64,000 nucleotides of DNA from Candidatus Uhrbacteria bacterium CG10_big_fil_rev_8_21_14_0_10_50_16 (lineage in GTDB: Bacteria > Patescibacteriota > Patescibacteriia > UBA9934 > UBA11717): assembly GCA_002774875.1 (NCBI GenBank), contig PCYM01000002.1, positions 14,781 to 78,780 on the forward strand, in the 5' to 3' direction. Position numbers and translations under genes: made by a program. How positions within the stretch are numbered: position 1 is the stretch's first letter; the number at the start of each line of letters is the position of its first letter. Below the pieces are notes generated by a model. It did not search any database, was not told where the DNA came from, and saw nothing but the letters and a program-made list of their open reading frames with translations. This document shows, piece after piece, positions 1 to 64,000 of this stretch.

Positions 1-234
1 TATCACCATGCCCTTACCGCAGCAGAAAATTCGGTCGTTTACAGCACACACGCGAGTGCCGTCGATAGTGCGCCTACGCAAAAACCTGTTACGTTATTTG
101 TTGGACCAGAAGGTGGATTTACCCAAGATGAAGTCGACTTTGCCGTGAGTCAAAACGCACAGATTGTCTCATTGGGAGCGTATCAGTTCCGTGCCGACAC
201 GGCGGCGCTGGTGGCACTTGCAAGAATTCAATAG
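1..234 (+). CDS. rsmE: 16S rRNA (uracil1498-N3)-methyltransferase RsmE-like, C-terminal fragment (5' end outside window)
   Basis: In-frame translation ...LFVGPEGGFTQDEVDFAVSQNAQIVSLGAYQFRADTAALVALARIQ* carries the GPEGGF...LG.RILR(T)ETAAL motif typical of RsmE C-termini; stop TAG at 232-234. Confidence 0.5.
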   Translation, partial: YHHALTAAENSVVYSTHASAVDSAPTQKPVTLFVGPEGGFTQDEVDFAVSQNAQIVSLGAYQFRADTAALVALARIQ

Positions 235-241
235 GTACCCC

Positions 242-278
242 AACACGCATTTCCCTATCGGCATGCGTGTTTTTTTAC
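242..278 (+). terminator. Rho-independent terminator (acacgcat...atgcgtgt stem + T7)
   Basis: Perfect 8-bp inverted repeat followed by TTTTTTT directly after rsmE stop. Confidence 0.6.
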
Positions 279-724
279 GTCACAGTTCGCTGGCCCACAG
301 ACTCAGCGCAAAAGATCAACAACTCGATTGATTGAAGCCTCATGGTCAAACACGTACGATCGTAGAGATTTGCACGTATGTGGATAAGGGTGCCTGTCCC
401 CTTTAGCCACACCAGTATCATCCAGCAATGTAGGAGCGAAGGGTTGTGTTTAGAAAAAGGGACAGTCGGATAGAGACGCACAAGACTTACTCCTGGCTAG
501 CTGTCTTCTGCGTGCAAGGGATTTAGCGAACGTCGTGATGAGGGTTTTGTATAAAAAGGGGCTCAGTTTATAAAACAGCTTGGCCCCGAGTTTTACGAGG
601 GTGTTTTATGAACTGCGTCAATGGGACGTCCGCAGGAGACGTTGAGTGTCCTTTTTATACAAAGCCCGAGGAACCCTTGACAAAACCCCCTTTTTAGGGT
701 AAACATCACACATAACTCTTAGAT

Positions 725-1993
725 ATGCTTATGCGATCCCATATCTCTTTCTTCGCCATTGTGGCGATTTTGTTCTCGTTTATACAGCCGATTGCCTCGG
801 CGTCGGCAACGTCCCTCGCTCCCATTACCCCATCGTGGAACACCAACGATGAACTTTGGATCGGCGCAAGTGCAACCTGGCAGTATCCAGGCTACTCCGT
901 AGCGCAGTATCAAACGGGCACCTTGATCAACTCAATGATCGATCAAATTCCCGCAGATCAATTTACGGACAGTCAGTTGACTTATGCGCGTACAGAAAGA
1001 CTCTCACATCCACTTGGGGGGAGCTCCCTACGCAATCAAGGATTCTTGCCTCTCACAGACACGTTTACCAATGTGTATCTCTATTCGTTTGTAGAGCATA
1101 AAATCGTTGCAACCGACTACAAGTTTCCAACGACTCGCTGGTGCGAATCTTGTTCAACGAGCCCAGGAGTCGGGACAAAATCCCTTGTTCAAATAAAGGA
1201 TGGGCAACTTCTTGTAACCGATGGTGATTTTAACTGGTATCTTTTGAATCCCTACACGTTACAAGCAACCGTTGTTGTAACAGCCGATACTCTTGAACAA
1301 AAAACGGGCGCACGATATGCATGGCTCCGTGTGATCAATAATCATATTGTCTCGGTTTCTGGTCCCGCATCAAACCTCGTAGCAGCCGGATTCGAGATCG
1401 TCTCTCCAACAGATGTCGTACGGACAAATCTCACTGGATCATTTAGCGAGCCATCCGTCTATTCTGTGTCGGATCAGTACGTCATTGTTACCGATCAGGC
1501 AAACGAAATGTTTACCGGTCAAATTGATGAAGGTGTCTATGTATCACAAGGAAGCACATTGACGAAAATTGGATTCACCGCGCGTGAACAAAATTCCAAT
1601 AACCCAGTGACCCTGCACGAACCACGCTTTATTTCTTCACAAGAGGTTGCTTGGATTGGAGCCGACAATAATCTGTACGTCGCCGATATTACTACGGCAC
1701 CCATGCAACACACGGGTGTTTTAGACACTCCTCGTGGTGTTCCGTTTCGTTCCATGTCCGATCCCAAGGTGTATTATCACGACGCACTTCCTGTGTATCC
1801 CTTTACACCACACGCTTACACATACGAATTTACAACCGAAGCGGATTACTTTGATGTCATGAATACGCAGAACTTTCAGGAGGTTCTCTATCTTCCCGAT
1901 ACTGCCGTGGATCACATTAAACTTCATTACGAGGTGTTAACGCAAGGACAACAGGTAGATATCCGAAGGACGATCTACGCAAACAAGCATTAA
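725..1993 (+). CDS. Secreted hypothetical protein (N-terminal signal peptide, 422 aa)
   Basis: ORF track; hydrophobic N-terminus ...AILFSFIQPIASASA; TTGACA-N17-TAAACA promoter at ~678-706; no recognisable domain. Confidence 0.55.
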   Translation: MLMRSHISFFAIVAILFSFIQPIASASATSLAPITPSWNTNDELWIGASATWQYPGYSVAQYQTGTLINSMIDQIPADQFTDSQLTYARTERLSHPLGGSSLRNQGFLPLTDTFTNVYLYSFVEHKIVATDYKFPTTRWCESCSTSPGVGTKSLVQIKDGQLLVTDGDFNWYLLNPYTLQATVVVTADTLEQKTGARYAWLRVINNHIVSVSGPASNLVAAGFEIVSPTDVVRTNLTGSFSEPSVYSVSDQYVIVTDQANEMFTGQIDEGVYVSQGSTLTKIGFTAREQNSNNPVTLHEPRFISSQEVAWIGADNNLYVADITTAPMQHTGVLDTPRGVPFRSMSDPKVYYHDALPVYPFTPHAYTYEFTTEADYFDVMNTQNFQEVLYLPDTAVDHIKLHYEVLTQGQQVDIRRTIYANKH

Positions 1994-2025
1994 AAAAACA
2001 GCCCTACGGGGCTGTTTTTGTTTCT
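1994..2025. terminator. Bidirectional rho-independent terminator (acagccc-tacg-gggctgt flanked by A/T runs)
   Basis: 7-bp stem with A-run upstream and T-run downstream between convergent genes. Confidence 0.6.
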
Positions 2026-2447
2026 AACACATGTGTGTCACCATCTTGTGATAGATAAAGGTCTAGGCCAGAAAGCGGTGTGTCGAGGCGCTCCGGCCAT
2101 TCGATCATCACGAGGTTTTTTGGATCGGCGAGTAATTCATCCAATCCAATCTGTCGCATTTCATTCGCATCAACGCGAGCTATTCGATACAAATCCACGT
2201 GAACGAGATTTGCGATCACCGCATGATTCACCTGGTGCACATTCACGAGCGTGTAGGTTGGACTCTTAACCGGACGCGTCACGCCAAGCGCCTTTGCTAC
2301 TCCTTGAACAAACGTGGTCTTTCCGGCGCCCAGATCTCCATGCAACAAAATCACGCGCGCAGCAATAAGTTGATCCACCATCTCTGCCGCGAGCACGTCC
2401 ATTTCTTCTACCTTGTGTGTTATGCACCTCATAGCTCCCATTTCCAT
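2004..2447 (-). CDS. tsaE: tRNA threonylcarbamoyladenosine biosynthesis protein TsaE (P-loop ATPase)
   Basis: Walker A GDLGAGKTT, ...LYLSQDGD... YjeE-like sequence; the 218-aa track ORF is trimmed to the Met at 2447; 3' overlap with tsaD. Confidence 0.7.
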   Translation of the reverse strand: MEMGAMRCITHKVEEMDVLAAEMVDQLIAARVILLHGDLGAGKTTFVQGVAKALGVTRPVKSPTYTLVNVHQVNHAVIANLVHVDLYRIARVDANEMRQIGLDELLADPKNLVMIEWPERLDTPLSGLDLYLSQDGDTHVLETKTAP

Positions 2448-3463
2448 TGTCCCCCCAAAATTTTTGCGGGGTCGGCGTCGATAATTAACGGATCCATGGC
2501 CACGCGTCCATCTACCAAAGCCCGCAAACCCGCCGCTCCAATCATCGCAGCGTTGTCCGTGGTGTATTTGATCTGCGGCACAAGCACGGAGACAGAAGTA
2601 TCGGAAAACGCTTCCATAAGTTGACGTCGCAACTCCGTGTTTGCCGATACACCTCCACACAGCATAACCGTGTTTGGTGCGTACTGTTCCGCGGCAAGCC
2701 GTGTTTTTGTCACCAGTACATCCACCACCGCCTGTTGAAACGAGGCGGCAATATCGGCAATAATCGTCGGTGTCAACTCTGCGTGTGATCGAATTTGATT
2801 ACGTACAGCCGTTTTGAGACCAGAAAATGATACATCCAAATCTCCCGAGTTGATCATGGGTCGTGGGAGCGTAATCGCCGTAGCGTCTCCGCCGAGCGCC
2901 GCCTTGGCAATACTTGGACCACCCGGATAGCTCAACCCAAGCTGTGCGGCCGTCTTATCAAAGGCCTCCCCCGCAGCATCATCTCGGGTTTGACCAAGAA
3001 AAACATACTCTCCATGGTCCTTCATGAGCACAATCTCCGTGTGCCCACCGGAGACCACGAGACAGAGAATCGGAAACGCGCTCGCCTCCACAGAGCTATC
3101 CAAAAAGTTTGCATAGATATGCCCTTCTATATGATCCACCGGGACAAGCGACACACCCCATGTGACCGCCAATGCTTTTGCCGTCTCCACGCCCACACGG
3201 AGTGCTGTTGCAAGCCCTGGTCCCGTAGTTACCGCCACCGCATCAAAATCCCCTTGCTTCCACTGCGTGAGCGCTTGGATCATTAACGGCAAAACAGGCA
3301 CATGCATACGTGCGGCAACCTCCGGCACCACGCCGCCATATTGTTGGTGCGTGGCGATCTGTGAGGAAACAAGATTCTCCACAACCACAAAAGATGTTCC
3401 GTCGCCCTCAACAATGGCGACGGCAGTTTCATCACAACTCGTTTCTATGGAGAGGATCTTCAT
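2429..3463 (-). CDS. tsaD: tRNA N6-adenosine threonylcarbamoyltransferase TsaD (Kae1/Gcp family)
   Basis: MKILSIETSCDETAVAIV... and His/Gly-rich metal-site motifs typical of TsaD; 344 aa. Confidence 0.85.
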   Translation of the reverse strand: MKILSIETSCDETAVAIVEGDGTSFVVVENLVSSQIATHQQYGGVVPEVAARMHVPVLPLMIQALTQWKQGDFDAVAVTTGPGLATALRVGVETAKALAVTWGVSLVPVDHIEGHIYANFLDSSVEASAFPILCLVVSGGHTEIVLMKDHGEYVFLGQTRDDAAGEAFDKTAAQLGLSYPGGPSIAKAALGGDATAITLPRPMINSGDLDVSFSGLKTAVRNQIRSHAELTPTIIADIAASFQQAVVDVLVTKTRLAAEQYAPNTVMLCGGVSANTELRRQLMEAFSDTSVSVLVPQIKYTTDNAAMIGAAGLRALVDGRVAMDPLIIDADPAKILGGQWKWEL

Positions 3464-3477
3464 GCGCCGTTTTTACC

Positions 3478-4464
3478 TTATCCTCGCCAAATTGTAAACC
3501 CAAGATACACAACATAGGCGATTGTAAACAAGGCGCCTTCCCATCGACTCAATTCGCCCGTCCGTTTTTGATTGATCATGAATGGAAACAGTATTGCTGT
3601 TGCCGCAAACGCCAAGAAGACATCAATCAGACCACCTGGGAAAACAGGAACCGGCAATATAATCGCCGTGACGCCCAAGATCCAAAGTGTGTTAAAGGTG
3701 ACCGACCCAACAATGTTCCCAATCGCCATGTCCGTTTGTCCACGGTATGCCGCCATCATGGTTGCAGCAATTTCAGGGAGGGACGTTCCGGCAGCAACGA
3801 TGGTAAGAGAAATAAATGCCTGGCTAAACCCAAGCGAGAGCGCCAAAGCACTTGCACTTTCTACGATCAATTCACCACCCAAAATCAATCCAACAAGTCC
3901 TCCAACAATCATGGCAATCGATACTCCCGTCCGTTGTTTTACAACAAAAATAAGATCCTTATCTTTTTTACTCTCACGCCTCTTAACCAACATAGGTTTA
4001 ATCGTGAAGTACAAAAATACAAAAAAGAATGCAATGAGTGCAATGCCTTCTCCACGCGAGAGAATATTTTCCGTTCCCGAGAGAGGACCATCCACCATCA
4101 GCGCAAACAACACACCAGCTCCCAAAATCGCAAACGGAATCTCACGCCAGACCGCAGAGCGTGCTACCACCAATGGTCGCACAAGTGCCGCAAGCCCCAA
4201 CCCCAGCAAAATATTTGCAAGGTTGGAGCCGATCACGTTTCCAAAGGCAATATCCGGATTGCCACCTGCGGCCGCGAACATATTAACTGCCAGCTCAGGA
4301 GCTGAGGAGCCAAAGGCAACAACCGTGAGTCCAATAAATAGGTTCGAGAAACCAAAACGCTTGGCAATCGACGATGCACCCTTTACCAGCTGATCTGCGC
4401 CCACAATGAGAGCAAAGAATCCTGCTAACAAAATAATGATTTGAAAAAACATGTATGAATACAC
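3478..4464 (-). CDS. Ca2+/cation antiporter, CaCA family (YrbG-like Na+/Ca2+ exchanger)
   Basis: Two alpha-repeat motifs (GSSAPELAV..., GTSLPEIAAT...) in a polytopic membrane protein, 328 aa. Confidence 0.75.
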   Translation of the reverse strand: MYSYMFFQIIILLAGFFALIVGADQLVKGASSIAKRFGFSNLFIGLTVVAFGSSAPELAVNMFAAAGGNPDIAFGNVIGSNLANILLGLGLAALVRPLVVARSAVWREIPFAILGAGVLFALMVDGPLSGTENILSRGEGIALIAFFFVFLYFTIKPMLVKRRESKKDKDLIFVVKQRTGVSIAMIVGGLVGLILGGELIVESASALALSLGFSQAFISLTIVAAGTSLPEIAATMMAAYRGQTDMAIGNIVGSVTFNTLWILGVTAIILPVPVFPGGLIDVFLAFAATAILFPFMINQKRTGELSRWEGALFTIAYVVYLGFTIWRG

Positions 4465-4600
4465 AAATAATAGTGATTCAAGTATAGCACCTCCCTCTTG
4501 ACAAAACGTCCACAGTGTCGTAGGTTATCCTCTCGCCTTGAGCGAGAAAAAACGGACACATCATCCTTAGAAATAAGGATCAACTGCGAGGAGGATCGAG

Positions 4601-6259
4601 ATGAACGTAGGACGGCTTTTGATGGCCTGTCTGCTGGTGGTGGCCATGAGCGCCTCCGCTTTCGGACAGGATTCGCTCACTCTGGTGCTCGTGGGTCAGC
4701 CGCGAGAGCCGCAGATGGTGCCCAAGGTCGTGAAGGCCTTTACCCGCGCAACGGGTGGTGGCGTGACGCCCACGTCCGCTGAGACCGCTCTGCCCAACCG
4801 GCAGGTGATGGAAGCTTGTGTGGACACGAACGCAGACTCCGTCTGTGAGAACATGGGCGTCAACACGCTCTACCGTCAGCCGGGCAACCTTCTGCTGGTG
4901 AGCGGTGCGGACCCCGAGTTTCACCCGTGCACGGATCGTGGATCCTACACCGCCATGGAGGCAGAGGACCAGTTCGTCGCCAACAGTCGTGGTGCGAGCA
5001 TCATCGATCAGATGGATGCACTCGCGTACGGAAAGGCTGCAACGGCGCTAATGACGCTCGGAGAGGTTAGCCTCCCTTGCCTCAACGAACGGTTGGAGGA
5101 AGAAACGTTCTGGCGGTATAACTTCGTGGCTGGGTATCTGGCCTACGAGACTGCCAACAACCACTCCGCCGGCATCGATGCCGCGCGGCCGTTCTTTCTG
5201 AACGCCCTCCACACATCTCCGGGTCACACCTGGGACGCCGACTACCCGCCGGCGGCACAGACCGCCTATGCCGAGGCCAAGGTGGCCCTGGTGAAGGAGG
5301 AAATAGGGGAGGTGAACCACGACGCCATGCGAGTGGTGACCCTCGGGGCGTTCGACGCTCTGACGGTAGACACCCAATCCTACGCCGAGGGGATGCACCT
5401 GCACCCCGGCCTGCACCTGCTCCAGTGGAAGTTCCAGGGTATGGAGTACACGCGTGTGTTCAGCGTCCCTGAGGGCGGCGTTGACCAGGTCCTTCTGCTC
5501 GTGGATGGCGCGAGCTGGGCGCAGGCCTTGCTCACCTTCCCCGAACAGCGCTCCCAGGCGCAACGTCTGGTGGTGGCCACAACTCTCAGCCTCATGACCC
5601 GCAACGGTCAGCGGTCGATGGGTGTCGTGGATCTTGCGCAGGACCCTCCACTGGGGCTTCTGTACAAAGCGGATGGCGAAGGCGTGCCACTCCCCGTGGA
5701 TCTGCCGACCTACACCGCCGCTGTAGAGGAGGGCGATGATGATGACGGTCCGGTCCGCCGGCCTCACGTGGAACCGTTCCAGACGGTGGACACCACGCCG
5801 GGTCAACTGGCGCTGGTGGCAGGCGGTGGGTTCAAGGGCTTCGGCCCGGCCACCTACGCCAGCGTCCACCTGGCGCTCGATGCCCACATCCGCAACGGCT
5901 TCGGCGTGGCCATTCAGGGCAACCTGGGGCTCACGTCCGTCTCCCTCCCGGATGGCACCAATGTCCTCGGAGACCTGGTCTCCCTAGGGCTGGGTGTGTG
6001 GTACCGGTTCTGGTCGCCGGTGGGGGTTCGCCCTCTCCTGCTACTAGATCTACTGCTGGACATCAACAGCTACGGCGTCAGTGCCCCCATCCCGCTCCCC
6101 TCCCTCACGGGCGGCGGCGGCGTGGAGGTGCTCCTGCCCGACTCCCGCTTCCGCGTCCGATTCGTCGGCTACGTGGGTGGTGGGTGGGATGGCACCACGA
6201 GTCGACCGCGCTACGGAGCCACGTCGGCTCTGGTGATGGAGCTGCGCCCGGCTCCCTAG
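4601..6259 (+). CDS. High-GC secreted hypothetical protein (552 aa, signal peptide, Cys-rich N-half, Gly-rich beta-like C-half)
   Basis: ORF track; GAGGAGG SD 7 nt upstream of ATG; GC ~65% with GC3 near saturation against ~48% flanks; shadow ORFs on other frames. Confidence 0.6.
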   Translation: MNVGRLLMACLLVVAMSASAFGQDSLTLVLVGQPREPQMVPKVVKAFTRATGGGVTPTSAETALPNRQVMEACVDTNADSVCENMGVNTLYRQPGNLLLVSGADPEFHPCTDRGSYTAMEAEDQFVANSRGASIIDQMDALAYGKAATALMTLGEVSLPCLNERLEEETFWRYNFVAGYLAYETANNHSAGIDAARPFFLNALHTSPGHTWDADYPPAAQTAYAEAKVALVKEEIGEVNHDAMRVVTLGAFDALTVDTQSYAEGMHLHPGLHLLQWKFQGMEYTRVFSVPEGGVDQVLLLVDGASWAQALLTFPEQRSQAQRLVVATTLSLMTRNGQRSMGVVDLAQDPPLGLLYKADGEGVPLPVDLPTYTAAVEEGDDDDGPVRRPHVEPFQTVDTTPGQLALVAGGGFKGFGPATYASVHLALDAHIRNGFGVAIQGNLGLTSVSLPDGTNVLGDLVSLGLGVWYRFWSPVGVRPLLLLDLLLDINSYGVSAPIPLPSLTGGGGVEVLLPDSRFRVRFVGYVGGGWDGTTSRPRYGATSALVMELRPAP

Positions 6260-6620
6260 GCTCTTGGAGCCCCTGACGACGCCCGTTCTGCATCCCCACC
6301 AATCTCGGTGGTCTGCAGAGCGGGTCGTTATTTTTTACACTATTCCTTGTTACGGGTTAACGGAACGCCCATTTTGGGCTAGTCTCCACGTGTTATCTAC
6401 AACCGAGCTGCCTATCTGCAGCTCAACACCCAGGATGAGTTCCTGTGTCACAGAATATTGTTCTGCCTGCTCTGCAAGCACAAGCTCATGCAGACGCGCG
6501 TCTTGATAAAGCTGGACACTATCCCGACACGTTCACCTGGATCGGCGACCCCGCTCCACCCCAGGATCTTCTTCGGAAGTCTCCCAGAGACGGTACTTAT
6601 TTTCACAAAATAAAAAACTC

Positions 6621-7874
6621 CTACCCGGCGGACATAATTTTATAAAACGTATCGCCTCTGCGAACGCGTGCGGTTACCTGCATCGTCATGTCCTCACCCT
6701 TATTGACCGTGGTGACATGCGTATCGTTGCACCAAATCTCTTCCGGCGTTTGACGCACAAACCCGGTCGTCTTTCCCACAAACACACAAGGCTCGCCCGC
6801 CGTAAATCCTTCTGCCTGCACGCGAATCTCGGCCACACCTAACTTGGGAAAGTAATTTAACACCGTTCCCACAAAGACCTTTTTTGTGGTGGCCTTACTA
6901 TCTGATCCTTGGCTCCAATATTTGTAGGCCAATCCACGATAAAATCCATCGCTTAATCCACGATTAAACACCGTTCCCAACCGCGTGTTCCACTGGCTGA
7001 TTTTTTCCTTTGTGCACGACCCATCGCCGATGGCCGCAAGTGCCTCCTTGTAACAGCGAATCACCACATCTACATATTCTGGCGGCTTTCCACGCCCTTC
7101 CACTTTCAAAGACACGGCACCAGACGCTACAATCTCATCAAGCATGCCAATGGTACACAAATCCTCCGTGCTCATAACAAACTCGTTGTCTACGTCTAAC
7201 TGTTTTCCTGTTGCTTTGTCCGTGACCGTGTACGCGCGACGGCAGGGCTGGCTACACGACCCACAATTAGCCGACGTGTTGTACATGTACAAGCTCATTC
7301 CGCATCTTCCACTCACCGCCACACACATGGCCCCGTGCACAAAAATCTCCACCTCCACCAACCGACCCTTTGGTCCGCGAATGTCCTGCGTTTTAATCAC
7401 GTCAACGATTGATTTGATCTGTTTAAGCGTGAGTTCGCGCGCAAGCACGACTCGGTCCGCCCACGTAGCAAAAAATTTTACGGCGTCGATGTTAGAAATG
7501 GAATGTTGTGTAGAAATATGAACCTCGACTCCTTGCGACTTTGCATAAGCGATTGTGGAGAGGTCAAACGCAATCACCGCGTCCACCTGTGCCAGCTTTA
7601 CCGCGTCTATCACCTGCTTCATCTCCTCCAAGTTTTGATCATACACAAGCGTGTTGAGCGCCAAATAGCATTTGACGTTGTATTGATGGCAAAGCGTGCT
7701 GATCTCCTGAATGTCTGCTAGGCCAAGGTGCGCAGAAGAGTTTGCGCGCATATTAAACCCATCCACACCAAAGTAGACCGCATCTGCCCCGGCGTTGATA
7801 GCGGCATGGAGCGCCTCGTAGGACCCTGCGGGTGCCAGGAGTTCGATGTGAGAAATGTCGGTAGGCGTTGCCAT
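6621..7874 (-). CDS. Peptidase U32 family protein (collagenase-like / RlhA-type)
   Basis: ELLAPAGSYEALHAAINAGADAVYFG... and C-x-C-rich central region typical of U32; start set to Met of MATPTDISHIELLAPAG. Confidence 0.75.
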   Translation of the reverse strand: MATPTDISHIELLAPAGSYEALHAAINAGADAVYFGVDGFNMRANSSAHLGLADIQEISTLCHQYNVKCYLALNTLVYDQNLEEMKQVIDAVKLAQVDAVIAFDLSTIAYAKSQGVEVHISTQHSISNIDAVKFFATWADRVVLARELTLKQIKSIVDVIKTQDIRGPKGRLVEVEIFVHGAMCVAVSGRCGMSLYMYNTSANCGSCSQPCRRAYTVTDKATGKQLDVDNEFVMSTEDLCTIGMLDEIVASGAVSLKVEGRGKPPEYVDVVIRCYKEALAAIGDGSCTKEKISQWNTRLGTVFNRGLSDGFYRGLAYKYWSQGSDSKATTKKVFVGTVLNYFPKLGVAEIRVQAEGFTAGEPCVFVGKTTGFVRQTPEEIWCNDTHVTTVNKGEDMTMQVTARVRRGDTFYKIMSAG

Positions 7875-8042
7875 AGAAGAGCTTGAGTTTACAAAAATCT
7901 GGGGGTTCTGGCAATGGTGGGTGGGCTGTATAAAGCAAGAACCGCCCACCGAGTAGACGCACCCCCTTCTTCACAAAACCAAGATCAGCTCGAAGACAAT
8001 GCCCATGCGATGGCAAGATCTATCTCTTTGTCCATACCTAAC

Positions 8043-8072
8043 TTGATAAAATACTAGAAAACACATACGATA
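8043..8072 (+). promoter_or_regulatory. Sigma70-like promoter TTGATA-N17-TACGAT, followed by a 10-bp perfect inverted repeat (8131-8172) in the leader
   Basis: Hexamers and spacing read directly; hairpin ctaccaaagc...gctttggtag. Confidence 0.4.
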
Positions 8073-8255
8073 TGCCTACAATATAGCCTAAACTGTTACG
8101 AAAGTCACAGCATGGCATAAAAATCTACCAAAGCACTGACCCCGTTGTCAGCGAGCTTTGGTAGGTCGTATGTCGAAAGGCATGCGTTGGGAGTAATCCC
8201 ACGAGCTGGCAGCGGGTTTTGTGCTGTCCGCTCGAATAAATCCTACCAAAGCGCT

Positions 8256-8651
8256 ATGACAACCTACAAACAAAATGGCTCCCACGATTGGTTGGGAGAT
8301 GCAGCGGAAAATTATGTCCGCTATTGTTTTGCACGCGAAGGCTACGAAGTCTTCGGGGCAGGTAAATAGGCGACAGACTGCGCCGTGCATGACAAGGAAA
8401 ACGACAAGTGGTATCGGGTAGAGGTGAAAAGCACAGATCGGCCAAAGCGACCTATACGACCAAGAATTTCAAACCTCGCCGGACGCGTAGACCTACTAGC
8501 AGAAGTAGTATTTTCTGATGACTCCGAACATCACAGTACGACCATGACGCTGACTTTGACGAAAATTAGTACAGAGGGACGAAGGGGTGAACGGTGTCCG
8601 ATCTGGGAAAACGGGGATGTGAAAGGGTTCCTTGCTGGACCTAACGGCTAA
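8256..8651 (+). pseudogene. YraN/UPF0102-like PD-(D/E)xK endonuclease interrupted by an in-frame amber (TAG at 8367-8369)
   Basis: Track ORFs 8145..8369 and 8385..8651 are in the same frame. The joined product MTTYKQNGSHDWLGDAAENYVRYCFAREGYEVFGAGK*ATDCAVHDKENDKWYRVEVKST... (~130 aa) has the spacing of the YraN pattern G..AE.A..YL...GY.........EIDLI...D...VFVEVK. Confidence 0.4.
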
Positions 8652-9618
8652 GCATTTGACCAATTGATCTAAGGTTCGAGCTCTTAATTATTTCGCCTAG
8701 ATTCCTTGTCTTTATTTCTTCGATGACCTTCGAATTTTCCTCGCGAGTTTTTAAGACTCTGTTAAGGAGTCTTTGGTTAGCGGTAACTACAAAACGACCC
8801 GCATGAAAGGCCACTCGTTTATTTACTTCTCTAACGATACGATGGTCTACGATCGCGACTGAAATGCCATCAAATTGATAACTCTTTTCCATTAGTAGAG
8901 TAGATCGTGGACCTATTGGTATGACGGTCTCTGTTATCGGACCGCAAGTAGTATAGCCAGTAGTTGTAACTAAAGGATTGTCACTACAAATAAACTGTCT
9001 CCCACTCGGCGCCACAAGTAATGTCCATCGTCGTTTGCTGTATTCACCCTTCATGAGTGGACCAATCATAGCCATTAATTTGAGATTATGATCATTACCT
9101 TCAACTTTCCATGTGATACCACTAGATGGATCAAGTGTATTCAATAACTCCTCTCGACTCGGTAATCCCTTGCCTGGATTCTCTGCTTTCCAGTCGATTT
9201 CAAACTCTCTAAATTTTTTCTTGTCACTCAATATGCTCAAAGCGCGATCGCGATGATCTTTTAGGGCGAGTTTATTCATCTGTTCATGACTGACAGGCGT
9301 GCGTACAGCCTGGAAACCAAAGTAATAGCAAAGGCTTTCACGTTCATCAGCCGATATATCCGAAACATCTAATGTTGCTAGCTTTGCGAGCGGTGCGGCT
9401 GCGGGACCCTCAATATCGTCTGCTAGCATTTCATCTATCGTAAAAGGAAGGTCCACAGGTGCATTCATCTCATAGTAATCTCTCTGGGCACAGATATTTC
9501 TTGGTGAGGTGATGAGTGATTTCTTCTCAGGGATCAAATAAGCAAATACCTGATCGTTTTCGTCAGCCCAGTGGCGAAGATGCATCTGCGCTACGACATG
9601 TTGATTTCTGGTCGGCAT
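8641..9618 (-). CDS. DUF4238-family protein (the family used by the single-gene anti-phage system Rst_DUF4238), 325 aa
   Basis: N-terminal QHVVAQMHLRHW resembles the DUF4238 H-Y-V-P-Q-F-Y-L-(K/R)-x-F motif; length is in the family range; located next to a tRNA; 3' end overlaps the YraN-like gene by 11 nt. Confidence 0.45.
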   Translation of the reverse strand: MPTRNQHVVAQMHLRHWADENDQVFAYLIPEKKSLITSPRNICAQRDYYEMNAPVDLPFTIDEMLADDIEGPAAAPLAKLATLDVSDISADERESLCYYFGFQAVRTPVSHEQMNKLALKDHRDRALSILSDKKKFREFEIDWKAENPGKGLPSREELLNTLDPSSGITWKVEGNDHNLKLMAMIGPLMKGEYSKRRWTLLVAPSGRQFICSDNPLVTTTGYTTCGPITETVIPIGPRSTLLMEKSYQFDGISVAIVDHRIVREVNKRVAFHAGRFVVTANQRLLNRVLKTREENSKVIEEIKTRNLGEIIKSSNLRSIGQMLSR

Positions 9619-9864
9619 GCTCTTAATCTTAGCACTTTTTTATCAAATCACTAACGCTCCTAACGACGAGGTTCAGATTTATTAGATATCTTCTCAACGC
9701 ATCGAGATGCCAGAGGACGCCAAAGACCCATTTATATTTATTAAAACCACGATGCAGCTTGTCATTACAGGGTAATGACCGCTGAAAGAGCGTCTGGCGT
9801 CGCTCTTTGGGTAGTGAGATTGTTTGTTGTATTAAAACCACACTTGAGCCCGTCCCTGCGGTAC

Positions 9865-9897
9865 AAAAAAGCCCCCAGATATACTGGTGGCTTTTTT
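9865..9897. terminator. Bidirectional terminator (gccccca-gatatac-tggtggc with A6/T6 flanks) immediately 3' of tRNA-Glu
   Basis: Stem-loop with one G.U, flanked by AAAAAA and TTTTTT. Confidence 0.6.
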
Positions 9898-9971
9898 GGT
9901 GACCCCACCGGGAATCGAACCCGGATTTCCAGGATGAAAACCTGACGTCCTAACCGCTAGACGATGGGGCC
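9897..9971 (-). tRNA. tRNA-Glu (anticodon UUC)
   Basis: Reverse complement GGCCCCATCGTCTAGCGGTTAGGACGTCAGGTTTTCATCCTGGAAATCCGGGTTCGATTCCCGGTGGGGTCACCA folds as a cloverleaf with anticodon loop TTTTCAT; CCA encoded. Confidence 0.85.
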
Positions 9972-10162
9972 ATGGTATTGCTCCTCTTACAGGCAAATGC
10001 AATGCCAGAGCGCGGAGAATATACGACATTCCACAGGGTCTGTCAATCCTATTCCGCGTATCCATTGACGAATCCACCCTGATTGCTATATTCGGCGTGG
10101 AGGAGCGTCATTTTAACGCACCAATAGTCATCTATACCGGTACGCCGGTAAAGGGAGGTAAC

Positions 10163-11686
10163 GTGACCAACCTGGGCGATACGTTTGGACCGTTTCAGCT
10201 CCAACGCCTCCTGGGCGAAGGAGGCATGGCCAAGGTCTATCTCGCGATTCAGCGCGGGGCACAAGGGTTTGAGAAGTCTGTTGCGCTCAAAGTGATCGAC
10301 CAGCGCGTCACGGAAGACGACCGTTTTGTGAAGGCCCTCATCAACGAGGCGCGGCTAGGTGGTCAGCTCAAGCACCCCAACGTGGTGGAGATCTACGGGT
10401 TCGATCGCGTAGAAGGTCAGTACTACCTGGCCATGGAGCTGGTAGATGGATGGACGCTGGATCAGCTCCTCAAGCCAAACGGCAAGACGAGCACCCCGCT
10501 CCCCGTAACCATTGCATTGGAACTTCTGGTAGAGGTCTGTAAGGGTCTCGCCTATGTGCACGGTCTTGCGGACAAGCACGACACCCCCATGCACCTGGTG
10601 CACCGCGACATCAAGCCAGCCAACATCATCGTGAGCCGGGCAGGAGAGGTCAAGCTGCTCGACTTTGGTATCGCCAAGTCGGACACCAGTCTCTACAAGA
10701 CCACCAACGCCGATGTCACCAAGGGAACCCCTGTCTACATGTCACCGGAGCAGGTGCGAGGTGAGTCTTTGGACGGACGCAGTGACCTATTTGCACTCGG
10801 AATCATCCTGCACGAACTCCTATCGGGTGAGGTGTTGCTGGCAGTAGGAACTCTTCTCGAGATCCTGAATCGGGTTCTCCAGTGCGAGCAACCCATTGTG
10901 CAGAATCGATTCAACGTGCACTCTCCCGCCATCCAGACGATCCTGAGGAAGTGTGTTCGTGCCAACGTCGGCGATCGATTCGCAAGCGCACAGGACATGC
11001 AAACAGCGCTCAAGCAAGCAAGAGCTGAGTTGGACGGGCCCACGCTGGTGGAATGGATCAAGGGAATGGCACCGCAAGACAGCCATCAACCATCCCCTTC
11101 CCCAACTCCCACTCCGGGACCCACACGTCAACAACAGACGCCCAAGCTTGCAAGTCCGGCTGTACAACTGGCGCCCGTGGCAGCCCCCGAGCCTACCGTG
11201 CATGTCACGGTCCCGGCTCCGGTGCAACCGTCACACAGGGTATGGGTCGGTGGCTTGGCAATCGGCGTTCCTGTGCTGGTAGCGATCGCTCTCATCTGGC
11301 CACGAGAGCCAGTTGAGCTTACTGCATCACCTCAAGCGTCGCACGTCGCCTCGTCGACTTTGCCAGGTTTAGGGGTTCTTCCCAACTTGGCGGTAGAACC
11401 AGGCCCGGCGTCCACGTCCCCGCGAGCCACTCGGCAACAACCGAGCCCCGCGCCCGTGGAAACAGGTACAGGAACACTGGTTCTCAACAGCCGACCATGG
11501 TCGCGTGTAGATGTCGATGGACAGTCCGTTGGCGTGACTCCTGTTCACGGATTCATGGTCTCCGCGGGTAAACACACGCTCGTGTTTCACTGCGGCGCCT
11601 GTTTGGATCAACAGGTCCAGACGCAGACCGTCACGGTAACCGTGGCCAATGGCGAGACCGTATCGCTCACTTCCGTTCGATTCTAA
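10163..11686 (+). CDS. Hanks-type Ser/Thr protein kinase with Pro-rich linker, TM segment and C-terminal PEGA-like domain (high-GC)
   Basis: LGEGGMAKVY..ALKV, HRDIKPANI, DFGIAK, GTPVYMSPEQ kinase motifs; C-terminal LVLNSRPWSRVDVDG...VTP..G (PEGA-like); start set at GTG 10163 six nt after the perfect SD AGGGAGGT, where the GC jump also begins. Confidence 0.8.
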   Translation: MTNLGDTFGPFQLQRLLGEGGMAKVYLAIQRGAQGFEKSVALKVIDQRVTEDDRFVKALINEARLGGQLKHPNVVEIYGFDRVEGQYYLAMELVDGWTLDQLLKPNGKTSTPLPVTIALELLVEVCKGLAYVHGLADKHDTPMHLVHRDIKPANIIVSRAGEVKLLDFGIAKSDTSLYKTTNADVTKGTPVYMSPEQVRGESLDGRSDLFALGIILHELLSGEVLLAVGTLLEILNRVLQCEQPIVQNRFNVHSPAIQTILRKCVRANVGDRFASAQDMQTALKQARAELDGPTLVEWIKGMAPQDSHQPSPSPTPTPGPTRQQQTPKLASPAVQLAPVAAPEPTVHVTVPAPVQPSHRVWVGGLAIGVPVLVAIALIWPREPVELTASPQASHVASSTLPGLGVLPNLAVEPGPASTSPRATRQQPSPAPVETGTGTLVLNSRPWSRVDVDGQSVGVTPVHGFMVSAGKHTLVFHCGACLDQQVQTQTVTVTVANGETVSLTSVRF

Positions 11687-11687
11687 T

Positions 11688-11750
11688 ACGCATCCGCGTC
11701 CATGTAACCTTCCGTTACTGGCCTCGCAGATGCGTCAATTTTTTAAAAAA
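11688..11750. terminator. Bidirectional terminator between convergent kinase and GGDEF genes
   Basis: acgcatc...gatgcgt stem followed by AATTTTTTAAAAAAAG. Confidence 0.45.
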
Positions 11751-11794
11751 AGTGAGATCGACGCACCCCGTTCTTGGGTACGCCGATCCGTTGT

Positions 11795-12424
11795 TCACTG
11801 TTGGCTCTTCTTGATTCGCTTGTTCGCGCTCATCGCCGCCGCCACCGGCTGGTAGAGCGAGGCTATGGGATTTTTGAGATCCTCTCGGGAGATGATCGTG
11901 CCAATCCCCCTGTGGATACCCAAACCCCAAAACGGCGTATTGAGCGCGACGAATTCCTTCTCACCCAGCACAAACTCCAGACGCTGCGCAACCCTCCGTG
12001 TCACTTCAAAATCCGCACCTGGTAATAAGACCACGAACTCATCTCCACCCACGCGCGCCGCCGCATCCAATGGGCGCAGAACGGACAAAGAGTCCGTGTC
12101 GCCCGTGTAGACGGCGCCCAGAACCTTCCCCACGTGCCGCAACACATGGTCTCCCGTGGGCTGACCGTACGTGTCATTGATCTGCTTGAACCCTTGGAGG
12201 TCTAAAAAGATCACGCTCAAAGGTTTTCGCTCTCGCATGCACGTCGCCGCCATACGCAACAAGGTCTCTTCCATTCCACGGAGGTTCATTAACCCCGTGA
12301 GGTAGTCGGTTCGCGACATCCGTCGCTCATCCAAGAGCTGAGTCTGCAGTTCCCGAACGCGCGCATGAAGCGCCGCAACCGCTTCCGGCGAACAGTCGTC
12401 CGGCGGTGGTAAAGATGATTTCAT
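11795..12424 (-). CDS. Diguanylate cyclase (GGDEF domain)
   Basis: RVGGDEF active-site motif and GLMNLRG region; AAGGAGG SD upstream of Met at 12424. Confidence 0.75.
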   Translation of the reverse strand: MKSSLPPPDDCSPEAVAALHARVRELQTQLLDERRMSRTDYLTGLMNLRGMEETLLRMAATCMRERKPLSVIFLDLQGFKQINDTYGQPTGDHVLRHVGKVLGAVYTGDTDSLSVLRPLDAAARVGGDEFVVLLPGADFEVTRRVAQRLEFVLGEKEFVALNTPFWGLGIHRGIGTIISREDLKNPIASLYQPVAAAMSANKRIKKSQQ

Positions 12425-12541
12425 GGCTCCTCCTTGGGCACTACATGCCAGCAAGCGTTCCGGAGAATCCGGTGCTCATCCACCATACAAACAAAAAAAC
12501 AGGTATATGTCAACACCTGCCATCTACTCATGATGAAGGTT

Positions 12542-12853
12542 TTAAAAATCCATCATCGTGTCAAGACTCGGCGCCTCCCCCGAATATAACCGCACGAGTT
12601 CTGGCACGTCCTCTACACGCACGTCTCCCAACCACACATTGTCTGGCATCACGACCACGGTGACGCCCGTGCTACATTGCCCCAAGCACCCGGTGCGACT
12701 TACACGAATATCAAACGCCGCCTCTGCAAATCCTAATTTAAGTGCGTCATACACCTCCTCTGCCCCTCGTTGCATGCAACACGCACGGCCGTCAGGTCTG
12801 TCATTGAGGCAGACAAGAATTAATTTTCTGTACACGCGTTCTGGGGTTTTCAT
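12542..12853 (-). CDS. (2Fe-2S) ferredoxin-like protein, thioredoxin-fold ferredoxin/NuoE-like family
   Basis: Four Cys in C...C...C..C-like spacing (LVCLNDRPDGRACCMQRG... GCLGQCSTG), 103 aa. Confidence 0.55.
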   Translation of the reverse strand: MKTPERVYRKLILVCLNDRPDGRACCMQRGAEEVYDALKLGFAEAAFDIRVSRTGCLGQCSTGVTVVVMPDNVWLGDVRVEDVPELVRLYSGEAPSLDTMMDF

Positions 12854-12955
12854 ACTTTGTTGTGAGTTCTAAGTTCTGTTGATTCTATCAGCTAAAAAAC
12901 GTGACCGCGGGACTCAAGGTGAGAATCCCGCGGCCTTCCACGTTGTTGTTGGCCC

Positions 12956-13165
12956 TCAGCGCATGCAGTCCGCCCGCGCTTGCACGTCCCTCGTCACTCC
13001 AACAGCCGCACGCCAAGCATGCGGATCCGCCCCGAGAAGCCCGTCGATCTCATCGCCGTTCGAGACTCTGGGACCTCGTCCCATCGTCACACCAGCGCGA
13101 TTCGGCGACGCCTCGCTATTCTGACCGTCTCCCTGCTGTCCCTCGCCCTGTCCCTGCGACTGCAT
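12956..13165 (-). CDS. Small high-GC hypothetical protein (69 aa, Gln/Gly-rich N-terminus) in a promoter-to-terminator cassette
   Basis: Minus-strand TTGACA-N17-TAGTAT promoter at ~13215-13245, GGAG SD, ORF, then terminator hairpin ggccgcggga...tcccgcggtc + T6 at 12893-12930. Confidence 0.35.
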   Translation of the reverse strand: MQSQGQGEGQQGDGQNSEASPNRAGVTMGRGPRVSNGDEIDGLLGADPHAWRAAVGVTRDVQARADCMR

Positions 13166-13279
13166 GACTCATCTCCGTGCTCTCATTTCGAGCTCGCAGA
13201 TACTATTCTCATTTTCTCCTTCTGTCAATCATCCACAGAGAAGTTAGAATCCCCGCCATAATTCCTATATACTGTACCT

Positions 13280-13654
13280 ATGGATTTACACATTGGCACA
13301 AAAGAGCAGGATTGGGCAGACGTTGTAGAAGGTCAGCTTTCTGTTGATATTTTTGAGACAGAGGATCAAATCATTATCCAATCCGCCATTGCCGGTGTTT
13401 CTGCAAGTGATTTGGACCTCTTTGTAAATGCGGACATGGTCACCATCCGAGGAACCCGCCAACGCGACGCACGCACAAACACGGCCACTATGCATTACGA
13501 AGAGTGTTTTTGGGGAGCCTTTTCCCGCACCGTTGTCCTCCCTTCTCACATCAAGCCAGGAGACGCACAGGCAGAACTCAAAGACGGAATCCTAACGATC
13601 ACCTTACCCAAGGAGCACAAAGGAGGAGCATCTATACCTGTAACCGAACGTTAA
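13280..13654 (+). CDS. Hsp20/alpha-crystallin family small heat-shock protein
   Basis: Alpha-crystallin domain signature ...AELKDGILTITLPK... 124 aa. Confidence 0.8.
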   Translation: MDLHIGTKEQDWADVVEGQLSVDIFETEDQIIIQSAIAGVSASDLDLFVNADMVTIRGTRQRDARTNTATMHYEECFWGAFSRTVVLPSHIKPGDAQAELKDGILTITLPKEHKGGASIPVTER

Positions 13655-13655
13655 T

Positions 13656-13898
13656 ATGTTGTCGCACGCACGCCCCGCCATTGTTACCAATCTCACCGAT
13701 TCAACCATGGAGCTCACCCTAGACGATGTCTCCCTTACCTGGCCAAAATCCGAATTTCAAGAGATTTCCCTCGGTGACACCCTTTACCTCGTTCCCTTTA
13801 CAAAAGCCGGCTTAGAAGAAGAACGCAATGAGATTGCCAAGTCTCTCCTCAACACCGTTCTCAACCCAACACATGAAGATCAACCTCAAGGAGAATAA
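13656..13898 (+). CDS. Small hypothetical protein (80 aa)
   Basis: ORF track only; directly follows hsp20; overlaps the next gene by 26 nt. Confidence 0.3.
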   Translation: MLSHARPAIVTNLTDSTMELTLDDVSLTWPKSEFQEISLGDTLYLVPFTKAGLEEERNEIAKSLLNTVLNPTHEDQPQGE

Positions 13899-15828
13899 GA
13901 CACAACGCCTCGCTGCTATCAGTGTTCTTGGTAGTCTGTTGATTGTTTCGGTTATTGTTATTGCCGGCGTGAGTTATGCCTACGCGTATAACGATCGTTT
14001 TTTTCCAGGAAGTATTGTTGCAACCGTACCGCTCGGTGGTCTCTCCTATGAGTCAGGGCTCACAGCCGTCAATACACGCGTCGACGCGCTCATTCAGGAA
14101 GGAGCATCCATCACCATCAACGGAGAAACGCGCACCATTCCTTTGCAGATTCTTTCTCCTTCCGACCCAGATCTTACGCAGGATCTCGTAACCTTAGATG
14201 TCGCCCTATCTGTTCAAGACGCCTTCAACAAGGGACGCACACGGAATTTATTTGTGCGTGCCTGGGACATGGCGTTTTTGGGGCTCGTTCGTCCCTCTAT
14301 GCCAATCCATGTGGAGACAAATCGCGAGGCCATTGAATCAAATCTGTTAAAAACGTTTGAGGATTATTACAACCCCGCACAGGAACCTACCTTTACAATT
14401 ACCCATGTCGATGACGTGTGGGATGTGCAGGTTGTAGAGGGTCATTCTGGTCGCGCTTTCAATGTGGACGACGCGATTCATGCGTTTACTTCCATGATGA
14501 CGCAGCTCAATAATTCAGAGGTACGCATTGCTCTCGTCGATGAGGACCCCCAGATTACTACCGAACAAGCGAGTGCGCGTGTGGATCAGGTTATGGCCGT
14601 TTTGGAGGCCGCGCCATTTGATTTTATCTACGAACCAAGTCGATTCGAGTCGTTTTCTTATAGCCTCGAGGCTGTCGACCTTGCGGATACACTCCAACTT
14701 GAACGCACAGCAGATGATCGCATAGCGCTCTCGGTTCCTGACTCGCTACCACTGTTTGAAACCATGACGCAGGACATCAACATCGATGCGCGCAACGCAC
14801 GATTCGTGATGGAAAATGATCGTGTGCAGGAGTTTACGCCAAGCATCGAAGGACGCGCCGTAAATACGGATGCCGTTCGACTTGCACTTATAGACCGACT
14901 AAGTACATTTACGCCAATTAGTTCTGTCGTTCCTTCCAACGAACCAATCGCTATTTCTGTAGAACGCACAGAAGCCGACATTACCACCAATGAAGTGAAC
15001 GATCTCGGCATTAGTGAGATTATAGGCGTGGGTGTTTCCGATTTTCACAACAGTCCCGCCAATCGTATTGCCAATATTAAGCACGGCATGAGTAAATTAA
15101 ATGGAATGCTCATTGCACCTGGTGAGGAGACTTCGCTCCTGGAGCACTTGCGACCATTCACGATTGCAGACGGTTACTTGCCTGAGCTCGTCATTAAAGG
15201 TGATGAGATTATTCCAGAGGTTGCCGGAGGGTTGTGTCAGATTGGGTCTACCGCTTTCCGCGCTGTCATGAATTCCGGGCTTACCATTACCTCGCGTCGC
15301 AACCATTCGCTTGTCGTCAGCTATTACAACGACCTCACCAACGGCAACCCAGGAACAGACGCGACGCTCTACGACCCCGCTCCTGACTTTAAATTCATTA
15401 ACGACACAGGTCATTACATCCTCCTTAATACCGAAATGGACATGGCCACAAGCAAACTCTACTTTACATTCTGGGGAACCAACGACGGACGTAAGGGTTA
15501 CTACTCGCCTCCTGTTGTTCTCAACTGGAGTTCGGCAGGACCCGCTGTCACCACCTATACCACAAGCTTGGCACCTGGCGTTAAACGTTGTCAGTCGGCA
15601 CATCCCGGCGCCAACACCACGTTCAACTATTTTGTGGAGCGACCAGATGGAACCGTGGAGAAAACCGTGTATGAGAGTCATTACCGTGCCCTACCCGCAT
15701 CATGTCTTGTAGGTGTGGCGGCAGATAGGCTTGATCCAGACGGTAATCTGATTCCAGAGTCTGTCGAGCCTGCACCTGAGACTCCGATTATCGACGCTCC
15801 GGTAGAAGAACCGATCGCCGTAGAATAA
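13873..15828 (+). CDS. VanW-family protein with N-terminal transmembrane anchor
   Basis: VanW core ...EVAGGLCQIGSTAFRAVMNSGLTITSRRNHS...GTDATLY; start moved to MKINLKENK before the TM helix. Confidence 0.7.
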   Translation: MKINLKENKTQRLAAISVLGSLLIVSVIVIAGVSYAYAYNDRFFPGSIVATVPLGGLSYESGLTAVNTRVDALIQEGASITINGETRTIPLQILSPSDPDLTQDLVTLDVALSVQDAFNKGRTRNLFVRAWDMAFLGLVRPSMPIHVETNREAIESNLLKTFEDYYNPAQEPTFTITHVDDVWDVQVVEGHSGRAFNVDDAIHAFTSMMTQLNNSEVRIALVDEDPQITTEQASARVDQVMAVLEAAPFDFIYEPSRFESFSYSLEAVDLADTLQLERTADDRIALSVPDSLPLFETMTQDINIDARNARFVMENDRVQEFTPSIEGRAVNTDAVRLALIDRLSTFTPISSVVPSNEPIAISVERTEADITTNEVNDLGISEIIGVGVSDFHNSPANRIANIKHGMSKLNGMLIAPGEETSLLEHLRPFTIADGYLPELVIKGDEIIPEVAGGLCQIGSTAFRAVMNSGLTITSRRNHSLVVSYYNDLTNGNPGTDATLYDPAPDFKFINDTGHYILLNTEMDMATSKLYFTFWGTNDGRKGYYSPPVVLNWSSAGPAVTTYTTSLAPGVKRCQSAHPGANTTFNYFVERPDGTVEKTVYESHYRALPASCLVGVAADRLDPDGNLIPESVEPAPETPIIDAPVEEPIAVE

Positions 15829-15835
15829 AAAATAA

Positions 15836-15868
15836 AAACGCGCATCTCTTGGTGCGTGTTTTTTTTGT
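15836..15868 (+). terminator. Rho-independent terminator after vanW-like gene
   Basis: acgcgca-tctcttgg-tgcgtgt stem + T8. Confidence 0.55.
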
Positions 15869-16149
15869 CTCAACGTTGTATCAAACGTGTAAAAAATTTC
15901 CACCCGTCGCCAGCGTACAAGAAGCTTACAATACAAGGAAGAGTCGAGCCGGAGCCTGAGTCATCCTGCGAGTAAACTCCATGCTTGTCGTGCACGCTGG
16001 CGACGAGAGGAAAATCACAGGTCGCCGCTAGCGACTGGGAAAGGTATCACGCGAAGGCCATCCTGTCAAGTCAGCGAGGCTCCTCGAATCATTGCAGGAA
16101 GCATTTTAACACACCTGTGGATAATTTATAAGGAAATACATACATTTTG

Positions 16150-16200
16150 CTCGTAATCCAAACAAAAACACCCCACCGGATCTCCGGCAGGGCGTTTGCT
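16150..16200 (-). terminator. Rho-independent terminator after clpP
   Basis: Minus-strand ccctgccgg-agat-ccggtgggg hairpin followed by TGTTTTTG. Confidence 0.5.
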
Positions 16201-16779
16201 TTATTTGATAATCTTGTCAATGAGACCGTACTTCTTTGCCTCCTCCGAGGTCATAAAGTTGTCACGTTCTGTGTCATCTGTAACCTTCTTGAGTGGTTGA
16301 CCGGTGTTTTTTGCCAAGATTTTATTGAGATCATCCTTCATCTTAAGAATCCGCTCCGCATGAATCTTGATGTCCGTCGCCTGCCCTTGTGTTCCACCGA
16401 GCACCTGATGAATCATAATTTCTGAGCTTGGCAGACAAAATCGCTTTCCCGGCTCCCCCGACGAGAGCAAAAACGCCCCCATACTCGCCGCCATTCCCAC
16501 GCAAATCGTAGAAACATCCGGTTTAATGTAATTCATCGTGTCATAAATAGCCAGACCCGCTGTGACACTTCCACCCGGCGAGTTAATGTAGAGTTGAATA
16601 TCCTTTGCCTTATCTTCGCTGGCTAAAAAGAGTAACTGCGCAATAATCGTATTAGCCACCGCGTCATCAATCGGACCGCCCAAGAAAATAATGCGATCTT
16701 TTAACAAGCGTGAGTAAATATCATACGCCCGCTCTCCATTGGCGGTTTTCTCTATCACGGTTGGGATCAAATAACTCAT
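16201..16779 (-). CDS. clpP: ATP-dependent Clp protease proteolytic subunit ClpP
   Basis: ClpP catalytic-region motifs ([14 protein letters not shown]) over 192 aa. Confidence 0.9.
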
Positions 16780-16861
16780 ATGAATATAGATGTTGAACAG
16801 TAAAAGGTCGTGTGCAGATTATAGCAGATCTTCACGTAACGCGTGAACGATTTTAACAAAA

Positions 16862-17821
16862 TTAAACCACACAAACACAGTCGTCAACAATCTTGATCAC
16901 ACCCTTTACACTGAATCCGCACGCACCGGGGTGACCCCCTCCGCCCGTAAACTGCTTCGCAATGCGCGAAACATCATTATTGATAGATCGCATACTCACT
17001 TTTACCATCCCATCTGAGAGTTCCTTCAGGAAAAAAATCACCTTTACATGGAGCGTTGCCTGCAGGTAATCATGGAGTTCTCCAATGATTTCCGATCCGG
17101 TGCCGGTAAGATCGTAATCTTCTTGTTTGACCCAAAGTATCGCTGTATCAAATTCCCTATGATACACAAGTCGGCTTAACAAAATGCCCCAAAGCTGTAA
17201 TTGCTCAACGCCCATCTGACGCACAATGTTGTCGATCACTGTCTTAATGTTTCCTCCCTGTATGAGCAAAGCGCTCGCACGATCAATCGCATCGGAATTT
17301 GTTACGGGGTTGGAGAACATCCCCGTATCTGTGAGGATACCCGTCATTAAACATTTTGCCATGTCACGCGATAACGGTATGTTGTGGTGACGCAAATATT
17401 CGAAAACTACTTCACATGTAGACGAGACGTCCGAATGTACCACATTCACCTCACCAAACAGGGAGTTACTTGCATGATGGTCAAACAAAATGAGAGAGAC
17501 AGACCGATGGAGCAGCGAAAGGATATCCTTCACATACGATTCGCGTGAGGAGTCGAAAACAATTACAAGATCAATCGTTGGATTCTGGATCACAGATCGG
17601 TCTTCTGTAGCTTGTTCTATTCCTGGCAAAAATCGTAAAGAGATTGGAATCGCAGACCCTGCCACGTGCGTTACGCGCTTGTTTTGCCCCCGTAAATACT
17701 CCGCGAATGCCAAGCTGGACCCAAACGTATCACCGTCAGAGCGCTCGTCAGTCAACAATAAAACATGATCGGCTGGGTCGATCAATCGCTTGGCTCGCTC
17801 AAATGTCTCAATCATGGTCAT
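16862..17821 (-). CDS. DHH-family phosphoesterase, NrnA-like (oligoribonuclease/pAp phosphatase)
   Basis: DHH motif (LFDHHASN), DHHA1 GGGGH..A.G near the C-terminus. Confidence 0.7.
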   Translation of the reverse strand: MTMIETFERAKRLIDPADHVLLLTDERSDGDTFGSSLAFAEYLRGQNKRVTHVAGSAIPISLRFLPGIEQATEDRSVIQNPTIDLVIVFDSSRESYVKDILSLLHRSVSLILFDHHASNSLFGEVNVVHSDVSSTCEVVFEYLRHHNIPLSRDMAKCLMTGILTDTGMFSNPVTNSDAIDRASALLIQGGNIKTVIDNIVRQMGVEQLQLWGILLSRLVYHREFDTAILWVKQEDYDLTGTGSEIIGELHDYLQATLHVKVIFFLKELSDGMVKVSMRSINNDVSRIAKQFTGGGGHPGACGFSVKGVIKIVDDCVCVV

Positions 17822-18252
17822 AAGCCGTGCAGCATACGTTGATTTGAGGTGTCCGTCAAGGGTCGCTCGGGTTATGCTTAAAAAAGTGACTCGGAAGTAG
17901 AGACACGTCTTCGTGCCTTCGCACTCAGAAGACAGCTAGCCAGGAGTAAGCCTTGTACGTCTCTATCCGATTGTCCCTTTTTGTAAACACAACCCTTCGC
18001 TCCTACATTACCTGATGATACATTCTTATTTGGTTGCGGAGCCCCCCGATCACAAAACCCTCGTCACAACGTTTGCCAGAATCCTTCGCGTTCAGAGAAC
18101 AAATCTTTGCAATCTACCATCTACGATCGTGAGCCTAGCACCTTGAATACGTTTTCTCGTTTAGGGTTTATAAAGCTCGTCCCATGGGTCATTCTATGGA
18201 ATCGTATCCCACCCCTTTCTCACGACCGCCCACAATCTGCTATAATCTGGCC

Positions 18253-20508
18253 ATGTATTTGAAAGAGCTTACCTTGCAGGGATTCAAAACCTTTGCAAAG
18301 AAAACAACCATCCAGTTCATTCAACCAACGCACGATCGACGAGGCGTCACAGCTGTCGTTGGACCAAACGGGTCTGGCAAAAGTAACGTTGCCGATGCCC
18401 TTCGGTGGGTTTTGGGAGAACAAAGCATGAAGACATTGCGAGGCAAAGCGGCGCACGATGTGATTTTTTCTGGTTCTAACGGAAAAGGTCGCTCTGGGTT
18501 TGCAGAGGTTACGGTGCTTTTTGGTGAGGCGGACACGGTAGAGGGGGTCGATGCATCTGAGCTTTCTATTAGCAGACGACTGTACCGCGACGGAGAATCT
18601 CAATATTACATTAACAACCAATCCTCTCGCCTCTCGGACGTACACATGCTTTTGGCTCAGGCAAACGTTGGACAAAAAAGTTACGCCATTATTAACCAAG
18701 GACAAATCGATCACATTCTCGCCGCATCTTACGAGGAACGAAAGGCATTTTTTGACGATGCGACCGGCGTTAAACCACTCCAACTCAAGCGTCATAAGGC
18801 GGTACTGAAGTTGAATCGAACACGCGATAATCTGGGCCAGGCGGAGCTCCTATTAGAGGAGCTGGCACCACGTTTGCGAACACTTAAACGGTTGGTTAGT
18901 CGACTCAGCGAGCGAGAAGAAGTGGAGCGTGAGCTCAGCCTCAAGCAACTTGCCTACTATGGATCCCTCTGGAATCAGTTGCAATCCAAGATGCAAGCAG
19001 AGCTCGCTGTGTTTGCAACTCACGAGGCACAGGTAAAAGAGCAGCAAGCGGTTTTTGAACACGAACGCCAACAGTTTAAGGCACTCGAGCTTGCAGAAAA
19101 ACAAGAGAACGCTCCCGAGCAGGGATTAGAAGAACTCTCCGAGCTCCAACGGCGATACGAGGTTCTTCAGGAGCAACGCAACCATGTGCGCGAGGAACGG
19201 TTCGAGCGTGAAAAATCTCTCGAGTTGGCAAGGGCGGCTTCTACCACAAGCTGGACACCGCTTCCCCTCACCAAGATTATTGAGGGAATTGCCGCGGTTG
19301 CAAGTAGCATAGGTAACCTCAAGGCAAAATTAAAGGACGGAACGCTCACCGAGCAAGATCTAGACCATGCCGAGGCGTCGTCGAGTGGATTACTGAATCG
19401 TTTGCAAAAACCCGCACCTGTCGAGCACACACCAGACCCAGAAATTCTCAAACAACTGGAGCGTTTTAAGACCGAAGATGCCAAGATCGTGATTGAGCTC
19501 ACAACGCTCAAACAGGCCATGACAGACCTTGCATCGGCCTCAAAATCGGAGAAAAAAGAGCTGTTTGCTCTACAACACAGAATGCTAGAGGCACAGGAAA
19601 AACTGCATGCCCTCGAATCACGCCTCAATGAACACCGTGTCACACTTGCACGGATAGAGACACGCGCTGAGGACTTGGAACGAGACATGCGTCAGGTACT
19701 AGGTGAACGTATGGCCGAGGCAAAAGCTTCTAAAGAACAGGCTAATGCGGATGCACTCTACCCAGTCATTCAACAACTGCGACACAAATTAGATCTTATT
19801 GGCGGGATTGACGAGGAGACGGTTGCCGAGTTTGAGGAGGCTAAGGAGCGACATGACTTCTTGGACACGCAGATTGCGGATCTCGTACAGGCACTCAACG
19901 ACACGGAGAAAATCGTCAAAGAATTAGATGCGCAGATTACAAGCCAATCCAATAAAACGTTTAAGGAGATTCAGAAGCACTTTGAGCATTACTTTAAGAT
20001 CCTGTTTCGCGGGGGGACATGTGCACTTGTGGAGATAAAAGCTAAAGATCTCGCGCAGACGTCGGCAGATGAGACAAATTCCGTTACAGCGGAGGACGCA
20101 GAAGATGCGGCTCCTCCAATGAGTAAGCAGGAAGGCGAGCGCGTTGTGGGAATTGAGATTCAGGCCACGCCTCCCGGGAAAAAGCTCAAGAGTATCAATC
20201 TCTTGTCCGGTGGCGAGCGAGCGCTCACATCCATTGCGCTCATTAGTGCCATTATGGCCACTAATCCGTCACCGTTTGTGGTGTTGGACGAGGTGGACGC
20301 GGCGTTGGACGAGGCAAACACGGTGAGATTCGCAGAGATTGTAGAAGAGCTCGCCGGAAAGACACAGTTTGTACTTATTACGCACAACCGAGCTACCATG
20401 CATGCCGCCGACGCCCTTTACGGTGTCACCATGCAAAGTGACGGCATCTCGCAACTGATATCGGTCAAACTAGAGGAAATTGAGCAACAAGGAACCGCCC
20501 GGCGTTAG
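18253..20508 (+). CDS. smc: Chromosome segregation protein SMC (short ~750-aa form)
   Basis: N-terminal Walker A GPNGSGKSN, long coiled coils, C-terminal LSGGERALTSIAL...VLDEVDAALD signature/Walker B; start at ATG 18253 just after TATAAT. Confidence 0.8.
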   Translation: MYLKELTLQGFKTFAKKTTIQFIQPTHDRRGVTAVVGPNGSGKSNVADALRWVLGEQSMKTLRGKAAHDVIFSGSNGKGRSGFAEVTVLFGEADTVEGVDASELSISRRLYRDGESQYYINNQSSRLSDVHMLLAQANVGQKSYAIINQGQIDHILAASYEERKAFFDDATGVKPLQLKRHKAVLKLNRTRDNLGQAELLLEELAPRLRTLKRLVSRLSEREEVERELSLKQLAYYGSLWNQLQSKMQAELAVFATHEAQVKEQQAVFEHERQQFKALELAEKQENAPEQGLEELSELQRRYEVLQEQRNHVREERFEREKSLELARAASTTSWTPLPLTKIIEGIAAVASSIGNLKAKLKDGTLTEQDLDHAEASSSGLLNRLQKPAPVEHTPDPEILKQLERFKTEDAKIVIELTTLKQAMTDLASASKSEKKELFALQHRMLEAQEKLHALESRLNEHRVTLARIETRAEDLERDMRQVLGERMAEAKASKEQANADALYPVIQQLRHKLDLIGGIDEETVAEFEEAKERHDFLDTQIADLVQALNDTEKIVKELDAQITSQSNKTFKEIQKHFEHYFKILFRGGTCALVEIKAKDLAQTSADETNSVTAEDAEDAAPPMSKQEGERVVGIEIQATPPGKKLKSINLLSGGERALTSIALISAIMATNPSPFVVLDEVDAALDEANTVRFAEIVEELAGKTQFVLITHNRATMHAADALYGVTMQSDGISQLISVKLEEIEQQGTARR

Positions 20509-20524
20509 TCGGGTGGTTTTTTTC

Positions 20525-20553
20525 TTGACAGTTTTTTAGGTTTTTCCTACACT
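20525..20553 (+). promoter_or_regulatory. Sigma70-like promoter TTGACA-N17-TACACT heading a ~190-nt mini transcription unit
   Basis: Hexamers read directly after the SMC terminator. Confidence 0.45.
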
Positions 20554-20707
20554 TGAGGCCTTCTCCCTCCGTGTTCGAAACCAGGTTACGAAAGGGCCTG
20601 CCTATCGTGTACGCTCCCATCAGCCCCATCAGCCTCCAGATCGTCTTCGGCTGGGGTCGCGCCTGCGACCTGCTCGATCCCGGCATCTGAGCACAACACT
20701 TCTTCCT

Positions 20708-20750
20708 CTGATCGGCGGCCCTCTCAGGGTGCGCCGATCAGTCTTTTTTG
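20708..20750 (+). terminator. Strong rho-independent terminator (10-bp perfect stem ctgatcggcg...cgccgatcag + T6)
   Basis: Perfect inverted repeat followed by TCTTTTTT. Confidence 0.7.
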
Positions 20751-20941
20751 AGCGGTGTTTAAGAAAACAAAGACGATAAACACGCTCTTACAAGCTCATG
20801 CTTGACATTTTCTTGTATTTCTCGTATTCTCACACCACTCTCGCGATCCGTCGTGAAGGCAGATGGTCCAACGCCAGTTAATCTGGAATATCTCGTTGGT
20901 CATTATCTACCTGTTTGTATCTATTCCTATCTATCAATTAC

Positions 20942-21442
20942 ATGTTGTCTATCCGTTTTCAACGCACAGGAAAGAAGAAAGCCCCACAGTACCGCGTGGT
21001 GGTAACCGAAAAAACTCGTGACCCATGGGGAAAGCATAACGAGATCGTCGGACACTATAACCCTCGTACCAAAGAAGCGGTTCTTAAAGAGGATCGTATC
21101 CAGTACTGGGTAAGTGTCGGTGCACAACCAACCAACTCCGTTCGCAACTTACTCATTCGCTTGAACGTAATCAAGGGCGAAAAGGTAAAATCCATCACCA
21201 TCAGCAAAAAGCGACAGGGTGCATTGGATGCTAAGAACACAGAGAAGATGGAGGCCCTTGCAGCCGCAGAAGAGGCAAAGAAGGCAGAAGCAGAAGCCAA
21301 GAAGGCGGCGGCTGAGGCTGAGAAAGCTGCTGCAGAAGAGGCAAAGGCAGCTGCAGAGACAGCACCTGTGGAAGAAGTACCTGCAGAGGTTGCTTCAAAG
21401 GTGCCAGAAGAAGAGGCTCCCGCAGAACCCGTTACAGAATAA
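20942..21442 (+). CDS. rpsP: 30S ribosomal protein S16 with Lys/Ala/Glu-rich C-terminal extension
   Basis: MLSIRFQRTGKKKAPQYRVVVTE...; the repetitive KAEAEAKKAAAEAEKAAAEEAKAAAE tail is unusual. Confidence 0.85.
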   Translation: MLSIRFQRTGKKKAPQYRVVVTEKTRDPWGKHNEIVGHYNPRTKEAVLKEDRIQYWVSVGAQPTNSVRNLLIRLNVIKGEKVKSITISKKRQGALDAKNTEKMEALAAAEEAKKAEAEAKKAAAEAEKAAAEEAKAAAETAPVEEVPAEVASKVPEEEAPAEPVTE

Positions 21443-21445
21443 CCC

Positions 21446-21475
21446 AAAACGAGCTCATCCGAGCTCGTTTTTGTA
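21446..21475 (+). terminator. Rho-independent terminator after rpsP
   Basis: acgagctc-atcc-gagctcgt + T5. Confidence 0.65.
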
Positions 21476-21738
21476 TAACTATATTTATTCTTCCCCCCTC
21501 CTTTTTGTTTCGCCAAAAAGGAGGCAAAAAGCATTGTGTCTGCACTGTGTGCGCCGTAAGACCCACGTCAACACTCCGCGTCGCTGCAGGTGTGTGCCGA
21601 TCGTGGCGATTCATACAGAATCTTCAATTGGCTACACGGCTTCGCTCTACAGAAGAGCTTCGTTTATGCCAAGGTCTTACCGGCGTACTCGTGGGGACAC
21701 GCGGAGGGAACTCTCGAAGATTGCTATATGGCGAGGGT

Positions 21739-22398
21739 CTATGTCTCCCCTGTTTTCCGATGTTCCTCTCGCCATTTGGCAATCTCCGCATGATTCCCCG
21801 ACAGCAACACGTCCGGAACGCGCCAGCCCTTAAACTCCTCCGGCTTTGTATATTGTGGGTATTCCAACACGCCTTCTTCATTGTGTGATTCATCTGTGAG
21901 CGTATCATCATTGCCCAATACACCCGGAATATTGCGCACGATCGCATCCGTCATCGTGAGCGCCGGCAGCTCACCACCGGTCAACACATAATTTCCCACA
22001 GAAAATGACTCATCCACGAGTTGATCTTCCACCCGCTGATCCACCCCCTCGTACCTGCCACACACAAAAATAAGATGATCATACTCTTTGGCTAGACGCT
22101 GGGCATCCTTCTGCGTGAACATCTTCCCTGCCGCCGAAGTCATAATCACATACGTGCTCTTTCGCTTTAAAAACGGTTTGAGCTTTTTGAGTGCTGCATA
22201 CATTGGCTCCACTTTCATAACCATTCCCGCGCCCCCACCATAGGGCGTGTCATCCACCTGCGCGTGTTTCCCCTCTGCAAAATCACGTAATTGCACAGCC
22301 TCAAGCTTGATCCCTATCCGCTGTGCGCGCCCCAAAATCGACCCGTCCAAATAGGGCTGAACCATCTCAGGAAACAATGTGAGAATTTGTATTTTCAT
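21739..22398 (-). CDS. trmD: tRNA (guanine37-N1)-methyltransferase TrmD
   Basis: SPOUT/TrmD motifs (GRYEG, TGGELPA) over 219 aa. Confidence 0.85.
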   Translation of the reverse strand: MKIQILTLFPEMVQPYLDGSILGRAQRIGIKLEAVQLRDFAEGKHAQVDDTPYGGGAGMVMKVEPMYAALKKLKPFLKRKSTYVIMTSAAGKMFTQKDAQRLAKEYDHLIFVCGRYEGVDQRVEDQLVDESFSVGNYVLTGGELPALTMTDAIVRNIPGVLGNDDTLTDESHNEEGVLEYPQYTKPEEFKGWRVPDVLLSGNHAEIAKWREEHRKTGET

Positions 22399-23078
22399 AC
22401 CTGTAGCAGTGCTTTTAGTAGATCTGCAGCCTGTTTATGACGCTTCCAGTCCGCATCGTTGGGTTTGAGCTCGTGCTGTTTTACGTCGAGCCGAGGAACA
22501 ATCAGGGAAAAAATATCCTTGTGATCAGCAATCCCCCTGGGCTCAATGTTTCCAAGCTCTAACAGCGAATTTGCGGCATGATAGCGTGTTAAATACCCGG
22601 GTGCATGAGCCACACGGTCCAGCAACGCATCCACAATCTCTTGGTCAATCGGCAGCTTGCGCGCCGCAATAATCGTATCCAGAGCGTGAATTCCTCGATC
22701 TTCTGTAACCATCCCTATGATCAAATCATGATACAGGGTCTTTTCCTTCTCCGTCGCCTCTAAATCATATTGAAAAAGAAATTGCGCAAGTGCCGCGATA
22801 AATCCACCTTTCTCTCCGTGAGCAACAAGCGGTTTTATGACCTCTACTCCTTTTTGTGCATCAAACACTGCCCACGCCGGAATCGCATCCACGTCTTTTT
22901 CCTCAACAATTCCACGTGTGAGCATTTTTGCCGTGTGAAGTCGCTCCTGTGGATCTTTTATAGCCCGAATCTGCTCCACATCTGGTCCACCCTCATGCCA
23001 CACCATGTAGGCCGGCCCAAACACACGTTCTCTAAACGCCTCGTAGGATTCGTTTGGATCAAATTGCTGCTGTTTCAT
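22395..23078 (-). CDS. Hypothetical protein (227 aa) co-transcribed upstream of trmD
   Basis: ORF track; 4-nt overlap with trmD; no recognisable motif. Confidence 0.5.
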   Translation of the reverse strand: MKQQQFDPNESYEAFRERVFGPAYMVWHEGGPDVEQIRAIKDPQERLHTAKMLTRGIVEEKDVDAIPAWAVFDAQKGVEVIKPLVAHGEKGGFIAALAQFLFQYDLEATEKEKTLYHDLIIGMVTEDRGIHALDTIIAARKLPIDQEIVDALLDRVAHAPGYLTRYHAANSLLELGNIEPRGIADHKDIFSLIVPRLDVKQHELKPNDADWKRHKQAADLLKALLQV

Positions 23079-23167
23079 AACGTGAGTTGACGTGTAATTC
23101 CTCTCTATACTATCATGCTTGCACTGACAGACGTCAGGGAGATTCTTATTAGACGTAACGAAACGCT

Positions 23168-23521
23168 ATGGCTGAGCAAGATCAGCAGTTTGTCGAGGAC
23201 GTGGTGAAAGCCATCGTCAATCATCCAGATGACGTACGCACAGAGCGTACCGTGGATGAACGTGGGGTGCTTATTACACTTCACACAAACCCAGAAGACA
23301 TGGGGTATGTGATTGGACGCAGTGGTCAAACCGCGCGTTCCATTCGAACGCTTCTCCGAATTGTGGGAGCCAAGAACAACGCCCGTGTGACCCTCAAAAT
23401 CATTGAGCCGGAAGGATCCACACATCGCCGACGCGACGAGATGGAACCCGAGGTTCAAGAAGACGAGGCTGGAATGGATGATGATATCGACACTTCAACC
23501 GTTGATGATCTAACCATCTAG
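23168..23521 (+). CDS. KH-domain RNA-binding protein (KhpA/YlqC-like) with acidic C-terminal tail
   Basis: KH core VIGRSGQTARSIRTLL; 117 aa. Confidence 0.65.
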   Translation: MAEQDQQFVEDVVKAIVNHPDDVRTERTVDERGVLITLHTNPEDMGYVIGRSGQTARSIRTLLRIVGAKNNARVTLKIIEPEGSTHRRRDEMEPEVQEDEAGMDDDIDTSTVDDLTI

Positions 23522-23583
23522 TCATGCAACCGCTACAAGACCTGCACGCAAACGTGCGGGTCTTGTTTTTGTTGCGTTTTTTC

Positions 23584-23613
23584 TTGACAATCTCGTTTGC
23601 CATTCTGTATGCT
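23584..23613 (+). promoter_or_regulatory. rRNA operon promoter P1 candidate TTGACA-N18-TATGCT
   Basis: Read directly; followed by strong SD + 22-codon ORF (23655..23723), a 9-bp GC hairpin (23723-23790) and a boxA-like CTCTTTTTATAACA (23796-23815). Confidence 0.45.
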
Positions 23614-23891
23614 TGTTTTTGTACAACGAGCTTCGGCTCAGAAAGGAGTCGGCCATGTTGGCCAACTTGCCGATCGACGGGCAGTGCCCGTCCCTCGTCT
23701 CGACGATCATCTGCGGGAGCTAGGCGCCCGTCTGCTCCAGCCCCCGCAGGGATCCTTCACCCCTTCTTCGGCCGACGCCCCACGGGCGCCGGCCGAACTC
23801 TTTTTATAACAGCTTTTATTGAATATTTTGATCCACAACCTCGCTCTTACCAATACCTCTCTAGCCCGCTTCCTCTCGCCTTTAAGAATCC

Positions 23892-23920
23892 TTGACAAGA
23901 TTTTCAGCCTGTATTACAAT
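23892..23920 (+). promoter_or_regulatory. rRNA operon promoter P2 TTGACA-N17-TACAAT
   Basis: Near-consensus hexamers ~265 nt upstream of the 16S 5' end. Confidence 0.6.
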
Positions 23921-24184
23921 TCCGTCGCATTGGAGTGATTCCTCTACCGACCTCATTCGGCCCCTGGCCAACGGTAGTTGAATATCGTCAAGGATCATTA
24001 CAAGGAAGCAAAGTTGGAGCTCATCCTGCACTTCTGAGATTTGTCTCGGAAGACGCACATGACTTCAATCTTTCACAATTGTGCATTACGTGATTGTAAC
24101 GTCTATTTCAAGTCCTTCTCTACTCCGAGAAGGCAACTGACAGATATTTATTGAATGTTTAATTTATTAAGCATTCGTAAGTGT

Positions 24185-25666
<1,482 letters not shown>

Positions 25667-25854
25667 AACGGAATTATACGTTGGTCGAGGTCTTGTACAT
25701 CAAGATCAGTCTCTCGAGACTAAAATCAAAGTCCGCGCAGTACCGCGGCAAGTAGACGTTGCAATCACGTAGCACACAATAAATAAACTCCCCATGTTGA
25801 GGCATGAGGAGTTTTTGTTTCTTTGACACGCTCAATAAGACACCGTAGGATAGA

Positions 25855-26538
25855 ATGACTATGCACCCCTGGGAACACGAATATCGACAACATCAACTAA
25901 TTCACGAGAATCTGGAACCGCTTGCCTGTGTCCGCGTTTTGTTGCGACAGCTCAAGAAACTGAAGTTTGATTTTGCCCATGCGCACGTCCTTGATTTAGG
26001 TACCGGCACTGGCAGACATGCACTTGCTTTTGCGGACAAGGGAGCAACCGCGATCGGTTACGACATCTCCCCTTCTGCTATCCAGATTGCAACGGCGAAT
26101 CAAACAGATCATCCAGGTACGGCCACCTTTTCTATTCGTGATATTGGTGAACCCTACCCTGTTCAGGACGCATCGATAGATCTTGTTCTCGATGTCACAA
26201 GCTCGCACGCCCTCATGCAGCCTCAGCGCTCTACCTACATCAATGAGGTGACACGTATACTCAAACCAGGCGGATATTTTTTTGTACGAACGTTTGCCAT
26301 GGAGGGTGATGCAAATGCCAAGCGGCTGATAAAAGAGTATCCAGGTCCAGAGCCAAGCACCTATATTCTCCCAGGGTTAAATCTTACGGAACGTGTTCTA
26401 ACAAAAAAGGAACTTATTGAATCATTTCCTCGGCTCACCCTTGTTACCCTTAAGCAAGTAACCGGGTACACTGTAGTTGCCAATCAACGCTATAAGCGCA
26501 ATTACTGGATCGCGCTCTTTCAAAAGCAGAGAGAATAG
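25855..26538 (+). CDS. Class I SAM-dependent methyltransferase
   Basis: Motif I LDLGTGTGRHA; TTGACA-N17-TAGGAT promoter just upstream; 227 aa. Confidence 0.7.
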   Translation: MTMHPWEHEYRQHQLIHENLEPLACVRVLLRQLKKLKFDFAHAHVLDLGTGTGRHALAFADKGATAIGYDISPSAIQIATANQTDHPGTATFSIRDIGEPYPVQDASIDLVLDVTSSHALMQPQRSTYINEVTRILKPGGYFFVRTFAMEGDANAKRLIKEYPGPEPSTYILPGLNLTERVLTKKELIESFPRLTLVTLKQVTGYTVVANQRYKRNYWIALFQKQRE

Positions 26539-26539
26539 G

Positions 26540-26578
26540 CAAACAAAAAACCGCCTCATAAAGGTGGTTTTTACTTAT
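26540..26578. terminator. Bidirectional terminator (ccgcct-cataa-aggtgg with A/T flanks)
   Basis: Stem-loop flanked by A6 and T5. Confidence 0.55.
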
Positions 26579-26582
26579 CTGG

Positions 26583-26657
26583 TGGTGCCGGGAGTCAGAA
26601 TTGAACTGACGACACGTGGCTCTTCAGGCCACTGCTCTACCACTGAGCTACCCCGGC
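26583..26657 (-). tRNA. tRNA-Phe (anticodon GAA)
   Basis: Reverse complement GCCGGGGTAGCTCAGTGGTAGAGCAGTGGCCTGAAGAGCCACGTGTCGTCAGTTCAATTCTGACTCCCGGCACCA; anticodon loop CTGAAGA. Confidence 0.85.
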
Positions 26658-26904
26658 GTTTTGGTTCCGCTTGTGTGTTCGCGATCTCTTTTTTCAGCCA
26701 TTCCGGTGCTCGACAACGTACATATTCGTACGTATTACTTTGCTCCTCATAGCTTTAAAAAGATCTCATCAAACACACTTCGCTCACATATGCACGACTA
26801 ACTTGCATCCGTACCATGATAGCCTTCAATGCACTTCGCTCGTATGGAACGCGCAAACAAATCCTGTAAAATACGTGATCAATCTCTATACACAAGAAAG
26901 TGAT

Positions 26905-26981
26905 TGGTGGGCGTGCCAAGAATCGAACTTGGGACCTCAGCATTATCAGTGCTGCGCTCTAACCATCTGAGCTACACGCCC
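26905..26981 (-). tRNA. tRNA-Ile (anticodon GAU)
   Basis: Reverse complement GGGCGTGTAGCTCAGATGGTTAGAGCGCAGCACTGATAATGCTGAGGTCCCAAGTTCGATTCTTGGCACGCCCACCA; anticodon loop CTGATAA. Confidence 0.85.
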
Positions 26982-27007
26982 GTTGTAACGGCGCTACTGT
27001 ATCAGTA

Positions 27008-28216
27008 TTGCCCCAACATGGCAAGAGTGCAATAATGATAGATATGAAACACCTCCTCACCCTCCTATCCTTCTCCCTCCTGCTTCTTCCCTCACCAGGG
27101 CACGCGGAGAGCCTCTACAGCCACGTTGCCGTCAGTTCTGGGGTCAACGCCCCAAGTTCGATTACAGGAGCACCAGACGGGGCTTCTACCACATTTACCT
27201 CCTCCACCTCCTGGGTGGAGCCAGGATTCCCTCAAACCTCCACTGGAGACGTCTCATTTCAATACACGGCCCCCTCCGACGACCTCTATTCCATGACGGT
27301 TAATTTTATGAATGGAGCGAGTATTGAGCATTCGGCGATCGTGATTTTTGTAGGAACGGCCCCAACGGGTATCGAGACGATTCAAAACCCAGATGGGGTG
27401 ACATTTGATCGCATTCACATCTCTCCAGATGATCCGTTATTTGGCATTGACGCCGTATGGATCGAAACTGCCGGATCAGATCCTGTGGTTGATCCAATCA
27501 GCGAGCCTGTAACACCCGTGGATTCCACGACAGACGACGCACTTACCGGACAGCCTGCTCCAGAGCCCTTAGATCGTCCAATCGGCTATCCTCGTCTTGT
27601 TAAACTCACAGATGATCACAACGCATCAACGCAATATGACACCGCTGTCTACGCGATCGATTCACAAGGAAAGCGTCGACCTTTCTCCAATGAGACCATC
27701 TACTTTTCTTGGTTTCCTGGGTTTGACGATGTAGAAGAAATCTCTGCAAGTGAGATGGCAAGCATTCCCCTTGGGGCGGCAATGCCCATGCATCAAGGGA
27801 CATGGCTTGTGAAAATTCAAAGTACACCGGACGTCTACGCCGTAGAACAAGGGGGTGTCTTGCGACGTATCCCCGACGAGACAACGGCACTTTATTACTA
27901 CGGACCAGACTGGGCAAAGCGCGTGCGTGATATTGCTCCCACGGATTGGCCGCGCTACACCAAGGGAGAAGATCTTTCCTACGTTCACCCAGATGACAGC
28001 ATTGTGCGGGACCAGAATCTTGTAGTGTGGCATATCAGAAACGGCGTAAAACGACAGATCTCAGAAAATGATCTAGCCTTCTATGGGATCGATGACGATG
28101 TGATCGTTTATAGCCTGTTTAGTGTCTTTAATCCTAGCCTCGTAGACCTTGTTGACTCCTACCCAATCGGCATGATGTACGACCGATCGGACGACTTTAA
28201 TTGGTACAGCTTTTAG
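27008..28216 (+). CDS. Secreted hypothetical protein (signal peptide, Pro/Thr-rich linker, 402 aa)
   Basis: ORF track; ...LLLLPSPGHA signal; true start may be Met 27035 or 27044. Confidence 0.55.
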   Translation: MPQHGKSAIMIDMKHLLTLLSFSLLLLPSPGHAESLYSHVAVSSGVNAPSSITGAPDGASTTFTSSTSWVEPGFPQTSTGDVSFQYTAPSDDLYSMTVNFMNGASIEHSAIVIFVGTAPTGIETIQNPDGVTFDRIHISPDDPLFGIDAVWIETAGSDPVVDPISEPVTPVDSTTDDALTGQPAPEPLDRPIGYPRLVKLTDDHNASTQYDTAVYAIDSQGKRRPFSNETIYFSWFPGFDDVEEISASEMASIPLGAAMPMHQGTWLVKIQSTPDVYAVEQGGVLRRIPDETTALYYYGPDWAKRVRDIAPTDWPRYTKGEDLSYVHPDDSIVRDQNLVVWHIRNGVKRQISENDLAFYGIDDDVIVYSLFSVFNPSLVDLVDSYPIGMMYDRSDDFNWYSF

Positions 28217-28311
28217 GGCTCGACAAAGGAATGGGCTTGTGGCATAATGCCTCCGCTGATGAGTCATAGAGATGTTAAAGGCCCTGGCGCCTTTGCTCGT
28301 TATGCGCGGAT

Positions 28312-28388
28312 CGGGCTGTAGCTCAGTAGGCTAGAGCGCTTGGTTTGGGACCAAGAGGTCGTGGGTTCGAGCCCCGCTAGCCCGACCA
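28312..28388 (+). tRNA. tRNA-Pro (anticodon UGG)
   Basis: CGGGCTGTAGCTCAGTAGGCTAGAGCGCTTGGTTTGGGACCAAGAGGTCGTGGGTTCGAGCCCCGCTAGCCCGACCA; anticodon loop TTTGGGA; terminator acaccacc-gaaa-ggtggtgt+T5 at 28391-28420. Confidence 0.85.
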
Positions 28389-28464
28389 TCATGAACACCA
28401 CCGAAAGGTGGTGTTTTTGTTGTATTTACTGGCATTTTTTTTAAAAAAATAGGGCGCAATACCT

Positions 28465-28493
28465 TGACAAAACACCAAAATCGTGTTATAACG
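28465..28493 (+). promoter_or_regulatory. Sigma70-like promoter TTGACA-N17-TATAAC in AT-rich DNA driving a high-GC ORF
   Basis: Read directly. Confidence 0.5.
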
Positions 28494-28529
28494 GCAGCAG
28501 TTTCCAAACCCCCGGATCTTGGAGGATCC

Positions 28530-28910
28530 ATGCAGAACGTGAACGTGACTGTTGCTGGCGAAATCACCACCCTCCCCTGGAAGGAGGCCCTCCACCTCCT
28601 CCTGGAGGTGACAGAGTCGAAGCTCGACTTCGGCGACGGAGTCGAGCTGTCCCGCATCGGACCCCTCTGGGGGATCCGATGGACCGGACAGCCGTCCGCC
28701 CACCCGGGCACGGTGGACACCGCGGACATCCGCGGTGTGACGGTTCAAATGCGCCGTCACGCGAGAGCCCTCCCCCAGGCGTTGGAGGGGCTCCTGCGGG
28801 GGTCCCACCGCCGGGTGAGCCTCATGTGGGGCAGCACCCGGCGGTATGCCGGGATGGCACTCGAGCTCGTCGTCGAGGACGACGAGCTCTACGCCACGAT
28901 CTCCGTCTGA
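28530..28910 (+). CDS. High-GC hypothetical protein (126 aa) in a self-contained cassette
   Basis: GGAGGA SD then ATG at 28530 (the track ORF starts earlier in AT-rich leader); GC3-saturated; followed by 9-bp perfect hairpin atgccccgc...gcggggcat. Confidence 0.5.
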   Translation: MQNVNVTVAGEITTLPWKEALHLLLEVTESKLDFGDGVELSRIGPLWGIRWTGQPSAHPGTVDTADIRGVTVQMRRHARALPQALEGLLRGSHRRVSLMWGSTRRYAGMALELVVEDDELYATISV

Positions 28911-28989
28911 CAACCCCTGCTATGCCCCGCTTCCCAATCCTGGGAGGCGGGGCATACTGTTTGACAAAAAAACGTGCAGTCTGTAGCGT

Positions 28990-29300
28990 ATAGGTAGTCC
29001 TTTTACAACAACAAAATCAATGACTCGAGAAGTAGTACTCTTATTACTCCCTGCAAAGCGAATCCGGGATGGTGGAAGCCGGATCATAGAATAAGAAGAA
29101 ATTGGACTCGATGAGATGACGCGTGCTTTTGTGCGTGTCCGGCATCCCCCGTAACCTTGGGATAATGTGTATCTACGGAGCACATGAAAGAGCCTTCTTT
29201 TTTTAGAAGGAATTGAGGTGGTACCGCGGTGGTGGAGAACCCCCGTCCTCAGACAACGTCTTGTTGTCTTTGGGCGGGGGTTTTTTGCCCCACGCAAGGA
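28990..29300 (+). promoter_or_regulatory. T-box riboswitch leader with intrinsic terminator
   Basis: Canonical T-box sequence AATTGAGGTGGTACCGCGGTG at ~29205-29225 (17/19 to AAUUAGGGUGGUACCGCGG); ~300-nt leader; terminator ccccc gtcc...gggcggggg + T6 at ~29242-29290 just before the SD of the downstream operon. Confidence 0.65.
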
Positions 29301-29307
29301 GTGTCTC

Positions 29308-30099
29308 ATGGATCTAACCCCTTTGTTCAAACATGCCTGGCGCGACCATGTCGGCATTGAGCGTGAATTTACGCTCAACCAGAATGAATGTGCCGTTCCC
29401 CTCTCACCTTCATTTCTTCGTTGCATGCATCATCTCCAACGTTCACTCGGACACAACCCAGATCGCTGGGCGCCAGAGCTCTCTGCGTGTCAGGTAGAGG
29501 ATCGTACTGTGCCTCATCGACGGCTCGCAACACTGCGCTCCGACCTGGCTAGTGCTCAGAACCGTGGAACACGCGTAGCTGCATCAATCGGGTGCAGGCT
29601 TGCGGCATCCGAAGTCGTTCCTCATGATGTCGTACGAGTTACGCATCCGAAGTACAGACATCTACAAGAACGTCTCCCGGAGAATGTTCTCATGGCTGCC
29701 TATCGAGTAGCGGGTGTCCATGTGCACATTGGATGTGGGTCTCTCCATGAAGCCGTGGAACGTCATGATCTGCTCTGCGATGCCCTCGTGGAGCTTGCTC
29801 GCATCTCTGACCACAGCAACGGTGAGCGGCTGCGACTGTACGGTGAGGTGTTAGCCTTCACCATGGGATCGAATGCGCCTAATACAATCGGAACCTCGCC
29901 ACATTACGAATCTCCAGAAGGCTGGCATGCACGCATGCGTGCGCTTGGAGTCGAGCAACTCGCCTCCTGTTACGACCTGGTTCGCATCACCAGTTACGGA
30001 ACTGTAGAGGTACGTATCTTCGGCATGACAGAGTCACCAGACGAGATCATTGATTGGGTAGAAAGGATTCATTCACTCGTCGGTATTACGACGATCTAA
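29308..30099 (+). CDS. Carboxylate-amine ligase, glutamate-cysteine ligase family 2 (YbdK-like)
   Basis: GCS2-like sequence over ~260 aa; AAGGAG SD 7 nt upstream of ATG 29308. Confidence 0.55.
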   Translation: MDLTPLFKHAWRDHVGIEREFTLNQNECAVPLSPSFLRCMHHLQRSLGHNPDRWAPELSACQVEDRTVPHRRLATLRSDLASAQNRGTRVAASIGCRLAASEVVPHDVVRVTHPKYRHLQERLPENVLMAAYRVAGVHVHIGCGSLHEAVERHDLLCDALVELARISDHSNGERLRLYGEVLAFTMGSNAPNTIGTSPHYESPEGWHARMRALGVEQLASCYDLVRITSYGTVEVRIFGMTESPDEIIDWVERIHSLVGITTI

Positions 30100-30137
30100 C
30101 GCCCCTGCCTGGGGGAAACCCCAGGCAGCTTACTTCT

Positions 30138-31004
30138 ATGCCTATTTCTTCTATTACAACACACACTGGCAGTTCACCTGGTCCCACGGTGACGATTCTT
30201 GGAGCGACCCATGGCGATGAACCAGGGGGTGTTCGAATTGTTGAGCGCCTTCGTAACTATCTTGATTCACAACTTTTTTATGGCACCGTCAACTTAGGAA
30301 TTGGAAATCCGGAGGCGTACAAACGACGATCTCGTTCTGCAGATCCCGATTCTAACACAAACATGAATCGCGTCTTTACAGCAAAGCGTCTTTTAGATCC
30401 GCAGCCGCGATCAAGAGATGTCCTTAGAGCTCAGGAGCTCGCACCACTTCTTGCAAAAACGGATTATCTTATAGATCTCCATGCGACAAGTCTTCCGTCA
30501 GAGCCGTTTCTCTGCTTTGGACTAAACCCTGAAAAACACTCCCCACTAACACGGTTCGCTCCAGTGCAACGTATTCTCATTGATTCAAATCATTTCATGG
30601 GTAAAGAGCTTGGAACAACGGATGCCTATGTGGATCGATCAGGTGGCATAGGTATTTGTTATGAAACAGGACAATGGTCCAATCTCTTACAACAGGATAA
30701 AGCTTACAAAGGCGTTCTGAATATGCTACAAGGAATCGGCGTGATCCCCAACGGTGCAGCCGTTACCGTACCTTCGCAGCAAATATATACAATCGTCGCG
30801 CAGGGTAAAGCAAAGAGTGCTACTTTCACCTTTGCACCGCGTGCTTCCCACAATTGGGCGCCTATTAAATGTCGTGAATATATTGGTTCACATGGCCACA
30901 GCACGGCCGAGCTCGCTACCCATAACGGCGTCATTCTGTTTCAAGTTCGTAAGGAACACATACGTCCAAATGGATTTCTCTATTCGATTGCTGCACCTGT
31001 GTAA
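30138..31004 (+). CDS. Succinylglutamate desuccinylase/aspartoacylase (AstE/AspA) family metallo-hydrolase
   Basis: Zinc-site motif ILGATHGDEPGG and second His region (IDLHAT). Confidence 0.6.
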   Translation: MPISSITTHTGSSPGPTVTILGATHGDEPGGVRIVERLRNYLDSQLFYGTVNLGIGNPEAYKRRSRSADPDSNTNMNRVFTAKRLLDPQPRSRDVLRAQELAPLLAKTDYLIDLHATSLPSEPFLCFGLNPEKHSPLTRFAPVQRILIDSNHFMGKELGTTDAYVDRSGGIGICYETGQWSNLLQQDKAYKGVLNMLQGIGVIPNGAAVTVPSQQIYTIVAQGKAKSATFTFAPRASHNWAPIKCREYIGSHGHSTAELATHNGVILFQVRKEHIRPNGFLYSIAAPV

Positions 31005-31042
31005 GTCTTTGTACCCGGTCCATTTCTTGCTAAGATAAAAGC

Positions 31043-31690
31043 ATGATCGCCTCTCAACAATCCTACAAAGAAGTTCTACGGCGACTACGGAAGCGATACA
31101 AAAAATCGCCAACAGATTTTGTGCACTGGTCTAACCCATTGGAATTGATCATGGGAACCGTACTGTCTGCCCAATGTACCGACAAGCGCGTTAACCAAGT
31201 CACAAGGGTGCTCTTTAAAAGGTATAAGACAGCAGCGGCTTACGCACAGGCGGATCTTGTGAAACTCAAGCAGATTGTTCGATCTACGGGATTTTATAAT
31301 TCTAAGGCACGTTATCTTAAAGGGATCGGCACGATCCTTGTTCGCGATCATGGAGGAAACGTTCCCGCGGATTATGATGCGCTCATGCAGCTCCCCGGCG
31401 TCTCCAATAAGACGGCAAATCTCATTATGGCAAAAGCCTTTGGGATAAACGTAGGTGTTGCCGTCGACACACATGTAAAGCGCATTGCTCCACGCATCGG
31501 ATGGGTGACAAAAACAGAGAACACCGCCAAAATTGAACGAGAGCTCAACGCCATTGCCGACCCCAAAGACTATCTTGATCTCAACGAGTACTTAATTTTG
31601 CTTGGTCGTGATGTGTGCGGCCGCACACCAAACTGTGCCGCCTGCCCGCTTAATGATCTGTGCAAAACTGGAATCAAAAACACCCACTAG
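31043..31690 (+). CDS. nth: Endonuclease III (Nth), [4Fe-4S] DNA glycosylase/lyase
   Basis: HhH-GPD region LPGVSNKTANLIM, C-terminal Cys cluster CGRTPNCAACPLNDLC. Confidence 0.85.
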   Translation: MIASQQSYKEVLRRLRKRYKKSPTDFVHWSNPLELIMGTVLSAQCTDKRVNQVTRVLFKRYKTAAAYAQADLVKLKQIVRSTGFYNSKARYLKGIGTILVRDHGGNVPADYDALMQLPGVSNKTANLIMAKAFGINVGVAVDTHVKRIAPRIGWVTKTENTAKIERELNAIADPKDYLDLNEYLILLGRDVCGRTPNCAACPLNDLCKTGIKNTH

Positions 31691-31722
31691 GGGTGTTTTA
31701 AAAACGCAGCAAAAAACGAACA

Positions 31723-33237
31723 CTACAACTGCCTAACCACTTTGATATTGGCACCAAGCTTACTGAACTTTTCGGCGATATCCTCGTATCCACGGTTAAT
31801 GGAATAGACGTTTCGCAACATCGATGTTCCCTTTGCCGACAACATAGCAATAAGAATTAACATCGCCGGACGCAGCGCCGGTGGCGTAGTAATGTCAGCG
31901 GCCGTAAAGGCGACCGGACCATCCACCTGCGCACGATGAATATCTAACAACGTCACCTTCCCTCCTACTTTGGTGAGCTCCGTGTAATAAATCGCGCGGT
32001 TCTCATACGGCCAGTCGTGGATGAGTGTACGTCCCTTTGCCTTACATGCAATCAGAACAAAGAAGGGAAGATTATCCATGTTAATCCCCGGGTATGGACG
32101 CGGCGCGATCTTATCGGTCAACGCGGTCAGAACCGAGGGCAACGTTTGAATATCCACCAATCGCGTCTGGCCATTATCCGCAAGGTACGACTTTTTGATC
32201 TCATACTTAAATCCCATATTGGAAAGATAGAGCAACTCCAGCTCAAGAAAATCAATGGGACAGCGTTTTAACGTGATAGACGAATCCGTAACAATCGCCG
32301 CCGCTAAAAATGACATAGCCTCAATAGGATCCTCGCTTGGCGCGTAGGTAACGTCCATATTGATCTCCGATTTTCCGTGGATGGTCAGCGTAGAGCTTCC
32401 AATTCCTTCGATTTTGACACCGAGTTTTTGCAAATAAAAGCACACATCCTGCACCATGTAGTTTGCTGACGCGTATTTGATTACGGTTATACCGTCTATT
32501 TTTGCCGCCGCCATCAGCACATTCTCCGTTACCGTGTCGCCCGCCTCCGACAAAATAATCTCAGCCGGTTTAGGGCGTTTTACCTCCACGTGATACACAC
32601 TTTCCTTGACCTGCACACGCAGCCCGAGTTTCTCTAACCCCTCCAAATGTGGGTGTACGCTGCGCGTTCCTAGTTTACAACCACCCGCATACGGGAGATC
32701 GAACGATTTTGTCCAATGCATGAGCGGCCCCATGAACATAATAATGCTCCTAGTTTTCGCACCCGCCTCTGCATCTAACCCAGCAAGATTAAGTTCTTTT
32801 GGCGGTGTAATTTTGAGATCATTCCCCTCTATCCACTTTACATTTACGCCGATACTCTCCAACACCTCAATAAGCCGATAGACTTCCTCAATACGAGGCA
32901 CATGCCTGAGTGTGGTGACACCATTATTGAGTAATGACGCACACAGCAAACCCACGGCAGCATTCTTAGATGTGCTCATGGTCACCGATCCTTTAAGCTT
33001 TTTGCCACCCACAATCTGAAAGTTGAGTGCACCTGTCCCAAGAGACACAATCTGATAGTTGAGCGCGCGAGAAATCCGAGAAAGCGTGTCCACACTCAGG
33101 TTTTGTTCTCCCCGTTCAATCCGCGCTACGGCACTTTGGCTTGTTTTGAGTTGACGCGCGAGGTCTGCCTGCGTCATGCCTTGCTGTTTACGTAGTTCCG
33201 TAATAAAGGCACCAATCTTTTTTTGTTCGGTTTGCAT
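31723..33237 (-). CDS. murA: UDP-N-acetylglucosamine 1-carboxyvinyltransferase MurA fused to an N-terminal XRE-type HTH domain
   Basis: Residues ~8-62 KIGAFITELRKQQGMTQADLARQLKTSQSAVARIERGEQNLSVDTLSRISRALN = HTH_XRE; from ~70 onward FQIVGGKKLKGSVTMSTSKNAAVGLL... aligns to MurA including catalytic Cys (GGCKLGTR); no stop between the two parts. Confidence 0.75.
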   Translation of the reverse strand: MQTEQKKIGAFITELRKQQGMTQADLARQLKTSQSAVARIERGEQNLSVDTLSRISRALNYQIVSLGTGALNFQIVGGKKLKGSVTMSTSKNAAVGLLCASLLNNGVTTLRHVPRIEEVYRLIEVLESIGVNVKWIEGNDLKITPPKELNLAGLDAEAGAKTRSIIMFMGPLMHWTKSFDLPYAGGCKLGTRSVHPHLEGLEKLGLRVQVKESVYHVEVKRPKPAEIILSEAGDTVTENVLMAAAKIDGITVIKYASANYMVQDVCFYLQKLGVKIEGIGSSTLTIHGKSEINMDVTYAPSEDPIEAMSFLAAAIVTDSSITLKRCPIDFLELELLYLSNMGFKYEIKKSYLADNGQTRLVDIQTLPSVLTALTDKIAPRPYPGINMDNLPFFVLIACKAKGRTLIHDWPYENRAIYYTELTKVGGKVTLLDIHRAQVDGPVAFTAADITTPPALRPAMLILIAMLSAKGTSMLRNVYSINRGYEDIAEKFSKLGANIKVVRQL

Positions 33238-33304
33238 AGTAAAAACATTTTATATCATATATGGTATATTGTCAATCAACAAAAACCTGCTATACTTGAG
33301 TCCT

Positions 33305-35104
33305 ATGGAAAAGCCCTCCGCCTTTTTGAGACAAGAAGCCAAGAAGCGACCCGAAGCTGCAGAAGTCCGCAGTGCAAAAGCTGCAGAGCTCGTTGAGGCA
33401 CGCACGCAAGACAGAGAACGCAGGGAGCGTCTTGCAGAACTCGCCGAGCAGATAGAAAACGGACGTTCGGAGGCATCACGCATAGAAGAAGGACTCCTTA
33501 CAGAGGCAGCGCAAGAACTCTCCACTGTGGAACAACAACTTAAAGAATTGCGAACCAGTAAACTCGCGGAAGTTTGGAATTGGAGACAAATCAAACAAGT
33601 AAAGGCAGAGATTGCACAGATACGAGCAAAACAAGGCGAGGGGGAATCCAGCCTGTACGTTGCTCAAGACTCCGTCAATAAGGCACAGGAACAACTGTAT
33701 GTCGCCAAGCAGAAGACGGATGTCCCATCGGCTCACGATATTTTGAATCAATACTACGAGGACGAGAAAGCTCTTTGGGAAAATCGTGAGGCTTCCATGG
33801 ACGATGTAGCTGAGTATTTTAGGGCAGACAAGCTTGCCGATATGGATATGGAGAGCTATGTGGACCTGCTGCGCCGCTTCCCTTCCGAAATGGTTACACA
33901 CGTTAGCCGTCGCGGCATCCGAGATCATGCCGAGCTTAGTTACCATACCTCTGGATTACAGGAATATCATGCAGCGTTTGATAGTGTCTTGGAAACAGGT
34001 CGGCTACAGTCAGCAATCAGTATTAAACTCGAAGGTGATCAAAAGGATGACGCGATTGCAAAACAGCTTAAATTAGACTCCTTTGCGACAAAAGAAGAAG
34101 CCTATGCGCATCTTGATCAACTAACCCAACGAGAAGGCTGGAATAGTTTTGCCGATCATAGCGCTGTTCATTTTGCCACAGAATGGGTGGCCGATGCCTA
34201 CTACGGATCCGAACGAGATAATGAAGTCTTTATTGCGTTTCCCTCTGCCCTTATTGCATCCGAATTCCAGTTTGGCGGGGGGCATGGTCGCGATCTTACA
34301 GAAGCAGGTGAAGACTCAGTAAGAAATGATTTGTGGGTTTGGCAAAAAGACGAGGAAGGCATCCCAATTGATGCAGGAGTCACATTCCTGCCAAAAGAAG
34401 CAGCCGTGGATCCAGAAACAGGCTCTCGCTATGAACTCGATACGGACAAAAACCCTATCGTTGATACGGAACGTGTACAACAATTAAAATCGGTACTTGA
34501 ATCCGGAGTCATTATTGAACTCGCAGCAGCATCCAGAGAAAAAGAATATGAATCCTACTCTCTTCCACCGTCAGAAAGAGTGTGGAGAAAAAAAGAGATA
34601 GAAACCGAGCTAAGGAAAAACATTCAAGAGGCACTGGGTATCTCTGATAAAACAGCCAAGGATGTACTCTATGACGTTGTGCCTCTCGTCGTCTTATCAG
34701 AGAGAGTTCAAAAAGCCCTTGCTGCAGAACCAGATCCAAACAACCAAGTAGTCGAGGATATGAATAACGCCCTTATTAAAATGGGCGCGTATTATAAAAC
34801 GGCAGAAAGGACGATTCCCTCTCAAGAGTATTGGAACAAACGATTCGAGGCGCACCCGGACCAAAAACCAAGTAAAGTCGTTTTTTACGAGGGGGACTCA
34901 CCTTCTGCCGCCCTCTATAAATGGCGAAAAGACAACGGGTTAACAAAACGCAGTGATAGCTTAGATGGCGACTTGAATGAAAAAAAGGTTACGACCGGAC
35001 AAGATACCATCGTCCAGTCTCGCTACAAAGACATTGCTCGTTCCATTATCGACAAACATTTTGATCAACAAGACACCTCCCAAACAGAAAAACAGGCCGC
35101 GTAG
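33305..35104 (+). CDS. Large hypothetical protein (599 aa; N-terminal charged coiled-coil region)
   Basis: ORF track, start moved to MEKPSAFL; no recognisable catalytic motif. Confidence 0.5.
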   Translation: MEKPSAFLRQEAKKRPEAAEVRSAKAAELVEARTQDRERRERLAELAEQIENGRSEASRIEEGLLTEAAQELSTVEQQLKELRTSKLAEVWNWRQIKQVKAEIAQIRAKQGEGESSLYVAQDSVNKAQEQLYVAKQKTDVPSAHDILNQYYEDEKALWENREASMDDVAEYFRADKLADMDMESYVDLLRRFPSEMVTHVSRRGIRDHAELSYHTSGLQEYHAAFDSVLETGRLQSAISIKLEGDQKDDAIAKQLKLDSFATKEEAYAHLDQLTQREGWNSFADHSAVHFATEWVADAYYGSERDNEVFIAFPSALIASEFQFGGGHGRDLTEAGEDSVRNDLWVWQKDEEGIPIDAGVTFLPKEAAVDPETGSRYELDTDKNPIVDTERVQQLKSVLESGVIIELAAASREKEYESYSLPPSERVWRKKEIETELRKNIQEALGISDKTAKDVLYDVVPLVVLSERVQKALAAEPDPNNQVVEDMNNALIKMGAYYKTAERTIPSQEYWNKRFEAHPDQKPSKVVFYEGDSPSAALYKWRKDNGLTKRSDSLDGDLNEKKVTTGQDTIVQSRYKDIARSIIDKHFDQQDTSQTEKQAA

Positions 35105-35123
35105 GACCTGTTTTTTTCTTAAA

Positions 35124-36026
35124 CTACTTGAGCCGAGAAACGTCGCGGGTAAAGCAGTCATGACCAACTTTATGCGCGTAAAAGTCACGCTCGGCGAGTC
35201 CACTTCCATAAGGAATTGGTCGTGAGTATCCCATGTCCGCGGTTGGTGCATAGGTAAACGTGGCACAAAGTTCATAGGTCGTGTCCGTCAACCGATTGTA
35301 CTCATACCCCTCACCCGTTTGTGGATCCACGGGTAACGTAAGGTATACGTTGACACCCGTAAGCGATTCTGGAAGTGCTGTTTGTTCATACCAATAGTTT
35401 TCTACCGCTCCTTGCACGGTCCACAAGTCTGTAACACGCTGGTTGTCTAACTTTTCTAGACGCTGTTGTGCGGGAGATTCCATGATAAAGAATCCGCCAA
35501 TCACGCTTGCTGCCAACAGCACCAACGTGACACGTGCCAACCACATCATCTTGACAGGCATTGCCTTAGCCTCGCGTCTGATATCCCAAATGTAATACGC
35601 AAAGACCGCAGCCGCAACAATTAATACGGAGAGGGTTTTAAGCGCAAACCGCATGGACAACTCGCCACCGAGAAAATTATAGATCAGCGTCGCGAGATCG
35701 ATCATAATAGTAATCCCCGACACAAATAGCGTGAGATGAATCAACCACCTACGAATCGCCAGGCTATATTTACCCGCGTGTGCCAGCATATCCTTGTTCA
35801 AAAACCACGCAACCCACACGTAAACCGGCGTAAATATGATCAGAACAGACAAAGAAACACGTAGGACGTCTGAAACATTATTAAAACTATTCACCGGATC
35901 CGGAAAAAAGTGGTTCACATATTGAAACAACGTCGAGATAGCCGACACAGAAATCGTATAAAGCGTAACGGTCACAAGGAGGTACAAGAACACGTCCCGA
36001 GCCGTTGAATTGGTTGTTTGGTTCAT
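35124..36026 (-). CDS. Integral membrane protein (multi-TM N-half, soluble C-half)
   Basis: Hydrophobic helices in first ~170 aa; 300 aa; family not recognised with certainty. Confidence 0.5.
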   Translation of the reverse strand: MNQTTNSTARDVFLYLLVTVTLYTISVSAISTLFQYVNHFFPDPVNSFNNVSDVLRVSLSVLIIFTPVYVWVAWFLNKDMLAHAGKYSLAIRRWLIHLTLFVSGITIMIDLATLIYNFLGGELSMRFALKTLSVLIVAAAVFAYYIWDIRREAKAMPVKMMWLARVTLVLLAASVIGGFFIMESPAQQRLEKLDNQRVTDLWTVQGAVENYWYEQTALPESLTGVNVYLTLPVDPQTGEGYEYNRLTDTTYELCATFTYAPTADMGYSRPIPYGSGLAERDFYAHKVGHDCFTRDVSRLK

Positions 36027-36100
36027 ATGGTATTAGTATAGAGCGGTTGCCCGTTTGCGACAAGCAACTACCAAAAAACCCGGTTTCCCGGGTTTTGTAT

Positions 36101-37900
36101 TTACATTTTTGAACCGTGACGTTTGCGATCCACCTCTGTGAGGTACTTTTTACGAATACGCGTAAAGTGGGGCGTTACCTCCACATACTCGTCTTCTACA
36201 ATGTACTCAAGTGCACGCTCAAGCGTCATATCCAACGGCGGCGTGAGGTTAAGTGCCTCGTCCGCACCGCTGGAACGCATGTTGGACAACTGTTTTCCCT
36301 TACATGGGTTAACGGTCATACTCTCTTTGGCGCTTGCCCCAATCACCATTCCCTCGTATACCTCAACGGTAGGCTCAATAAACAAGGTTCCTCGTTCCTG
36401 GAGGTTGGCGAGCGAAAATCCAAGTGCTTTACCTGTAACTCCAGAGATAATGGATCCCGTTGTGCGTTTCTCAATCTCTCCCTTGTACGGTCCGTAATGC
36501 GAGAAAATGTGCGATAGCGTTCCTTCGCCCTTGGTGGCCGTCACGAAATCCATACGGTATCCGAGCAATCCACGCGTAGGGATGACGTACTCAAGTCGCG
36601 TAAATCCGTCTCGGCTTTCCATGTTGATCATCTCGCCTTTTCGCTTTCCAAGCGCTTCAATGACGGCGCCCGCACTCACATCTGGCACATCAATTGTTAC
36701 GGACTCATATGGTTCTTCTTTTACACCATCAATCATCCGAATAATTGCTTGTGGCTGACTCACCTGTAACTCATACCCTTCGCGTCGCATGGTCTCAATC
36801 AACACCGCAAGGTGCATTTCTCCACGTCCACTCACATGGAACGCTTCACCAGTATCGGAATCCGTAATCTGCAATCCAACATTTGTCTCCAACTCGCGAT
36901 CAAGGCGCTCTCGAATCTGTCGGGACGTAACCAGGTTTCCATCTTTTCCAACGAACGGCGAACTGTTGGCCATAAAATCCATGGTCAACGTTGGCGGGTC
37001 GATGTGAATCGCAGGTAGCGCCTCCACGGTAGCGTCTTGTGCTACGGTCTCTCCTACGTTAATGTTTGGAATTCCGGCGATAGTCACCACGTCACCGGCA
37101 TAGGCCTCTTCCACGTCTCGCTTAACAAGACCCATCGTAGTTTGCAACTTGGTGATTTTTTGATTTTCCTTGGTTCCATCGAGTTTTGTAACCACAACGG
37201 ACATTCCTGACTTCATGGTTCCCTCTACGATGCGACCCATAGCCATACGACCAACGAATTTATCGTACGAGAGGTTGACCGGCTGCATGCGCATTGGCTT
37301 GCTATTCTCGCTCGGTGCTGGTGGCACGGTCGCCAAAATCAAATCAAACAACGGTTGCAAGTCGGTTCCCTGTACCCTTGGATCCGTAACGGCAATCCCG
37401 TCTCGTGCGATAGTGTAAATGTACTTAAAATCGAGCTGTTCATCTGTTGCACCCAATTCGCTAAACAAATCAAACACCATATCCACCACCTCATCTGGGC
37501 GTGCGGAGGGTTTGTCGATTTTGTTGATCACCACAATCGGCTTGAGGCCAAGTTCCAACGACTTGCGCAACACAAACTTGGTTTGTGGCATAGGACCCTC
37601 GTAGGCATCCACGAGCAAAAGCACGGAATCCACCATTTTAAGCACACGCTCCACCTCGGATCCAAAGTCTGCGTGACCTGGCGTGTCGATAATGTTGAGC
37701 TTGGTCTCGCCAAGCATAATAGCCGTATTCTTTGCGTAAATGGTGATTCCGCGTTCTTTTTCCAAGTCATTATTGTCCATCACGCGTTCTTCAATAATTT
37801 CCCGATCAGAAAAGGTACCAGACTGTTTAAGCATGGCGTCCACAAGTGTCGTTTTACCGTGGTCAACGTGAGCAATGATGGCGATGTTTCGAAAATCCAT
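36101..37900 (-). CDS. typA: Translational GTPase TypA/BipA
   Basis: AHVDHGKTT, DTPGHADF, NKID G-motifs and EF-G-like domains; 599 aa. Confidence 0.9.
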   Translation of the reverse strand: MDFRNIAIIAHVDHGKTTLVDAMLKQSGTFSDREIIEERVMDNNDLEKERGITIYAKNTAIMLGETKLNIIDTPGHADFGSEVERVLKMVDSVLLLVDAYEGPMPQTKFVLRKSLELGLKPIVVINKIDKPSARPDEVVDMVFDLFSELGATDEQLDFKYIYTIARDGIAVTDPRVQGTDLQPLFDLILATVPPAPSENSKPMRMQPVNLSYDKFVGRMAMGRIVEGTMKSGMSVVVTKLDGTKENQKITKLQTTMGLVKRDVEEAYAGDVVTIAGIPNINVGETVAQDATVEALPAIHIDPPTLTMDFMANSSPFVGKDGNLVTSRQIRERLDRELETNVGLQITDSDTGEAFHVSGRGEMHLAVLIETMRREGYELQVSQPQAIIRMIDGVKEEPYESVTIDVPDVSAGAVIEALGKRKGEMINMESRDGFTRLEYVIPTRGLLGYRMDFVTATKGEGTLSHIFSHYGPYKGEIEKRTTGSIISGVTGKALGFSLANLQERGTLFIEPTVEVYEGMVIGASAKESMTVNPCKGKQLSNMRSSGADEALNLTPPLDMTLERALEYIVEDEYVEVTPHFTRIRKKYLTEVDRKRHGSKM

Positions 37901-38021
37901 ATTAGGTGCAAAGAATCAATACCGGCGGAGTATAGCTGGAAATGCCGTTTTGGTCAAGTACAGGAGGTGTTAAAAGACAAAAAAAACACTCGGTTGTTGA
38001 GACTTCTGGGTGTTTGTCTGG

Positions 38022-38855
38022 TTATGACTGATTGGTATCAATAATGACACTCACCGGATCTCCCAAGTGGTCCCATGTACTTTCTGGGATGTTTGAGACG
38101 AGTTTTGGAACACCGTGATCCTCGTGCACACGCAACTCTGATACATAACCCGACAACTGTTCCTCGTCTCTCAGTCGATCCGCAAATTCTGGCGTCTCAA
38201 AATCTCTTACAGAATATCCTGGGAGCGGAACCCGAGAGAAGCTCTCCCCTTTTGATTGAGGCTCTACAAAAAGTGTCAATTCCATCATCGGTTGAATCAC
38301 ATGACACCAGGCCAGGTTATCGTCATACAGTGCCAACCGTTTGAGCCGCATCGACGCGCCGTGCTCAGACAGATAGTACAGCGAATCATCTGGACGAATT
38401 GTATCGGACACCTCACCTGGTGCACCCCCAGATTGAGTCGCAAACTTGTAGCGCCACACGGACTGTTTGTCTAAATATGCTGCGATATCATCCACGGCCT
38501 CTTTGGTAATACGACGATACGCGTCAGATGTTCGCTTAAGACCTACTAAACGTTTAACGGTTCTCACGCGTAGACGTTCCACCTCTTGCGAAACATGACT
38601 TAGCCCCTCCATTTCCCGCTCGGGAATCATAGGATACTCAAATGGTAACGCAGCAAGTTCACCTTTCCGTTCTTGCATTGCTCGCAGATGACCGATAACC
38701 AAGGAGGGTTTTACTGATTGTTCTGGTTTCTGTACCTCTCCTTCTAATACCTGTACCGGTTGTCGATATTTACTTTTAAGATCTGCCAAAAGACGATCGC
38801 TCCCCATGGCACGCAATCGCTCTTCCTCAGATGACCCACCTTTGTATTCACTCAT
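38022..38855 (-). CDS. Hypothetical protein (277 aa)
   Basis: ORF track; no motif recognised. Confidence 0.45.
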   Translation of the reverse strand: MSEYKGGSSEEERLRAMGSDRLLADLKSKYRQPVQVLEGEVQKPEQSVKPSLVIGHLRAMQERKGELAALPFEYPMIPEREMEGLSHVSQEVERLRVRTVKRLVGLKRTSDAYRRITKEAVDDIAAYLDKQSVWRYKFATQSGGAPGEVSDTIRPDDSLYYLSEHGASMRLKRLALYDDNLAWCHVIQPMMELTLFVEPQSKGESFSRVPLPGYSVRDFETPEFADRLRDEEQLSGYVSELRVHEDHGVPKLVSNIPESTWDHLGDPVSVIIDTNQS

Positions 38856-38876
38856 ACATTACACGTTCAAAATTCT

Positions 38877-39833
38877 TTATTTACAAAGATACTTATGGAC
38901 CACAAATCTAAACGGCAGCAACATAATTGCCCACGGGAATACTACGAGCACCGTTGCAAGGAGTACGTTTGGATCGGAAAAGTAGAGACCAGCAAGATAA
39001 ATAGCCAGTGTAAAGTTCATAAACGTCATGCAAATGGAAACGGCTGTACGATCATTGCAAGGACGCCAGTACGCCACAAAGTAGCCCGCCACCAGTAGCA
39101 AACTAATAAAACAGAACAAAGCGATAACGAGTGAGAGGAGTGTTTGATCAAGGTTGGTCAAAATGACATGCGATTGCTTTGCCACAACGCCCGCAATCAA
39201 CATGCCGAGTAGCAGAAGCGAGATCGGCTTAAAGGTAAATGCCATTTTCTGAATGTGCTTTTGAAAAAACGATCGAACACCCTGTGCGAGAACAAACGGA
39301 ATAACGATCACCTTCACTAAACTCCAAAACATCGTCACACCGCTCACGGTAACGGCAGTGCTCGCAAAAATACCAATCACAAACGGGATCGTAAACGGTG
39401 CTAGCAAGGACGTTGTGAGAGTAAGGACAAGTGCAACATCTGTTTTACCTCCTACAACCTCCGAGAGGAGAGGTGCTGTCATGCCCGTTGGCATTGCCGC
39501 AAGAAGCATGAGCGCAATCGCAAATTCCGGCACAATCCATTGCGCCAACAGATACACAACGGACGGCAACAGCAAGAGCATAAACACGTTTGCCGCAATC
39601 AACATCTTTGTATTTCTGACCGTGCGGAAAATCTCTGTTGGATTGAGCTTGAGGCTCGTGAGAAAAAAGATGATTTGCAAAAGAAGCGTCGCAAAGGGTG
39701 CGAAAATTATTGCGGAATCAGGAAGAAGCAAGCCTGCTCCAAGAGCCAAAAGAATAAGAAAGAAATAGGACTGGACGAGCTGTACGAACCATTGGATAAG
39801 TCTTTGTGACATAATAGCTTTAGTATACCTCAC
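38877..39833 (-). CDS. Bile acid:sodium symporter (BASS) family transporter
   Basis: ~10 TM helices with BASS-like repeats; start may be the downstream Met (MSQRLIQW, 39812). Confidence 0.6.
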   Translation of the reverse strand: MRYTKAIMSQRLIQWFVQLVQSYFFLILLALGAGLLLPDSAIIFAPFATLLLQIIFFLTSLKLNPTEIFRTVRNTKMLIAANVFMLLLLPSVVYLLAQWIVPEFAIALMLLAAMPTGMTAPLLSEVVGGKTDVALVLTLTTSLLAPFTIPFVIGIFASTAVTVSGVTMFWSLVKVIVIPFVLAQGVRSFFQKHIQKMAFTFKPISLLLLGMLIAGVVAKQSHVILTNLDQTLLSLVIALFCFISLLLVAGYFVAYWRPCNDRTAVSICMTFMNFTLAIYLAGLYFSDPNVLLATVLVVFPWAIMLLPFRFVVHKYLCK

Positions 39834-39857
39834 CGTCTCTGTTATACTGAGCCTACT

Positions 39858-40619
39858 ATGTTAAACAAATGGATCAACACGTTTATTCAACTTGGGTTGA
39901 GTGAAGTGGAATCAAAAATCTACTTTGCGGGGTTGGAGTTGGGGCCCACGAGCGCGCAAGAATTAGCACGCAAGGCGAGTGTCTCACGCACGGCCACGTA
40001 CGATGCGATTAATGCGCTCAAAGGGAAGGGATTGTTATCGACGTTTCAAAAGGGAGCAAAAACGGTGTTCACAATCGAGCAGCCTGAGGACGCGCTGCGT
40101 TACTTCCGCAAACAATCGCGACAAATGCGAGATAAGATTGAACTCATGGAAGAGGCCGTGCCGGAAATGAAAAGCCTCTCACCTGGGGAGAAGCCGTTTA
40201 TTCGATTTTACGAGGGACCCGAGGCATTGCGCAACTTATTTGCGGACGTACAGGCCGTCAATCCTCCTTCCATCTACGAGTTTGTAAATATTCAGGATGT
40301 GTATCATTCCGTGCACGACGGGACACCAGAGGTTAAAAAAATATTTGCCGAAGCTCACAATGTATCAGATCCATCACGGCAAGATATACGTCTCCTACAT
40401 ACGGGAAATGTACGAGAAAATTATCAACATCGTAAAGGCGTAGCGTTTCGACAACTGAACAATTCATTTGGTGAGTTTCACGGCGACATCTGGATTTATG
40501 GCGACCGAGTTGTGTTCACCTCATTTAAGGGATCCATTATGGCAATTATCATTCAAAGTGAAATGTTTTCTCAAACTGCCCGTGTCATGTTTGAAGCCGC
40601 CTGGTCTATAAGCAAATAA
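39858..40619 (+). CDS. TrmB-family transcriptional regulator (wHTH + C-terminal domain)
   Basis: N-terminal winged-helix EVESKIYFAGLELGPTSAQELARKASVSRTATYDAINALKGKGLL; paralogue of 45951..46757. Confidence 0.6.
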   Translation: MLNKWINTFIQLGLSEVESKIYFAGLELGPTSAQELARKASVSRTATYDAINALKGKGLLSTFQKGAKTVFTIEQPEDALRYFRKQSRQMRDKIELMEEAVPEMKSLSPGEKPFIRFYEGPEALRNLFADVQAVNPPSIYEFVNIQDVYHSVHDGTPEVKKIFAEAHNVSDPSRQDIRLLHTGNVRENYQHRKGVAFRQLNNSFGEFHGDIWIYGDRVVFTSFKGSIMAIIIQSEMFSQTARVMFEAAWSISK

Positions 40620-41079
40620 CAAACCGCGACCTGCCAGGTGGGCGGATCGCGGTCACAAGATCTGGCGGATCGCGGGGCGCGGACGTCGGAGAACCGACGC
40701 CGCACCCCGCTCTCCGCGCTTCTCAGCCGTTCATGGTGCCCTCCTGTGGCCATGGCTGGTGAAGCTATTCTTCCAACAAAGTTAAGGTCTCTGTGAAGAC
40801 CTGTCCTTGTAGATGCGACGCCGAGGGGGCGTCGTGGTTGGAGTCGCGTGGTACGCGACTTCCGGCCGGGTCTTTCACCCGGCGGAGGGCTGTGGGGGGG
40901 GCTAGCCGCCGAACATGGCGTACCCCTTTCCAGGTTTGATGAACGCATGAGCGCGTTCAATCAAAACCATCTATACCACAATTTTGCGGCTTTGTCAAGC
41001 GTAAGAGGCGTGTTTGTTCGCCTGCGACGTACTAAATAATCTTAAATTTACTGTGAGTTGTCCGCCAAAAGCGTACAAA

Positions 41080-41110
41080 ATAAACCGCTAACTTAAGCGG
41101 TTTATTTTAA
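41080..41110. terminator. Bidirectional terminator aaaccgct-aactt-aagcggttt
   Basis: Perfect 8-bp stem with A/T-rich flanks. Confidence 0.6.
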
Positions 41111-41126
41111 TTCTGGCAACAATGGA

Positions 41127-41155
41127 TTGACACAATGCCTCTTCCATGTTAATCT
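41127..41155 (+). promoter_or_regulatory. Sigma70-like promoter TTGACA-N17-TAATCT at the entrance of the high-GC island
   Basis: Read directly; no convincing ORF for the next ~1.1 kb. Confidence 0.5.
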
Positions 41156-42304
41156 GCTTTGTTCACTGATAGAGCACAACGCCTCAGTGATCCATGCATC
41201 TTACAAACAAACAGTGAAACAGGGCTTGTAACAACTACGTTGCAAGAACAAAGGACGATCGATATGGATCGTTCTCCTGGAATGTGCGTATGGCTGTAGG
41301 AAATTTCATGTAACGGCACTACAACGTACGGCAATCTGGATTAAAAAGGCTGGATCCATGGTCTACAACACCGTTTGAGACACATGTGTCCCCGCCACGC
41401 GGCCCCGCCGCGGATCTCTCGCTAGCACCACATAGACGCCATGCTATAGCTGGTAGCGGGAGATCCGCGGCAGAGGACGCAACCTGTCCAATCCGCACAA
41501 GAACTCTGTTGCCGGTGGGACGGCAAAACAGGGTGGGTGCTTGGCACACCCAGACCATCTGGTCAAAGATAACTCCTGGTAACAGGAGGAAACTCATGGC
41601 GGTAACACCATGGGGATGCGAAAGCATTCATAGCGCCACGCCTATCATGACGTATCCACGTTGGGTCGGGAGACCCCTCCAGGATCGGTACTGGAGTTGA
41701 TAGGTGCTTGCGGGTTGGAACCCTGCAAGAGTGAGTGCGGACAGTGGATTCTCCAATCCACGTTTGCACAGCAATGGTTTGGGCTACGCCCTCAACTGAT
41801 CGCAACCATTTTGTTACCGGCATCGCGCCCGAGTGGCGCGACCAATCAACCACCGGGTTGGTTTGCTGGGGCAATGGCGATCAGGTTGTATGCAAGGAAG
41901 GGCCTAACCGGTGAATCGTTCGTGTCAGTCATCTGCACGGCGATGATCCGGATAAAAAGGCGGATGGTTTGGGCGCCCCCCATTCCGTCCGCTCAACCAG
42001 GAGTCCCAGGCCGGCCAGCCAGGATTCTGAAGTTGAGAACTTGCATACTCCTAAGGCTGACACCCATCAGCCGACCGAATTCCATCGGGTTTTTCCGCTC
42101 AGACGGGCGGAAGACACACGGAAGGGTCAAAGACTGGTTGGCGGTCGCAACCGTCTCGCACAGCCTGAGAAGGCAACCAGCCGCGGGAGTAAGCACTTGC
42201 GTTACTTATTCCCACCTTATCTTCGCGCCCGAGCTTGCAATTCTGCTTGCTCGGACGCTCCACAAACTGCTTGAGTAACTCGAGCTGTTCGTGGAGGAGG
42301 AGCG

Positions 42305-42460
42305 ATGGCCATCACCCCCAGCTACGGAGTGGTGCGTCACGGCGCGGTCTGGTTTACCACCAGCCCGCAGCAGCTCAAGCGTGAGGCCCGTGAAAAGGCC
42401 GATCGCGAGCTGCAGGCGAAGCGACCTTGTGTCGTAATCCGCCGCCGCGCGCACCGGTAG
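42305..42460 (+). CDS. Small high-GC hypothetical protein (51 aa)
   Basis: GGAGGAGG SD immediately upstream of ATG; GC3-rich; below the track length cut-off. Confidence 0.35.
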   Translation: MAITPSYGVVRHGAVWFTTSPQQLKREAREKADRELQAKRPCVVIRRRAHR

Positions 42461-42681
42461 TCCTCATACGCTCGTGGGTCACACGAGCGTAAAAGGGTGC
42501 CGCAAACACCCTGCCCTAGCCAGGCAAAACCCCCGGGCTGCAGGTCCCATCTTGATTGAAAATTCCTGCACAACGTGGACCTGGGCACTGCTCGGGTCTT
42601 CCACAAAGGCGCGATCCTGTATGGCATTTTTGTGGAGGATACAACTCACTTACTGTTCTCGGAGGAGAACGAGGAGGTTCC

Positions 42682-42972
42682 ATGCGTCGATACACATTGT
42701 TCAGTAGCTGGCGTCGATCTGAGCTCGAGATCCCCTCCTCCGGGAGAAGGATCAAGAAGCTGGATAGGACGTTCGAGGTCGGCACCCCGCGGTACCTGAA
42801 GTGGCTCCGGCGCATGTTCCCCGATCAGGTTTACCTGGTCGTGGCGCAGGGAACCATGCCTCAAATGCTCGACCGCGTTCGCGCGCGGTTTGGACAGGAG
42901 GAGGTTCCCGGCGTGGTGTCTGCCACCGTTCAGCTTCAGCGGGACATCCGAGAAAACCCAAGTCTCTACTGA
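42682..42972 (+). CDS. Small high-GC hypothetical protein (96 aa, basic)
   Basis: GAGGAGG SD + ATG 42682 inside track ORF 42556..42972; preceded by a repeat-leader copy. Confidence 0.45.
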   Translation: MRRYTLFSSWRRSELEIPSSGRRIKKLDRTFEVGTPRYLKWLRRMFPDQVYLVVAQGTMPQMLDRVRARFGQEEVPGVVSATVQLQRDIRENPSLY

Positions 42973-42990
42973 AAGGAGGTGCTTCCGTGG

Positions 42991-43055
42991 CCTGAGGAGA
43001 ATCGCTTCTTGGGCCCTGCATAGAGTCTTTGCAAAACGAAGGTTCTATGGAGGAA
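42991..43055 (+). repeat. Repeated ~65-70-nt leader module (copy R1) with conserved 11-bp stem-loop ending in the SD
   Basis: GCCTGAGGAGAATCGCTTCTTGGGCCCTGCATAGAGTCTTTGCAAAACGAAGGTTCTATGGAGG is ~80% identical to the copy at 43711-43790; compensatory base changes keep the CAUAGAGUCYU/ARGRUUNUAUG stem. Confidence 0.55.
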
Positions 43056-43293
43056 AGGAAGTGTCAAATACCCCAGGTGGTATTGACGGCACTTCTGGCG
43101 CCTCACGACCATGTGCTCTCACCAGCACAAATTGGTCACAAAAGAGACGAACAGCAATGCGTCGCGGCTGCCAGTAGGAGGTATACGTACGAGGCCTGAG
43201 AAGATTCACTTCTCGGGCACTCTACAGAATTCTAGGCAGAAAAGGATTCTGAGAGTTAATCAATGTACGCAACAAGAGATTGGGAGGTGTGCG

Positions 43294-43569
43294 ATGAACA
43301 AGCTCAATGTGGTTGAGATAGGTCTTCGTAATGGCAAGGGTCTGAGCTTCACCTGCGGCAAGCTCTATGTCCGCATTACGGTAGACGGCCTCACGCTGCG
43401 CGTTGAGACCAACCTGCCGGTGCGGGCCAAGGAGCTGGCCGAGTCCGAGACGACCCCCGTTCGCCGGTCCGTGTTTGACCGCGCCGATGAGCTGCGCCGA
43501 GGAGGACGGCACAGCGACGTGGACGTGGCGGCAACAGGAGGGCGGCGGGTGATCCGACGCAGAACGTAA
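43294..43569 (+). CDS. Small high-GC hypothetical protein (92 aa)
   Basis: GGGAGG SD + ATG 43294 inside track ORF 43111..43569; preceded by a partial leader-module copy at 43194-43238. Confidence 0.45.
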   Translation: MNKLNVVEIGLRNGKGLSFTCGKLYVRITVDGLTLRVETNLPVRAKELAESETTPVRRSVFDRADELRRGGRHSDVDVAATGGRRVIRRRT

Positions 43570-43710
43570 ACCCCAGCCCGCGATCGGAACACGCGGCAAA
43601 GGCTGTTCCACCCCTCGCCCTCGCGAGCAGACCCCTTGCGTTTGAGCCACGCAATCGGGTCCCGTCCAGAACGGGGTAAGCCATCGCTCCGGGCGGTCAC
43701 GCGCCCCCTT

Positions 43711-43790
43711 GCCTGAGGTCAACTGATTCTCGGGCACTGCATAGAGTCCTTGCTGCACGAGGATTGTATGGAGTCTACAACTTTTGGAGG
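43711..43790 (+). repeat. Repeated leader module (copy R2) abutting the ATG of the 189-aa gene
   Basis: GCCTGAGGTCAACTGATTCTCGGGCACTGCATAGAGTCCTTGCTGCACGAGGATTGTATGGAGTCTACAACTTTTGGAGGTCACC then ATG. Confidence 0.55.
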
Positions 43791-43795
43791 TCACC

Positions 43796-44362
43796 ATGCG
43801 CCTGTTCGGACTTTCTGACTGTTACGATGCGATGGATCTGTACGTCTGCATCAACGGCAAGCACGTGCTCCTGTCCCGGTCGGAGGGGTGGGTGTCTGCC
43901 CGTGTGAAGCCGTGTGACAAGAGCTGTGTTCCCACGGAGATTGATCTGGAGGTGTGGCTGCAGAAGGCACCGCGGAAGGTCCGCAAGGATCCTCGGCTGC
44001 TCGCGTTCGTGGAGCAAGGAGTGCCCGCGTACACGGTGCACCGTTCCTTCGCCAAGCGCTCCGGCGGCAGCGAGACGGTCTGGATCGGCAACCTGGCGAT
44101 CACGTGGAGCTTTTGCGACGCGTCGCGGTTGAGCCAGCGGGACCGGTGGCGAGACCGCTTTGAGATCTGCCCCATCGGGGAGAATGATCTGCTGTGGTGG
44201 ATCCGCGACGTCCTCCCGTCCTCAAGACGGCTCGAAGACGTTGCCGAGGAGATCCGTCGCAATGACGATCTGCTCCTGAGCGAGCTCCGGCAGCGCGGCA
44301 CTCCGGACGCAAACACCCTGGACGCGGATGCCTTCCGGCAGTTTCTCTTGAACCTGCTGTAA
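43796..44362 (+). CDS. High-GC hypothetical protein (189 aa)
   Basis: Start at MRLFGLSD with GGAGG SD supplied by the leader module; terminator gccaaaatccc...gggatttggc+T7 at ~44400-44460. Confidence 0.5.
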   Translation: MRLFGLSDCYDAMDLYVCINGKHVLLSRSEGWVSARVKPCDKSCVPTEIDLEVWLQKAPRKVRKDPRLLAFVEQGVPAYTVHRSFAKRSGGSETVWIGNLAITWSFCDASRLSQRDRWRDRFEICPIGENDLLWWIRDVLPSSRRLEDVAEEIRRNDDLLLSELRQRGTPDANTLDADAFRQFLLNLL

Positions 44363-44592
44363 GAAGACGATCGTGCTCCCCAGCTCCCCGGTTCTCGGGT
44401 TGAGCCAAAATCCCTACGTCAATCCCATCTGTTCTTCTGGTGGGATTTGGCTTTTTTTGCTACATTTCTATTTAATTTTCATCGCCCAACAAACCTAGGG
44501 CGGCGGCATTTATTTATAAACAATACGACCTGAGACTTGATTATCTTATTTTTCTTTTAGGCTAAAATTAGCCATTTTTCCATGGTCACCTC

Positions 44593-44621
44593 TTGACAAA
44601 AGGTGTTTTTTATGGTATAAG
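44593..44621 (+). promoter_or_regulatory. Sigma70-like promoter TTGACA-N17-TATAAG in AT-rich spacer driving the next high-GC ORF
   Basis: Read directly. Confidence 0.5.
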
Positions 44622-44761
44622 ATTGTTACGCCAAAGGTGGAATAGGTTCACCTAACGCGCAGACGATCCGGAACGCTGATTCATACAGCATTCTGAAAGA
44701 CGATAACGGATCGGTCTCGTGCAAGCGAGATACCTATGAACGGGGCTTACCACCCCACGGA

Positions 44762-45460
44762 GTGATGATGGAAAAGGAAACCAACGTCATGGTGCGCCTC
44801 CCGGCGCGAGAATGGGAAATCCTCATCAAGGAGGTCCTCGCCGCAGAGGCAGATCTCCCCTCGTGGGAGTGGTGCAGAACAAGCGGAGCCCCCCGCGAGG
44901 AGGAGGGGCGGCGGCGCGATGCCGCCAGGACCGCTCTGAGGGTGGCCATGGGTCGCTCACCGGCCAACGAGAGGATGGAGGACCGTCTGGCCAACAAGGC
45001 CGGGTGCGTCCTCCTCGTGGACGGCCGGTTTGAGATCGGGGGCTCCGTTGGGGAGCGCAAGCTCCTGATCAACGGCCGAATCCGGGCCACCCTCCGCCTG
45101 GGGGGCCGTCTGGACGGCCGCGTGGATGTCGTCACCCGGGAGGCGGCCGAGGCCGCCTACCAGGAGCGACGACAGGCCTCCCGCCACGCCGAGGCCGCCT
45201 ACAAGGCGGCCCGGCAGGAGCTCATCCACGAGCTCCTGCAGGCGGACCTGGCCGAGCCCGCCGACTTCGGTCGGTGGACATACGCCTACGGGCAGTTCGG
45301 TGGGTATTTCTACCGAACGGGGGTGAGCGGCCCCCGCGTCGCCGCCAACTCCGCCTTCGTGGCGGCGTTCGGCCGCGACTGGAGGAAGACCGCCAACGAT
45401 CGGCGTTGCGAGAAGATCGAGCTCGAGCTCGATCGTCGGCTCTACGGCGCCCGCTACTAG
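44762..45460 (+). CDS. High-GC hypothetical protein (232 aa, Arg/Ala/Glu-rich)
   Basis: GGAG SD then ATGATG; GC3-saturated; followed by a terminator-like hairpin + T-run at ~45517-45575. Confidence 0.5.
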   Translation: MMMEKETNVMVRLPAREWEILIKEVLAAEADLPSWEWCRTSGAPREEEGRRRDAARTALRVAMGRSPANERMEDRLANKAGCVLLVDGRFEIGGSVGERKLLINGRIRATLRLGGRLDGRVDVVTREAAEAAYQERRQASRHAEAAYKAARQELIHELLQADLAEPADFGRWTYAYGQFGGYFYRTGVSGPRVAANSAFVAAFGRDWRKTANDRRCEKIELELDRRLYGARY

Positions 45461-45950
45461 CCCCCCAAAAAAATCCTGAGCAAGCAGGAACCCTTCGGAG
45501 CACATGTCTTGCTACATGTCTCCACCTACGCCCCGAACCACCCCCGTGCAAAATCACGGTCTGGAGGTCCGGGGTTTTGCGTTTTAAAATAGCTGTCTCT
45601 CTTAAACACCCGCATTTTTTTAACATGTTTTCCTGCGTGAGGAGATGCGACGGGTGAAGAAGATGAGATACATCTGACCGCCCAACCAAGAACCGACCCC
45701 CATCGATACGTCGATGAAGGGCGACGTCACTCGGTGGGCGGTTCTTGTTTTTGTTCGTCTCGCAGTAAACATCATTGATACGCCAGGCGAATATTTGAGA
45801 GGATAGTGATATAGGTTGAGTATTTCTACCAGGTGATCACTAATGACTTATGCCGTAGAATTATCCTCTACATCTCGATAAGCACGCATTGCCCTTTTTT
45901 CAGTACTTTGCTAAGTTACATACATGAGTAAGTAGATTTTATTTCCCCAA

Positions 45951-46757
45951 GTGAGCATAATCCCCTATCTTATGAGTGAGCTCAACACAATCAAAACGGC
46001 GCTACAACACCTGCATGCAAGCCCGAACGCCATTTCGTTCTTTCTAACGAGCTACAAGCTGAGTCGTTCTTCCGTTGGACTGATTGCCAAGACCGCCAAG
46101 ATGGATAGGTCTTCGGCATACATCGCCTACGAGCAACTCAAAGAGCTAGGTCTCATGGAGGAGGAGACGGTTGGCAGACGAAAGGTGGTTTGGACACGCG
46201 AACCAAAGGCCGTCATTGCTCGTCTACGCACCGAGATCCGCCGCATGCGAAGGCAGGTAGAGTCTATCGAAGAAGCAATGCCGGAACTCCTCGCACAGTA
46301 TGGCAGTCGTAATGACCGCCCCGTTCTGCAAGTATTTACTGGAAACGACGGTCTCCATCAGATAAAGAACGATATCTTGTCGGGCTCGGGCTTTGAGCTT
46401 CTCCTCATGTCCAACTTCCGTGAGGAGGCTGAGGTTTTTTCACGAGAGGAGCATGACAGCTTTATTCAACAGCGACTCTCGCAAAACATCACACTGCGTC
46501 TCATTGCGACAGACTCTCTCGAGGCACGCAAGATCCAAAGCTCCGATGCAAAAAATCATCGTGAAACTCTTGTAATAGAAGGTGATGCCCCATTTAATAA
46601 TGAAACCTACATCTACGGCAATAAGGTCGCGATGCTCTCATTCAATGAGCAAACTGGCGTTATTGGCTTTATTATTCAGTCAAAGGAGTTTGCAGATGCG
46701 CAGCGCTGGATGTTTGAGCAGATTTGGAAACAATTAAATACAAGTAACAAGACTTGA
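45951..46757 (+). CDS. TrmB-family transcriptional regulator, paralogue of 39858..40619
   Basis: C-terminal IYGNKVAMLSF...GFIIQSKEFADAQRWMFEQIW parallels IYGDRVVFTSF...AIIIQSEMFSQTARVMFEAAW of the first copy; start may be Met 45972. Confidence 0.55.
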   Translation: MSIIPYLMSELNTIKTALQHLHASPNAISFFLTSYKLSRSSVGLIAKTAKMDRSSAYIAYEQLKELGLMEEETVGRRKVVWTREPKAVIARLRTEIRRMRRQVESIEEAMPELLAQYGSRNDRPVLQVFTGNDGLHQIKNDILSGSGFELLLMSNFREEAEVFSREEHDSFIQQRLSQNITLRLIATDSLEARKIQSSDAKNHRETLVIEGDAPFNNETYIYGNKVAMLSFNEQTGVIGFIIQSKEFADAQRWMFEQIWKQLNTSNKT

Positions 46758-46794
46758 TAGCAGCTCACAACCGTTATCAAGGGACTATTAATCT

Positions 46795-47547
46795 ATGCAG
46801 ATCATTGTAAATAACCTTGATACGGAATATACGGATAACGGAGCAGGCGCAACAATCCTCTTGCTACACGGTTGGGGTACAAATGCGCGTTCGTTCAGCT
46901 CACTCACAAATATCCTAAGCTCCAACAATAGGTGCATATCTCTTTCTTTGCCCGGTTTCGGAAAGAGCGAGAACCCTCCTAAGGCATGGGCAGTTGAGGA
47001 CTACGCTGCGTTTGTTCGTCAGTTTCTAATAAAGCTCGACATAGACAATCCAGATGTCCTTATTGGACATTCATTTGGTGGTAGGATCGCCGTTAAGGCA
47101 GTTGCAACGCTCAAAATCTCTCCCAAGAAACTAGTGTTAATTGCTTCTGCTGGATTGGCAGAGGAGACCAAGCACGCATACTTGGCAACGGGAATCATAA
47201 AGATCGGAAAGATCGTCACTTCGATCCCGCCTTTTTCGATTGCACGAAATACGTTGAAGCGCGTAATGCGACGCGCACGTGCAAGCAAGGACTATACGGA
47301 AGCCGGTGCGCTCAAAGACACGTTCGTTAATGTAGTCAATGAACATCTTGGAACAGATGCAAAGAAAGTACGTACTCCAACGTTGCTTATTTGGGGTAAG
47401 GAGGACGCCGAAACACCACTTACAGAGGCAAACGCCTTCAAGCAGAGTATCCCCAACTCTGAGCTTTGCATTATTCCAAACGCCGGTCATTTTGTCTTTC
47501 AGGAACAGTCCCGTACCGTCGCAAGAGCCATAAAACATTTCCTATGA
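46795..47547 (+). CDS. Alpha/beta-fold hydrolase
   Basis: HGWG oxyanion region and nucleophile elbow GHSFGG. Confidence 0.7.
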   Translation: MQIIVNNLDTEYTDNGAGATILLLHGWGTNARSFSSLTNILSSNNRCISLSLPGFGKSENPPKAWAVEDYAAFVRQFLIKLDIDNPDVLIGHSFGGRIAVKAVATLKISPKKLVLIASAGLAEETKHAYLATGIIKIGKIVTSIPPFSIARNTLKRVMRRARASKDYTEAGALKDTFVNVVNEHLGTDAKKVRTPTLLIWGKEDAETPLTEANAFKQSIPNSELCIIPNAGHFVFQEQSRTVARAIKHFL

Positions 47548-48974
47548 CTACCTCTTTTCTATCTCGCTATCGTCCTCGATTCTTACGCTCACTCGTATAC
47601 ATGCTCCAAGCCACGGAATACAACATTGGTGATTACATCAACTGGCTCCACCGAACGCGTGACTTTAGTAAGGTCGAGAAGCGCAAGCAACTTAAGCAAT
47701 CGCACAAAGCGCTTGCTCTCCTGTACCTTGGCAGACTTCTTTGGCTCGCGCTCATACTGTTAGGCACTTCTCTTTCTGTTTATGGGTCAGCTATTGCTAC
47801 AAAACTCTTAGGCATCCTCGTACTCATGCTGTCTCCGTTTCTATTGGCGTACATAATCACGATCCCCCTATTTATTCTCAAACTATTTGTACAAAAACCC
47901 ATCGAAGCACTCATAATCTGGCGTGCGACGCAAACAATGGCACGTCACAAAGGGGTAAAAATTGCTATTGCTGGTAGTTACGGAAAAACATCCATGAGAG
48001 AAATGCTCCACACCGTTTTGTCTGAGGGTAAGCACGTTGCAGCCCCTCCACATAGTTACAACACGCCGCTAGGCGTTAGCGCTTTTGTTAAAACACTCAA
48101 AGGAGATGAGAAAGTGTTGATCTTTGAGCTGGGAGAATACTACCCGGGTGATGTAGCAAAGCTTTGCAAGATCGTGCAACCCGACATCGGGGTCATTACT
48201 GGAATCAATGAGGCACACCTGCAGAAATTTAAAACATTAAAGCAAACCGCCAAAACGATCTTTGAGTTAGCCGAGGCGTTACCATCGCAACCAGTTTATA
48301 TAAATGGAGAGAGTCAAATTGCGTGCACATATGCAAAAGAATCTCACATCCTTTATGACCAAAATGGAATTGGGAGCTGGCACGTACATAATCCAGCAAC
48401 AGACCTATCGGGCACATCTTTCACGCTCACAAAGGATGACCAACAGATCAAGCTCAAATCAAAACTTCTCGGCATGCATCAGATTGGTCCATTAGTCGCG
48501 GCAGTCGACATCGCTCACAAGCTCGGCCTAACAAACGAACACATTCAGTCCGGCGTTGCCAATACAAAACCATTTGAGCATCGCCTCGAACCAAGAGTTG
48601 ATGAAAGCGGTATTACAACGCTTGACGACAGCTATAACGGTAACCCCGACGGAGTACGTGTCGTCATCGACTTTCTTAAAACCCTCAAGGGTCGTCGATT
48701 CTATGTAACGCCCGGGCTCGTGGAGATGGGCTCGCGCTCAAAAGAGGTTCACATGAAGATTGGCCATCAGCTCGCTAGCGCGAAGATAGAGCGCGTCGTA
48801 CTAATAAGCAACTCTGTCACCCCCTATATTGAGCAAGGGTTGCGAGAAGCCAACTACAAGGGAGAAATTATTTGGTTCGATGATGCTCTCAAAGCCTACG
48901 CAACCTTGCCTAGCATGACCGTGAAGGGCGACATTATTCTTCTTCAAAACGATTGGCCCGATCAATATGCCTAA
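47544..48974 (+). CDS. murF: UDP-N-acetylmuramoyl-tripeptide--D-alanyl-D-alanine ligase MurF with N-terminal membrane extension
   Basis: Mur ligase P-loop IAGSYGKTS and C-terminal Mur ligase domain; ATGA overlap with the upstream gene. Confidence 0.75.
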   Translation: MTTSFLSRYRPRFLRSLVYMLQATEYNIGDYINWLHRTRDFSKVEKRKQLKQSHKALALLYLGRLLWLALILLGTSLSVYGSAIATKLLGILVLMLSPFLLAYIITIPLFILKLFVQKPIEALIIWRATQTMARHKGVKIAIAGSYGKTSMREMLHTVLSEGKHVAAPPHSYNTPLGVSAFVKTLKGDEKVLIFELGEYYPGDVAKLCKIVQPDIGVITGINEAHLQKFKTLKQTAKTIFELAEALPSQPVYINGESQIACTYAKESHILYDQNGIGSWHVHNPATDLSGTSFTLTKDDQQIKLKSKLLGMHQIGPLVAAVDIAHKLGLTNEHIQSGVANTKPFEHRLEPRVDESGITTLDDSYNGNPDGVRVVIDFLKTLKGRRFYVTPGLVEMGSRSKEVHMKIGHQLASAKIERVVLISNSVTPYIEQGLREANYKGEIIWFDDALKAYATLPSMTVKGDIILLQNDWPDQYA

Positions 48975-50112
48975 CAAGAAAACAATCGCAGTAATCTTTG
49001 GTGGGAAAAGTGCCGAGCATGACGTCTCTATTATCACGGCCCACACGCCCATCATCCAGTCACTTGTTGCTATGGGCAAGTACAACATCCTACCTATCTA
49101 TGTTACAAAGGACGGTGATTGGTATTCCGATGAAGCAATGAACGATATGGCTTACTTTAGGAAAGGTGGTATTGAAGGCAAGCTCAAGAAATTAAAGCCT
49201 CTTCAACTGTCACTCGGGAATGCTTTGTCTATTATTTTTCCAGGCATCATCCCGAAGACTGTAAAAGTCGACATTGTATTTCCAGCTATGCACGGAACGT
49301 TCGGCGAAGATGGGAGTCTCATGGGGGTTCTGCGCATGGCAAACGTTCCGTTCGTCGGTTGCGATCTTGCCGCATCTGCCGTTGCCATGGACAAGGTATT
49401 CACCAAGCAAATTGCAGAAGCAGAAGGCATCCCAGTTGTGCCGTATGTTTGGTTTACCAAACAAGAATGGCTATCCGATATGGACGTTTGCATCAAGAAG
49501 ACCGCCGGACTAACGTGGCCACTGTTTGTAAAGCCGGTACACCTTGGCTCATCTATTGCTATTACAAAAGTAAAGAATCAAACAGAACTCAAACGCGCTA
49601 TTGAAGTCGCATTTCATTATGACGACAAAGTGCTGGTTGAGGAGAGTGTAGACAATCTCATTGAGGTCACGCTTCCAATCATGGGGAATGACCAGCCCCA
49701 GGTTGCCAGCATTGAGCGACCTTTGAACAAGACAGAGTTTTTTAACTTTGAAGACAAATATCTGTCTGGCGGGAAAAAAGGATCGGGAGGTAACAGCGCT
49801 TATAGTGAAGTCCCTGCAAAAATATCATCAGATCTTGCACACAAAGTAGAAGAGCTGGGAAAACAAGTCTATCGCGTTCTAGGATGCACGGGCACCGCAC
49901 GCGTTGACTTCCTTATTAACTCAAAGCGAGAGCACATATTCGTTAACGAGGTGAACACGCTCCCCGGGAGTCTCTACCATCACAACTGGAAGATGTCGGG
50001 TGTGTCTAATATTGATCTTGTACGCAGACTTATCGAGCTCGGAGAGGAAAAATTCCTAAGAGAATCAACAATCGTACGTGTGTTTAAATCCAACGTGTTG
50101 CACAAAGACTAA
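48967..50112 (+). CDS. ddl: D-alanine--D-alanine ligase
   Basis: ATP-grasp Ddl pattern (IAVIFGGKSAEHDVSI..., FVNEVNTLPG). Confidence 0.8.
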   Translation: MPNKKTIAVIFGGKSAEHDVSIITAHTPIIQSLVAMGKYNILPIYVTKDGDWYSDEAMNDMAYFRKGGIEGKLKKLKPLQLSLGNALSIIFPGIIPKTVKVDIVFPAMHGTFGEDGSLMGVLRMANVPFVGCDLAASAVAMDKVFTKQIAEAEGIPVVPYVWFTKQEWLSDMDVCIKKTAGLTWPLFVKPVHLGSSIAITKVKNQTELKRAIEVAFHYDDKVLVEESVDNLIEVTLPIMGNDQPQVASIERPLNKTEFFNFEDKYLSGGKKGSGGNSAYSEVPAKISSDLAHKVEELGKQVYRVLGCTGTARVDFLINSKREHIFVNEVNTLPGSLYHHNWKMSGVSNIDLVRRLIELGEEKFLRESTIVRVFKSNVLHKD

Positions 50113-50168
50113 TGGCATATGCTCTCCCACCCTGCAACGAAAAACACCCCTTTCGGGGTGCCTTTCGT

Positions 50169-50244
50169 TGGAGCGGGTAGAGGGAATCGAACCCTCATCT
50201 CAAGCTTGGAAGGCTCGCATAATAAGCCACTATACTATACCCGC
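50169..50244 (-). tRNA. tRNA-Gly (anticodon UCC)
   Basis: Reverse complement GCGGGTATAGTATAGTGGCTTATTATGCGAGCCTTCCAAGCTTGAGATGAGGGTTCGATTCCCTCTACCCGCTCCA; anticodon loop CTTCCAA; T-arm GAGGG-TTCGATT-CCCTC. Confidence 0.75.
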
Positions 50245-50475
50245 ATATTGTTTAATGTACCTTCTTCCCTCTCCCGACTTCAGCCACTTTTCTCGAATGC
50301 GACCTACTATAAAGTCAGGATGAGTTTCCGTTAGAATAACACGGAACGGCCGTTTGTGTTTTGTTGATCGATTTCTTCCGGAATTGTGCTCACTTAATCG
50401 TCGATCAAGATCTTTACACATTCCTATGTACAGAGTCCCATCAAATTCACTCACCAGCGCATAGACAGTTATCAT
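50230..50475 (-). CDS. GIY-YIG nuclease-domain protein, YhbQ/UPF0213-like (81 aa)
   Basis: ITVYALVSEFDGTLYIGMCKDLDRRLSEHNSG matches the GIY-(x10)-YIG...R...H.xG core; its last 15 nt overlap the 5' end of tRNA-Gly. Confidence 0.65.
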   Translation of the reverse strand: MITVYALVSEFDGTLYIGMCKDLDRRLSEHNSGRNRSTKHKRPFRVILTETHPDFIVGRIREKWLKSGEGRRYIKQYAGIV

Positions 50476-50508
50476 AGCTCGGATTTTGTTTTCGTAGATG
50501 TAAATCCC

Positions 50509-50587
50509 CGAACCCTCATCTCAAGCTTGGAAGCCTGCCTGCCGGCAGGCAGGGCTCGCATAATAAGCCACTATACTATACCCGCAT
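50509..50587 (-). repeat. Partial duplicate of tRNA-Gly (positions ~1-57) with a 20-nt palindromic insertion CCTGCCTGCCGGCAGGCAGG at the anticodon loop; T-arm/acceptor 3' half missing
   Basis: 59 nt identical to the intact tRNA gene at 50180-50244 apart from the insertion at 50534-50553. Confidence 0.7.
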
Positions 50588-50712
50588 GTTCTTTTTCGTA
50601 GGCAACTATAACAAATAGGTCATTTTTTTGCAAGAGTTGATCCAGTTGGCCTTACTATTCATTGTTCTTATGAGGTAACTCATCGTAGAGAGCCATTTTG
50701 CCAATCCCTCAT

Positions 50713-51156
50713 AAAAAAGTGAAACGGCAGCCTCGGATGGCCGCCGTTCACGTACGTTGACATAGATTTGGGCTTTTTACACCCTACCCGCTTGAGTAAC
50801 CAGGACCTCGCACGCCCTTTCCGATGGTCACCTAGCGTCTGCAATACCCTAAGCGCGTTTCATACAAAAGTCGCGCGCTCCACAGGTCTCTCCGTACGTG
50901 GCTGACCAACCAACGTACCCCGTGTGGACTAACTACCGCAGGTGCTTTCTCACCTCAAATGATCCTCTTTGTCCAAGGTCGGTAGTTCTTTCACCTTCAG
51001 CGCGGCGCGAGCCGTGCGCGGAAGGTGTGGTCGAAGATGTCGAGTGGGGGGGTGTAGGCGTTTGCGGAGAGAGCTTCCGCTGCCTACATACATAGATTCA
51101 TACTGTCCTCCTTCCGTTCGACCTAACCTTTATACCCTAAAATACCATTTTGTCAA
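50713..51156 (-). ncRNA. Candidate ~410-nt non-coding transcript bounded by a TTGACA-N16-TATAAA promoter (51129-51156, minus) and a 14-bp hairpin + U6 terminator (50713-50751, minus)
   Basis: No ORF with SD in either strand; strong promoter and terminator on the same strand; identity (tmRNA/RNase P/SRP/other) not established. Confidence 0.4.
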
Positions 51157-51213
51157 TAGTTCGCGTATAAAACAATAAAAAAACGCCTAAAACGGCGCCA
51201 TTTTTAACAATCA

Positions 51214-51693
51214 CTACCCAACCAACCCAGCCCAGGCAATAGCTGCAGCATCGGCAGCGTCATCTGGTTTTGGAATCTCCTTTAGGTGCAAAATTCGCTT
51301 TATCATTTCCTGAACCTGCTGCTTGTCTGCTGCTCCATTGCCTGTGACGGACTGTTTAACTTGCCCAGGTCCCAACTCAATCACCTCTACTGTAAACGCA
51401 CCGGCGATTGCCAACACCACGCCGCGTGCCTCGGCCACCGCCAGAGCCGTGGTCTGATTATTAGAAAAAAACAATGTCTCAATCGCCAAGCGCGTGGGGT
51501 GATGTGTATCAAACAACCCGCGAACCTCCCTTGCAATCACACTCAATCGCTTTGCATGCGTGTCCGTCTTCTCCGTTTGAATACACCCCACATCCAACAA
51601 CGTTTCCTGTCCCACATCACCAACAATAACCGCATACCCCATGCGGTCGTATCCTGGATCAATCCCGAGCGTAACTTTAGGTGTTGTGTTCAT
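51214..51693 (-). CDS. ruvC: Crossover junction endodeoxyribonuclease RuvC
   Basis: LGIDPGYDRMGYAVI... RuvC N-terminus and catalytic acidic residues; start at MNTTPKV. Confidence 0.8.
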   Translation of the reverse strand: MNTTPKVTLGIDPGYDRMGYAVIVGDVGQETLLDVGCIQTEKTDTHAKRLSVIAREVRGLFDTHHPTRLAIETLFFSNNQTTALAVAEARGVVLAIAGAFTVEVIELGPGQVKQSVTGNGAADKQQVQEMIKRILHLKEIPKPDDAADAAAIAWAGLVG

Positions 51694-51709
51694 TCTATTG
51701 GCCAACACC

Positions 51710-52432
51710 CTACTTGATATTCGTAAACACCTCCTGCACATCATCCAAATCCTCCAACGCGTCGGTGATCTTCTCCACTTTTTCATGTGCTTCCTCATCT
51801 ACCTCCATGGGCATTTTGGACACGTACTGCAAACTCGCCTCTTCTGGCTTAATGTTCATAGCTTCTAACGCATCGATCAACGCTTTAAACGTATCGATCG
51901 CACCCGTAACAATCCACCCTTCATCACTTTCTTCAATATCTTCTGCGCCCGCCTCAATCAACGCAATCTCCATGTCCTCGGGTGAGACAACCTCGGCGTT
52001 ACGAGCTACAACCACCACGACTTTTCGATCAAAATTAAACAACACGCTCCCCTGTTCTGCGGGCGTAGCTCCCGACTTCTTAAGCGCCGTTTGAACCTCT
52101 GCCACAGTTCGATTCTTATTATCCGATAACGTCGAAATGACAAACGCGACACCCTTTGGGCCGTACGCTTCATACAATCCCTCCACCATCACGTTGCCTT
52201 CACCCTCACCAGTTCCACGCTTAATCGCGCGATCAATATTGTCGTTTGGCATGTTGGCCGCCTTGGCTGAGTCGACCGCAATGCGCAGCTTAAAATTCAT
52301 GCTCATGTCTCCCCCACCTTCACGCGCGGCCACCGCGATCGCTTTTGCAATTTTTGTAAACGCACCCGCACGTTTTGCGTCGGCTGCCCCCTTTTTATTC
52401 TTGATTTTGGACCACTTGTTATGTCCAGACAT
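51710..52432 (-). CDS. yebC: YebC/PmpR-family DNA-binding transcriptional regulator
   Basis: MSGHNKWSKIKNKKG...; conserved yebC-ruvC arrangement. Confidence 0.85.
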   Translation of the reverse strand: MSGHNKWSKIKNKKGAADAKRAGAFTKIAKAIAVAAREGGGDMSMNFKLRIAVDSAKAANMPNDNIDRAIKRGTGEGEGNVMVEGLYEAYGPKGVAFVISTLSDNKNRTVAEVQTALKKSGATPAEQGSVLFNFDRKVVVVVARNAEVVSPEDMEIALIEAGAEDIEESDEGWIVTGAIDTFKALIDALEAMNIKPEEASLQYVSKMPMEVDEEAHEKVEKITDALEDLDDVQEVFTNIK

Positions 52433-52460
52433 AGCGAGGAGTTAACAATGAATAGAAATG

Positions 52461-52970
52461 TTACTGCACCATGGCTGCCCAAACATCTTTGAGCGCGCGT
52501 GCGTCACTGAGCGCGTGATGTTCTGGGTAGTCGTTACCGTCTAATCCCAAATAATGCATCAACACGCCGCGGCGCTCGGATCGCATTTGACCCGGGTCTT
52601 GCCCATCGCCAAAGAGCATGGAGGCAAAATCGATCGGCATCCAATGAAAGGGAAGTGACTCTGTTCCAAAAAGCTTGACCATGTACACCATATCGTACTG
52701 CGGGACGAATGCTACCATGTGTGGTTTCCCTGCTCCCAAAAAATCTGCAATCTTCTTTTTTGCCTCGTCGCGCGAGATATTCTCTCCCGTGAGCGTTGGT
52801 AAAATATTGGTGCGAACCCACGGATGTATCTCTCCCTCATAGGCAATCTCCACATAGAATTCCTCCCCATTTGGCTTAACCATGCCCACCGATAAAATCT
52901 CACCTGTGTAGGGGTTGAGGTCCGTAAACTCTGTATCCACATACACAATATTGTTGGAAAATGCTTTCAT
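52461..52970 (-). CDS. DEDDh 3'-5' exonuclease (DnaQ/oligoribonuclease-like)
   Basis: Exo I VYVDTEFTDL, exo III H..SDA (HHALSDARAL); 169 aa. Confidence 0.65.
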   Translation of the reverse strand: MKAFSNNIVYVDTEFTDLNPYTGEILSVGMVKPNGEEFYVEIAYEGEIHPWVRTNILPTLTGENISRDEAKKKIADFLGAGKPHMVAFVPQYDMVYMVKLFGTESLPFHWMPIDFASMLFGDGQDPGQMRSERRGVLMHYLGLDGNDYPEHHALSDARALKDVWAAMVQ

Positions 52971-53048
52971 AGTGGTTGTATCCTACCAATCTGCGGCTAT
53001 TCTGTCACTCCAACCAAAAACCCCACGCACAAGGCGCGGGGTTTACTC

Positions 53049-53900
53049 TTACTGATTCCAAACGCGTTCGCACGACATGTGTCGTTTACCGATAATCTCG
53101 TTGCCGGACGTATCCGTCGCCGGTGAGTCTACACACGTCTCTACCATATCCGTTGCCTGTGTAGCACTATCCAGGATGTAGTAGCTCCACCAAACATTTC
53201 TCATGTCTCCACGACTTGTTCCCACGACGGTTTGATGAGGAAGGAAGTCACCTAAAAAGTACCCATCCTCCATAACACCACTGAGCGGTTGATAACGAAT
53301 AAATATATTTCCGTTCCACATCATCGGATGGCCATATCCTTCTCCGTTTTTGACAAAGGCATAAACCTCCGTACCAAACTTACAAAGTTGAATCTGATTA
53401 CCGTTCAGGTTGTTAGCCGTTTTTACGATTTTTTGTGTGAAGACCGCATCATTGATTCTAGGCACATAGTTGTTTTGTGCAACATCCGCTATTGTAAACG
53501 GTAGACCGTAAGATGAGACAGAAGATGTTTCACACGTTCGCGCCTGTTCGAACATGCCAGCCACAAGCTTTTGCATCGCCGTTTTATATCCCTGACCCGT
53601 CTGTGCGTCAACATCATACGTAATATCAAGCCCTGTTGCCGACAACTCTCCCAATCCAGGGAGTGTACTGTCGGATTCCGTAGACCCTTCTTCCACGATA
53701 TCCGATGCGACCTCGTTTGTTGCATCTGATTCTTCCGATCGCGGATTCGAGGATGTGACAACGACATCTGAGGAATCCGATTGGTGAACACCAAACCAGA
53801 TGGCCGCACCCGTCGCACTAAGCGCAAGCACAATGAGAATAATCACCAAGTACCACGGTGCGCCATGCGATGCTGATGTTGGGGGTGTAAATGATTCCAT
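53049..53900 (-). CDS. Membrane-anchored hypothetical protein (N-terminal TM, extracytoplasmic domain)
   Basis: ORF track; WYLVIILIVLALSATGAAIWF TM helix; terminator hairpin at 53005-53045. Confidence 0.5.
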   Translation of the reverse strand: MESFTPPTSASHGAPWYLVIILIVLALSATGAAIWFGVHQSDSSDVVVTSSNPRSEESDATNEVASDIVEEGSTESDSTLPGLGELSATGLDITYDVDAQTGQGYKTAMQKLVAGMFEQARTCETSSVSSYGLPFTIADVAQNNYVPRINDAVFTQKIVKTANNLNGNQIQLCKFGTEVYAFVKNGEGYGHPMMWNGNIFIRYQPLSGVMEDGYFLGDFLPHQTVVGTSRGDMRNVWWSYYILDSATQATDMVETCVDSPATDTSGNEIIGKRHMSCERVWNQ

Positions 53901-53989
53901 AATGGTTTCATTGTATCAAACTTTGAGATCAACCGGGAGCGACGTGGTCTTTTGCACAAAACAAAGAAGCGCCGAAGCGCTTCTTTGTT

Positions 53990-56900
53990 TTATTCCTCGT
54001 CCACGGACGCAAGTACCTCTTCTGTTGGCTCCTCGTCGTCCTCTGTATCTTCCTCAATCTCTTCGACGTCCTTTTCTACGACGTCTTCTACATCAGAAAC
54101 CTCACCTTCCGGTAACTCACCAATCGTCTTGGTTGTGGCCTCCATGATCTCATCGGCAACGGCGATCACGTCTCCCGCACGAGGCTCCGGTGTCACAACC
54201 TCATACAACTCAGGATCTTCCATGAAGTCTGGATCTTCCTCAAGTGGCAGCATGCCTGTACCTGCTGGGATGAGTTTTCCAATAATCACGTTCTCCTTAA
54301 GTCCACGCAACTCGTCCACCTTTCCGGTAACGGCGGCGTTAATCAACACGCGTGATGTTTCTTGGAACGATGCAGCAGACAGCCATGAGTCCGTAGAAAG
54401 CGAGACCTTGGTGATTCCTTGGAACATCTCCTCAACCGTCGCTTGCTTCTGATTCTTCTTGAGCTGATCGTTTGCAATCAACCACGTAGAACGCTCATAG
54501 ATCTCGCCTGGCAACAAATCGGTGTCCCCAGGATCTGCCACACGCACACGCGAGAACATTTGTCGCACAATCACCTCAATGTGCTTGTTGTTGAGCTTCT
54601 GTCCCTGTGACGCGTAGATGAATTGAATTTCCTTAGACACATAGCGCTCAACGGCGTTACGTCCCTTGGTTGCATAGAGCAACTGGAGGTCCAAGTGACC
54701 CTCGGTCAACTCGTCACCCGCTTCTACTTCATCTCCATCCTTCACGAGCACGGTAAATCCAGCTGGGACCAAGTACTCACGCGACTGCTGTGATTCAAAC
54801 ATCACGTGCACATGCGTTTTTTCGATCTTCACAACTCCATCAACCTCAGAAACGTGCTGCTCACCGTTTGGCTTCTCACAAACCACGTCTCCCGCCTTTA
54901 CCGTGTCGCCATCCTTAACTTTTACCTTTCCACCACGACCACACTTGTAAATCTTTACGTCCATCATCGCGTGATGAATCATAATGATCTTTTGTCCCGG
55001 TCGCGTATCTACAATCTTTTGACCCGTCTTGGATTCCAGAACCTCACGCTTTGTGGTCACAATCTCCACGGTTCCTGGAACCTCTGTCATAAGCGCGCGA
55101 TGCTTTGGCGTTCGTGCCTCAAACAACTCCTCCACACGTGGCAAACCTTGCGTAATGTCCTTACCGGCAACTCCTCCCATGTGGAAGGTACGCATCGTCA
55201 ACTGTGTTCCAGGCTCTCCAATGGACTGCGCGGCAATAATGCCAACCGCTGTTCCCATCTTCACGACCTTGTTGTGTGCAAGGTCATATCCATAACATTT
55301 GATACACAATCCACGACGTCGCTGACAACTCACCACGGATCGCACATGTGCCTCTTGTAACTCGGCCTCTGCCTCTTCGATCTCACGGATATGATCCTCT
55401 ACCACCAACTCACCAGCCTTGATTACCACTTTACGTGTTCCCGGCTTCTTGATATCAGACAATGCGTAACGACCGAGAATACGCACCGTAAGTGGCTCTC
55501 CAATCTCATCTGATTCTTCTTTGGTGAGCACGACACCTTCTGTATCTCCACAATCGTCCGTCACCACAACCACGTCTTGCGCCACATCCACCAATCGACG
55601 TGTGAGGTATCCGGCGTTTGCCGTTTTAAGCGCCGTGTCCGTAAGTCCCTTTCGCACACCATGAGAGGAGATAAAGAACTCCATTACATCCAATCCCTCT
55701 TTAAAAGATCCTTTGACAGGTAGCTCCAAGGTTTCTCCAGACGCCGACGACACCAATCCCTTCATACCGATCATCTGCGTCAACTGTCCCAAACTTCCAC
55801 GGGCACCAGATTCGATCATTGTGTACGCCGATCCGCGCTTTGGAAGCACGTCGCGTGACAAAATCTCAATCTGATCCTTTACGTCCGTCCAAATCTTTAC
55901 GATCGCGCTGTGTCGCTCAGAGTGTGTAAGTAGTCCTTGTGCGAAATGCTCGTCCACCTCCAATGCCTTTCGCTCTCCTTCCTTAAGGATCTCTGGCTTT
56001 TCTGGAATCGCTGGCAATTCTCCCATTCCCCAGCTAAATCCGGAGAGTGTTGAATACTTAAATCCGAGGTTCTTAAGACCATCAAGCAACGTTACGGTTC
56101 GAGGCTTTCCTTCTTTCTCCAAAACCGTACGGACAATTGCGGACAATTGCTTCTTGCCAAGCGTCTCATTGCGATAACCAATGACCTCTGGGATGTACTG
56201 GTTCACCAACCACCGTCCAACGGTTGTCTCCATACGCCCGTATCCTGGAACCACCATGGTCACCAACTCACGCATGCCAATTTTTCCTGCTTGCTGCGCG
56301 TAGAACGCATCTCGTGGCGTGGCAAATTCTTTACGCTCGCCTTCCGGCTTCTGTTCCTCGTCCAAAATCATGGTGAGGTAGAAACATCCCCAAGCAATGT
56401 CTTTTCCAGGACGCGTAATCGGTTCTCCCGCAGACGGCTTAAGCAAGTTACTTGATGCAAGCATCAAATGCTTGGCCTCCATACGTGCTTGTTTTGTAAG
56501 TGGCACGTGCACGGCCATTTGGTCTCCATCAAAGTCGGCGTTAAACGCGTCACACACTAATGGATGCACCTGAATCGCCTTTCCCTCAATCAACTTAGGT
56601 CGAAAGGCTTGAATTCCCAAACGGTGAAGCGTCGGAGCACGGTTCAACAACACATAGGAATCACGAATGATCTCTTCCAAAATATCCCAAACTTCCAATC
56701 GATCCGCTTCAATAAAGCGGTTTGCACTACGAATGTTATAGACGTACTCGCGTTGAATCAACTTGGAGATTACAAACGGTCGAAACAACTCCAATGCCAT
56801 ACGCTTTGGAATTCCACACTCTCCCAAGTTAAGATGTGGCCCTACAACAATCACGGAACGTCCCGAGTAGTCGATACGCTTTCCAAGTAAGTTCTGTCGG

Positions 56901-58123
56901 AAGCGACCTTGCTTTCCTTTAAGGTTATCTGAGAGCGACTTAAGCTGACGCTTACGTCCTGTTGCGGCAATTACTGTCTTACTGTGACGCGCACTATTGT
57001 CCAACAAGGCATCTACCGCCTCCTGCAACATGCGCTTCTCATTACGTTGAATCACCTCTGGCGCGTTCAATCCCTGCAATCGTCGCAAACGGTTGTTACG
57101 GTTAATCACACGTCGATACAAGTCGTTGAGATCCGACGTTGCAAATCGCCCGCCATCCAGCGGCACCATTGGGCGCAAATCTGGCGGAATCACAGGAACA
57201 GCCGTCATGACGGTCCACTCTGGGCGGATATGGTTAATCTCCAATGCTTTTAAAAGCTTTACTCGACGAATAATACGATCCGATTTTGCTTTTCCAGCCT
57301 CTTTCCCTTCCTGTTCTAACAACGCGATCGTCTCAGTGAGGTTCATGCGTTGCAACAAGCTTCGGATTGCTTCTGCACCAATAGACGCTTCAAAAATGTG
57401 ACCATAGCGAATGGACCAATCTTGGTAGGTGGTCTCACCAATCAACTGCATGGGACGCATGTCCTTCAGCTCCTTGTCCACGATCACAAAGTCTCCTTCC
57501 AGTTCTTCCAACTTGTGGTCGCGAATTTCAAGCAACCGCGCATCCTCTAATTTTAGCTTATCTGGTGTTCCCTCGAGGTTGGTCTTCGCACGATCTAAAT
57601 CGCGCTTGTACTCTCCTTCGATCATCTTGCGCTTGTTCTTGTACTCTGCCTGTAATTCCTCCAAGGCCATGGTGCGCGCGTTCTCATCCACGTCGGTAAT
57701 CACAAACTGCGCAAAGTAAATCACTTTCTCTAATTGCTGAACGGACAAATCAAGAATCGTTCCAATCTTGGAAGGCACGCCACGCAAGAACCAGATGTGT
57801 GATACAGGAACAGCAAGCTCAATGTGACCCATACGCTCACGTCGCACTAATGCATAGGTCACCTCTACGCCACACTTGTCGCAAACAATTCCTTTGTATC
57901 GTATTTTCTTGTACTTTCCACAATAACATTCCCAGTCCTTAGAAGGTCCAAAAATTTCTTCCGCAAACAATCCCATTTTTTCTGGTTTTTGTGTGCGGTA
58001 GTTGATGGTTTCCGGCTTTGTTACCTCACCATAGGACCATTCACGAATGACCTCTGGACTCGCCACGCGTAATCGGATCGAATCAAAGTCCGTCGCCTTC
58101 AATGTTTCTCTAAACATCGCCAT
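53990..58123 (-). CDS. rpoC: DNA-directed RNA polymerase subunit beta' with acidic C-terminal tail
   Basis: Zn-binding CxxC...CxxC N-terminus, NADFDGD active site, 1377 aa. Confidence 0.95.
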   Translation of the reverse strand: MAMFRETLKATDFDSIRLRVASPEVIREWSYGEVTKPETINYRTQKPEKMGLFAEEIFGPSKDWECYCGKYKKIRYKGIVCDKCGVEVTYALVRRERMGHIELAVPVSHIWFLRGVPSKIGTILDLSVQQLEKVIYFAQFVITDVDENARTMALEELQAEYKNKRKMIEGEYKRDLDRAKTNLEGTPDKLKLEDARLLEIRDHKLEELEGDFVIVDKELKDMRPMQLIGETTYQDWSIRYGHIFEASIGAEAIRSLLQRMNLTETIALLEQEGKEAGKAKSDRIIRRVKLLKALEINHIRPEWTVMTAVPVIPPDLRPMVPLDGGRFATSDLNDLYRRVINRNNRLRRLQGLNAPEVIQRNEKRMLQEAVDALLDNSARHSKTVIAATGRKRQLKSLSDNLKGKQGRFRQNLLGKRIDYSGRSVIVVGPHLNLGECGIPKRMALELFRPFVISKLIQREYVYNIRSANRFIEADRLEVWDILEEIIRDSYVLLNRAPTLHRLGIQAFRPKLIEGKAIQVHPLVCDAFNADFDGDQMAVHVPLTKQARMEAKHLMLASSNLLKPSAGEPITRPGKDIAWGCFYLTMILDEEQKPEGERKEFATPRDAFYAQQAGKIGMRELVTMVVPGYGRMETTVGRWLVNQYIPEVIGYRNETLGKKQLSAIVRTVLEKEGKPRTVTLLDGLKNLGFKYSTLSGFSWGMGELPAIPEKPEILKEGERKALEVDEHFAQGLLTHSERHSAIVKIWTDVKDQIEILSRDVLPKRGSAYTMIESGARGSLGQLTQMIGMKGLVSSASGETLELPVKGSFKEGLDVMEFFISSHGVRKGLTDTALKTANAGYLTRRLVDVAQDVVVVTDDCGDTEGVVLTKEESDEIGEPLTVRILGRYALSDIKKPGTRKVVIKAGELVVEDHIREIEEAEAELQEAHVRSVVSCQRRRGLCIKCYGYDLAHNKVVKMGTAVGIIAAQSIGEPGTQLTMRTFHMGGVAGKDITQGLPRVEELFEARTPKHRALMTEVPGTVEIVTTKREVLESKTGQKIVDTRPGQKIIMIHHAMMDVKIYKCGRGGKVKVKDGDTVKAGDVVCEKPNGEQHVSEVDGVVKIEKTHVHVMFESQQSREYLVPAGFTVLVKDGDEVEAGDELTEGHLDLQLLYATKGRNAVERYVSKEIQFIYASQGQKLNNKHIEVIVRQMFSRVRVADPGDTDLLPGEIYERSTWLIANDQLKKNQKQATVEEMFQGITKVSLSTDSWLSAASFQETSRVLINAAVTGKVDELRGLKENVIIGKLIPAGTGMLPLEEDPDFMEDPELYEVVTPEPRAGDVIAVADEIMEATTKTIGELPEGEVSDVEDVVEKDVEEIEEDTEDDEEPTEEVLASVDEE

Positions 58124-58134
58124 AGTGATGGGGG

Positions 58135-61100
58135 TTAGGCTCGGTCACGATCATGATCGTTTTGATCACGCTCGTGCGGCTCAAGAATCTTAGTACCGTC
58201 TCGCAGGAGTTCCACGTCCAATCCCAATCCCTTTAACTCGCGTGTTAACACGTTGAACGACTCTGGGATGTTGACCTTTTTAACACTATCTCCCTTGATA
58301 ATAGACTCATACGCTTTTGATCGCCCCGGAACGTCATCGGACTTGATAGTGAGAATCTCTTGTAACGTATGTGCGGCTCCATAGGCCTCCAATGCCCAAA
58401 CTTCCATTTCTCCAAATCGTTGACCTCCATGCTGGGCCTTTCCTCCAAGCGGTTGCTGTGTAATAAGCGAGTACGGACCAATGGACCGCTGGTGCATCTT
58501 GTCCTCGATCATATGTCCGAGTTTAAGCATATACATATATCCAACCGTCACCTGGTGCTCAAATGCCACACCTGTTCGTCCGTCGTAGAGCGTCTGCTGT
58601 CCGTTTTCGTTAAATCCTGCGCGCTCGAGCTCGGATCGAATCTCGTGCTCTTTTACGCCGTTCATTGGCAACGTCGCCACTTGGTAACCGTGTGCATTTG
58701 CCGCAAGCGACAAGTGAACTTCCAAAATCTGACCCAAGTTCATACGAGACACAACTCCCAACGGGGTCAAAATCACATCCACCGGTGTTCCATCTGGCAA
58801 GAATGGCATGTCCTCTTGTGGAACCACGCGGGAAATAACTCCCTTGTTTCCATGACGTCCAGCCACCTTGTCTCCAACCTGAATCTTTCGCAAGTTTGCA
58901 ATCGTCACCTCAACGGATCGGATCACCCCTGGTGCCAACTTATCTCCATCTTCACGTGTGAAGATTTTAACGTCGATCACTTTTCCATGGGCACCGTGGT
59001 CTAGGTAGAGTGAGGTGTCTCGCACATCACGCGCCTTCTCTCCAAAGATCGCACGGAGCAATTTTTCTTCTGCGGATAATTCCGTTTCTCCCTTTGGCGT
59101 AATCTTTCCAACAAGAATGTCTCCAGAACTTACCTCTGCTCCGACGCGAATAATGCCTTCGCTATCCAAGTTTTTAATCTTTTCTTCACTCACATTCGGA
59201 ATGTCGGCCGTAAGCACTTCTGGTCCCAACTTGGTGTCGCGCAATTCTAACGTGTGGCGTGACAAATAGAGCGAGGAAAGCGTGTCATCTTTTACTAATC
59301 GACTCGACACAATCACGGCGTCGTCAAAGTTATATCCATCCCATGCCATAAAGGCCACAAGGAGGTTTTGACCCAATGCCAACTCCGCGTTCTTGGTTGA
59401 AGCACCATCTGCTAGCGGCGCACCTGTTGCAACCTTGTCTCCCACGTTCACAATCGGACGCTGGTTCATGCCAGACGAGTGGTTGGAACGGTCAAACTTT
59501 GCAAGGCGGTAGCGCGTGTCCCCTTCATCTCCCTTTACAACGACATGCGAGCCACTTACTTCTGTAACAACACCCGACGCTGTTGCACGAACCACGTGAC
59601 CAGAGTCTAGTGCGGCTCGCGCCTCTACGCCCGTTCCAATAATAGGGGCTTCTGGTCGCACGGTAGGCACAGCCTGACGCATCATGTTCGTTCCCATCAA
59701 GGCACGCGTTGCATCGTCGTGCTCGAGGAAAGGAATCAACGCTGTTCCAACAGAAATAATCTGCTTGGAAGAGACGTCCATGTGCTGCACACGCTCGCGT
59801 GCAATCAATCGAGGCTCTCCACCTTCTCGACCCTCTACGTAGTCTTTAATAATGTAACCATCCTCCGTCATCTTGGTGGTCGCGATGGTTGTTGCCGTCT
59901 TTTCTTCAGAAAAGGCGTTCAAATATTCAATCTCATCTGTAACACGTGCACCCTTACTGTCTTGGACAACTTTTCGATAAGGCGTTTCAATAAATCCATA
60001 CTCGTTGATACGCGCATAGCTTGCCAAGTGACCCACAAGTCCAATGTTAGGACCCTCAGGTGTGTGAATTGGGCAAATACGTCCGTAGTGCGTAGGATGC
60101 ACGTCACGAACTTCAAATCCAGCACGCTCACGCGTGAGTCCACCTGGTCCCATGGCACTCAAGCGTCGCTTATGCTCCAACTCCGCCAATGGGTTTGCCT
60201 GATCTAGGAACTGAGACAACTGCGAGCTCATAAAGAACTCACGAACCGCACCAATCACAGGGCGTGCGTTAATCAACCGAGCAGGAGTCAATGTATCAAT
60301 GTCATGTGTGGACATGCGATCTTTTACAATACGCTCCATGCGCGCAAGACCGATACGGAATCGTCCTTGCACCAACTCTCCCACAGCACGCACACGACGG
60401 TTTCCAAGATGGTCCACGTCATCTGGTGGATCTTGCGTAATGTTAAGACGAATAATCTCGCTCAATACTTCCAATAAGTCATTCAACGACAAAATACGTT
60501 TTGATTCTGGCGCGACGTCTTCCTTGGCAGTCGACTTTCCAAAACGTACGTTAAACTTGTAACGTCCCACCTTGTCAAAGTCGTAACGATCAAAGTTGAA
60601 GAACATGGAATGGATCAACTGACGGGCATTGTCCACGGTTGCCAAGTCTCCCGGTCGAATACGCTTGTATACCTCCTTTAACCCCTCATCCCCGTTTTTG
60701 GAAGCATCCTTACTAATGGTTGCTTCGATGTAGTCCGCCATTGGATGCGTGTTTACGGCCTCAAACGCTTTGAGAATCGTCGCATCATCTTCCATTCCAA
60801 AAGCACGCAAGAGGGCCGTGGCAGCCACCTTACGCTTTCTGTCGATTTTTACCCAAATCACGTTGTTTGCATCTGTCTCGAACTCGAGCCAAGCACCACG
60901 GTTTGGAATAATCTTTGCACCGTAGTAGCGACGTCCGCGAATTGCGTTGGAGGTAAAGAAGACCCCACTTGATCGCACGAGTTGTGAAACGATTACGCGC
61001 TCAATACCATTAACAATAAAGGTTCCACGACCTGTCATAACAGGAAGGTCACCCAAATAAATCTCCTGCTCCTTTTCCTCGTTTGTACGAAGGTTTTTAA

Positions 61101-61392
61101 GCACCGCACGCACACGCAAAGGAGCCTCGTACGTTACGTTTTTCTCTTTTGAGGTAACCTCGTCGAATTTTGGTTCGTCGAGATAATGATCCAAGAGAGT
61201 CAACTCCAGGTCTCGGCCAATAAAGTCCGTGACGGGGTTAATCTCTTTAAATAGTTCCGCAATACCGTCGGTCAGGAACCACTCGTAAGAATCGCGCTGG
61301 ATACTTGCCAAAAATGGCAATTCCATGGCATCTGGAGCCGCTCCGAATACACGACGATCTGCTTCCTGAATAGGAAGACGTTTAAAAATCAT
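58135..61392 (-). CDS. rpoB: DNA-directed RNA polymerase subunit beta
   Basis: Start chosen at [17 protein letters not shown] (spacing matches E. coli M-x12-R-x-FGK); conserved beta-subunit blocks throughout; the upstream part of the track ORF is assigned to the leader. Confidence 0.9.
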
Positions 61393-61470
61393 ACCGGGCT
61401 TTAAGTTATGAGTTACCGGTGGCACCCTACGCTCTACGCATGTCCATCCACCAAAAGGTGGACAGAACAA

Positions 61471-61504
61471 CAAAAAACCTGTTTTCAACAAGGGAAAACA
61501 GCTG
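61471..61504 (-). promoter_or_regulatory. Leader attenuator/terminator upstream of rpoB (ctgttttc-ccttgttg-gaaaacag + GTTTTTTG)
   Basis: Perfect 8-bp stem followed by U-run on the minus strand, ~80 nt before the rpoB start; minus-strand TTGACA-N17-TAGTAT promoter at ~61676-61705. Confidence 0.45.
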
Positions 61505-61767
61505 TTACTTGCCTAATATTGGTGCAGCGACGCTGAATATCCGTTTCGCCACGAAAGCGGATAGAGCGTTTAGCATGGGGATGAAACTCACTGAATGGGG
61601 GTTAGGATTTAGTGAGTTTTGACCTGAGTCCGCTCGGATCAGCAGACCAAGACAGATCCGTCAAGAGCGTTGCAATACTATAGCGAAAAGACACATTTGT
61701 CAAACATGAGCAAGTATTCTGTCAAGAACAATCAATATTTAGCTAATACTAGGCGAATAACTATACC

Positions 61768-61797
61768 TTGACAAAATCTGCTTTTTCTGGTACATTC
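61768..61797 (+). promoter_or_regulatory. Sigma70-like promoter TTGACA-N17-TACATT heading a ~390-nt structured leader into the last high-GC gene
   Basis: Read directly; leader contains several perfect short hairpins. Confidence 0.45.
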
Positions 61798-62185
61798 GGC
61801 CGTTCATTAAAACCTGTATAACATTAGATTGAAGGAGGAAGAGGAGCGTTGGAAACCGGCTAGATTCGTTTAGCATGGCGACAGTGTTCTTGAGTCATCT
61901 ATCGGTGAAACTGGGTCTCACTCACTCTCTCCGAACAGATGCCTCGCGAATGTAGATTACCTTGGTAAACCTACATTCATCCCCTTCAATCTGCTGTGAT
62001 ACAGCAGGCGTTTCCCGCTTCACCCCAGAAACCTGTCGTTTTTGGCGATTTTCTGTGTTGAGGTGGGAGAACGAGCGTTCTTTCCATATTTAGCCTGCAA
62101 CCCCGTGGTGGGGAAGTTGGCTTTTTTGATACGTCGCCGCGTGTACGGCACGTTTTGCGGCAATGCCGTGGAAGAGGAGAGGGAG

Positions 62186-64000
62186 ATGAGCAAGACCATG
62201 CCGATCCGCCTGCGCCTGGCGGACAACGAGGAGGTCAGCGAGGAGATGCCCACCGGGCTCTCGTTCGGGGACATCCGGACCCTCGGGTTGCTGGAGGTCG
62301 CCGAGATCGGAACGCGCCTCGCGCTCCCCTCGGGGATCGAGGTAGTCCGGACAGAGTCCGGCCTGGGGTTCATCACCAAGACCGCGCCCGTGAGCACGGC
62401 CGCCCCGGCTCCCAAGGCCGAGGTGGTCCAGACCGCGCGCCCGGCGGCCAAGGAGCCGAGGGTGACCGCCCAGGTGGCGGACATCTTCGGCGGATCCGTC
62501 GCCGTCCCCTCGGGGCGGCTGGCGGTGGACGCCTCCGTCCCCGTCCCGGCACCCAAGGCCGAGGTGGTCCAGACCGCGACCGCGCCCCCGGCGGCCAAGA
62601 TCGAGATCAAGACGGGCTCCGCCCAGGTGGCGGACATCGTCGAGGACGAGGCCCGCTTGGAACGGGAGAAGAAGGCCGCCGCACACGCGGCCAACCTCGC
62701 GGCCCGGGCCGCGATCATCCCCGGACTGGTCGTCGCCCTCGTGGCGCTGGCCAAGGAGTTCCTCAAGGAGGGCGGCCACATGGCCGGCATCTTCCTGGAG
62801 GAGGCCTACGTCAAGTCCGGCCCCTTTGCCACCCGCGTGGTGGCCGAGGGGATCGAGACCATCGAGAACTCGGTCGTCATGGACGGCCGCGCCATCCTGA
62901 ACGCCCTCCGGGCGCTCAACTCCAACCACCCCCTCCGGGGGATGGTGGACGCGATGGTCCTGCACGGCCCCCATGCCGTGCACTACGATCGGATCTTGAT
63001 CAACCGGAACCCCAAGGGGAAGGTCTGGATCCTCCCCTTGTGGGCGCCAGTGGCCTCGGCCGTCACCGACCGGCTCAGGAACGAGCTGGTGGGCGTCGCC
63101 CGCTACACGAAGCTCAAGAATGAGCTTCGCCGCCGCCTCTCGGGCGGCGCCGTGGTCAAGGGCGGGCGGAAGATCGCCCGCCACCCCAACGGGGGCGTGG
63201 ACTGGGACAGGCTCCACGACAAGTTCGAGGGAAAGGAATCCCTCGAGGGCCGCAAGGTGGCTTGGGGCCACATTGCCCTCATCGGCGACTGGGCCTTCTG
63301 CCTGGACGCCACCGACTACGACAAGACGACGGTGGTCGCCGTCGCCGCGGAGCTCACGGACGAGGGCCGCAAGGAAGAACAGGCCAAGGTGCTCCAGGAC
63401 ATCAACTGGGCCAACCGGTCCGTGAACGGGGTCAAGTTGATCCCCTTCAACACCCGGCAGACCCCCGAGGGGGCCTACCGGGTGGACCGGATCCTGAAGC
63501 AGGACGGCACCTGCCCGATCAGCGGGCAGGAGATCCCCCAGCAGAAGGGGGGCGCCTTCCACTTCCTGGTCTACGCCCCCCGTGGTGGGAGTGATCCCGC
63601 CCAACTGGTGGAGGAAATGGGCTACGTCCCCCTCCGCCCCTGGGTGGGCTACGCCCTCCTGGAGGACCTCTCCATCCTCCCCACCGACTGGGAAGTGTGG
63701 CAGAGGTGGGAGATCGTGACGCGGTTCTCCGCCACGGTCTCGTTCGTGGCGGACAAGAGCATCAAGCTCGAGCCCGCCTCACCTCGCAAGAGCAAGGGGA
63801 GCGTCTCCCTGAGCTCCCGCAAGCTCAAGGAGGAGCGCTCCGACGCCGATGCCAGGAAGGCGCTCGGCGGGGGCAAGAAGAAGAAGGGCGGGGGGTCCAA
63901 GAAGACCACCCGCCGGCTCCGAGCACGGACTCCAATGTCGGTCACCGACCGCCTGATCGAGTCCTGGGAGCACAAGTCGCCCGAGGAGTTCGGGATCATG
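62186..64000 (+). CDS. Large high-GC hypothetical protein (at least 605 aa; 3' end beyond window) with tandem ~45-aa PAPKAEVVQTA...AQVADI repeats and Lys/Gly-rich segment
   Basis: Frame-2 ORF translated by hand with no stop from ATG 62186 (GGAGAGGGAG SD) to 64000; absent from the track (no stop in window); track ORFs 62155..63123(+), 62090..63604(-) are its shadows. Confidence 0.6.
   Translation, partial: MSKTMPIRLRLADNEEVSEEMPTGLSFGDIRTLGLLEVAEIGTRLALPSGIEVVRTESGLGFITKTAPVSTAAPAPKAEVVQTARPAAKEPRVTAQVADIFGGSVAVPSGRLAVDASVPVPAPKAEVVQTATAPPAAKIEIKTGSAQVADIVEDEARLEREKKAAAHAANLAARAAIIPGLVVALVALAKEFLKEGGHMAGIFLEEAYVKSGPFATRVVAEGIETIENSVVMDGRAILNALRALNSNHPLRGMVDAMVLHGPHAVHYDRILINRNPKGKVWILPLWAPVASAVTDRLRNELVGVARYTKLKNELRRRLSGGAVVKGGRKIARHPNGGVDWDRLHDKFEGKESLEGRKVAWGHIALIGDWAFCLDATDYDKTTVVAVAAELTDEGRKEEQAKVLQDINWANRSVNGVKLIPFNTRQTPEGAYRVDRILKQDGTCPISGQEIPQQKGGAFHFLVYAPRGGSDPAQLVEEMGYVPLRPWVGYALLEDLSILPTDWEVWQRWEIVTRFSATVSFVADKSIKLEPASPRKSKGSVSLSSRKLKEERSDADARKALGGGKKKKGGGSKKTTRRLRARTPMSVTDRLIESWEHKSPEEFGIM

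Follow-up and report, generated by a model that had tools for sequence, protein, structure and literature searches.

Horizontally acquired genomic islands are, in the model of Lawrence and Ochman, said to undergo compositional amelioration. Acquired DNA is more often AT-richer than its host. The phage 'morons' of Hendrix and colleagues are reportedly autonomous promoter-ORF-terminator units of deviant composition that lie inside prophages.

The five blocks described here lie in a 64,000-nucleotide stretch of DNA (the window), whose NCBI proteins are those of Candidatus Uhrbacteria CG10 (COV06 locus tags) and whose overall GC is 50.8%. Like Lawrence-Ochman islands they are discrete, atypical in base composition and codon usage, and filled with non-housekeeping cargo; some lie beside tRNA genes, and the barrel protein of island 1 (I1) and the kinase of island 2 show signs of foreign (diderm) ancestry. 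Unlike such islands, the blocks are GC-richer than their host, their borders are the borders of coding sequences, integrase, transposase and phage genes are absent, and I1, the kinase and GGDEF are syntenic in four lineages, the composition of I1 showing no decay despite saturated silent sites. The resemblance to morons lies in single-gene units that have their own sigma-70-type promoter and intrinsic terminator, stand between unrelated genes and deviate from their neighbours in composition; unlike morons, these units lie outside any prophage, among core genes (rpoB, TsaD, tRNAs), several are ancient and syntenic, and none has a PHROG match.

Composition, boundaries and authenticity of the islands

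The sequence-only reading had described five gene islands of 62-68% GC with GC3 near saturation. Compositional islands do exist, as the following high-GC segments:

4551-6400: island 1, 63.4% GC
10151-11600 and 12901-13200: island 2, 59.0% and 64% GC
28501-29000: island 3, 64.4% GC
40551-41000, 41351-43000, 43301-44450 and 44701-45550: island 4, 58%, 58.5%, 62.3% and 67.1% GC
62051-63950: island 5, 68.1% GC

The sliding GC and GC3 profile that had been proposed as a check shows a composition that is not uniform, with GC3 of 0.65-0.94 in island coding sequences against 0.42-0.58 in host genes (GC 0.46-0.54). The description needs narrowing in several respects: island 2 reaches only 57-59% GC, part of island 4 is predicted to be structured non-coding RNA, the ferredoxin gene that had been counted as cargo has ordinary host composition, and near-saturation of GC3 applies to I5 only (0.94), the remaining island coding sequences lying at 0.65-0.87. 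Resolved in 60-nt bins, GC changes abruptly at the start codon on the 5' side and within 60-120 nt past the stop codon, at the site of the terminator hairpin, and the genes that flank the islands have no GC-rich ends. Island codon usage is approximately that of a high-GC (65-70%) organism, with the Lys codon AAA at 1% against 48% in host genes, and GC is raised at all three codon positions.

Abrupt GC borders and neat promoter-ORF-terminator units may appear artificial, and engineered insertion or chimerism had been raised as an explanation. The possibility that the islands reflect an assembly chimera, binning contamination or deliberate engineering is already refuted, and we give it practically no credence: JGI, ENA and Logan each hold contigs 100% identical to the window sequence; the island junctions are base-for-base the same across the JGI, ENA, Logan and NCBI assemblies, which come from different data sets; a sister species (~83% identity to the window in rpoB/rpoC) carries islands 1, 2, 4 and 5, four of the five, at matching loci; and two farther lineages hold the same genes at the same positions.

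Island genes and their expression signals

The coding features and their signals are as follows:

4498..4526 (+): I1 promoter, TTGACA-N17-TAGGTT, read from the sequence
4601..6259 (+): I1, 552 aa, GC 0.65, GC3 0.78
6277..6336 (+): I1 intrinsic terminator, read from the sequence; scanner stem 6307-6329, then a T-run
10065..10092 (+): kinase promoter, TTGACG-16-TATATT with extended TG, from the consensus scanner
10163..11686 (+): Hanks-type Ser/Thr kinase, Pkinase E = 2.8e-43, GC 0.59, GC3 0.65
11795..12424 (-): GGDEF diguanylate-cyclase domain protein, 209 aa, GC3 0.69; terminator 11789-11755
12542-12853: ferredoxin-like gene, GC3 0.56 (0.43 in the sister species)
12956..13165 (-): s69, GC-rich ORF, 69 aa, GC 0.66, a gene call in L001
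13228-13200 and 12935-12903 (-): s69 promoter and terminator, from the consensus scanner
28464..28492 (+): I3 promoter, TTGACA-N17-TATAAC, immediately after tRNA-Pro (28312-28388)
28530..28910 (+): I3, 126 aa, GC 0.67, GC3 0.87; terminator ~28921-28962
42305..44458 (+): island 4 GC-rich small-ORF operon; terminator 44404-44458
42305-42460, 42682-42972, 43047-43199 and 43294-43569 (+): operon ORFs of 51, 96, 50 and 91 aa
43796-44362 (+): operon ORF I4a, 188 aa, GC3 0.81
42985-43052, 43189-43256 and 43706-43773 (+): three copies of D1, a 68-nt hairpin element, before ORFs
44593..45460 (+): I4b cassette, with promoter TTGACA-N17-TATAAG (44593-44621), then a ~140-nt leader
44765-45460 (+): I4b, 231 aa, GC 0.69, GC3 0.86
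61768..62185 (+): I5 promoter, TTGACA-N17-TACATT (61768-61796), and ~390-nt leader of ~50% GC
62186..64000 (+), continuing to 64108 beyond the window: I5, 640 aa, GC 0.69, GC3 0.94

A TTGACA-N17-TAxxxT promoter and a GGAGG RBS were read from the sequence upstream of I1, I3, I4b and I5. The motif CTTGACAAAA (at most one mismatch) has 19 occurrences against 6.0 expected, and since it likewise stands in front of a host-GC gene, at 676, it represents the promoter type of the host. Independently, the consensus scanner recovered the kinase and s69 promoters and the terminators after I1, GGDEF and s69. For GGDEF no canonical promoter was found, the closest TTGACA being part of the upstream terminator's loop. 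The earlier view of the islands as complete expression cassettes is right about self-contained units with host-type promoters, RBS and terminators.

The I1 protein is predicted to have a signal peptide, an N-terminal part (~380 residues) of helices and beta structure, and a C-terminal OmpA-like 8-stranded barrel. The structure model (pLDDT 84.9) places the eight strands in residues 403-548, and the top Foldseek matches are OmpA, NspA, OprF, Ail, OmpX and OmpW, at target-normalised TM-scores of 0.6-0.77. A full HMMER search recovered I1 relatives, with no closer allele among 1.8 billion representative proteins; remote family members terminate in ...GVGFRF or ...GLGLQF, the diderm C-terminal Phe signal, and one is located in a non-CPR context. 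I1 is like the OmpA, OmpX, OmpW and NspA barrels in its predicted antiparallel 8-strand barrel, its N-terminal signal peptide and the terminal-Phe signal borne by its remote relatives, and unlike them in that the barrel is fused behind the long N-terminal part and that the C-terminal aromatic signal is gone from the Uhrbacteria copies; no outer membrane is known in the host phylum. The modelled OmpA/OmpX-like outer-membrane barrel and the Phe signal of the remote relatives support a non-CPR ancestry for I1.

The island 2 kinase had been read as carrying PEGA; the weak PEGA-like C-terminus (E = 0.005) falls under the Pfam cut-off. In a tree, the kinases of the window, the sister species and L038 make up a single clade beside a large group of top-scoring homologues, only six of which carry names, all of them Myxococcota or Deltaproteobacteria, and kinase-domain identity is 55%. 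This grouping with Myxococcota/Deltaproteobacteria-type kinases supports a likely non-CPR ancestry. The L040 kinase falls apart from the other Uhrbacteria kinases, a position that could reflect replacement instead of vertical descent.

I3 matched no family in protein family searches, and the I5 protein has two ~47-aa repeats and a Lys-rich tail. The I5 leader is conserved and structured, with two terminator-like hairpins (fold z = -5.75) and no Rfam match. A word-indexed protein search detected no relatives of I3, I4a, I4b or I5 outside the two species, an "orphan" status that is provisional because the same search overlooked a 43%-identical I1 homologue. The island 4 operon is 94-98% identical to that of the sister species (dS 0.07), where the middle D1 copy is doubled and brackets an additional 1.49-kb ORF module; I4b is not present at the corresponding position there.

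Age, exchange and upkeep of the high GC

I1, the kinase and GGDEF show conserved synteny in four diverged Uhrbacteria lineages (the window, the sister species, L038 and L040), the gene order in L038 and L040 being PilB-RsmE-TsaE-TsaD-Na/Ca exchanger-[I1]-kinase-GGDEF-...-HSP20-VanW. GC3 in the window, sister, L038 and L040 is 0.78, 0.80, 0.91 and 0.86 for I1, 0.65, 0.67, 0.75 and 0.73 for the kinase, and 0.69, 0.75, 0.78 and 0.71 for GGDEF, and 0.45-0.67 in the neighbouring genes of those lineages; between lineages the island proteins are 30-45% identical, against 69-85% for their neighbours. The I1 homologues in L038, L040 and L042 are preceded by a TTGACA-N17-TAGGTT/TAGTCT/TAAGTT promoter, as in the window. 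With syntenic slots and the same promoter type retained in four lineages, islands 1 and 2 are not recent imports.

Nor is the composition of I1 a relic of transfer. Its four-fold sites differ from those of L040 at 0.61-0.67, where random expectation is 0.64-0.66, and are thus saturated, yet across lineages they remain ~80-85% G/C (A 0.05-0.08, T 0.10-0.14). Since these silent sites have fully turned over and are still G/C, the composition of I1 is an actively maintained, gene-specific equilibrium and not a decaying relic. The case for maintained composition is weaker for the kinase and GGDEF, where saturation is a borderline argument because four-fold GC (~0.65-0.7) is near the upper bound still possible under slow decay. 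Polarised I1 substitutions run 38:2 S-to-W over W-to-S, a ratio that says nothing either way, given a saturated outgroup with 91% G/C of its own.

Islands 4 and 5 were recently exchanged between the two sister species, with dS of 0.07-0.11 (I4a 0.072, I5 0.107) against more than 1.1 in the flanks (rpoB 1.13, rpoC 1.33, TrmB 3.5); I1 stands at 0.7. Inter-species recombination tracts of 1-4 kb are common (I4, I5, SBF, 50.16-50.75 kb), and the SBF transporter gene, recently exchanged as well, has host GC (GC3 0.51).

The islands are, we think, probably a long-standing, lineage-restricted class of GC-rich genes within one Candidatus Uhrbacteria clade, whose composition is maintained, and not fresh foreign insertions. 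Those with orthologues to compare are fast-evolving. Every island gene would be its own unit with a host-type sigma-70 promoter, strong RBS and intrinsic terminator. At least the I1-kinase(-GGDEF) block would have been gained long ago, probably from a high-GC diderm of Myxococcota-like affinity, before the four Uhrbacteria lineages split. The recent swapping of islands 4 and 5, the units richest in GC, belongs to a 1-4 kb recombination mosaic that also touches ordinary genes. The earlier proposal of a high-GC donor survives in the non-CPR ancestry of I1 and the kinase, although not as a recent event for islands 1-2, and the suggested actinobacterial donor is dropped, as no island protein search gave a match pointing to Actinobacteria.

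Recent import from a high-GC donor, such as the host of an epibiont, with slow drift toward host composition, would account for the codon usage, for the non-CPR affinities of I1 and the kinase, for the tRNA genes beside island 3 (tRNA-Pro) and island 2 (tRNA-Glu), for the undetected relatives of I3, I4a, I4b and I5 and for the way GC3 tracks recency of shared ancestry, from I5 (0.94) and I4a (0.81) at dS ~0.1 through I1 (0.78, dS 0.7) to the saturated kinase and GGDEF (0.65-0.69). As a general account it is nonetheless unlikely: four lineages carry I1, the kinase and GGDEF in synteny and with high GC, the promoter wiring is as old as the genes, and decay at the host rate predicts four-fold GC of at most ~0.58-0.65 where I1, with saturated silent sites, shows 0.80-0.85. 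For I1 this reading is already refuted; for I3, I4a, I4b and I5, recent import from an unsampled donor is possible. None of the island proteins had a donor-like match above ~57% identity.

Composition could instead be refreshed at hot spots repeatedly overwritten through homologous recombination from GC-rich Uhrbacteria (58-64% GC) or other donors. The commonness of 1-4 kb tracts, the 38% to 64% GC span of Uhrbacteria loci, the low between-lineage identity of island proteins and the outlying L040 kinase all fit, as does the report that HGT in Patescibacteria is mostly intra-phylum (PMC12455944). We nevertheless hold overwriting to be improbable, since flank-anchored recombination should drag in donor flanks whereas the GC step ends at start and stop codons and the adjoining housekeeping genes lack GC-rich ends; the kinases of the window, the sister species and L038 are monophyletic, and the HMMER search gave no closer I1 allele. 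A GC-rich mutational equilibrium, seen only in weakly constrained fast genes while codon selection holds housekeeping genes near 50%, would suit the fast evolution of the island proteins and their raised GC at every codon position, but it is very hard to credit: hyp283 (53049-53900), a fast-evolving gene with dN 0.28 and 63% amino-acid identity between the window and the sister species, has GC3 0.46, as does the orphan gene at 725-1993, and the window's intergenic DNA is AT-rich.

For the force that maintains the composition of these long-standing genes, our leading guess, a tentative one, is that the translated mRNA is under selection for codons poor in A and U, favoured because the GC step coincides with the limits of the coding sequence, extends to every codon position and leaves almost no AAA. 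A close second, itself rather doubtful, is GC-biased gene conversion at recombination-prone accessory genes. In bacteria, it is reported to produce slight contrasts from one gene class to another (Lassalle et al. 2015, PMC4450053); the parallel is that the most GC-rich genes (I4, I5) were recently exchanged between species. The effect here is far larger, a GC3 gap of 0.2-0.45, and within recently exchanged tracts the non-coding parts, namely the ~390-nt I5 leader and the promoters, are not GC-rich, nor is the exchanged SBF gene.

Predicted structured RNA in island 4

Between ~40.6 and 42.3 kb no credible ORF was found, and the left half of island 4 is predicted to be structured non-coding RNA, whose folding would be consistent with its moderate GC excess. 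The candidate features are:

40625..40997 (-): candidate structured small RNA, ~335 nt, fold z = -7.5
40997-40965 (-): its promoter, TTGACA..TATAGA, with a terminator at the RNA 3' end
41128..42300 (+): ~1.1-kb highly structured segment, lacking a convincing ORF, behind a promoter (41128), fold z -3 to -7.5

In 200-nt sliding windows across 40.6-42.6 kb, fold z is mostly -3 to -8.5 for one strand or both, with one exception near 41.2 kb (about -1.6); by comparison, values are 0 to -5 for the 16S gene and close to 0 for rpoB. The small-RNA candidate, promoter included, is ~96% identical to the sister species. In the larger segment, 27 of 57 substitutions fall in predicted stems where 66% of positions are paired, so that stems are avoided, and 17 of these 27 keep the pair, in a comparison of two near-identical species. 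This segment may be either the leader of the small-ORF operon or a large non-coding RNA. Neither candidate matched an Rfam family, which, together with the possibility of a long operon leader, sets them apart from GOLLD, ROOL, OLE and LOOT. Like those RNAs, the island 4 candidate transcript is of kilobase scale, lacks a convincing ORF and stands behind its own promoter, its predicted folding exceeds the 16S level, and it is better conserved than the adjacent protein genes. A LOOT RNA itself lies at 8085-8202.

Composition and expression wiring of the GC-rich genes

By exact sequence match, the window belongs to a Candidatus Uhrbacteria genome (CG10_big_fil_rev_8_21_14_0_10, COV06 locus tags) of the candidate phyla radiation (CPR, Patescibacteria). 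At an overall GC content of 50.8%, it contains GC-rich segments with sharp edges at 4.55-6.4, 10.15-11.6, 12.9-13.2, 28.5-29.0, 40.55-45.55 and 62.05-63.95 kb. The sequence-only reading had described these as high-GC islands of 62-68% GC; the sharp segments are confirmed, but island 2 (a kinase gene, a GGDEF gene and s69, a 69-aa ORF) reaches only 57-59%, the ferredoxin-like gene counted as GC-rich cargo has host composition, and island 4 is not a gene island throughout, its 40.6-42.3 kb part holding no credible ORF. Host genes have a third-codon-position GC (GC3) of 0.42-0.58 versus 0.65-0.94 for the island coding sequences, the kind of atypical composition by which genomic islands are recognized.

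GC3 of island coding sequences in the window and, for three of them, in a closely related sister species and two more distant Uhrbacteria lineages (L038, L040)
I1: window 0.78, sister 0.80, L038 0.91, L040 0.86
Kinase: window 0.65, sister 0.67, L038 0.75, L040 0.73
GGDEF: window 0.69, sister 0.75, L038 0.78, L040 0.71
I3: window 0.87
I4a: window 0.81
I4b: window 0.86
I5: window 0.94
Neighbouring genes, across lineages: 0.45-0.67

GC content steps up at the start codon and down within ~100 nt after the stop, and the shift spans all three codon positions as well as amino-acid usage: Lys is encoded by AAA at 1% in island genes versus 48% in host genes, Ile by ATC at 91% versus 32%, and Leu by CTC or CTG at 87% versus 32%, and island proteins are richer in Ala, Gly, Arg and Pro. 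The codon-position GC pattern matches the plus frame, and we dismiss the antisense ORFs opposite I5 (504 aa in the window, 663 aa where some assemblies of the sister species call one) as side effects of coding sequence rich in GC3. Predicted folding is in excess over 62800-63800, the most conserved part of I5 coding sequence, and over 45100-45400, part of I4b (z of -3.5 to -6.8, both strands); I1 shows no such excess.

Direct reading places a CTTGACAAAA-N-TAxxxT promoter and a GGAGG ribosome-binding site upstream of I1, I3, I4b and I5. The promoter motif is over-represented (19 matches versus 6.0 expected) and also lies upstream of a host-composition gene, and is therefore the host's own promoter type; a consensus scan finds terminators 3' of I1, GGDEF and s69. 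The earlier proposal that the GC-rich ORFs are expression units of their own, with promoter and terminator around a single ORF, is thus upheld by both approaches. In this autonomy the units are like phage morons; they differ in lying outside any prophage, among neighbours such as rpoB, TsaD and tRNA genes, and in having no PHROG or phage-record match.

The islands are authentic features of the genome. Contigs from JGI, ENA and Logan assemblies are 100% identical to the window over the island junctions, and the sister species, whose rpoB and rpoC have ~83% nucleotide identity to the window (rpoC protein >90% identical), has its own I1, kinase-GGDEF, island 4 and I5 at matching positions; together these contradict the chimeric assembly or engineered insertion considered previously. 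Family searches returned no integrase, transposase or phage family among the island ORFs, and no flanking repeats were found at I3 or island 2, though both adjoin tRNA genes. The idea that island 4 and I5 stem from a phage or plasmid was rejected, as blastn and tblastn searches of collections of both kinds gave no match. PHROGs and PADLOC searches were empty for the island proteins except for a weak SAVED-like match of I4a (E = 0.0026), which we do not credit; the I5 alignment had no match in viral contigs, and in metagenomes neither the I4a alignment nor TrmB, a regulator gene left of island 4, found one. I3, I4a, I4b, I5 and the small ORFs have no Pfam, NCBIfam, PHROG or PDB-sequence match, I5 and I1 profiles run against PDB sequences gave chance-level matches only, and in 80 rpoB loci from GTDB genomes tblastn located no homologue of I5 or of the remaining orphan proteins. 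The word-indexed protein search missed an I1 homologue at 43% identity (E = 1e-140) that full HMMER detected; given this limited sensitivity, the orphan status of I3, I4a, I4b, I5 and the small ORFs is provisional. An AlphaFold2 model of I5 from a two-sequence alignment had a pLDDT of 32, too low to use.

Long residence, ancestry and recent exchange

For I1, the word-indexed search returned the sister copy only and the full HMMER profile search 25 relatives, among them a 480-aa protein in another NCBI Uhrbacteria genome. L038/L039 and L040 share the gene order PilB-RsmE-TsaE-TsaD-Na/Ca exchanger-[I1 homologue]-kinase-GGDEF-small ORFs-HSP20-VanW and keep the I1 promoter (TTGACA), leader hairpin and terminator; I1 directly adjoins the kinase in L038, indicating that islands 1 and 2 were formerly one block. 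Instead of empty sites, I1, kinase and GGDEF occupy the same locus in the sister, L038 and L040, as do I4 and I5 in the sister; I4b is the only tested island unit missing at its position in the sister species.

In all four lineages of the table, I1, kinase and GGDEF are GC3-rich relative to their neighbours; the comparisons as a whole cover two to four lineages. Three comparisons with L040 show that 0.61-0.67 of I1 four-fold sites at conserved residues differ, where independent draws from the observed I1 composition are expected to differ at 0.64-0.66; the sites hold 5-8% A and 10-14% T, and remain 80-85% G/C. Sites such as these have no memory of their ancestral state, so they must show the stationary composition set by whatever process acts on the gene. 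A relic decaying under the host process is expected at or below ~0.58-0.65 by our own estimate from the saturation bound, and I1 lies far above this value, with kinase and GGDEF borderline. The view of the islands as recent imports is therefore not tenable for I1, whose composition has not decayed toward that of the host, and the idea that GC3 falls with age by amelioration was dropped on the deep-lineage GC3 and four-fold data. A polarised substitution test of decay versus equilibrium had no power, its outgroup being saturated and GC-rich. The GC-rich blocks thus look like genomic islands and differ from them in recency, mobility and amelioration.

Unrelated ORFs with outlying GC3 (0.83-0.96 versus medians of 0.32-0.64) also occur near rpoB in other Uhrbacteria and Patescibacteria genomes, and the pattern may extend widely through the group; one example in L079 is a 705-aa ORF with GC3 of 0.83. 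The ORFs, by contig, are:
L079, 5469-7586
L061, 8948-9607
L048, 6651-7031
L063, 2433-3800
L088, 580-1074

The AlphaFold2 model of I1 (4601-6259), built from a 25-sequence alignment, has a pLDDT of 84.9, and its last ~145 residues form eight long strands. In Foldseek this C-terminus aligns, at probability 1.0, with the OmpA transmembrane domain, NspA, OprF, Ail, OmpX and OmpW, and the TM-scores normalised to the target lie at 0.6-0.77; on this modelling we confidently predict an OmpA/OmpX-like eight-stranded outer-membrane barrel behind a signal peptide. An outer membrane is not known from the phylum. Window I1 ends in ELRPAP rather than in the C-terminal aromatic residue of a beta-signal, and its remote relatives end in GVGFRF or GLGLQF; the Uhrbacteria-clade copies have lost the terminal-Phe signal that the remote relatives keep. 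Outside CPR, I1 has remote homologues only (~22% identity), which have signal peptides and in many cases are rich in Gly, Ala, Arg and Pro; one lies beside succinate dehydrogenase and aldehyde dehydrogenase genes, a non-CPR context.

The kinase, previously read as a kinase with PEGA, holds up as a protein kinase (PF00069, 148.6 bits versus a cut-off of 31.7), but its PEGA region scores below threshold (PF08308, 17.0 bits versus 20.8); several homologues do carry PEGA. The GGDEF protein matches PF00990 at 89.5 bits and TIGR00254 at 95.6 bits. Every named one among the best non-Uhrbacteria kinase matches belongs to Myxococcota or Deltaproteobacteria, with 50-57% identity over the kinase domain only. 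A neighbour-joining tree with metagenomic proteins places the window, sister and L038 kinases in one clade, beside a large group of the top matches, and the L040 kinase outside it. None of the searches run supports the actinobacterial donor offered earlier as an explanation, and for I5 they returned no homologue in a candidate donor. The I1 barrel and the Myxococcota-type affinities of the kinase instead make an old capture of these genes from a high-GC diderm, whether a neighbour or a host, plausible, short of proof; I1 and the kinase are plausible host-interaction genes.

Divergence between window and sister (dS by Nei-Gojobori; values >1 are saturated) falls into three classes. Host genes give 1.13 for rpoB, 1.33 for rpoC, 1.44 for yebC, 1.66 for the Na/Ca exchanger, 2.15 for TsaD and 3.5 for TrmB. 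Among island genes, the kinase (about 2; 60% amino-acid identity) and GGDEF (about 1.8; 54% amino-acid identity) are saturated, I1 is at 0.72, and I5, I4a and the 91-aa ORF of island 4 are at 0.107, 0.072 and 0.071. The highly identical I5 tract runs from promoter through terminator, and its flanks are 70-85% identical or unalignable. The transporter gene SBF (38877-39812, GC3 0.51) has a dS of 0.118 beside the fully diverged TrmB, a contrast of 37700-39900 with 39858-40619; since SBF has host composition, exchange is not peculiar to GC-rich genes. The two species swap tracts of 1-4 kb as a mosaic, with islands 4 and 5 among the swapped pieces. Another piece of this recently recombined mosaic is 50163-50748, which is ~95% identical to the sister. 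Upstream of rpoB (minus strand), at 61500-61700, more than 100 nt are almost invariant between the species within a poorly conserved spacer; this block is probably an rpoB leader element.

Forces that may hold GC3 high

Conserved synteny and promoter wiring, I1 GC-richness past saturation, exchange of I4 and I5, a coding-bounded GC step, and the shift in codons and amino acids are the observations on which a mechanism has to build. We infer a fixation bias toward G/C that would act on the island coding sequences; tentatively, a force confined to certain coding sequences may keep secreted and signalling genes at GC3 of 0.8-0.95 beyond silent-site saturation. Two forces are candidates: selection for A/U-poor translated mRNA, and GC-biased gene conversion of unusual strength in accessory genes prone to recombination. 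We lean, without much assurance, toward selection on translated mRNA, because the GC step is bounded by coding sequence and because the I5 leader (~390 nt), although inside the exchanged tract, is ~50% GC. An A/U-poor mRNA could confer resistance to ribosome-dependent mRNA interferases acting at A-rich codons or to other RNases, and under such selection codon usage would in effect define a regulon.

GC-biased gene conversion, which we place a close second, is a documented bacterial link between recombination and GC3 (PMC4450053), and the recently exchanged I4 and I5 are the most GC-rich genes here; the AT-rich promoters and leaders, which seem to speak for mRNA selection, may merely be constrained. 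The magnitude here is, however, far larger than in the bacterial case, an effect size that would be unprecedented, and SBF was exchanged as well yet has a GC3 of 0.51. That value also rejects a single recent recombination event as sole cause, and fast protein evolution is rejected as sole cause by hyp283, a fast-evolving host-composition gene with GC3 of 0.46. Recurrent import from GC-rich relatives, which would refresh the composition, is a real rival; against it, the flanking genes have no GC-rich ends.

Compositional detection of horizontal transfer assumes that atypical GC marks a recent transfer and fades; with I1, kinase and GGDEF GC-rich in four lineages after full silent-site turnover, such methods would mislabel old residents here. 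If either force operates, high GC in these genomes would not tell of a recent transfer. Neighbouring genes of one cell, 0.3-0.45 apart in GC3, offer a clean natural contrast for the study of G/C-favouring forces.

Predicted structured RNA and modules in island 4 and neighbouring loci

Island 4 is a composite of a small RNA candidate, a structured segment, a small-ORF operon and the I4b cassette. Its features, together with the leader of I5, are:
40625-40962, minus strand, candidate small RNA with promoter TTGACA..TATAGA and terminator, fold z = -7.5
promoter at 41128, plus strand, structured segment of ~1.1 kb with no convincing ORF
42985-43052, 43189-43256 and 43706-43773, copies of D1, a 68-nt hairpin element
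small-ORF operon, ORFs of 51, 96, 50, 91 and 188 aa, three of them preceded by D1
I4b, separate cassette, absent at that site in the sister
61800-62185, I5 leader, >90% conserved between species, z = -5.75, with a pair of terminator-like hairpins ahead of the start codon

In sliding 200-nt windows over 40.6-42.6 kb the fold z is mostly -3 to -8.5 on at least one strand, compared with 0 to -5 for 16S and about 0 for rpoB. The plus-strand ~1.1 kb segment is a candidate leader or non-coding RNA, a reading that, like the others on RNA here, draws on folding predictions and ~60 substitutions. Positions 40625-42600 are 94-98% identical to the sister, against ~83% for rpoB and rpoC, and substitutions avoid predicted plus-strand stems (27/57 fall in stems, although 66% of all positions are paired); of these 27, 17 leave base pairing intact, and at four pairs both partners differ. 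This pattern backs the plus-strand structure in a supportive but thin way. Rfam gave no gathering-score match over 40.6-42.6 kb and the I5 leader, with nothing meaningful at E up to 1-5, and permissive thresholds over 40.3-46 kb and 61.5-62.3 kb returned noise only. The region thus resembles the large structured RNAs of bacteria, although no Rfam family fits it, and these ~2 kb of hyper-structured sequence, which lack a convincing ORF, may represent a new large RNA from an uncultured lineage. Judged from its predicted fold, the I5 leader resembles an attenuator or riboregulator that belongs to no Rfam family.

In the sister, a 76-nt copy of the hairpin element is duplicated (L125 7915-7990 and 9402-9477) around an extra 1.49-kb module, absent from the window, that includes a receiver-domain-like ORF; the element therefore marks module gain and loss. 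The repeats, of which the window has three 68-nt copies, may or may not correspond to the imperfect hairpin recombination sites of an integron cassette array; no integrase domain was found among the ORFs of 40-46 kb, and the upstream gene is a TrmB-type regulator. Searched with the core motif of D1, viral contigs gave 22 single matches, all due to chance and with no extended similarity, and a second motif gave 0.

Elsewhere in the window, a complete 16S rRNA gene lies at 24185-25665, and since the 64 kb contain no 23S gene, the rRNA genes are unlinked; Rfam also identifies a LOOT RNA at 8085-8202 (78 bits) and a T-box leader at 29011-29253 (96.8 bits). Between island 4 and tRNA-Gly, a 5.7-kb segment (44422-50162) carries I4b with hydrolase, Mur ligase and Ddl genes; it is missing at that position in the sister, which indicates a rearrangement. 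The 3' part of the tRNA-Gly (50169-50244) is duplicated ~320 nt away (50188-50253 and 50509-50594), and the two copies bracket a small GIY-YIG endonuclease ORF (~50230-50475, minus strand); the duplication is the trace left where a small element entered at this tRNA gene.

What the first reader, a model, noticed from the sequence alone, without database searches (positions are those of the whole stretch)
8641..9971. tRNA-Glu-adjacent DUF4238-family gene: candidate single-gene anti-phage defence locus
A 325-aa protein starts with QHVVAQMHLRHW, reminiscent of the DUF4238 H-Y-V-P-Q-F-Y-L-x-x-F motif. Its length matches that family.

A single-gene anti-phage system has been described for this family (Rst_DUF4238). 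The gene lies immediately downstream of tRNA-Glu, a classic integration hotspot, and is flanked by a decaying PD-(D/E)xK nuclease gene.

This is the most defence-island-like spot in the host-GC part of the window.
Basis: partly seen in the sequence, partly recalled or inferred. Interest (0 to 1): 0.7.

Follow-up and report, generated by a model that had tools for sequence, protein, structure and literature searches.

The report
Swappable DUF4238 gene beside tRNA-Glu
An intact but divergent DUF4238-family gene, from a family with one proven anti-phage member, fills a swappable gene slot between tRNA-Glu and an RNA-led small nuclease gene in a Candidatus Uhrbacteria genome, making it a credible but untested phage-defence candidate.

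Summary
The ORF at 8641-9618 (-) encodes a 325-aa protein that matches Pfam DUF4238 over its full length (117.8 bits) and keeps all near-invariant family residues. tRNA-Glu lies 278 nt upstream on the same strand. The neighbouring gene is a PD-(D/E)xK nuclease with a single nonsense mutation.

The genome is a Candidatus Uhrbacteria (CPR) bacterium. The protein is only 22% identical to the validated E. coli Rst_DUF4238 and misses PADLOC's DUF4238 model, which 80 of 100 family representatives hit.

DNA comparison shows the gene sits in a variable slot. Three other contigs share the tRNA-Glu end, the spacer and the nuclease gene. Between those flanks they carry DUF4238, an unrelated 277-aa membrane protein, or only an 89-aa ORF. 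None of 29 loci from other Uhrbacteria (identified by their U32 peptidase gene) has the gene.

More distant homologues sit beside tRNA genes in islands with R-M, Vsr, Abi and integrase genes. The predicted fold (pLDDT 95) has no solved relative, so the mechanism stays unknown.

An unexpected extra: the nuclease gene is preceded by a LOOT RNA (Rfam RF03000). This RNA recurs upstream of nuclease or R-M genes and carries a switch-like alternative pairing.

Verdict: a new member of a known kind, and a plausible defence gene.

The parts
9897..9971 (-). tRNA-Glu (anticodon UUC); conserved outer flank of the slot
   Evidence: ARAGORN; Rfam tRNA 62.5 bits. The 3' part is shared with the contig ends of L022, L030 and L033.
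9864..9898 (-). Hairpin followed by a T-run directly after the tRNA (probable tRNA terminator)
   Evidence: Inverted repeat I6, 15-nt arms, 93% complementary. The stem is kept through different sequences in L022 and L030 in alignment A6.
9619..9863 (-). Conserved spacer between the tRNA and the DUF4238 start. It holds two copies of GTGGTTTTAATA(C/A), at 9829-9841 and 9738-9750. Its role is unknown (promoter, operator or recombination site).
   Evidence: 68-84% nt identity to L022, L030 and L033. The motif is invariant in A6. Only these two close matches occur in the 64-kb window; the motif occurs 2x in L022 and L030 and 1x in L033. The 70-aa ORF here (9629-9841) has no homologue or family hit.
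8641..9618 (-). Intact 325-aa DUF4238-family gene: the variable cargo of the slot and the candidate anti-phage gene
   Evidence: Pfam PF14022 117.8 bits. Family-invariant H7, E70, R106, P108, W198, F209, S212-D213-x-P215, P234 and N266 are kept. AF2 pLDDT 95, pTM 0.91. 43.0% GC.
8256..8651 (+). Hjc/DUF4365-like minimal PD-(D/E)xK nuclease gene, inactivated by TGG->TAG at 8367-8369. It is convergent with DUF4238 and overlaps it by 11 nt. It forms the conserved inner flank of the slot.
8085..8202 (+). LOOT RNA (Rfam RF03000), 54 nt upstream of the nuclease start on the same strand
   Evidence: 78.1 bits against a gathering score of 46.4, full model 1-121. The same arrangement occurs in L029, L025, L033 and L082.
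8238..8263 (+). Copy of the 5' strand of LOOT's long hairpin, spanning the nuclease ATG (8256-8258). It can pair with the hairpin's 3' strand (8144-8165) instead.
   Evidence: Direct repeat D7 and inverted repeat I1. Duplex dG -29.3 kcal/mol, reached by 0 of 500 shuffles; the MFE fold of LOOT plus the leader and the first codons of the nuclease gene uses this pairing. Equivalent mimics with other sequences occur in L033, L001 and L082.

Best explanation
The 325-aa gene is an intact, divergent member of the DUF4238 family. It was acquired horizontally as the cargo of a small variable slot in a Candidatus Uhrbacteria (CPR) chromosome.

The slot is bounded on one side by tRNA-Glu and a conserved spacer of about 250 nt. 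On the other side it is bounded by the 3' end of a LOOT-RNA-led, Hjc-like PD-(D/E)xK nuclease gene, which here carries a nonsense mutation.

The gene most likely acts alone as an anti-phage protein, as its distant relative Rst_DUF4238 does in E. coli against T7.

The biochemical step is inferred, not shown. The invariant polar residues (H7, E/D62, E70, R106, S212-D213, N266) lie on the conserved N-terminal strand/helix and the C-terminal sheet, and would form a catalytic or ligand-binding site. The poorly conserved helical segment (about residues 109-196) would give specificity for a phage cue. The outcome would be blocked phage replication or abortive infection.
For: **Shown: family and integrity**
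- Full-length Pfam match.
- All near-invariant family columns retained.
- Confident single-domain model.
- Conservation is concentrated in residues 1-20 and 197-216, and lowest in 109-196 and the C-terminal tail.

**Shown: the slot is variable**
- L022 has tRNA-Glu, spacer, DUF4238 (50% identity) and nuclease (71%).
- L033 has the same flanks (82-84% nt identity) but a 277-aa single-TM protein in the slot.
- L030 has the same flanks with only an 89-aa RNA_pol_A_CTD-like ORF.
- The gene is absent from 29 loci of other Uhrbacteria, found through their U32 peptidase gene at 48-75% identity.
- GC is 43% against 51-58% in the flanks.

**Shown: contexts of homologues**
- P0006 (39% identity) lies in a 5-kb island bounded by a perfect 64-nt repeat of the tRNA-Thr 3' end, together with DUF4145, a methylase, RE_HpaII and Vsr.
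- P0002 (48%) starts 57 nt after tRNA-His, in an island with Abi_C and a serine recombinase.
- Nuclease homologues are followed by Ppl-like, AbiV, MTase/NsnA-GmrSD and SIR2-like genes, next to a serine integrase.

**Shown: family precedent**
- The E. coli TA007 single-gene DUF4238 system protects against T7 (PMC9122126).
- It aligns to the window protein over about 300 aa.
Against: - PADLOC's DUF4238-Pers model does not detect the window protein even at E<=10. It detects 80 of 100 family representatives, but the three closest relatives only weakly (21-29 bits, partial).
- Identity to the validated protein is 22%.
- Three moderately conserved N-terminal motif positions are substituted (P10A, Y13H, F17W).
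- There is no att repeat or integrase in the window.
- No empty site was found in a close relative.
- No tblastn match in 50,697 phage records, and only one structural match among viral proteins.
- Expression in the native host is unknown.
Confidence: 0.6

Rival explanations
1. It is a two-gene system. The Hjc-like nuclease (with its LOOT leader) and DUF4238 work together, and the nonsense mutation in the nuclease means the locus is now a dead system.
For: The same convergent, abutting pair occurs in L022 in a different outer context (AI-2E transporter instead of U32), with 50% and 71% identity.
Against: - DUF4238 subclade members in L001, L032 and L023 have no nuclease neighbour.
- Six of eight nuclease contexts have no DUF4238.
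- L033 and L030 keep the nuclease with other slot contents.
- The validated E. coli system is a single gene.
- DUF4238 stays intact here while the nuclease is broken.
Confidence: 0.1
2. It is non-defence cargo. On this view the DUF4238 gene serves the mobile DNA itself (an addiction or toxin-like function, exclusion of competing elements, or a recombination accessory) or some unrelated host function.
For: - The family has no known biochemistry.
- The L022 neighbourhood is transporters and a metal ATPase.
- The other slot occupants (277-aa TM protein, 89-aa alpha-CTD-like ORF) match no PADLOC model or have no defence annotation.
Against: - The one tested family member is anti-phage.
- The informative homologue contexts are rich in R-M, Abi and Vsr genes.
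- 80% of sampled family representatives match the defence model.
Confidence: 0.2
3. It is a functionless relic. The whole 1.8-kb block is a decaying remnant of an integrative element, and the DUF4238 ORF is intact only because too little time has passed.
For: The adjacent nuclease is already a pseudogene. There is no integrase or att repeat.
Against: - The 978-nt ORF has no disruption.
- Every near-invariant residue is kept at 46-50% identity to its relatives, which implies long purifying selection in the lineage.
- The LOOT RNA still scores 78 bits.
- The nuclease has only one lesion, so decay is recent.
Confidence: 0.07
4. It is a core housekeeping gene of Uhrbacteria that merely resembles DUF4238.
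For: None beyond its chromosomal location among housekeeping genes.
Against: - Absent from 29 loci of other Uhrbacteria identified through their U32 peptidase gene.
- Only 3 proteins at E<=1e-30 among 1.84 billion representatives.
- Replaced by other genes between the same flanks.
- Low GC.
Confidence: 0.02

Closest known systems
Rst_DUF4238 (single-gene anti-phage system from the E. coli TA007 P2-prophage hotspot; Rousset et al. 2022, PMC9122126)
   Same: - Same Pfam family (PF14022; 136.7 bits for E. coli against 117.8 bits here).
- Similar length (309 against 325 aa).
- Alignable end to end.
- Same invariant residues, including H7, R106, W198, SDNP and N266.
- Carried as exchangeable cargo in a hotspot of mobile DNA.
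   Different: - 22% identity.
- Not detected by PADLOC's DUF4238-Pers model.
- The host is a CPR bacterium, not a proteobacterial prophage.
- The hotspot is flanked by tRNA-Glu and a LOOT-led nuclease gene rather than by P2 genes.
- Activity is untested.
tRNA-adjacent genomic or defence islands, and the variable hotspots of P2/P4-like elements
   Same: - Lies directly 3' of a tRNA gene.
- Low GC.
- Alternative cargo genes between conserved flanks.
- Relatives sit in a repeat-bounded tRNA-Thr island and a tRNA-His island.
   Different: - The window has no integrase and no direct repeat.
- The slot holds a single gene (about 1 kb).
- The inner flank is a small nuclease gene with a structured RNA leader.
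Hjc-type Holliday-junction resolvases, the I-Ssp6803I homing endonuclease, and DUF4365/Mrr-like minimal PD-(D/E)xK nucleases (relevant to the flanking gene)
   Same: - Alpha-beta-beta-beta-alpha-beta core.
- D...E-x-K motif.
- About 125 aa.
- The LOOT-associated nuclease in L082 scores 24.0 bits to DUF4365 (cut-off 24.3) and aligns to this family by hhalign (E 1e-4).
   Different: - No Pfam, NCBIfam or PDB sequence match.
- Its own invariant HDWLGDAAE...GKW motif.
- The substrate is unknown.
- It is a pseudogene in this window.
LOOT RNA motif (Rfam RF03000, typed 'Gene; sRNA')
   Same: Full-length match above the gathering score, with all helices.
   Different: Rfam types it as a trans-acting sRNA candidate, and the papers found give no function. 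Here it sits as a 5' leader. It lies upstream of small PD-(D/E)xK nuclease genes in 5 loci, a BsaXI-like R-M enzyme in 1 locus, and Zn-ribbon or TM proteins in 2 loci. In 4 of the 6 loci tested, an extra alternative pairing covers the start region.

Membership tests
Pfam DUF4238 (PF14022) | Score above the curated gathering threshold, with near-complete profile coverage | tested here: met
   117.8 bits against 27; profile positions 1-279 of 281.
Pfam DUF4238 (PF14022) | Near-invariant residues of the family (H7, L14, E/D62, E70, R106, P108, W198, F209, D213, P215, P234, N266) | tested here: met
   All are present. E62 is D, and F17 is W.
Rst_DUF4238 defence system, as defined by the PADLOC/DefenseFinder-type model | Hit to the system-specific HMM (PDLC03000, DUF4238-Pers) | tested here: not met
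   - No hit at E<=10.
- The positive control (E. coli TA007 protein) scores 718.2 bits.
- 80 of 100 family representatives hit.
- P0002-P0004 hit weakly (21-29 bits, model positions about 1-220 of 309).
Rst_DUF4238 defence system | Single-gene architecture (no obligate partner gene) | tested here: met
   The nuclease neighbour is present in 2 of 5 informative subclade contexts (a sixth contig, L024, is too short to tell) and is a pseudogene here. Other neighbours differ.
Rst_DUF4238 defence system | Carried in a variable hotspot of mobile DNA | tested here: met
   Identical flanks hold three different contents. Relatives sit in tRNA-linked islands.
Rst_DUF4238 defence system | Protection against phage infection | not testable with these tools
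   Needs cloning and a phage challenge. The only experimental precedent is E. coli against T7.
tRNA-integrated genomic island | Direct repeat of the tRNA 3' end at the distal boundary | tested here: not met
   Only chance matches of 9 nt or less in 6000-9849. In contrast, L023 has a perfect 64-nt repeat.
tRNA-integrated genomic island | Integrase or recombinase gene within the island | tested here: not met
   The window neighbours are U32 peptidase, Ser/Thr kinase, GGDEF, TsaD/E and similar. Integrases occur only in the distant loci L001, L025, L029 and L082.
tRNA-integrated genomic island | Variable presence among relatives, and deviating base composition | tested here: met
   GC 43% against 51-58%.
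PD-(D/E)xK nuclease superfamily (flanking gene) | Catalytic D...(D/E)-x-K motif on the alpha-beta-beta-beta-alpha-beta core | tested here: met
PD-(D/E)xK nuclease superfamily (flanking gene) | Uninterrupted reading frame | tested here: not met
   TAG at 8367-8369 replaces the invariant W38, in all five assemblies.
LOOT RNA (RF03000) | Covariance-model score at or above Rfam's gathering score | tested here: met
   78.1 bits against 46.4; model positions 1-121 of 121.

The most novel reading that the evidence does not exclude
The tRNA-Glu / LOOT-nuclease pair marks a previously undescribed kind of gene-exchange slot in CPR bacteria and their mobile elements. On this reading, the orphan LOOT RNA is a cis-acting switch, not a trans sRNA. 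It would control translation of small PD-(D/E)xK nucleases or R-M enzymes. The nuclease would be either a stand-alone RNA-gated defence effector or the enzyme that drives cargo exchange at its own 3' end. DUF4238 would then be one of several interchangeable immune cargos.
Probability: 0.2. Interest if true: 0.75.

Novelty: new member of a known kind. Interest (0 to 1): 0.5.

Why it matters
- **CPR bacteria and phage defence.** CPR/Patescibacteria have small genomes. To my knowledge (not checked here) they are reported to carry few recognised defence systems. This protein falls outside PADLOC's DUF4238 model, yet it sits in a demonstrably swappable slot. Standard annotation may therefore under-count immunity genes in these lineages.
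- **A useful second member.** A divergent, compact DUF4238 protein with a confident model gives a second, distant sequence for working out what this family does. Its fold has no solved relative.
- **A testable role for an orphan RNA.** The flank links the LOOT RNA motif to nuclease and R-M genes, which suggests a testable regulatory role for it.

Tried and rejected
- **att repeats in the window.** The repeat finder and a word-7 blastn of the tRNA region against 6000-9849 found only chance matches of 9 nt or less.
- **Empty site in close relatives.** Genome and metagenome scans with the U32 peptidase found nothing closer than 75% identity. Synteny is poor. Only L008 keeps tRNA-Glu upstream of U32, with unrelated content between them.
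- **Other libraries.** NCBIfam and PHROGs gave nothing for DUF4238.
- **AlphaFold-database fold search.** The library was unavailable.
- **Phage records.** tblastn gave no match. The nuclease family is absent from IMG/VR.
- **ORF 9629-9841 (70 aa) between the tRNA and the gene.** No homologues or family hits, so I treat it as non-coding spacer.
- **Nuclease as obligate partner.** Rejected on co-occurrence.
- **Loose LOOT pattern scan.** It was filtered with nhmmer and Rfam, and then a stricter pattern was used.
- **Clustering of invariant residues in 3D.** Could not be tested, because model coordinates are not exposed.

Full report
**Observation**

The minus-strand ORF 8641-9618 encodes 325 aa starting MPTRNQHVVAQMHLRHW. 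It matches Pfam DUF4238 (PF14022) at 117.8 bits, E 7.8e-34, over essentially the whole profile. ARAGORN and Rfam place tRNA-Glu(UUC) at 9897-9971 on the same strand.

On the other side, 8256-8651 (+) is a single reading frame broken by one TAG at 8367-8369. The exact DUF4238 protein is on record as a hypothetical protein of a Candidatus Uhrbacteria bacterium from the CG10_big_fil_rev series, a CPR/Patescibacteria genome. The same locus, including the TAG, appears in five independent assemblies.

**Family membership**

A phmmer scan of 1.84 billion representatives found 556 relatives at E<=1e-3, but only 3 at E<=1e-30. The protein therefore belongs to a small, divergent branch.

In an alignment of 137 near-full-length relatives plus the validated E. 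coli protein, the near-invariant positions are H7, L14, F17, E62, E70, R106, P108, W198, F209, S212-D213-x-P215, P234 and N266. The window protein keeps all of them, with D at 62 and W at 17. Conservation is highest in residues 1-20 and 197-216. It is lowest in 109-196 and in the C-terminal tail.

**Relation to the known defence system**

I recovered the sequence of the only experimentally tested member from Rousset et al. 2022, Table S2A. This is the E. coli TA007 P2-hotspot gene, which gives strong resistance to T7.
- It hits PADLOC model PDLC03000 (DUF4238-Pers) at 718 bits.
- The window protein gives no hit even at E<=10.
- The model is not narrow: 80 of 100 family representatives hit it.
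- The three closest relatives of the window protein hit only weakly and partially; P0005, P0006 and P0009 do not hit.
- Pairwise, the window and E. coli proteins are 22% identical over about 300 aa (E 8e-13).

The protein is therefore a DUF4238 family member that standard defence annotation would miss.

**Structure and mechanism**

AlphaFold2 with a 100-sequence alignment gives a confident model (pLDDT 95.0, pTM 0.91). It has N-terminal strands and a helix, a long helical segment (61-194), a C-terminal sheet and terminal helices.
- Sequence and profile searches of the PDB find nothing.
- Among viral models, the only match is an uncharacterised protein of Stenotrophomonas phage Smp131 (E 4.7e-11).
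- The literature states that the function of the domain is unknown and unclassifiable.

The mechanism I give (an enzyme-like conserved core plus a variable helical sensor) is therefore inference from the conservation pattern only.

**Genomic context: the decisive result**

Scans with the neighbouring U32 peptidase retrieved 29 loci from other Uhrbacteria (48-75% identity). None has a DUF4238 gene or the nuclease. Only L008 keeps tRNA-Glu upstream of U32, with unrelated content in between.

The nuclease fragment turned out to belong to a family of about 125-aa proteins with no Pfam domain. DNA comparison of the window with the contigs that encode them and a flank alignment show the following.
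- L022, L033 and L030 all end inside the same tRNA-Glu. They share the terminator hairpin and a spacer with the motif GTGGTTTTAATAC, and they carry the nuclease gene.
- Between those flanks lie DUF4238 (window, and L022 at 50% identity), an unrelated 277-aa single-TM protein (L033), or only an 89-aa RNA_pol_A_CTD-like ORF (L030).
- Relative to L030, the difference in the window is almost exactly the DUF4238 CDS.
- Beyond the nuclease, the outer neighbours differ: U32, an AI-2E transporter, or an RF-1-like gene.

This is direct evidence that the gene is exchangeable cargo in a hotspot. No att repeat or integrase is present in the window.

**Contexts of more distant homologues**

- **P0006 (39% identity).** It lies in a 5-kb block of DUF4145, DNA methylase, RE_HpaII, Vsr and DUF4238. 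The block is bounded by a perfect 64-nt direct repeat of the tRNA-Thr 3' end.
- **P0002 (48% identity).** It starts 57 nt after tRNA-His, in a block that ends with Abi_C, a PDDEXK-like protein, an HTH excisionase-like gene and a serine recombinase.
- **Nuclease homologues in L025, L028 and L029.** They are followed by an MTase_II plus NsnA/GmrSD-like and SIR2-like genes, by a Ppl-like ATPase, or by Abi_C plus AbiV. L025 and L029 share an upstream large serine integrase (phrog_95, E 1e-66) but differ completely downstream.

These associations support a defence role for the slot contents.

**The flanking nuclease**

**Unexpected: a LOOT RNA**

Rfam finds a full-length LOOT RNA (RF03000; 78.1 bits, gathering 46.4) at 8085-8202 (+), 54 nt upstream of the nuclease start.
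- LOOT also precedes the nuclease homologues in L029, L025 and L033, and a Zn-ribbon protein in the L001 island.
- In IMG/VR contigs it precedes a DUF4365/Mrr-like small nuclease next to a serine recombinase (L082), a BsaXI-like R-M enzyme with an HsdS-like partner (L171), and TM/Zn-ribbon proteins after an MTase cluster (L172).
- It is not detectable in L022, L028, L030 or L031.
- In the window, L033, L001 and L082, the start-codon region repeats the 5' strand of LOOT's long hairpin. The repeated sequences are CUACCAAAGC in the window and L033, CCCACGCUAAU in L001, and CCUACGCGAA in L082. The hairpin's 3' strand can therefore pair with the translation start instead (dG -29.3, -26.7, -20.1 and -20.2 kcal/mol; no shuffle reaches these values). 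L029 and L025 lack this feature.
- The papers found give no function for LOOT.

This suggests a cis-acting switch. It is a lead, not a conclusion.

**Verdict**

The gene is a divergent new member of a known family, placed in a demonstrably variable slot.

The defence function (confidence about 0.6) rests on family precedent and guilt by association. It is tempered by the failed PADLOC model and the unknown biochemistry. The most novel element is not the gene but its flank: the LOOT-led nuclease.

Noticed in passing
window 8085-8202 (+); also L029 4365-4483, L025 4360-4479, L033 1-98, L001 14095-14226, L082 1287-1423 (-), L171 7852-7981 (-), L172 4386-4511: LOOT RNA (Rfam RF03000, no known function) sits as a 5' leader. 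It precedes small PD-(D/E)xK nuclease genes (5 loci), a BsaXI-like R-M enzyme (1 locus) or Zn-ribbon/TM proteins (2 loci), always in island or integrase contexts.
   Followed up: partly
window 8144-8165 vs 8238-8263; equivalents in L033, L001, L082: The region around the start codon duplicates the 5' strand of LOOT's long hairpin, using three different sequences across loci. This allows an alternative pairing that would occlude the translation start (dG -20 to -29 kcal/mol, never reached by shuffles). It is absent in L029 and L025, and was not examined in L171 or L172.
   Followed up: partly
window 9829-9841 and 9738-9750 (-); L022 114-123 and 205-214; L030 1884-1893 and 1975-1984; L033 1478-1487: The motif GTGGTTTTAATA(C/A) is repeated twice in the spacer after tRNA-Glu and is conserved across the related contigs. 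L033 diverges immediately after the first copy, so the motif may mark a recombination boundary, a promoter or an operator.
   Followed up: partly
L023 6152-6215 and 11138-11201: A perfect 64-nt direct repeat of the tRNA-Thr 3' end bounds a 5-kb island made only of defence-type genes (DUF4145, methylase, RE_HpaII, Vsr, DUF4238). No integrase lies inside it.
   Followed up: partly
L025 vs L029 (about 1-4900 conserved, then divergent): Two contigs share a serine integrase (59% identity), a 470-aa protein (57%), a small ORF, LOOT and the nuclease. They then carry entirely different cargo: MTase/NsnA-GmrSD/SIR2-like against a 312-aa protein, an 865-aa unknown, Abi_C and AbiV. This looks like a second, integrase-linked hotspot with the same LOOT-nuclease border.
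   Followed up: partly
window 24185-25665 (+) and 29011-29253 (+): A 16S rRNA gene (1442 bits) lies near tRNA-Phe, tRNA-Ile and tRNA-Pro genes at 26.5-28.4 kb (the first two on the opposite strand), with no 23S match at gathering threshold anywhere in the window. A T-box leader sits at 29.0 kb.
   Followed up: no
window 62001-64000 and 4601-6259: Sharp GC rises: 0.67-0.68 in the last 2 kb, and 0.648 for the 552-aa hypothetical gene at 4601-6259, against a window mean of 0.508. The cause was not examined.
   Followed up: no
L008 4412-4513 (+): In the closest GTDB Uhrbacteria species, a second, 102-nt tRNA-like match (38 bits) lies 120 nt after tRNA-Glu. It could be an intron-containing or degenerate tRNA copy. 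A GIY-YIG ORF abuts the tRNA on the other side.
   Followed up: no

What the first reader, a model, noticed from the sequence alone, without database searches (positions are those of the whole stretch)
10150..13260. High-GC signalling block: Ser/Thr kinase-PEGA, GGDEF cyclase, [2Fe-2S] ferredoxin-like protein and a 69-aa cassette
The GC jump starts exactly at a perfect SD (AGGGAGGT) 6 nt before a GTG start that gives a canonical Hanks kinase N-terminus. The ATG 66 nt upstream lies in AT-rich host-like DNA.

The kinase ends in a PEGA-like extracellular domain, typical of Myxococcota, Actinobacteria and Chloroflexi rather than reduced genomes.

Convergent GGDEF and thioredoxin-like ferredoxin genes share the elevated GC. 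Together they form an imported sensory module.
Basis: partly seen in the sequence, partly recalled or inferred. Interest (0 to 1): 0.5.

Follow-up and report, generated by a model that had tools for sequence, protein, structure and literature searches.

The report
Conserved kinase–cyclase signalling genes in Uhrbacteria
A slightly GC-rich stretch in a tiny-genome (CPR, Candidatus Uhrbacteria) bacterium encodes a membrane Ser/Thr kinase, a c-di-GMP cyclase, a small iron-sulfur protein and an orphan mini-gene; the genes are real, but they are a long-established, vertically inherited part of this lineage's chromosome, not a freshly imported block.

Summary
The genes are there. They are a 507-aa Hanks kinase (GTG 10163, strong SD) with a TM helix and a C-terminal PEGA-type domain, a convergent 209-aa GGDEF cyclase, a 103-aa thioredoxin-like [2Fe-2S] ferredoxin and a 69-aa ORF.

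GC is raised for the kinase, the GGDEF gene and the 69-aa ORF (GC3 0.65-0.69 against about 0.50). It is barely raised for the ferredoxin.

The host is Candidatus Uhrbacteria. The order tRNA-Glu/kinase/GGDEF/ferredoxin/HSP20/VanW recurs in three other Uhrbacteria-like contigs, with the same GC offset, although synonymous sites are saturated. So this is not a recent island.

Only the kinase looks foreign. Its whole architecture matches a family from about 71% GC, kinase-rich genomes, labelled Myxococcota or Deltaproteobacteria where named. It is 52-57% identical to them in the kinase domain, against 45% to another Patescibacteria member. An ancient transfer is likely.

The GGDEF gene has no identifiable donor. 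The ferredoxin belongs to the host's HSP20/VanW neighbourhood. The 69-aa ORF is an orphan with its own promoter and terminator.

Verdict: ordinary known families and a partly correct interpretation. The persistent gene-specific GC excess is unexplained.

The parts
9897..9971 (-). tRNA-Glu(UUC), the conserved left-hand neighbour of the kinase
   Evidence: ARAGORN and Rfam. The same tRNA lies upstream of the kinase in L002. A promoter-like site for it is at 10046-10018.
10065..10092 (+). sigma70-like promoter match upstream of the kinase (TTGACG-16-TATATT with TG)
   Evidence: Consensus scan only. The implied transcript start, near 10100, argues against the 10097 start codon.
10152..10159 (+). 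Shine-Dalgarno sequence AGGGAGGT, 3 nt before GTG 10163
   Evidence: Sequence. The 16S 3' end reads ...CACCUCCUUUC.
10163..11686 (+). Hanks-type Ser/Thr kinase, 507 aa. The kinase domain is about aa 8-300, followed by a Pro-rich linker.
   Evidence: Pkinase 148.6 bits. G-loop GEGGMA, VALK (K43), E62, HRDIKPAN, DFG and SPE are all present, and these positions are invariant in a 15-sequence alignment. The exact protein is also on ENA contig k141_73167.
11240..11299 (+). Predicted single transmembrane helix of the kinase (aa 360-379, VWVGGLAIGVPVLVAIALIW)
   Evidence: Top Kyte-Doolittle 19-aa window, mean 2.5. The position is conserved in homologues. No dedicated TM predictor was run.
11450..11683 (+). 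C-terminal extracytoplasmic PEGA-type beta-sandwich domain with a conserved CxxC pair (C477, C480)
   Evidence: PEGA 22.9 bits against a 20.8 cut-off when scanned alone, and 43/45 homologues hit PEGA. The AlphaFold model has pLDDT 90.4 and 7 strands. Foldseek matches are weak: Serratia RtkS-PpkA complex chain 9k1u_B at TM 0.59-0.60, and the carboxypeptidase D regulatory domain.
11755..11789 (-). Intrinsic terminator-like hairpin plus T7 directly after the GGDEF stop, in the convergent gap
   Evidence: 14-bp stem, 8 GC pairs, tail CACTTTTTTT.
11795..12424 (-). Stand-alone diguanylate cyclase, 209 aa: a short N-terminal helix plus a GGDEF domain. The true start is ATG 12424, preceded by AGGAGG.
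   Evidence: PF00990 89.5 bits and TIGR00254 95.6 bits. The GGDEF motif is at aa 126-130 and RxxD (RPLD) at 117-120, five residues upstream. The D..FK.IND..G...GD motif is present. SD. The 209-aa form is NCBI PIR47713.1.
12498..12521 (-). Weak terminator-like hairpin between the ferredoxin and GGDEF genes
   Evidence: 9-bp stem, 3 GC pairs, T-rich tail. Consensus match only.
12542..12853 (-). Thioredoxin-like [2Fe-2S] ferredoxin, 103 aa, with Cys15, Cys26, Cys56 and Cys60 as predicted ligands
   Evidence: The profile hits 1F37 at E=4e-20 with the ligand Cys aligned. The Cys are invariant in 13 homologues. Pfam is sub-threshold at 18.2 against 24.8. NCBIfam fdxn_Azotob scores 47 bits, far below the equivalog cut-off.
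12903..12935 (-). Strong intrinsic terminator-like hairpin after the 69-aa ORF and upstream of the ferredoxin gene
   Evidence: 13-bp stem, 9 GC pairs, tail ACGTTTTTTA.
12956..13165 (-). Orphan 69-aa ORF (GC 0.657), a possible small gene of unknown function
   Evidence: It has GGAG 7 nt before the ATG, its own promoter and its own terminator. There is no Pfam or NCBIfam hit. HMMER against 1.84 billion representatives found no homologue except itself. It is not similar to the small ORFs at the same position in L086 and L088, and it is absent from L002.
13200..13228 (-). sigma70-like promoter match (TTGACA-17-TAGTAT) for the 69-aa ORF unit
   Evidence: Consensus scan.

Best explanation
Window 10150-13260 is a stable chromosomal signalling neighbourhood of a Candidatus Uhrbacteria (CPR/Patescibacteria) clade. 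It is not a recent island.

It holds four independent transcription units.
1. A single-pass membrane Hanks Ser/Thr kinase. Its extracytoplasmic C-terminus is a PEGA-type beta-sandwich carrying a conserved CxxC.
2. A convergent sensor-less diguanylate cyclase. It has a short N-terminal helix, an intact GGDEF active site and an RxxD inhibitory site.
3. A thioredoxin-like [2Fe-2S] ferredoxin, upstream on the cyclase's strand.
4. An orphan 69-aa ORF.

Shown:
- The domain identities and the intact catalytic and ligand motifs.
- Conserved synteny in four genomes.
- A kinase architecture shared with a family found in about 71% GC, kinase-rich genomes labelled Myxococcota or Deltaproteobacteria.

Inferred:
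- The kinase lineage entered an ancestor of this Uhrbacteria clade by ancient horizontal transfer and has been inherited vertically since, evolving fast.
- The ferredoxin is an old host gene of the HSP20/VanW neighbourhood.
- The kinase senses a cell-surface or extracellular cue through the PEGA/CxxC domain and phosphorylates cytoplasmic targets.
- The cyclase dimerises through its N-terminal helix to make c-di-GMP under product feedback.
- Any kinase-to-cyclase or ferredoxin-to-cyclase coupling rests only on conserved adjacency.
For: Host identity: exact proteins are named Candidatus Uhrbacteria (PIR477xx).

Domains and motifs.

Synteny: the order tRNA-Glu/kinase/GGDEF/Fd/HSP20/small/VanW is conserved in L002, and in L086 and L088 it extends to ClpP, DHH, SMC, the 552-aa hypothetical, NaCaEx, TsaD and TsaE.

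Identity of the window to L002/L086/L088:
- kinase 58/39/31%, with the kinase domain 65% to L002 and 51.5% to L086
- GGDEF 54/36/34%
- Fd 87/57/65%
- HSP20 91/80/79%
- VanW 74/61/60%

Kinase relatives outside the clade:
- They are 600-aa proteins, 52-57% identical in the kinase domain, with the same TM and PEGA-CxxC C-terminus.
- Named ones are Myxococcota, Deltaproteobacteria or a Proteobacteria MAG.
- Three sampled loci have GC 0.71 and kinase GC3 0.92, with multiple adjacent kinases.
- In the NJ tree, window+L002 (200/200 bootstraps) plus L086 (105/200) sit inside this family, with Kofleriaceae kinases as the next outgroup. The Patescibacteria member P0098 sits elsewhere.

Transcription signals.
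Against: - Most family members carry no taxon label, so a Myxococcota-like donor rests on a few names and three high-GC loci.
- The tree is NJ only and its deep nodes are weak (52% for the three-Uhrbacteria clade). The L088 positional orthologue has a very divergent kinase domain and falls outside the family in the tree.
- An ancient single import does not explain why GC3 stays 0.15-0.2 above the neighbours after synonymous saturation.
- No FHA, PP2C, PilZ or EAL/HD-GYP gene was found among the window ORFs scanned, so neither the kinase's nor the cyclase's pathway partners are visible here.
- No activity or expression data exist.
Confidence: 0.6

Rival explanations
1. Recent genomic island. 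Kinase, GGDEF, ferredoxin and the 69-aa ORF would have been imported together from a high-GC donor into a reduced genome, and the raised GC would be the un-ameliorated donor signal.
For: A GC step of about 10 points occurs at the kinase start. The block lies next to a tRNA gene. The kinase family is typical of high-GC, kinase-rich genomes.
Against: - The block is present in the same place in three other, well-diverged relatives.
- Between the window and L086/L088, 4-fold sites are fully saturated (same third base 0.26-0.28 against 0.25-0.27 expected), yet the GC excess is shared.
- The ferredoxin is host-like in composition and context.
- The GGDEF gene has no donor-like relative.
- The block lies on the 5' side of the tRNA, while the variable DNA is on its 3' side.
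- There are no integrase, att repeats, or viral or plasmid matches.
Confidence: 0.05
2. No horizontal transfer. The kinase and the cyclase would be ancestral CPR genes. Their GC richness would be a gene-specific compositional equilibrium shared with other fast-evolving, lineage-specific genes of this clade. The similarity to Myxococcota-type kinases would reflect slow evolution of that family, or transfer in the opposite direction.
For: - The GC excess persists after synonymous saturation.
- It is shared by other poorly conserved genes: the 552-aa hypothetical has GC3 0.78-0.91 in all four genomes, and small ORFs reach 0.81-0.87.
- A second Patescibacteria lineage (L093) carries a family member with GC3 0.73 against a 0.42-0.57 background.
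- The same architecture is found in five CPR contigs.
Against: - The window's kinase domain is closer to the high-GC 600-aa proteins (52-57%) than to the Patescibacteria member P0098 (45%) or to its own positional orthologue in L088 (31% over the full length).
- In the tree the CPR sequences do not form one clade (window+L002+L086+P0098 in 16/200 bootstraps, with L088 in 0/200).
- The family is overwhelmingly non-CPR among the 120 best of 7744 hits.
Confidence: 0.2
3. Repeated replacement. The kinase, and perhaps the cyclase, at this conserved locus would have been replaced more than once by copies from high-GC organisms. That would explain both the persistent GC excess and the very low identity between positional orthologues.
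For: - Positional orthologues of the kinase and GGDEF are far more divergent (31-39% and 34-36%) than the flanking genes (57-92%).
- The L088 kinase does not group with the other three.
- The GC excess is present in every lineage despite saturation.
- The window has other patches with near-donor composition, for example the gene from 62186 with GC3 0.92.
Against: - Window, L002 and L086 group together, if weakly.
- All four share the shortened Uhrbacteria-type architecture and the PEGA-CxxC C-terminus.
- No close donor (above 60% identity) was found for any of them, and none at all for GGDEF.
- Fast evolution of signalling proteins is a simpler explanation of the low identity.
Confidence: 0.15

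Closest known systems
Bacterial Hanks-type (eukaryotic-like) membrane Ser/Thr kinases with an extracytoplasmic PEGA domain, the 600-aa family found here in Myxococcota- or Deltaproteobacteria-labelled MAGs
   Same: All Hanks catalytic motifs are present. The layout is a single TM helix, a Pro-rich linker and a C-terminal 75-aa PEGA-type domain with the motif NS.PW..V.(V/I)DG...G.TP...G.H......C..C. The kinase domain is 52-57% identical and the C-terminal domain 40-63%.
   Different: About 100 aa shorter. The cytoplasmic juxtamembrane segment (FFDT motif and Lys-rich stretch) of the 600-aa proteins is missing. The gene sits in a reduced CPR genome as a lone kinase rather than in an array of kinases. 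No member of this subfamily has, to my knowledge, been studied experimentally.
Serratia marcescens PpkA (T6SS threonine kinase) with its periplasmic regulator RtkS (PDB 9k1u; PMC6082577)
   Same: It is a Hanks kinase with one TM helix and a small all-beta extracytoplasmic domain. There the domain is the docking site for a regulator protein. It is the best Foldseek match of the modelled C-terminal domain (TM 0.59-0.60, E 5e-3). The interaction is described in PMC6082577.
   Different: The structural match is weak, at 11-14% identity. I infer, but did not check, that chain B is the PpkA periplasmic domain. There are no T6SS, Fha or PppA genes in the window.
Stand-alone GGDEF diguanylate cyclases with an N-terminal stalk helix (WspR/PleD catalytic domain; SiaD-type architecture)
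   Same: The GGDEF motif, the Mg/guanine-binding D..FK.IND...GD motif and the RxxD I-site five residues upstream of GGDEF are present, as in WspR (3BRE alignment). The length and layout (about 35-aa helix plus GGDEF) resemble SiaD, which scores 83.8 bits against the NCBIfam SiaD model but far below its 290-bit cut-off.
   Different: There is no receiver, PAS, GAF or other sensor domain. The C-terminal helix (ADxALYxAK region) is degenerate. There are no SiaABC-like partner genes. It is not an equivalog of any named cyclase.
Thioredoxin-like [2Fe-2S] ferredoxins (Aquifex aeolicus Fd4, PDB 1F37; Azotobacter and Clostridium 2Fe-2S Fd)
   Same: The size is the same (103 against 110 aa). The Cys spacing C-x10-C-x29-C-x3-C aligns to the four ligands of Fd4. 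The profile E-value is 4e-20.
   Different: It is below the Pfam and NCBIfam cut-offs as a single sequence. It carries an extra adjacent Cys (CC at 25-26). Cluster binding has not been shown.

Membership tests
Hanks-type Ser/Thr protein kinase (Pfam PF00069) | Profile score above the curated cut-off | tested here: met
   148.6 bits against 31.7.
Hanks-type Ser/Thr protein kinase (Pfam PF00069) | Catalytic motifs: Gly-rich loop, VAIK Lys, alphaC Glu, HRD..N, DFG, APE | tested here: met
   GEGGMA, VALK, E62, HRDIKPAN, DFG and SPE are present, and these positions are invariant across 15 homologues.
Hanks-type Ser/Thr protein kinase (Pfam PF00069) | Autophosphorylation and substrate phosphorylation | not testable with these tools
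   Needs biochemistry.
PEGA domain (Pfam PF08308) | Profile score above the curated cut-off (20.8 bits) | tested here: met
   17.0 bits in the full-length scan (fails), but 22.9 bits with E 8e-5 for the isolated 78-aa domain. 43/45 homologous domains match, best E 1e-8. Only the N-terminal half of the model (positions 2-40 of 71) aligns, so this is a marginal member.
PEGA domain (Pfam PF08308) | Small beta-sandwich (transthyretin or carboxypeptidase-regulatory-like) fold | tested here: inconclusive
   The model is a confident 7-strand sandwich (pLDDT 90.4). No PDB match reaches E<=1e-3. The best are 9k1u_B (TM 0.6) and the carboxypeptidase D regulatory domain (prob 0.94, TM 0.52).
GGDEF diguanylate cyclase (PF00990 / TIGR00254) | Profile score above the cut-offs | tested here: met
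   89.5 against 23.8 bits and 95.6 against 37.4 bits.
GGDEF diguanylate cyclase (PF00990 / TIGR00254) | Intact GG(D/E)EF active-site motif and metal/guanine-binding residues | tested here: met
   GGDEF is at aa 126-130 and invariant in the four orthologues. D75, F79, N83, G91 and D92 are conserved.
GGDEF diguanylate cyclase (PF00990 / TIGR00254) | RxxD allosteric inhibition site five residues upstream of GGDEF (not obligatory for the family) | tested here: met
   RPLD at 117-120. It is kept in L002 (RPSD) and L088 (RPTD) but altered in L086 (RPQE plus an insertion).
GGDEF diguanylate cyclase (PF00990 / TIGR00254) | c-di-GMP synthesis from GTP | not testable with these tools
   Needs an enzyme assay.
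Thioredoxin-like [2Fe-2S] ferredoxin (PF01257 clan; Aquifex Fd4 type) | Profile score above the curated cut-off | tested here: not met
   As a single sequence it scores 18.2 against 24.8 bits in Pfam. NCBIfam fdxn_Azotob scores 47 against 195 and fdxn_Clost 38 against 150. It is therefore not an equivalog of the named ferredoxins.
Thioredoxin-like [2Fe-2S] ferredoxin (PF01257 clan; Aquifex Fd4 type) | Homology to a solved member, with the four cluster-ligand Cys conserved | tested here: met
   The profile of 13 homologues hits 1F37 at E 4e-20 over 88 residues. The ligand Cys align, including the two positions changed to Ser in the 1M2B and 1M2D variant chains. These Cys are invariant in the family.
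Thioredoxin-like [2Fe-2S] ferredoxin (PF01257 clan; Aquifex Fd4 type) | Binds a [2Fe-2S] cluster | not testable with these tools
   Needs spectroscopy.
Horizontally acquired genomic island | Composition differs from the host genome | tested here: met
   GC3 is 0.65-0.69 for the kinase, GGDEF and orf69, against about 0.50. This is not met for the ferredoxin (0.56).
Horizontally acquired genomic island | Absent from related genomes (patchy presence) | tested here: not met
   It is present in the same place in L002, L086 and L088. A more distant relative, L094, shows the Fd without an adjacent GGDEF or kinase, but that contig ends 80 nt further on.
Horizontally acquired genomic island | Mobility genes, flanking direct repeats, or integration at the 3' end of a tRNA | tested here: not met
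   There are no integrase or transposase genes. Only a 14-nt 13/14 repeat was found, one copy of which lies inside the conserved HSP20 gene. The block is on the 5' side of tRNA-Glu.
Horizontally acquired genomic island | Gene phylogeny conflicts with the organism phylogeny | tested here: inconclusive
   Kinase: the nearest relatives outside the clade are Myxococcota-type, and the CPR members are not monophyletic, but the tree is NJ, the labels are sparse and the support is weak. GGDEF: no informative relatives. Fd: the relatives are CPR-like contigs.

The most novel reading that the evidence does not exclude
The several GC-rich patches of this Uhrbacteria genome may not be relics of one old import. 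They include the kinase, the cyclase, the 552-aa secreted hypothetical, the small orphan ORFs, the 40.6-45.9 kb region and the gene from 62186 with GC3 0.92. They could instead record continuing gene flow, including in-place replacement of the kinase and cyclase, from a high-GC Myxococcota-like organism with which this CPR bacterium lives. In that case the composition and phylogeny of these patches could be used to name the unknown host of an uncultured CPR lineage.
Probability: 0.12. Interest if true: 0.6.

Novelty: new member of a known kind. Interest (0 to 1): 0.25.

Why it matters
The practical lesson is that a GC step plus 'foreign-looking' domains does not identify a recent island in these CPR genomes. 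Here the GC excess is gene-specific, and it is shared by orthologues whose synonymous sites are saturated.

The biology adds a small point. A clade of Uhrbacteria keeps a Myxococcota-type PEGA/CxxC receptor kinase and a minimal c-di-GMP cyclase next to stress and cell-wall genes (HSP20, VanW). Diguanylate cyclase genes have been reported to be enriched in sediment-associated ultra-small groundwater genomes, a set that includes Patescibacteria (PMC9938205). Horizontal transfer into Patescibacteria is also documented and is mostly old (PMC12455944). So the finding fits known patterns rather than changing them.

The persistent, gene-specific GC excess in fast-evolving genes is the only aspect that might repay a genome-wide study.

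Tried and rejected
It returned only distant kinases (at most 46% identity, Kofleriaceae best). It recovered neither the host species nor the 50-57% relatives.
2. The listing of cluster members on ten NCBI-sourced top kinase hits gave only one extra label, 'Proteobacteria bacterium'.
3. Two metagenome-contig scans with VanW, as a single protein and as a 4-sequence alignment, were meant to find relatives with or without the block and so date the gain. Both returned nothing because the chosen peptide patterns were uninformative.
4. The viral-contig scan with the kinase found no match. The plasmid search with the orf69 region found no match.
5. I tested whether the GC-rich 12895-13195 unit is a riboswitch or leader for the ferredoxin gene. 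There is no Rfam match even at E<=10. The fold z-score is only -2.06 and is mostly due to the terminator hairpin. The sequence is not conserved in L002. Rejected.
6. I considered the direct repeats 10129-10142 and 13629-13642 (13/14) as att sites. One copy lies inside the conserved HSP20 gene, so this is a chance match. Rejected.
7. BLASTP with composition-based statistics failed to report the kinase-domain match between the window kinase and P0053/L086. This is an artefact. Without the adjustment the proteins align at 38.8% over 570 columns, and the kinase domain alone at 51.5%.
8. The correlation between GC3 and conservation over 13 syntenic genes is negative but not significant (Spearman -0.46 and -0.51, p about 0.1).
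9. The 504-aa ORF at 62090-63604 (-), with GC1 0.93, is an antisense shadow of a + strand gene and not a gene itself.

Full report
**What the window is.** Exact look-ups of ten window proteins return NCBI entries PIR47707-PIR47751, locus tags COV06_018xx, from 'Candidatus Uhrbacteria bacterium CG10_big_fil_rev...'. This is a CPR/Patescibacteria MAG. The same proteins occur on a 413-kb JGI contig and a 39.8-kb ENA contig. The window has GC 0.508. It carries a 16S rRNA gene, five tRNAs, a T-box leader, a LOOT RNA, rpoB/rpoC, ClpP, SMC, TsaD/TsaE and similar genes. Housekeeping genes have GC3 of about 0.45-0.55.

**Checking the observation: the kinase.**
- The ORF at 10097-11686 (+) contains an internal GTG at 10163, preceded by AGGGAGGT at 10152-10159. 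The 16S 3' end is canonical...CACCUCCUUUC.
- The 10163 start gives a 507-aa protein whose N-terminus aligns residue for residue with those of 14 homologues. The ENA gene call uses the same start, while NCBI annotates the 529-aa form.
- A sigma70-like match at 10065-10092 would start transcription near 10100, roughly at the upstream start codon.
The upstream start is GTG, not ATG. The upstream DNA has GC 0.48-0.50, the genome mean, and is not AT-rich. The SD-to-start spacing is 3-4 nt.

**Checking the observation: the domains.**
- Pkinase scores 148.6 bits and GGDEF 89.5 bits.
- PEGA scores 17.0 bits (<20.8) in the full-length scan but 22.9 bits for the isolated C-terminal 78 aa. PEGA is hit by 43 of 45 homologous C-termini.
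- The Fd-like ORF scores 18.2 bits (<24.8) in Pfam. A profile of 13 homologues, however, hits Aquifex aeolicus [2Fe-2S] ferredoxin 4 (1F37) at E=4e-20 with the four ligand cysteines aligned, and those cysteines are invariant in the family.

**Checking the observation: composition.**
- GC rises from 0.487 (9972-10162) to 0.595 (first 200 nt of the kinase). The finding as a whole is 0.570.
- GC3 is 0.650 for the kinase, 0.686 for GGDEF and 0.671 for the 69-aa ORF, but only 0.558 for the ferredoxin.
- This is one of at least four GC-rich patches in the window. The others are 4601-6259 (GC3 0.78), 40.6-45.9 kb, and 62186 to the end (GC3 0.92).

**Anatomy of the kinase.**
- All Hanks motifs are present (GEGGMA, VALK, E62, HRDIKPAN, DFG, SPE).
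- A Pro-rich linker follows, then one strongly hydrophobic helix at aa 360-379.
- A second Pro-rich stretch leads to a C-terminal domain with the conserved pattern NS.PW..V.VDG...G.TP...G.H....C..C.
- An AlphaFold model of that domain, built from a 44-sequence alignment, is a confident seven-strand beta-sandwich (pLDDT 90.4).
- Foldseek finds only weak PDB matches. The best is a 76-residue chain of the Serratia RtkS-PpkA complex (TM about 0.6), followed by carboxypeptidase-regulatory-type domains.
- In Serratia the small periplasmic domain of that Hanks kinase is the docking site for a regulator protein (PMC6082577). This is a functional analogy, not evidence of homology.

**Anatomy of the cyclase.**
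- Its true start is ATG 12424, behind AGGAGG, giving 209 aa.
- It consists of a helix of about 35 aa and a GGDEF domain. It has an intact GGDEF motif (aa 126-130), the D..FK.IND...GD substrate and metal motif, and RPLD exactly five residues upstream of GGDEF, as in the WspR I-site.
- It has no sensor domain.
- A 14-bp hairpin plus T7 follows its stop in the convergent gap.

**Anatomy of the ferredoxin and the 69-aa ORF.**
- The ferredoxin gene lies upstream on the cyclase's strand, separated from it by a weak terminator-like hairpin.
- The 69-aa ORF has its own sigma70-like promoter (13228-13200), GGAG 7 nt before its ATG, and a strong 13-bp terminator (12935-12903).
- It has no homologue other than itself among 1.84 billion representative proteins and no family hit.
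- It has no similarity to the small ORFs at the equivalent position in relatives. The region is not conserved in L002.
- It is therefore an orphan: either a lineage-specific mini-gene or nothing. A structured-RNA reading is not supported.

**Is it an imported block? Synteny.**
- The kinase's closest full-length relative (P0002, 58% identical) lies on a groundwater contig. That contig has tRNA-Glu, kinase, GGDEF, a 102-aa ferredoxin, HSP20, a small gene and VanW in the same order and orientation.
- Two further contigs were found through the ferredoxin: L086 from a Logan assembly and L088 from a TARA sample. They extend the shared order to ClpP, DHH and SMC on one side. On the other side it extends to the 552-aa hypothetical, the Na/Ca exchanger, TsaD and TsaE.

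**Is it an imported block? Divergence and composition.**
- Identity of the window to L002/L086/L088:
  - HSP20 91/80/79%
  - VanW 74/61/60%
  - ferredoxin 87/57/65%
  - kinase 58/39/31%
  - GGDEF 54/36/34%
  - ClpP 92/87% (L086/L088 only)
- The block is thus an old, vertically inherited part of the chromosome, in which the two signalling proteins evolve fast.
- The GC3 excess of the kinase (0.65-0.75) and GGDEF (0.69-0.78) over their neighbours is present in all four genomes. The ferredoxin's GC3 is host-like (0.43-0.57).
- Four-fold sites at conserved residues are near saturation between the window and L002 (same base 0.37-0.41 against 0.25-0.31 expected). They are fully saturated against L086 and L088 for the kinase and VanW (0.26-0.28 against 0.25-0.27).
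- A fading donor signal from a single old import should have decayed, so GC alone cannot be read as evidence of import here.
- No mobility genes, att-like repeats, or viral or plasmid matches were found.
- The variable DNA lies on the other, 3' side of tRNA-Glu: DUF4238 in the window, NYN and a nucleotidyltransferase in L002.

**Origin of each gene: the kinase.**
- Of 7744 hits, the best outside the small Uhrbacteria clade are proteins of about 600 aa with the same kinase/TM/PEGA-CxxC architecture. They are 52-57% identical in the kinase domain and 40-63% in the C-terminal domain.
- The few that carry names are Myxococcota, Deltaproteobacteria or a 'Proteobacteria' MAG.
- Three sampled loci have GC 0.71, kinase GC3 0.92 and several kinases in a row.
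- Another Patescibacteria member (P0098) is only 45% identical in the kinase domain and sits in a different genomic context. Its gene too has raised GC3 (0.73 against 0.42-0.57).
- The tree is a neighbour-joining tree on 291 kinase-domain columns. Window+L002 (200/200 bootstraps) join L086 (105/200) inside this family, and Kofleriaceae kinases are the next outgroup.
- In the same tree the CPR members are not monophyletic, and the L088 kinase domain is so divergent that it falls outside the family.
- I read this as probable ancient transfer of a Myxococcota-type receptor kinase into the clade's ancestor. The caveats are NJ only, sparse labels and weak deep nodes.

**Origin of each gene: the cyclase and the ferredoxin.**
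- For the cyclase, the next hit after the L002 orthologue scores under 100 bits, and the hits are generic PAS-, protoglobin- or REC-GGDEF proteins from many phyla. No donor can be named.
- For the ferredoxin, the relatives come from CPR-like contigs. In a more distant one it lies near HSP20/VanW without kinase or cyclase. In another it sits beside glutaredoxin, AhpC and SOD. It is a host redox gene.
- The donor-like kinase loci have no adjacent GGDEF or ferredoxin. The four genes were therefore not imported as a unit.

**How it most likely works.**
- Shown: intact catalytic and ligand motifs, a receptor-kinase topology, and separate transcription signals.
- Inferred: the kinase senses an extracytoplasmic cue through the PEGA/CxxC sandwich, by protein or envelope binding or possibly by redox or metal chemistry at the Cys pair. 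It then phosphorylates cytoplasmic targets.
- Inferred: the cyclase dimerises through its N-terminal helix and makes c-di-GMP under I-site feedback.
- Coupling between the kinase, the ferredoxin and the cyclase is suggested only by adjacency. That adjacency survived large sequence divergence, but so did the whole 25-kb neighbourhood.
- No FHA, PP2C, PilZ, EAL or HD-GYP gene was seen among the window ORFs scanned.

**Comparison with the known, and verdict.**
- All parts are members of well-known families.
- Diguanylate cyclase genes have been reported as enriched in sediment-associated ultra-small groundwater genomes, a set that includes Patescibacteria (PMC9938205).
- Mostly old horizontal transfers into Patescibacteria have also been reported (PMC12455944).
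- The finding is a new member of known kinds, and the 'imported sensory module' interpretation is only partly right.
- The one unresolved oddity is the persistent, gene-specific GC excess in fast-evolving genes of this clade. Three explanations remain open: a gene-specific equilibrium, repeated replacement, or continuing influx from a high-GC partner.

Noticed in passing
window 62186-64000 (+): A long ORF (MSKTMPIRL..., over 600 aa) runs off the window end directly beside rpoB. It has GC 0.68 and GC3 0.92, which is donor-like composition in a 51% GC genome. It has no Pfam hit. The 504-aa ORF at 62090-63604 (-) is its antisense shadow.
   Followed up: partly
window 40620-45950: A 5.3-kb GC-rich stretch (0.57-0.59) has only short overlapping ORFs and no Pfam family above cut-off. 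It is flanked by two ORFs (39858-40619 and 45951-46757) whose N-terminal sequences look like TrmB-type HTH regulators by eye. The second had no Pfam hit and the first was not scanned. ORFs 43784-44362 (GC3 0.81) and 44762-45460 (GC3 0.86) look protein-like. It could be an inserted element between duplicated regulator genes.
   Followed up: partly
window 4601-6259 (+); L002 1-790; L086 13774-15675; L088 15806-17467: A 552-aa hypothetical has a signal-peptide-like N-terminus and no family hit. It has GC3 0.78 here and 0.81-0.91 in its orthologues in three relatives, which are 30-77% identical. It shows the same conserved GC excess in a fast-evolving gene as the kinase and the cyclase.
   Followed up: partly
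window 8085-8202 (+) and 8641-9618 (-): A LOOT RNA (Rfam RF03000, 78 bits) lies next to a low-GC (0.43) DUF4238 gene, on the 3' side of tRNA-Glu. This side of the tRNA differs between the window and L002, which has NYN and nucleotidyltransferase genes there. It looks like a variable or integration spot.
   Followed up: no
L002 12719-13172: The spacer between the ferredoxin and HSP20 genes of the relative holds two tandem copies of a roughly 110-nt unit. Each copy begins CTTCGTCCCCGAGAACATGTG and ends with the complementary GACGAAG. It is absent from the window.
   Followed up: no
L086 10406-10708 and L088 10409-10765: Two relatives carry an extra GC-rich small gene (GC3 about 0.87) between the ferredoxin and the cyclase. 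The L086 copy weakly matches yteA/DksA-type zinc-finger regulators (E 1.6e-6, below cut-off). The window and L002 lack it.
   Followed up: partly
L093 5483-7063: A second Patescibacteria genome (GCA_036011945.1) carries a member of the same PEGA-CxxC kinase family in an unrelated context. There too it is the only GC-rich gene of its neighbourhood (GC3 0.73 against 0.42-0.57).
   Followed up: partly
L091 312-1376 and L092 342-1361: In the high-GC, kinase-rich loci that hold the closest non-CPR kinase relatives, an FHA-GGDEF fusion protein lies about 7 kb upstream of a run of three Ser/Thr kinases. This hints that phospho-Thr signalling and c-di-GMP synthesis are linked in those organisms.
   Followed up: no
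window 24185-25665, 26905-26981, 29011-29253: The 16S rRNA gene stands alone: no 23S was found in the window, and tRNA-Ile is on the opposite strand. A T-box leader precedes an ORF with a weak GCS2 (glutamate-cysteine ligase family 2) match.
   Followed up: no
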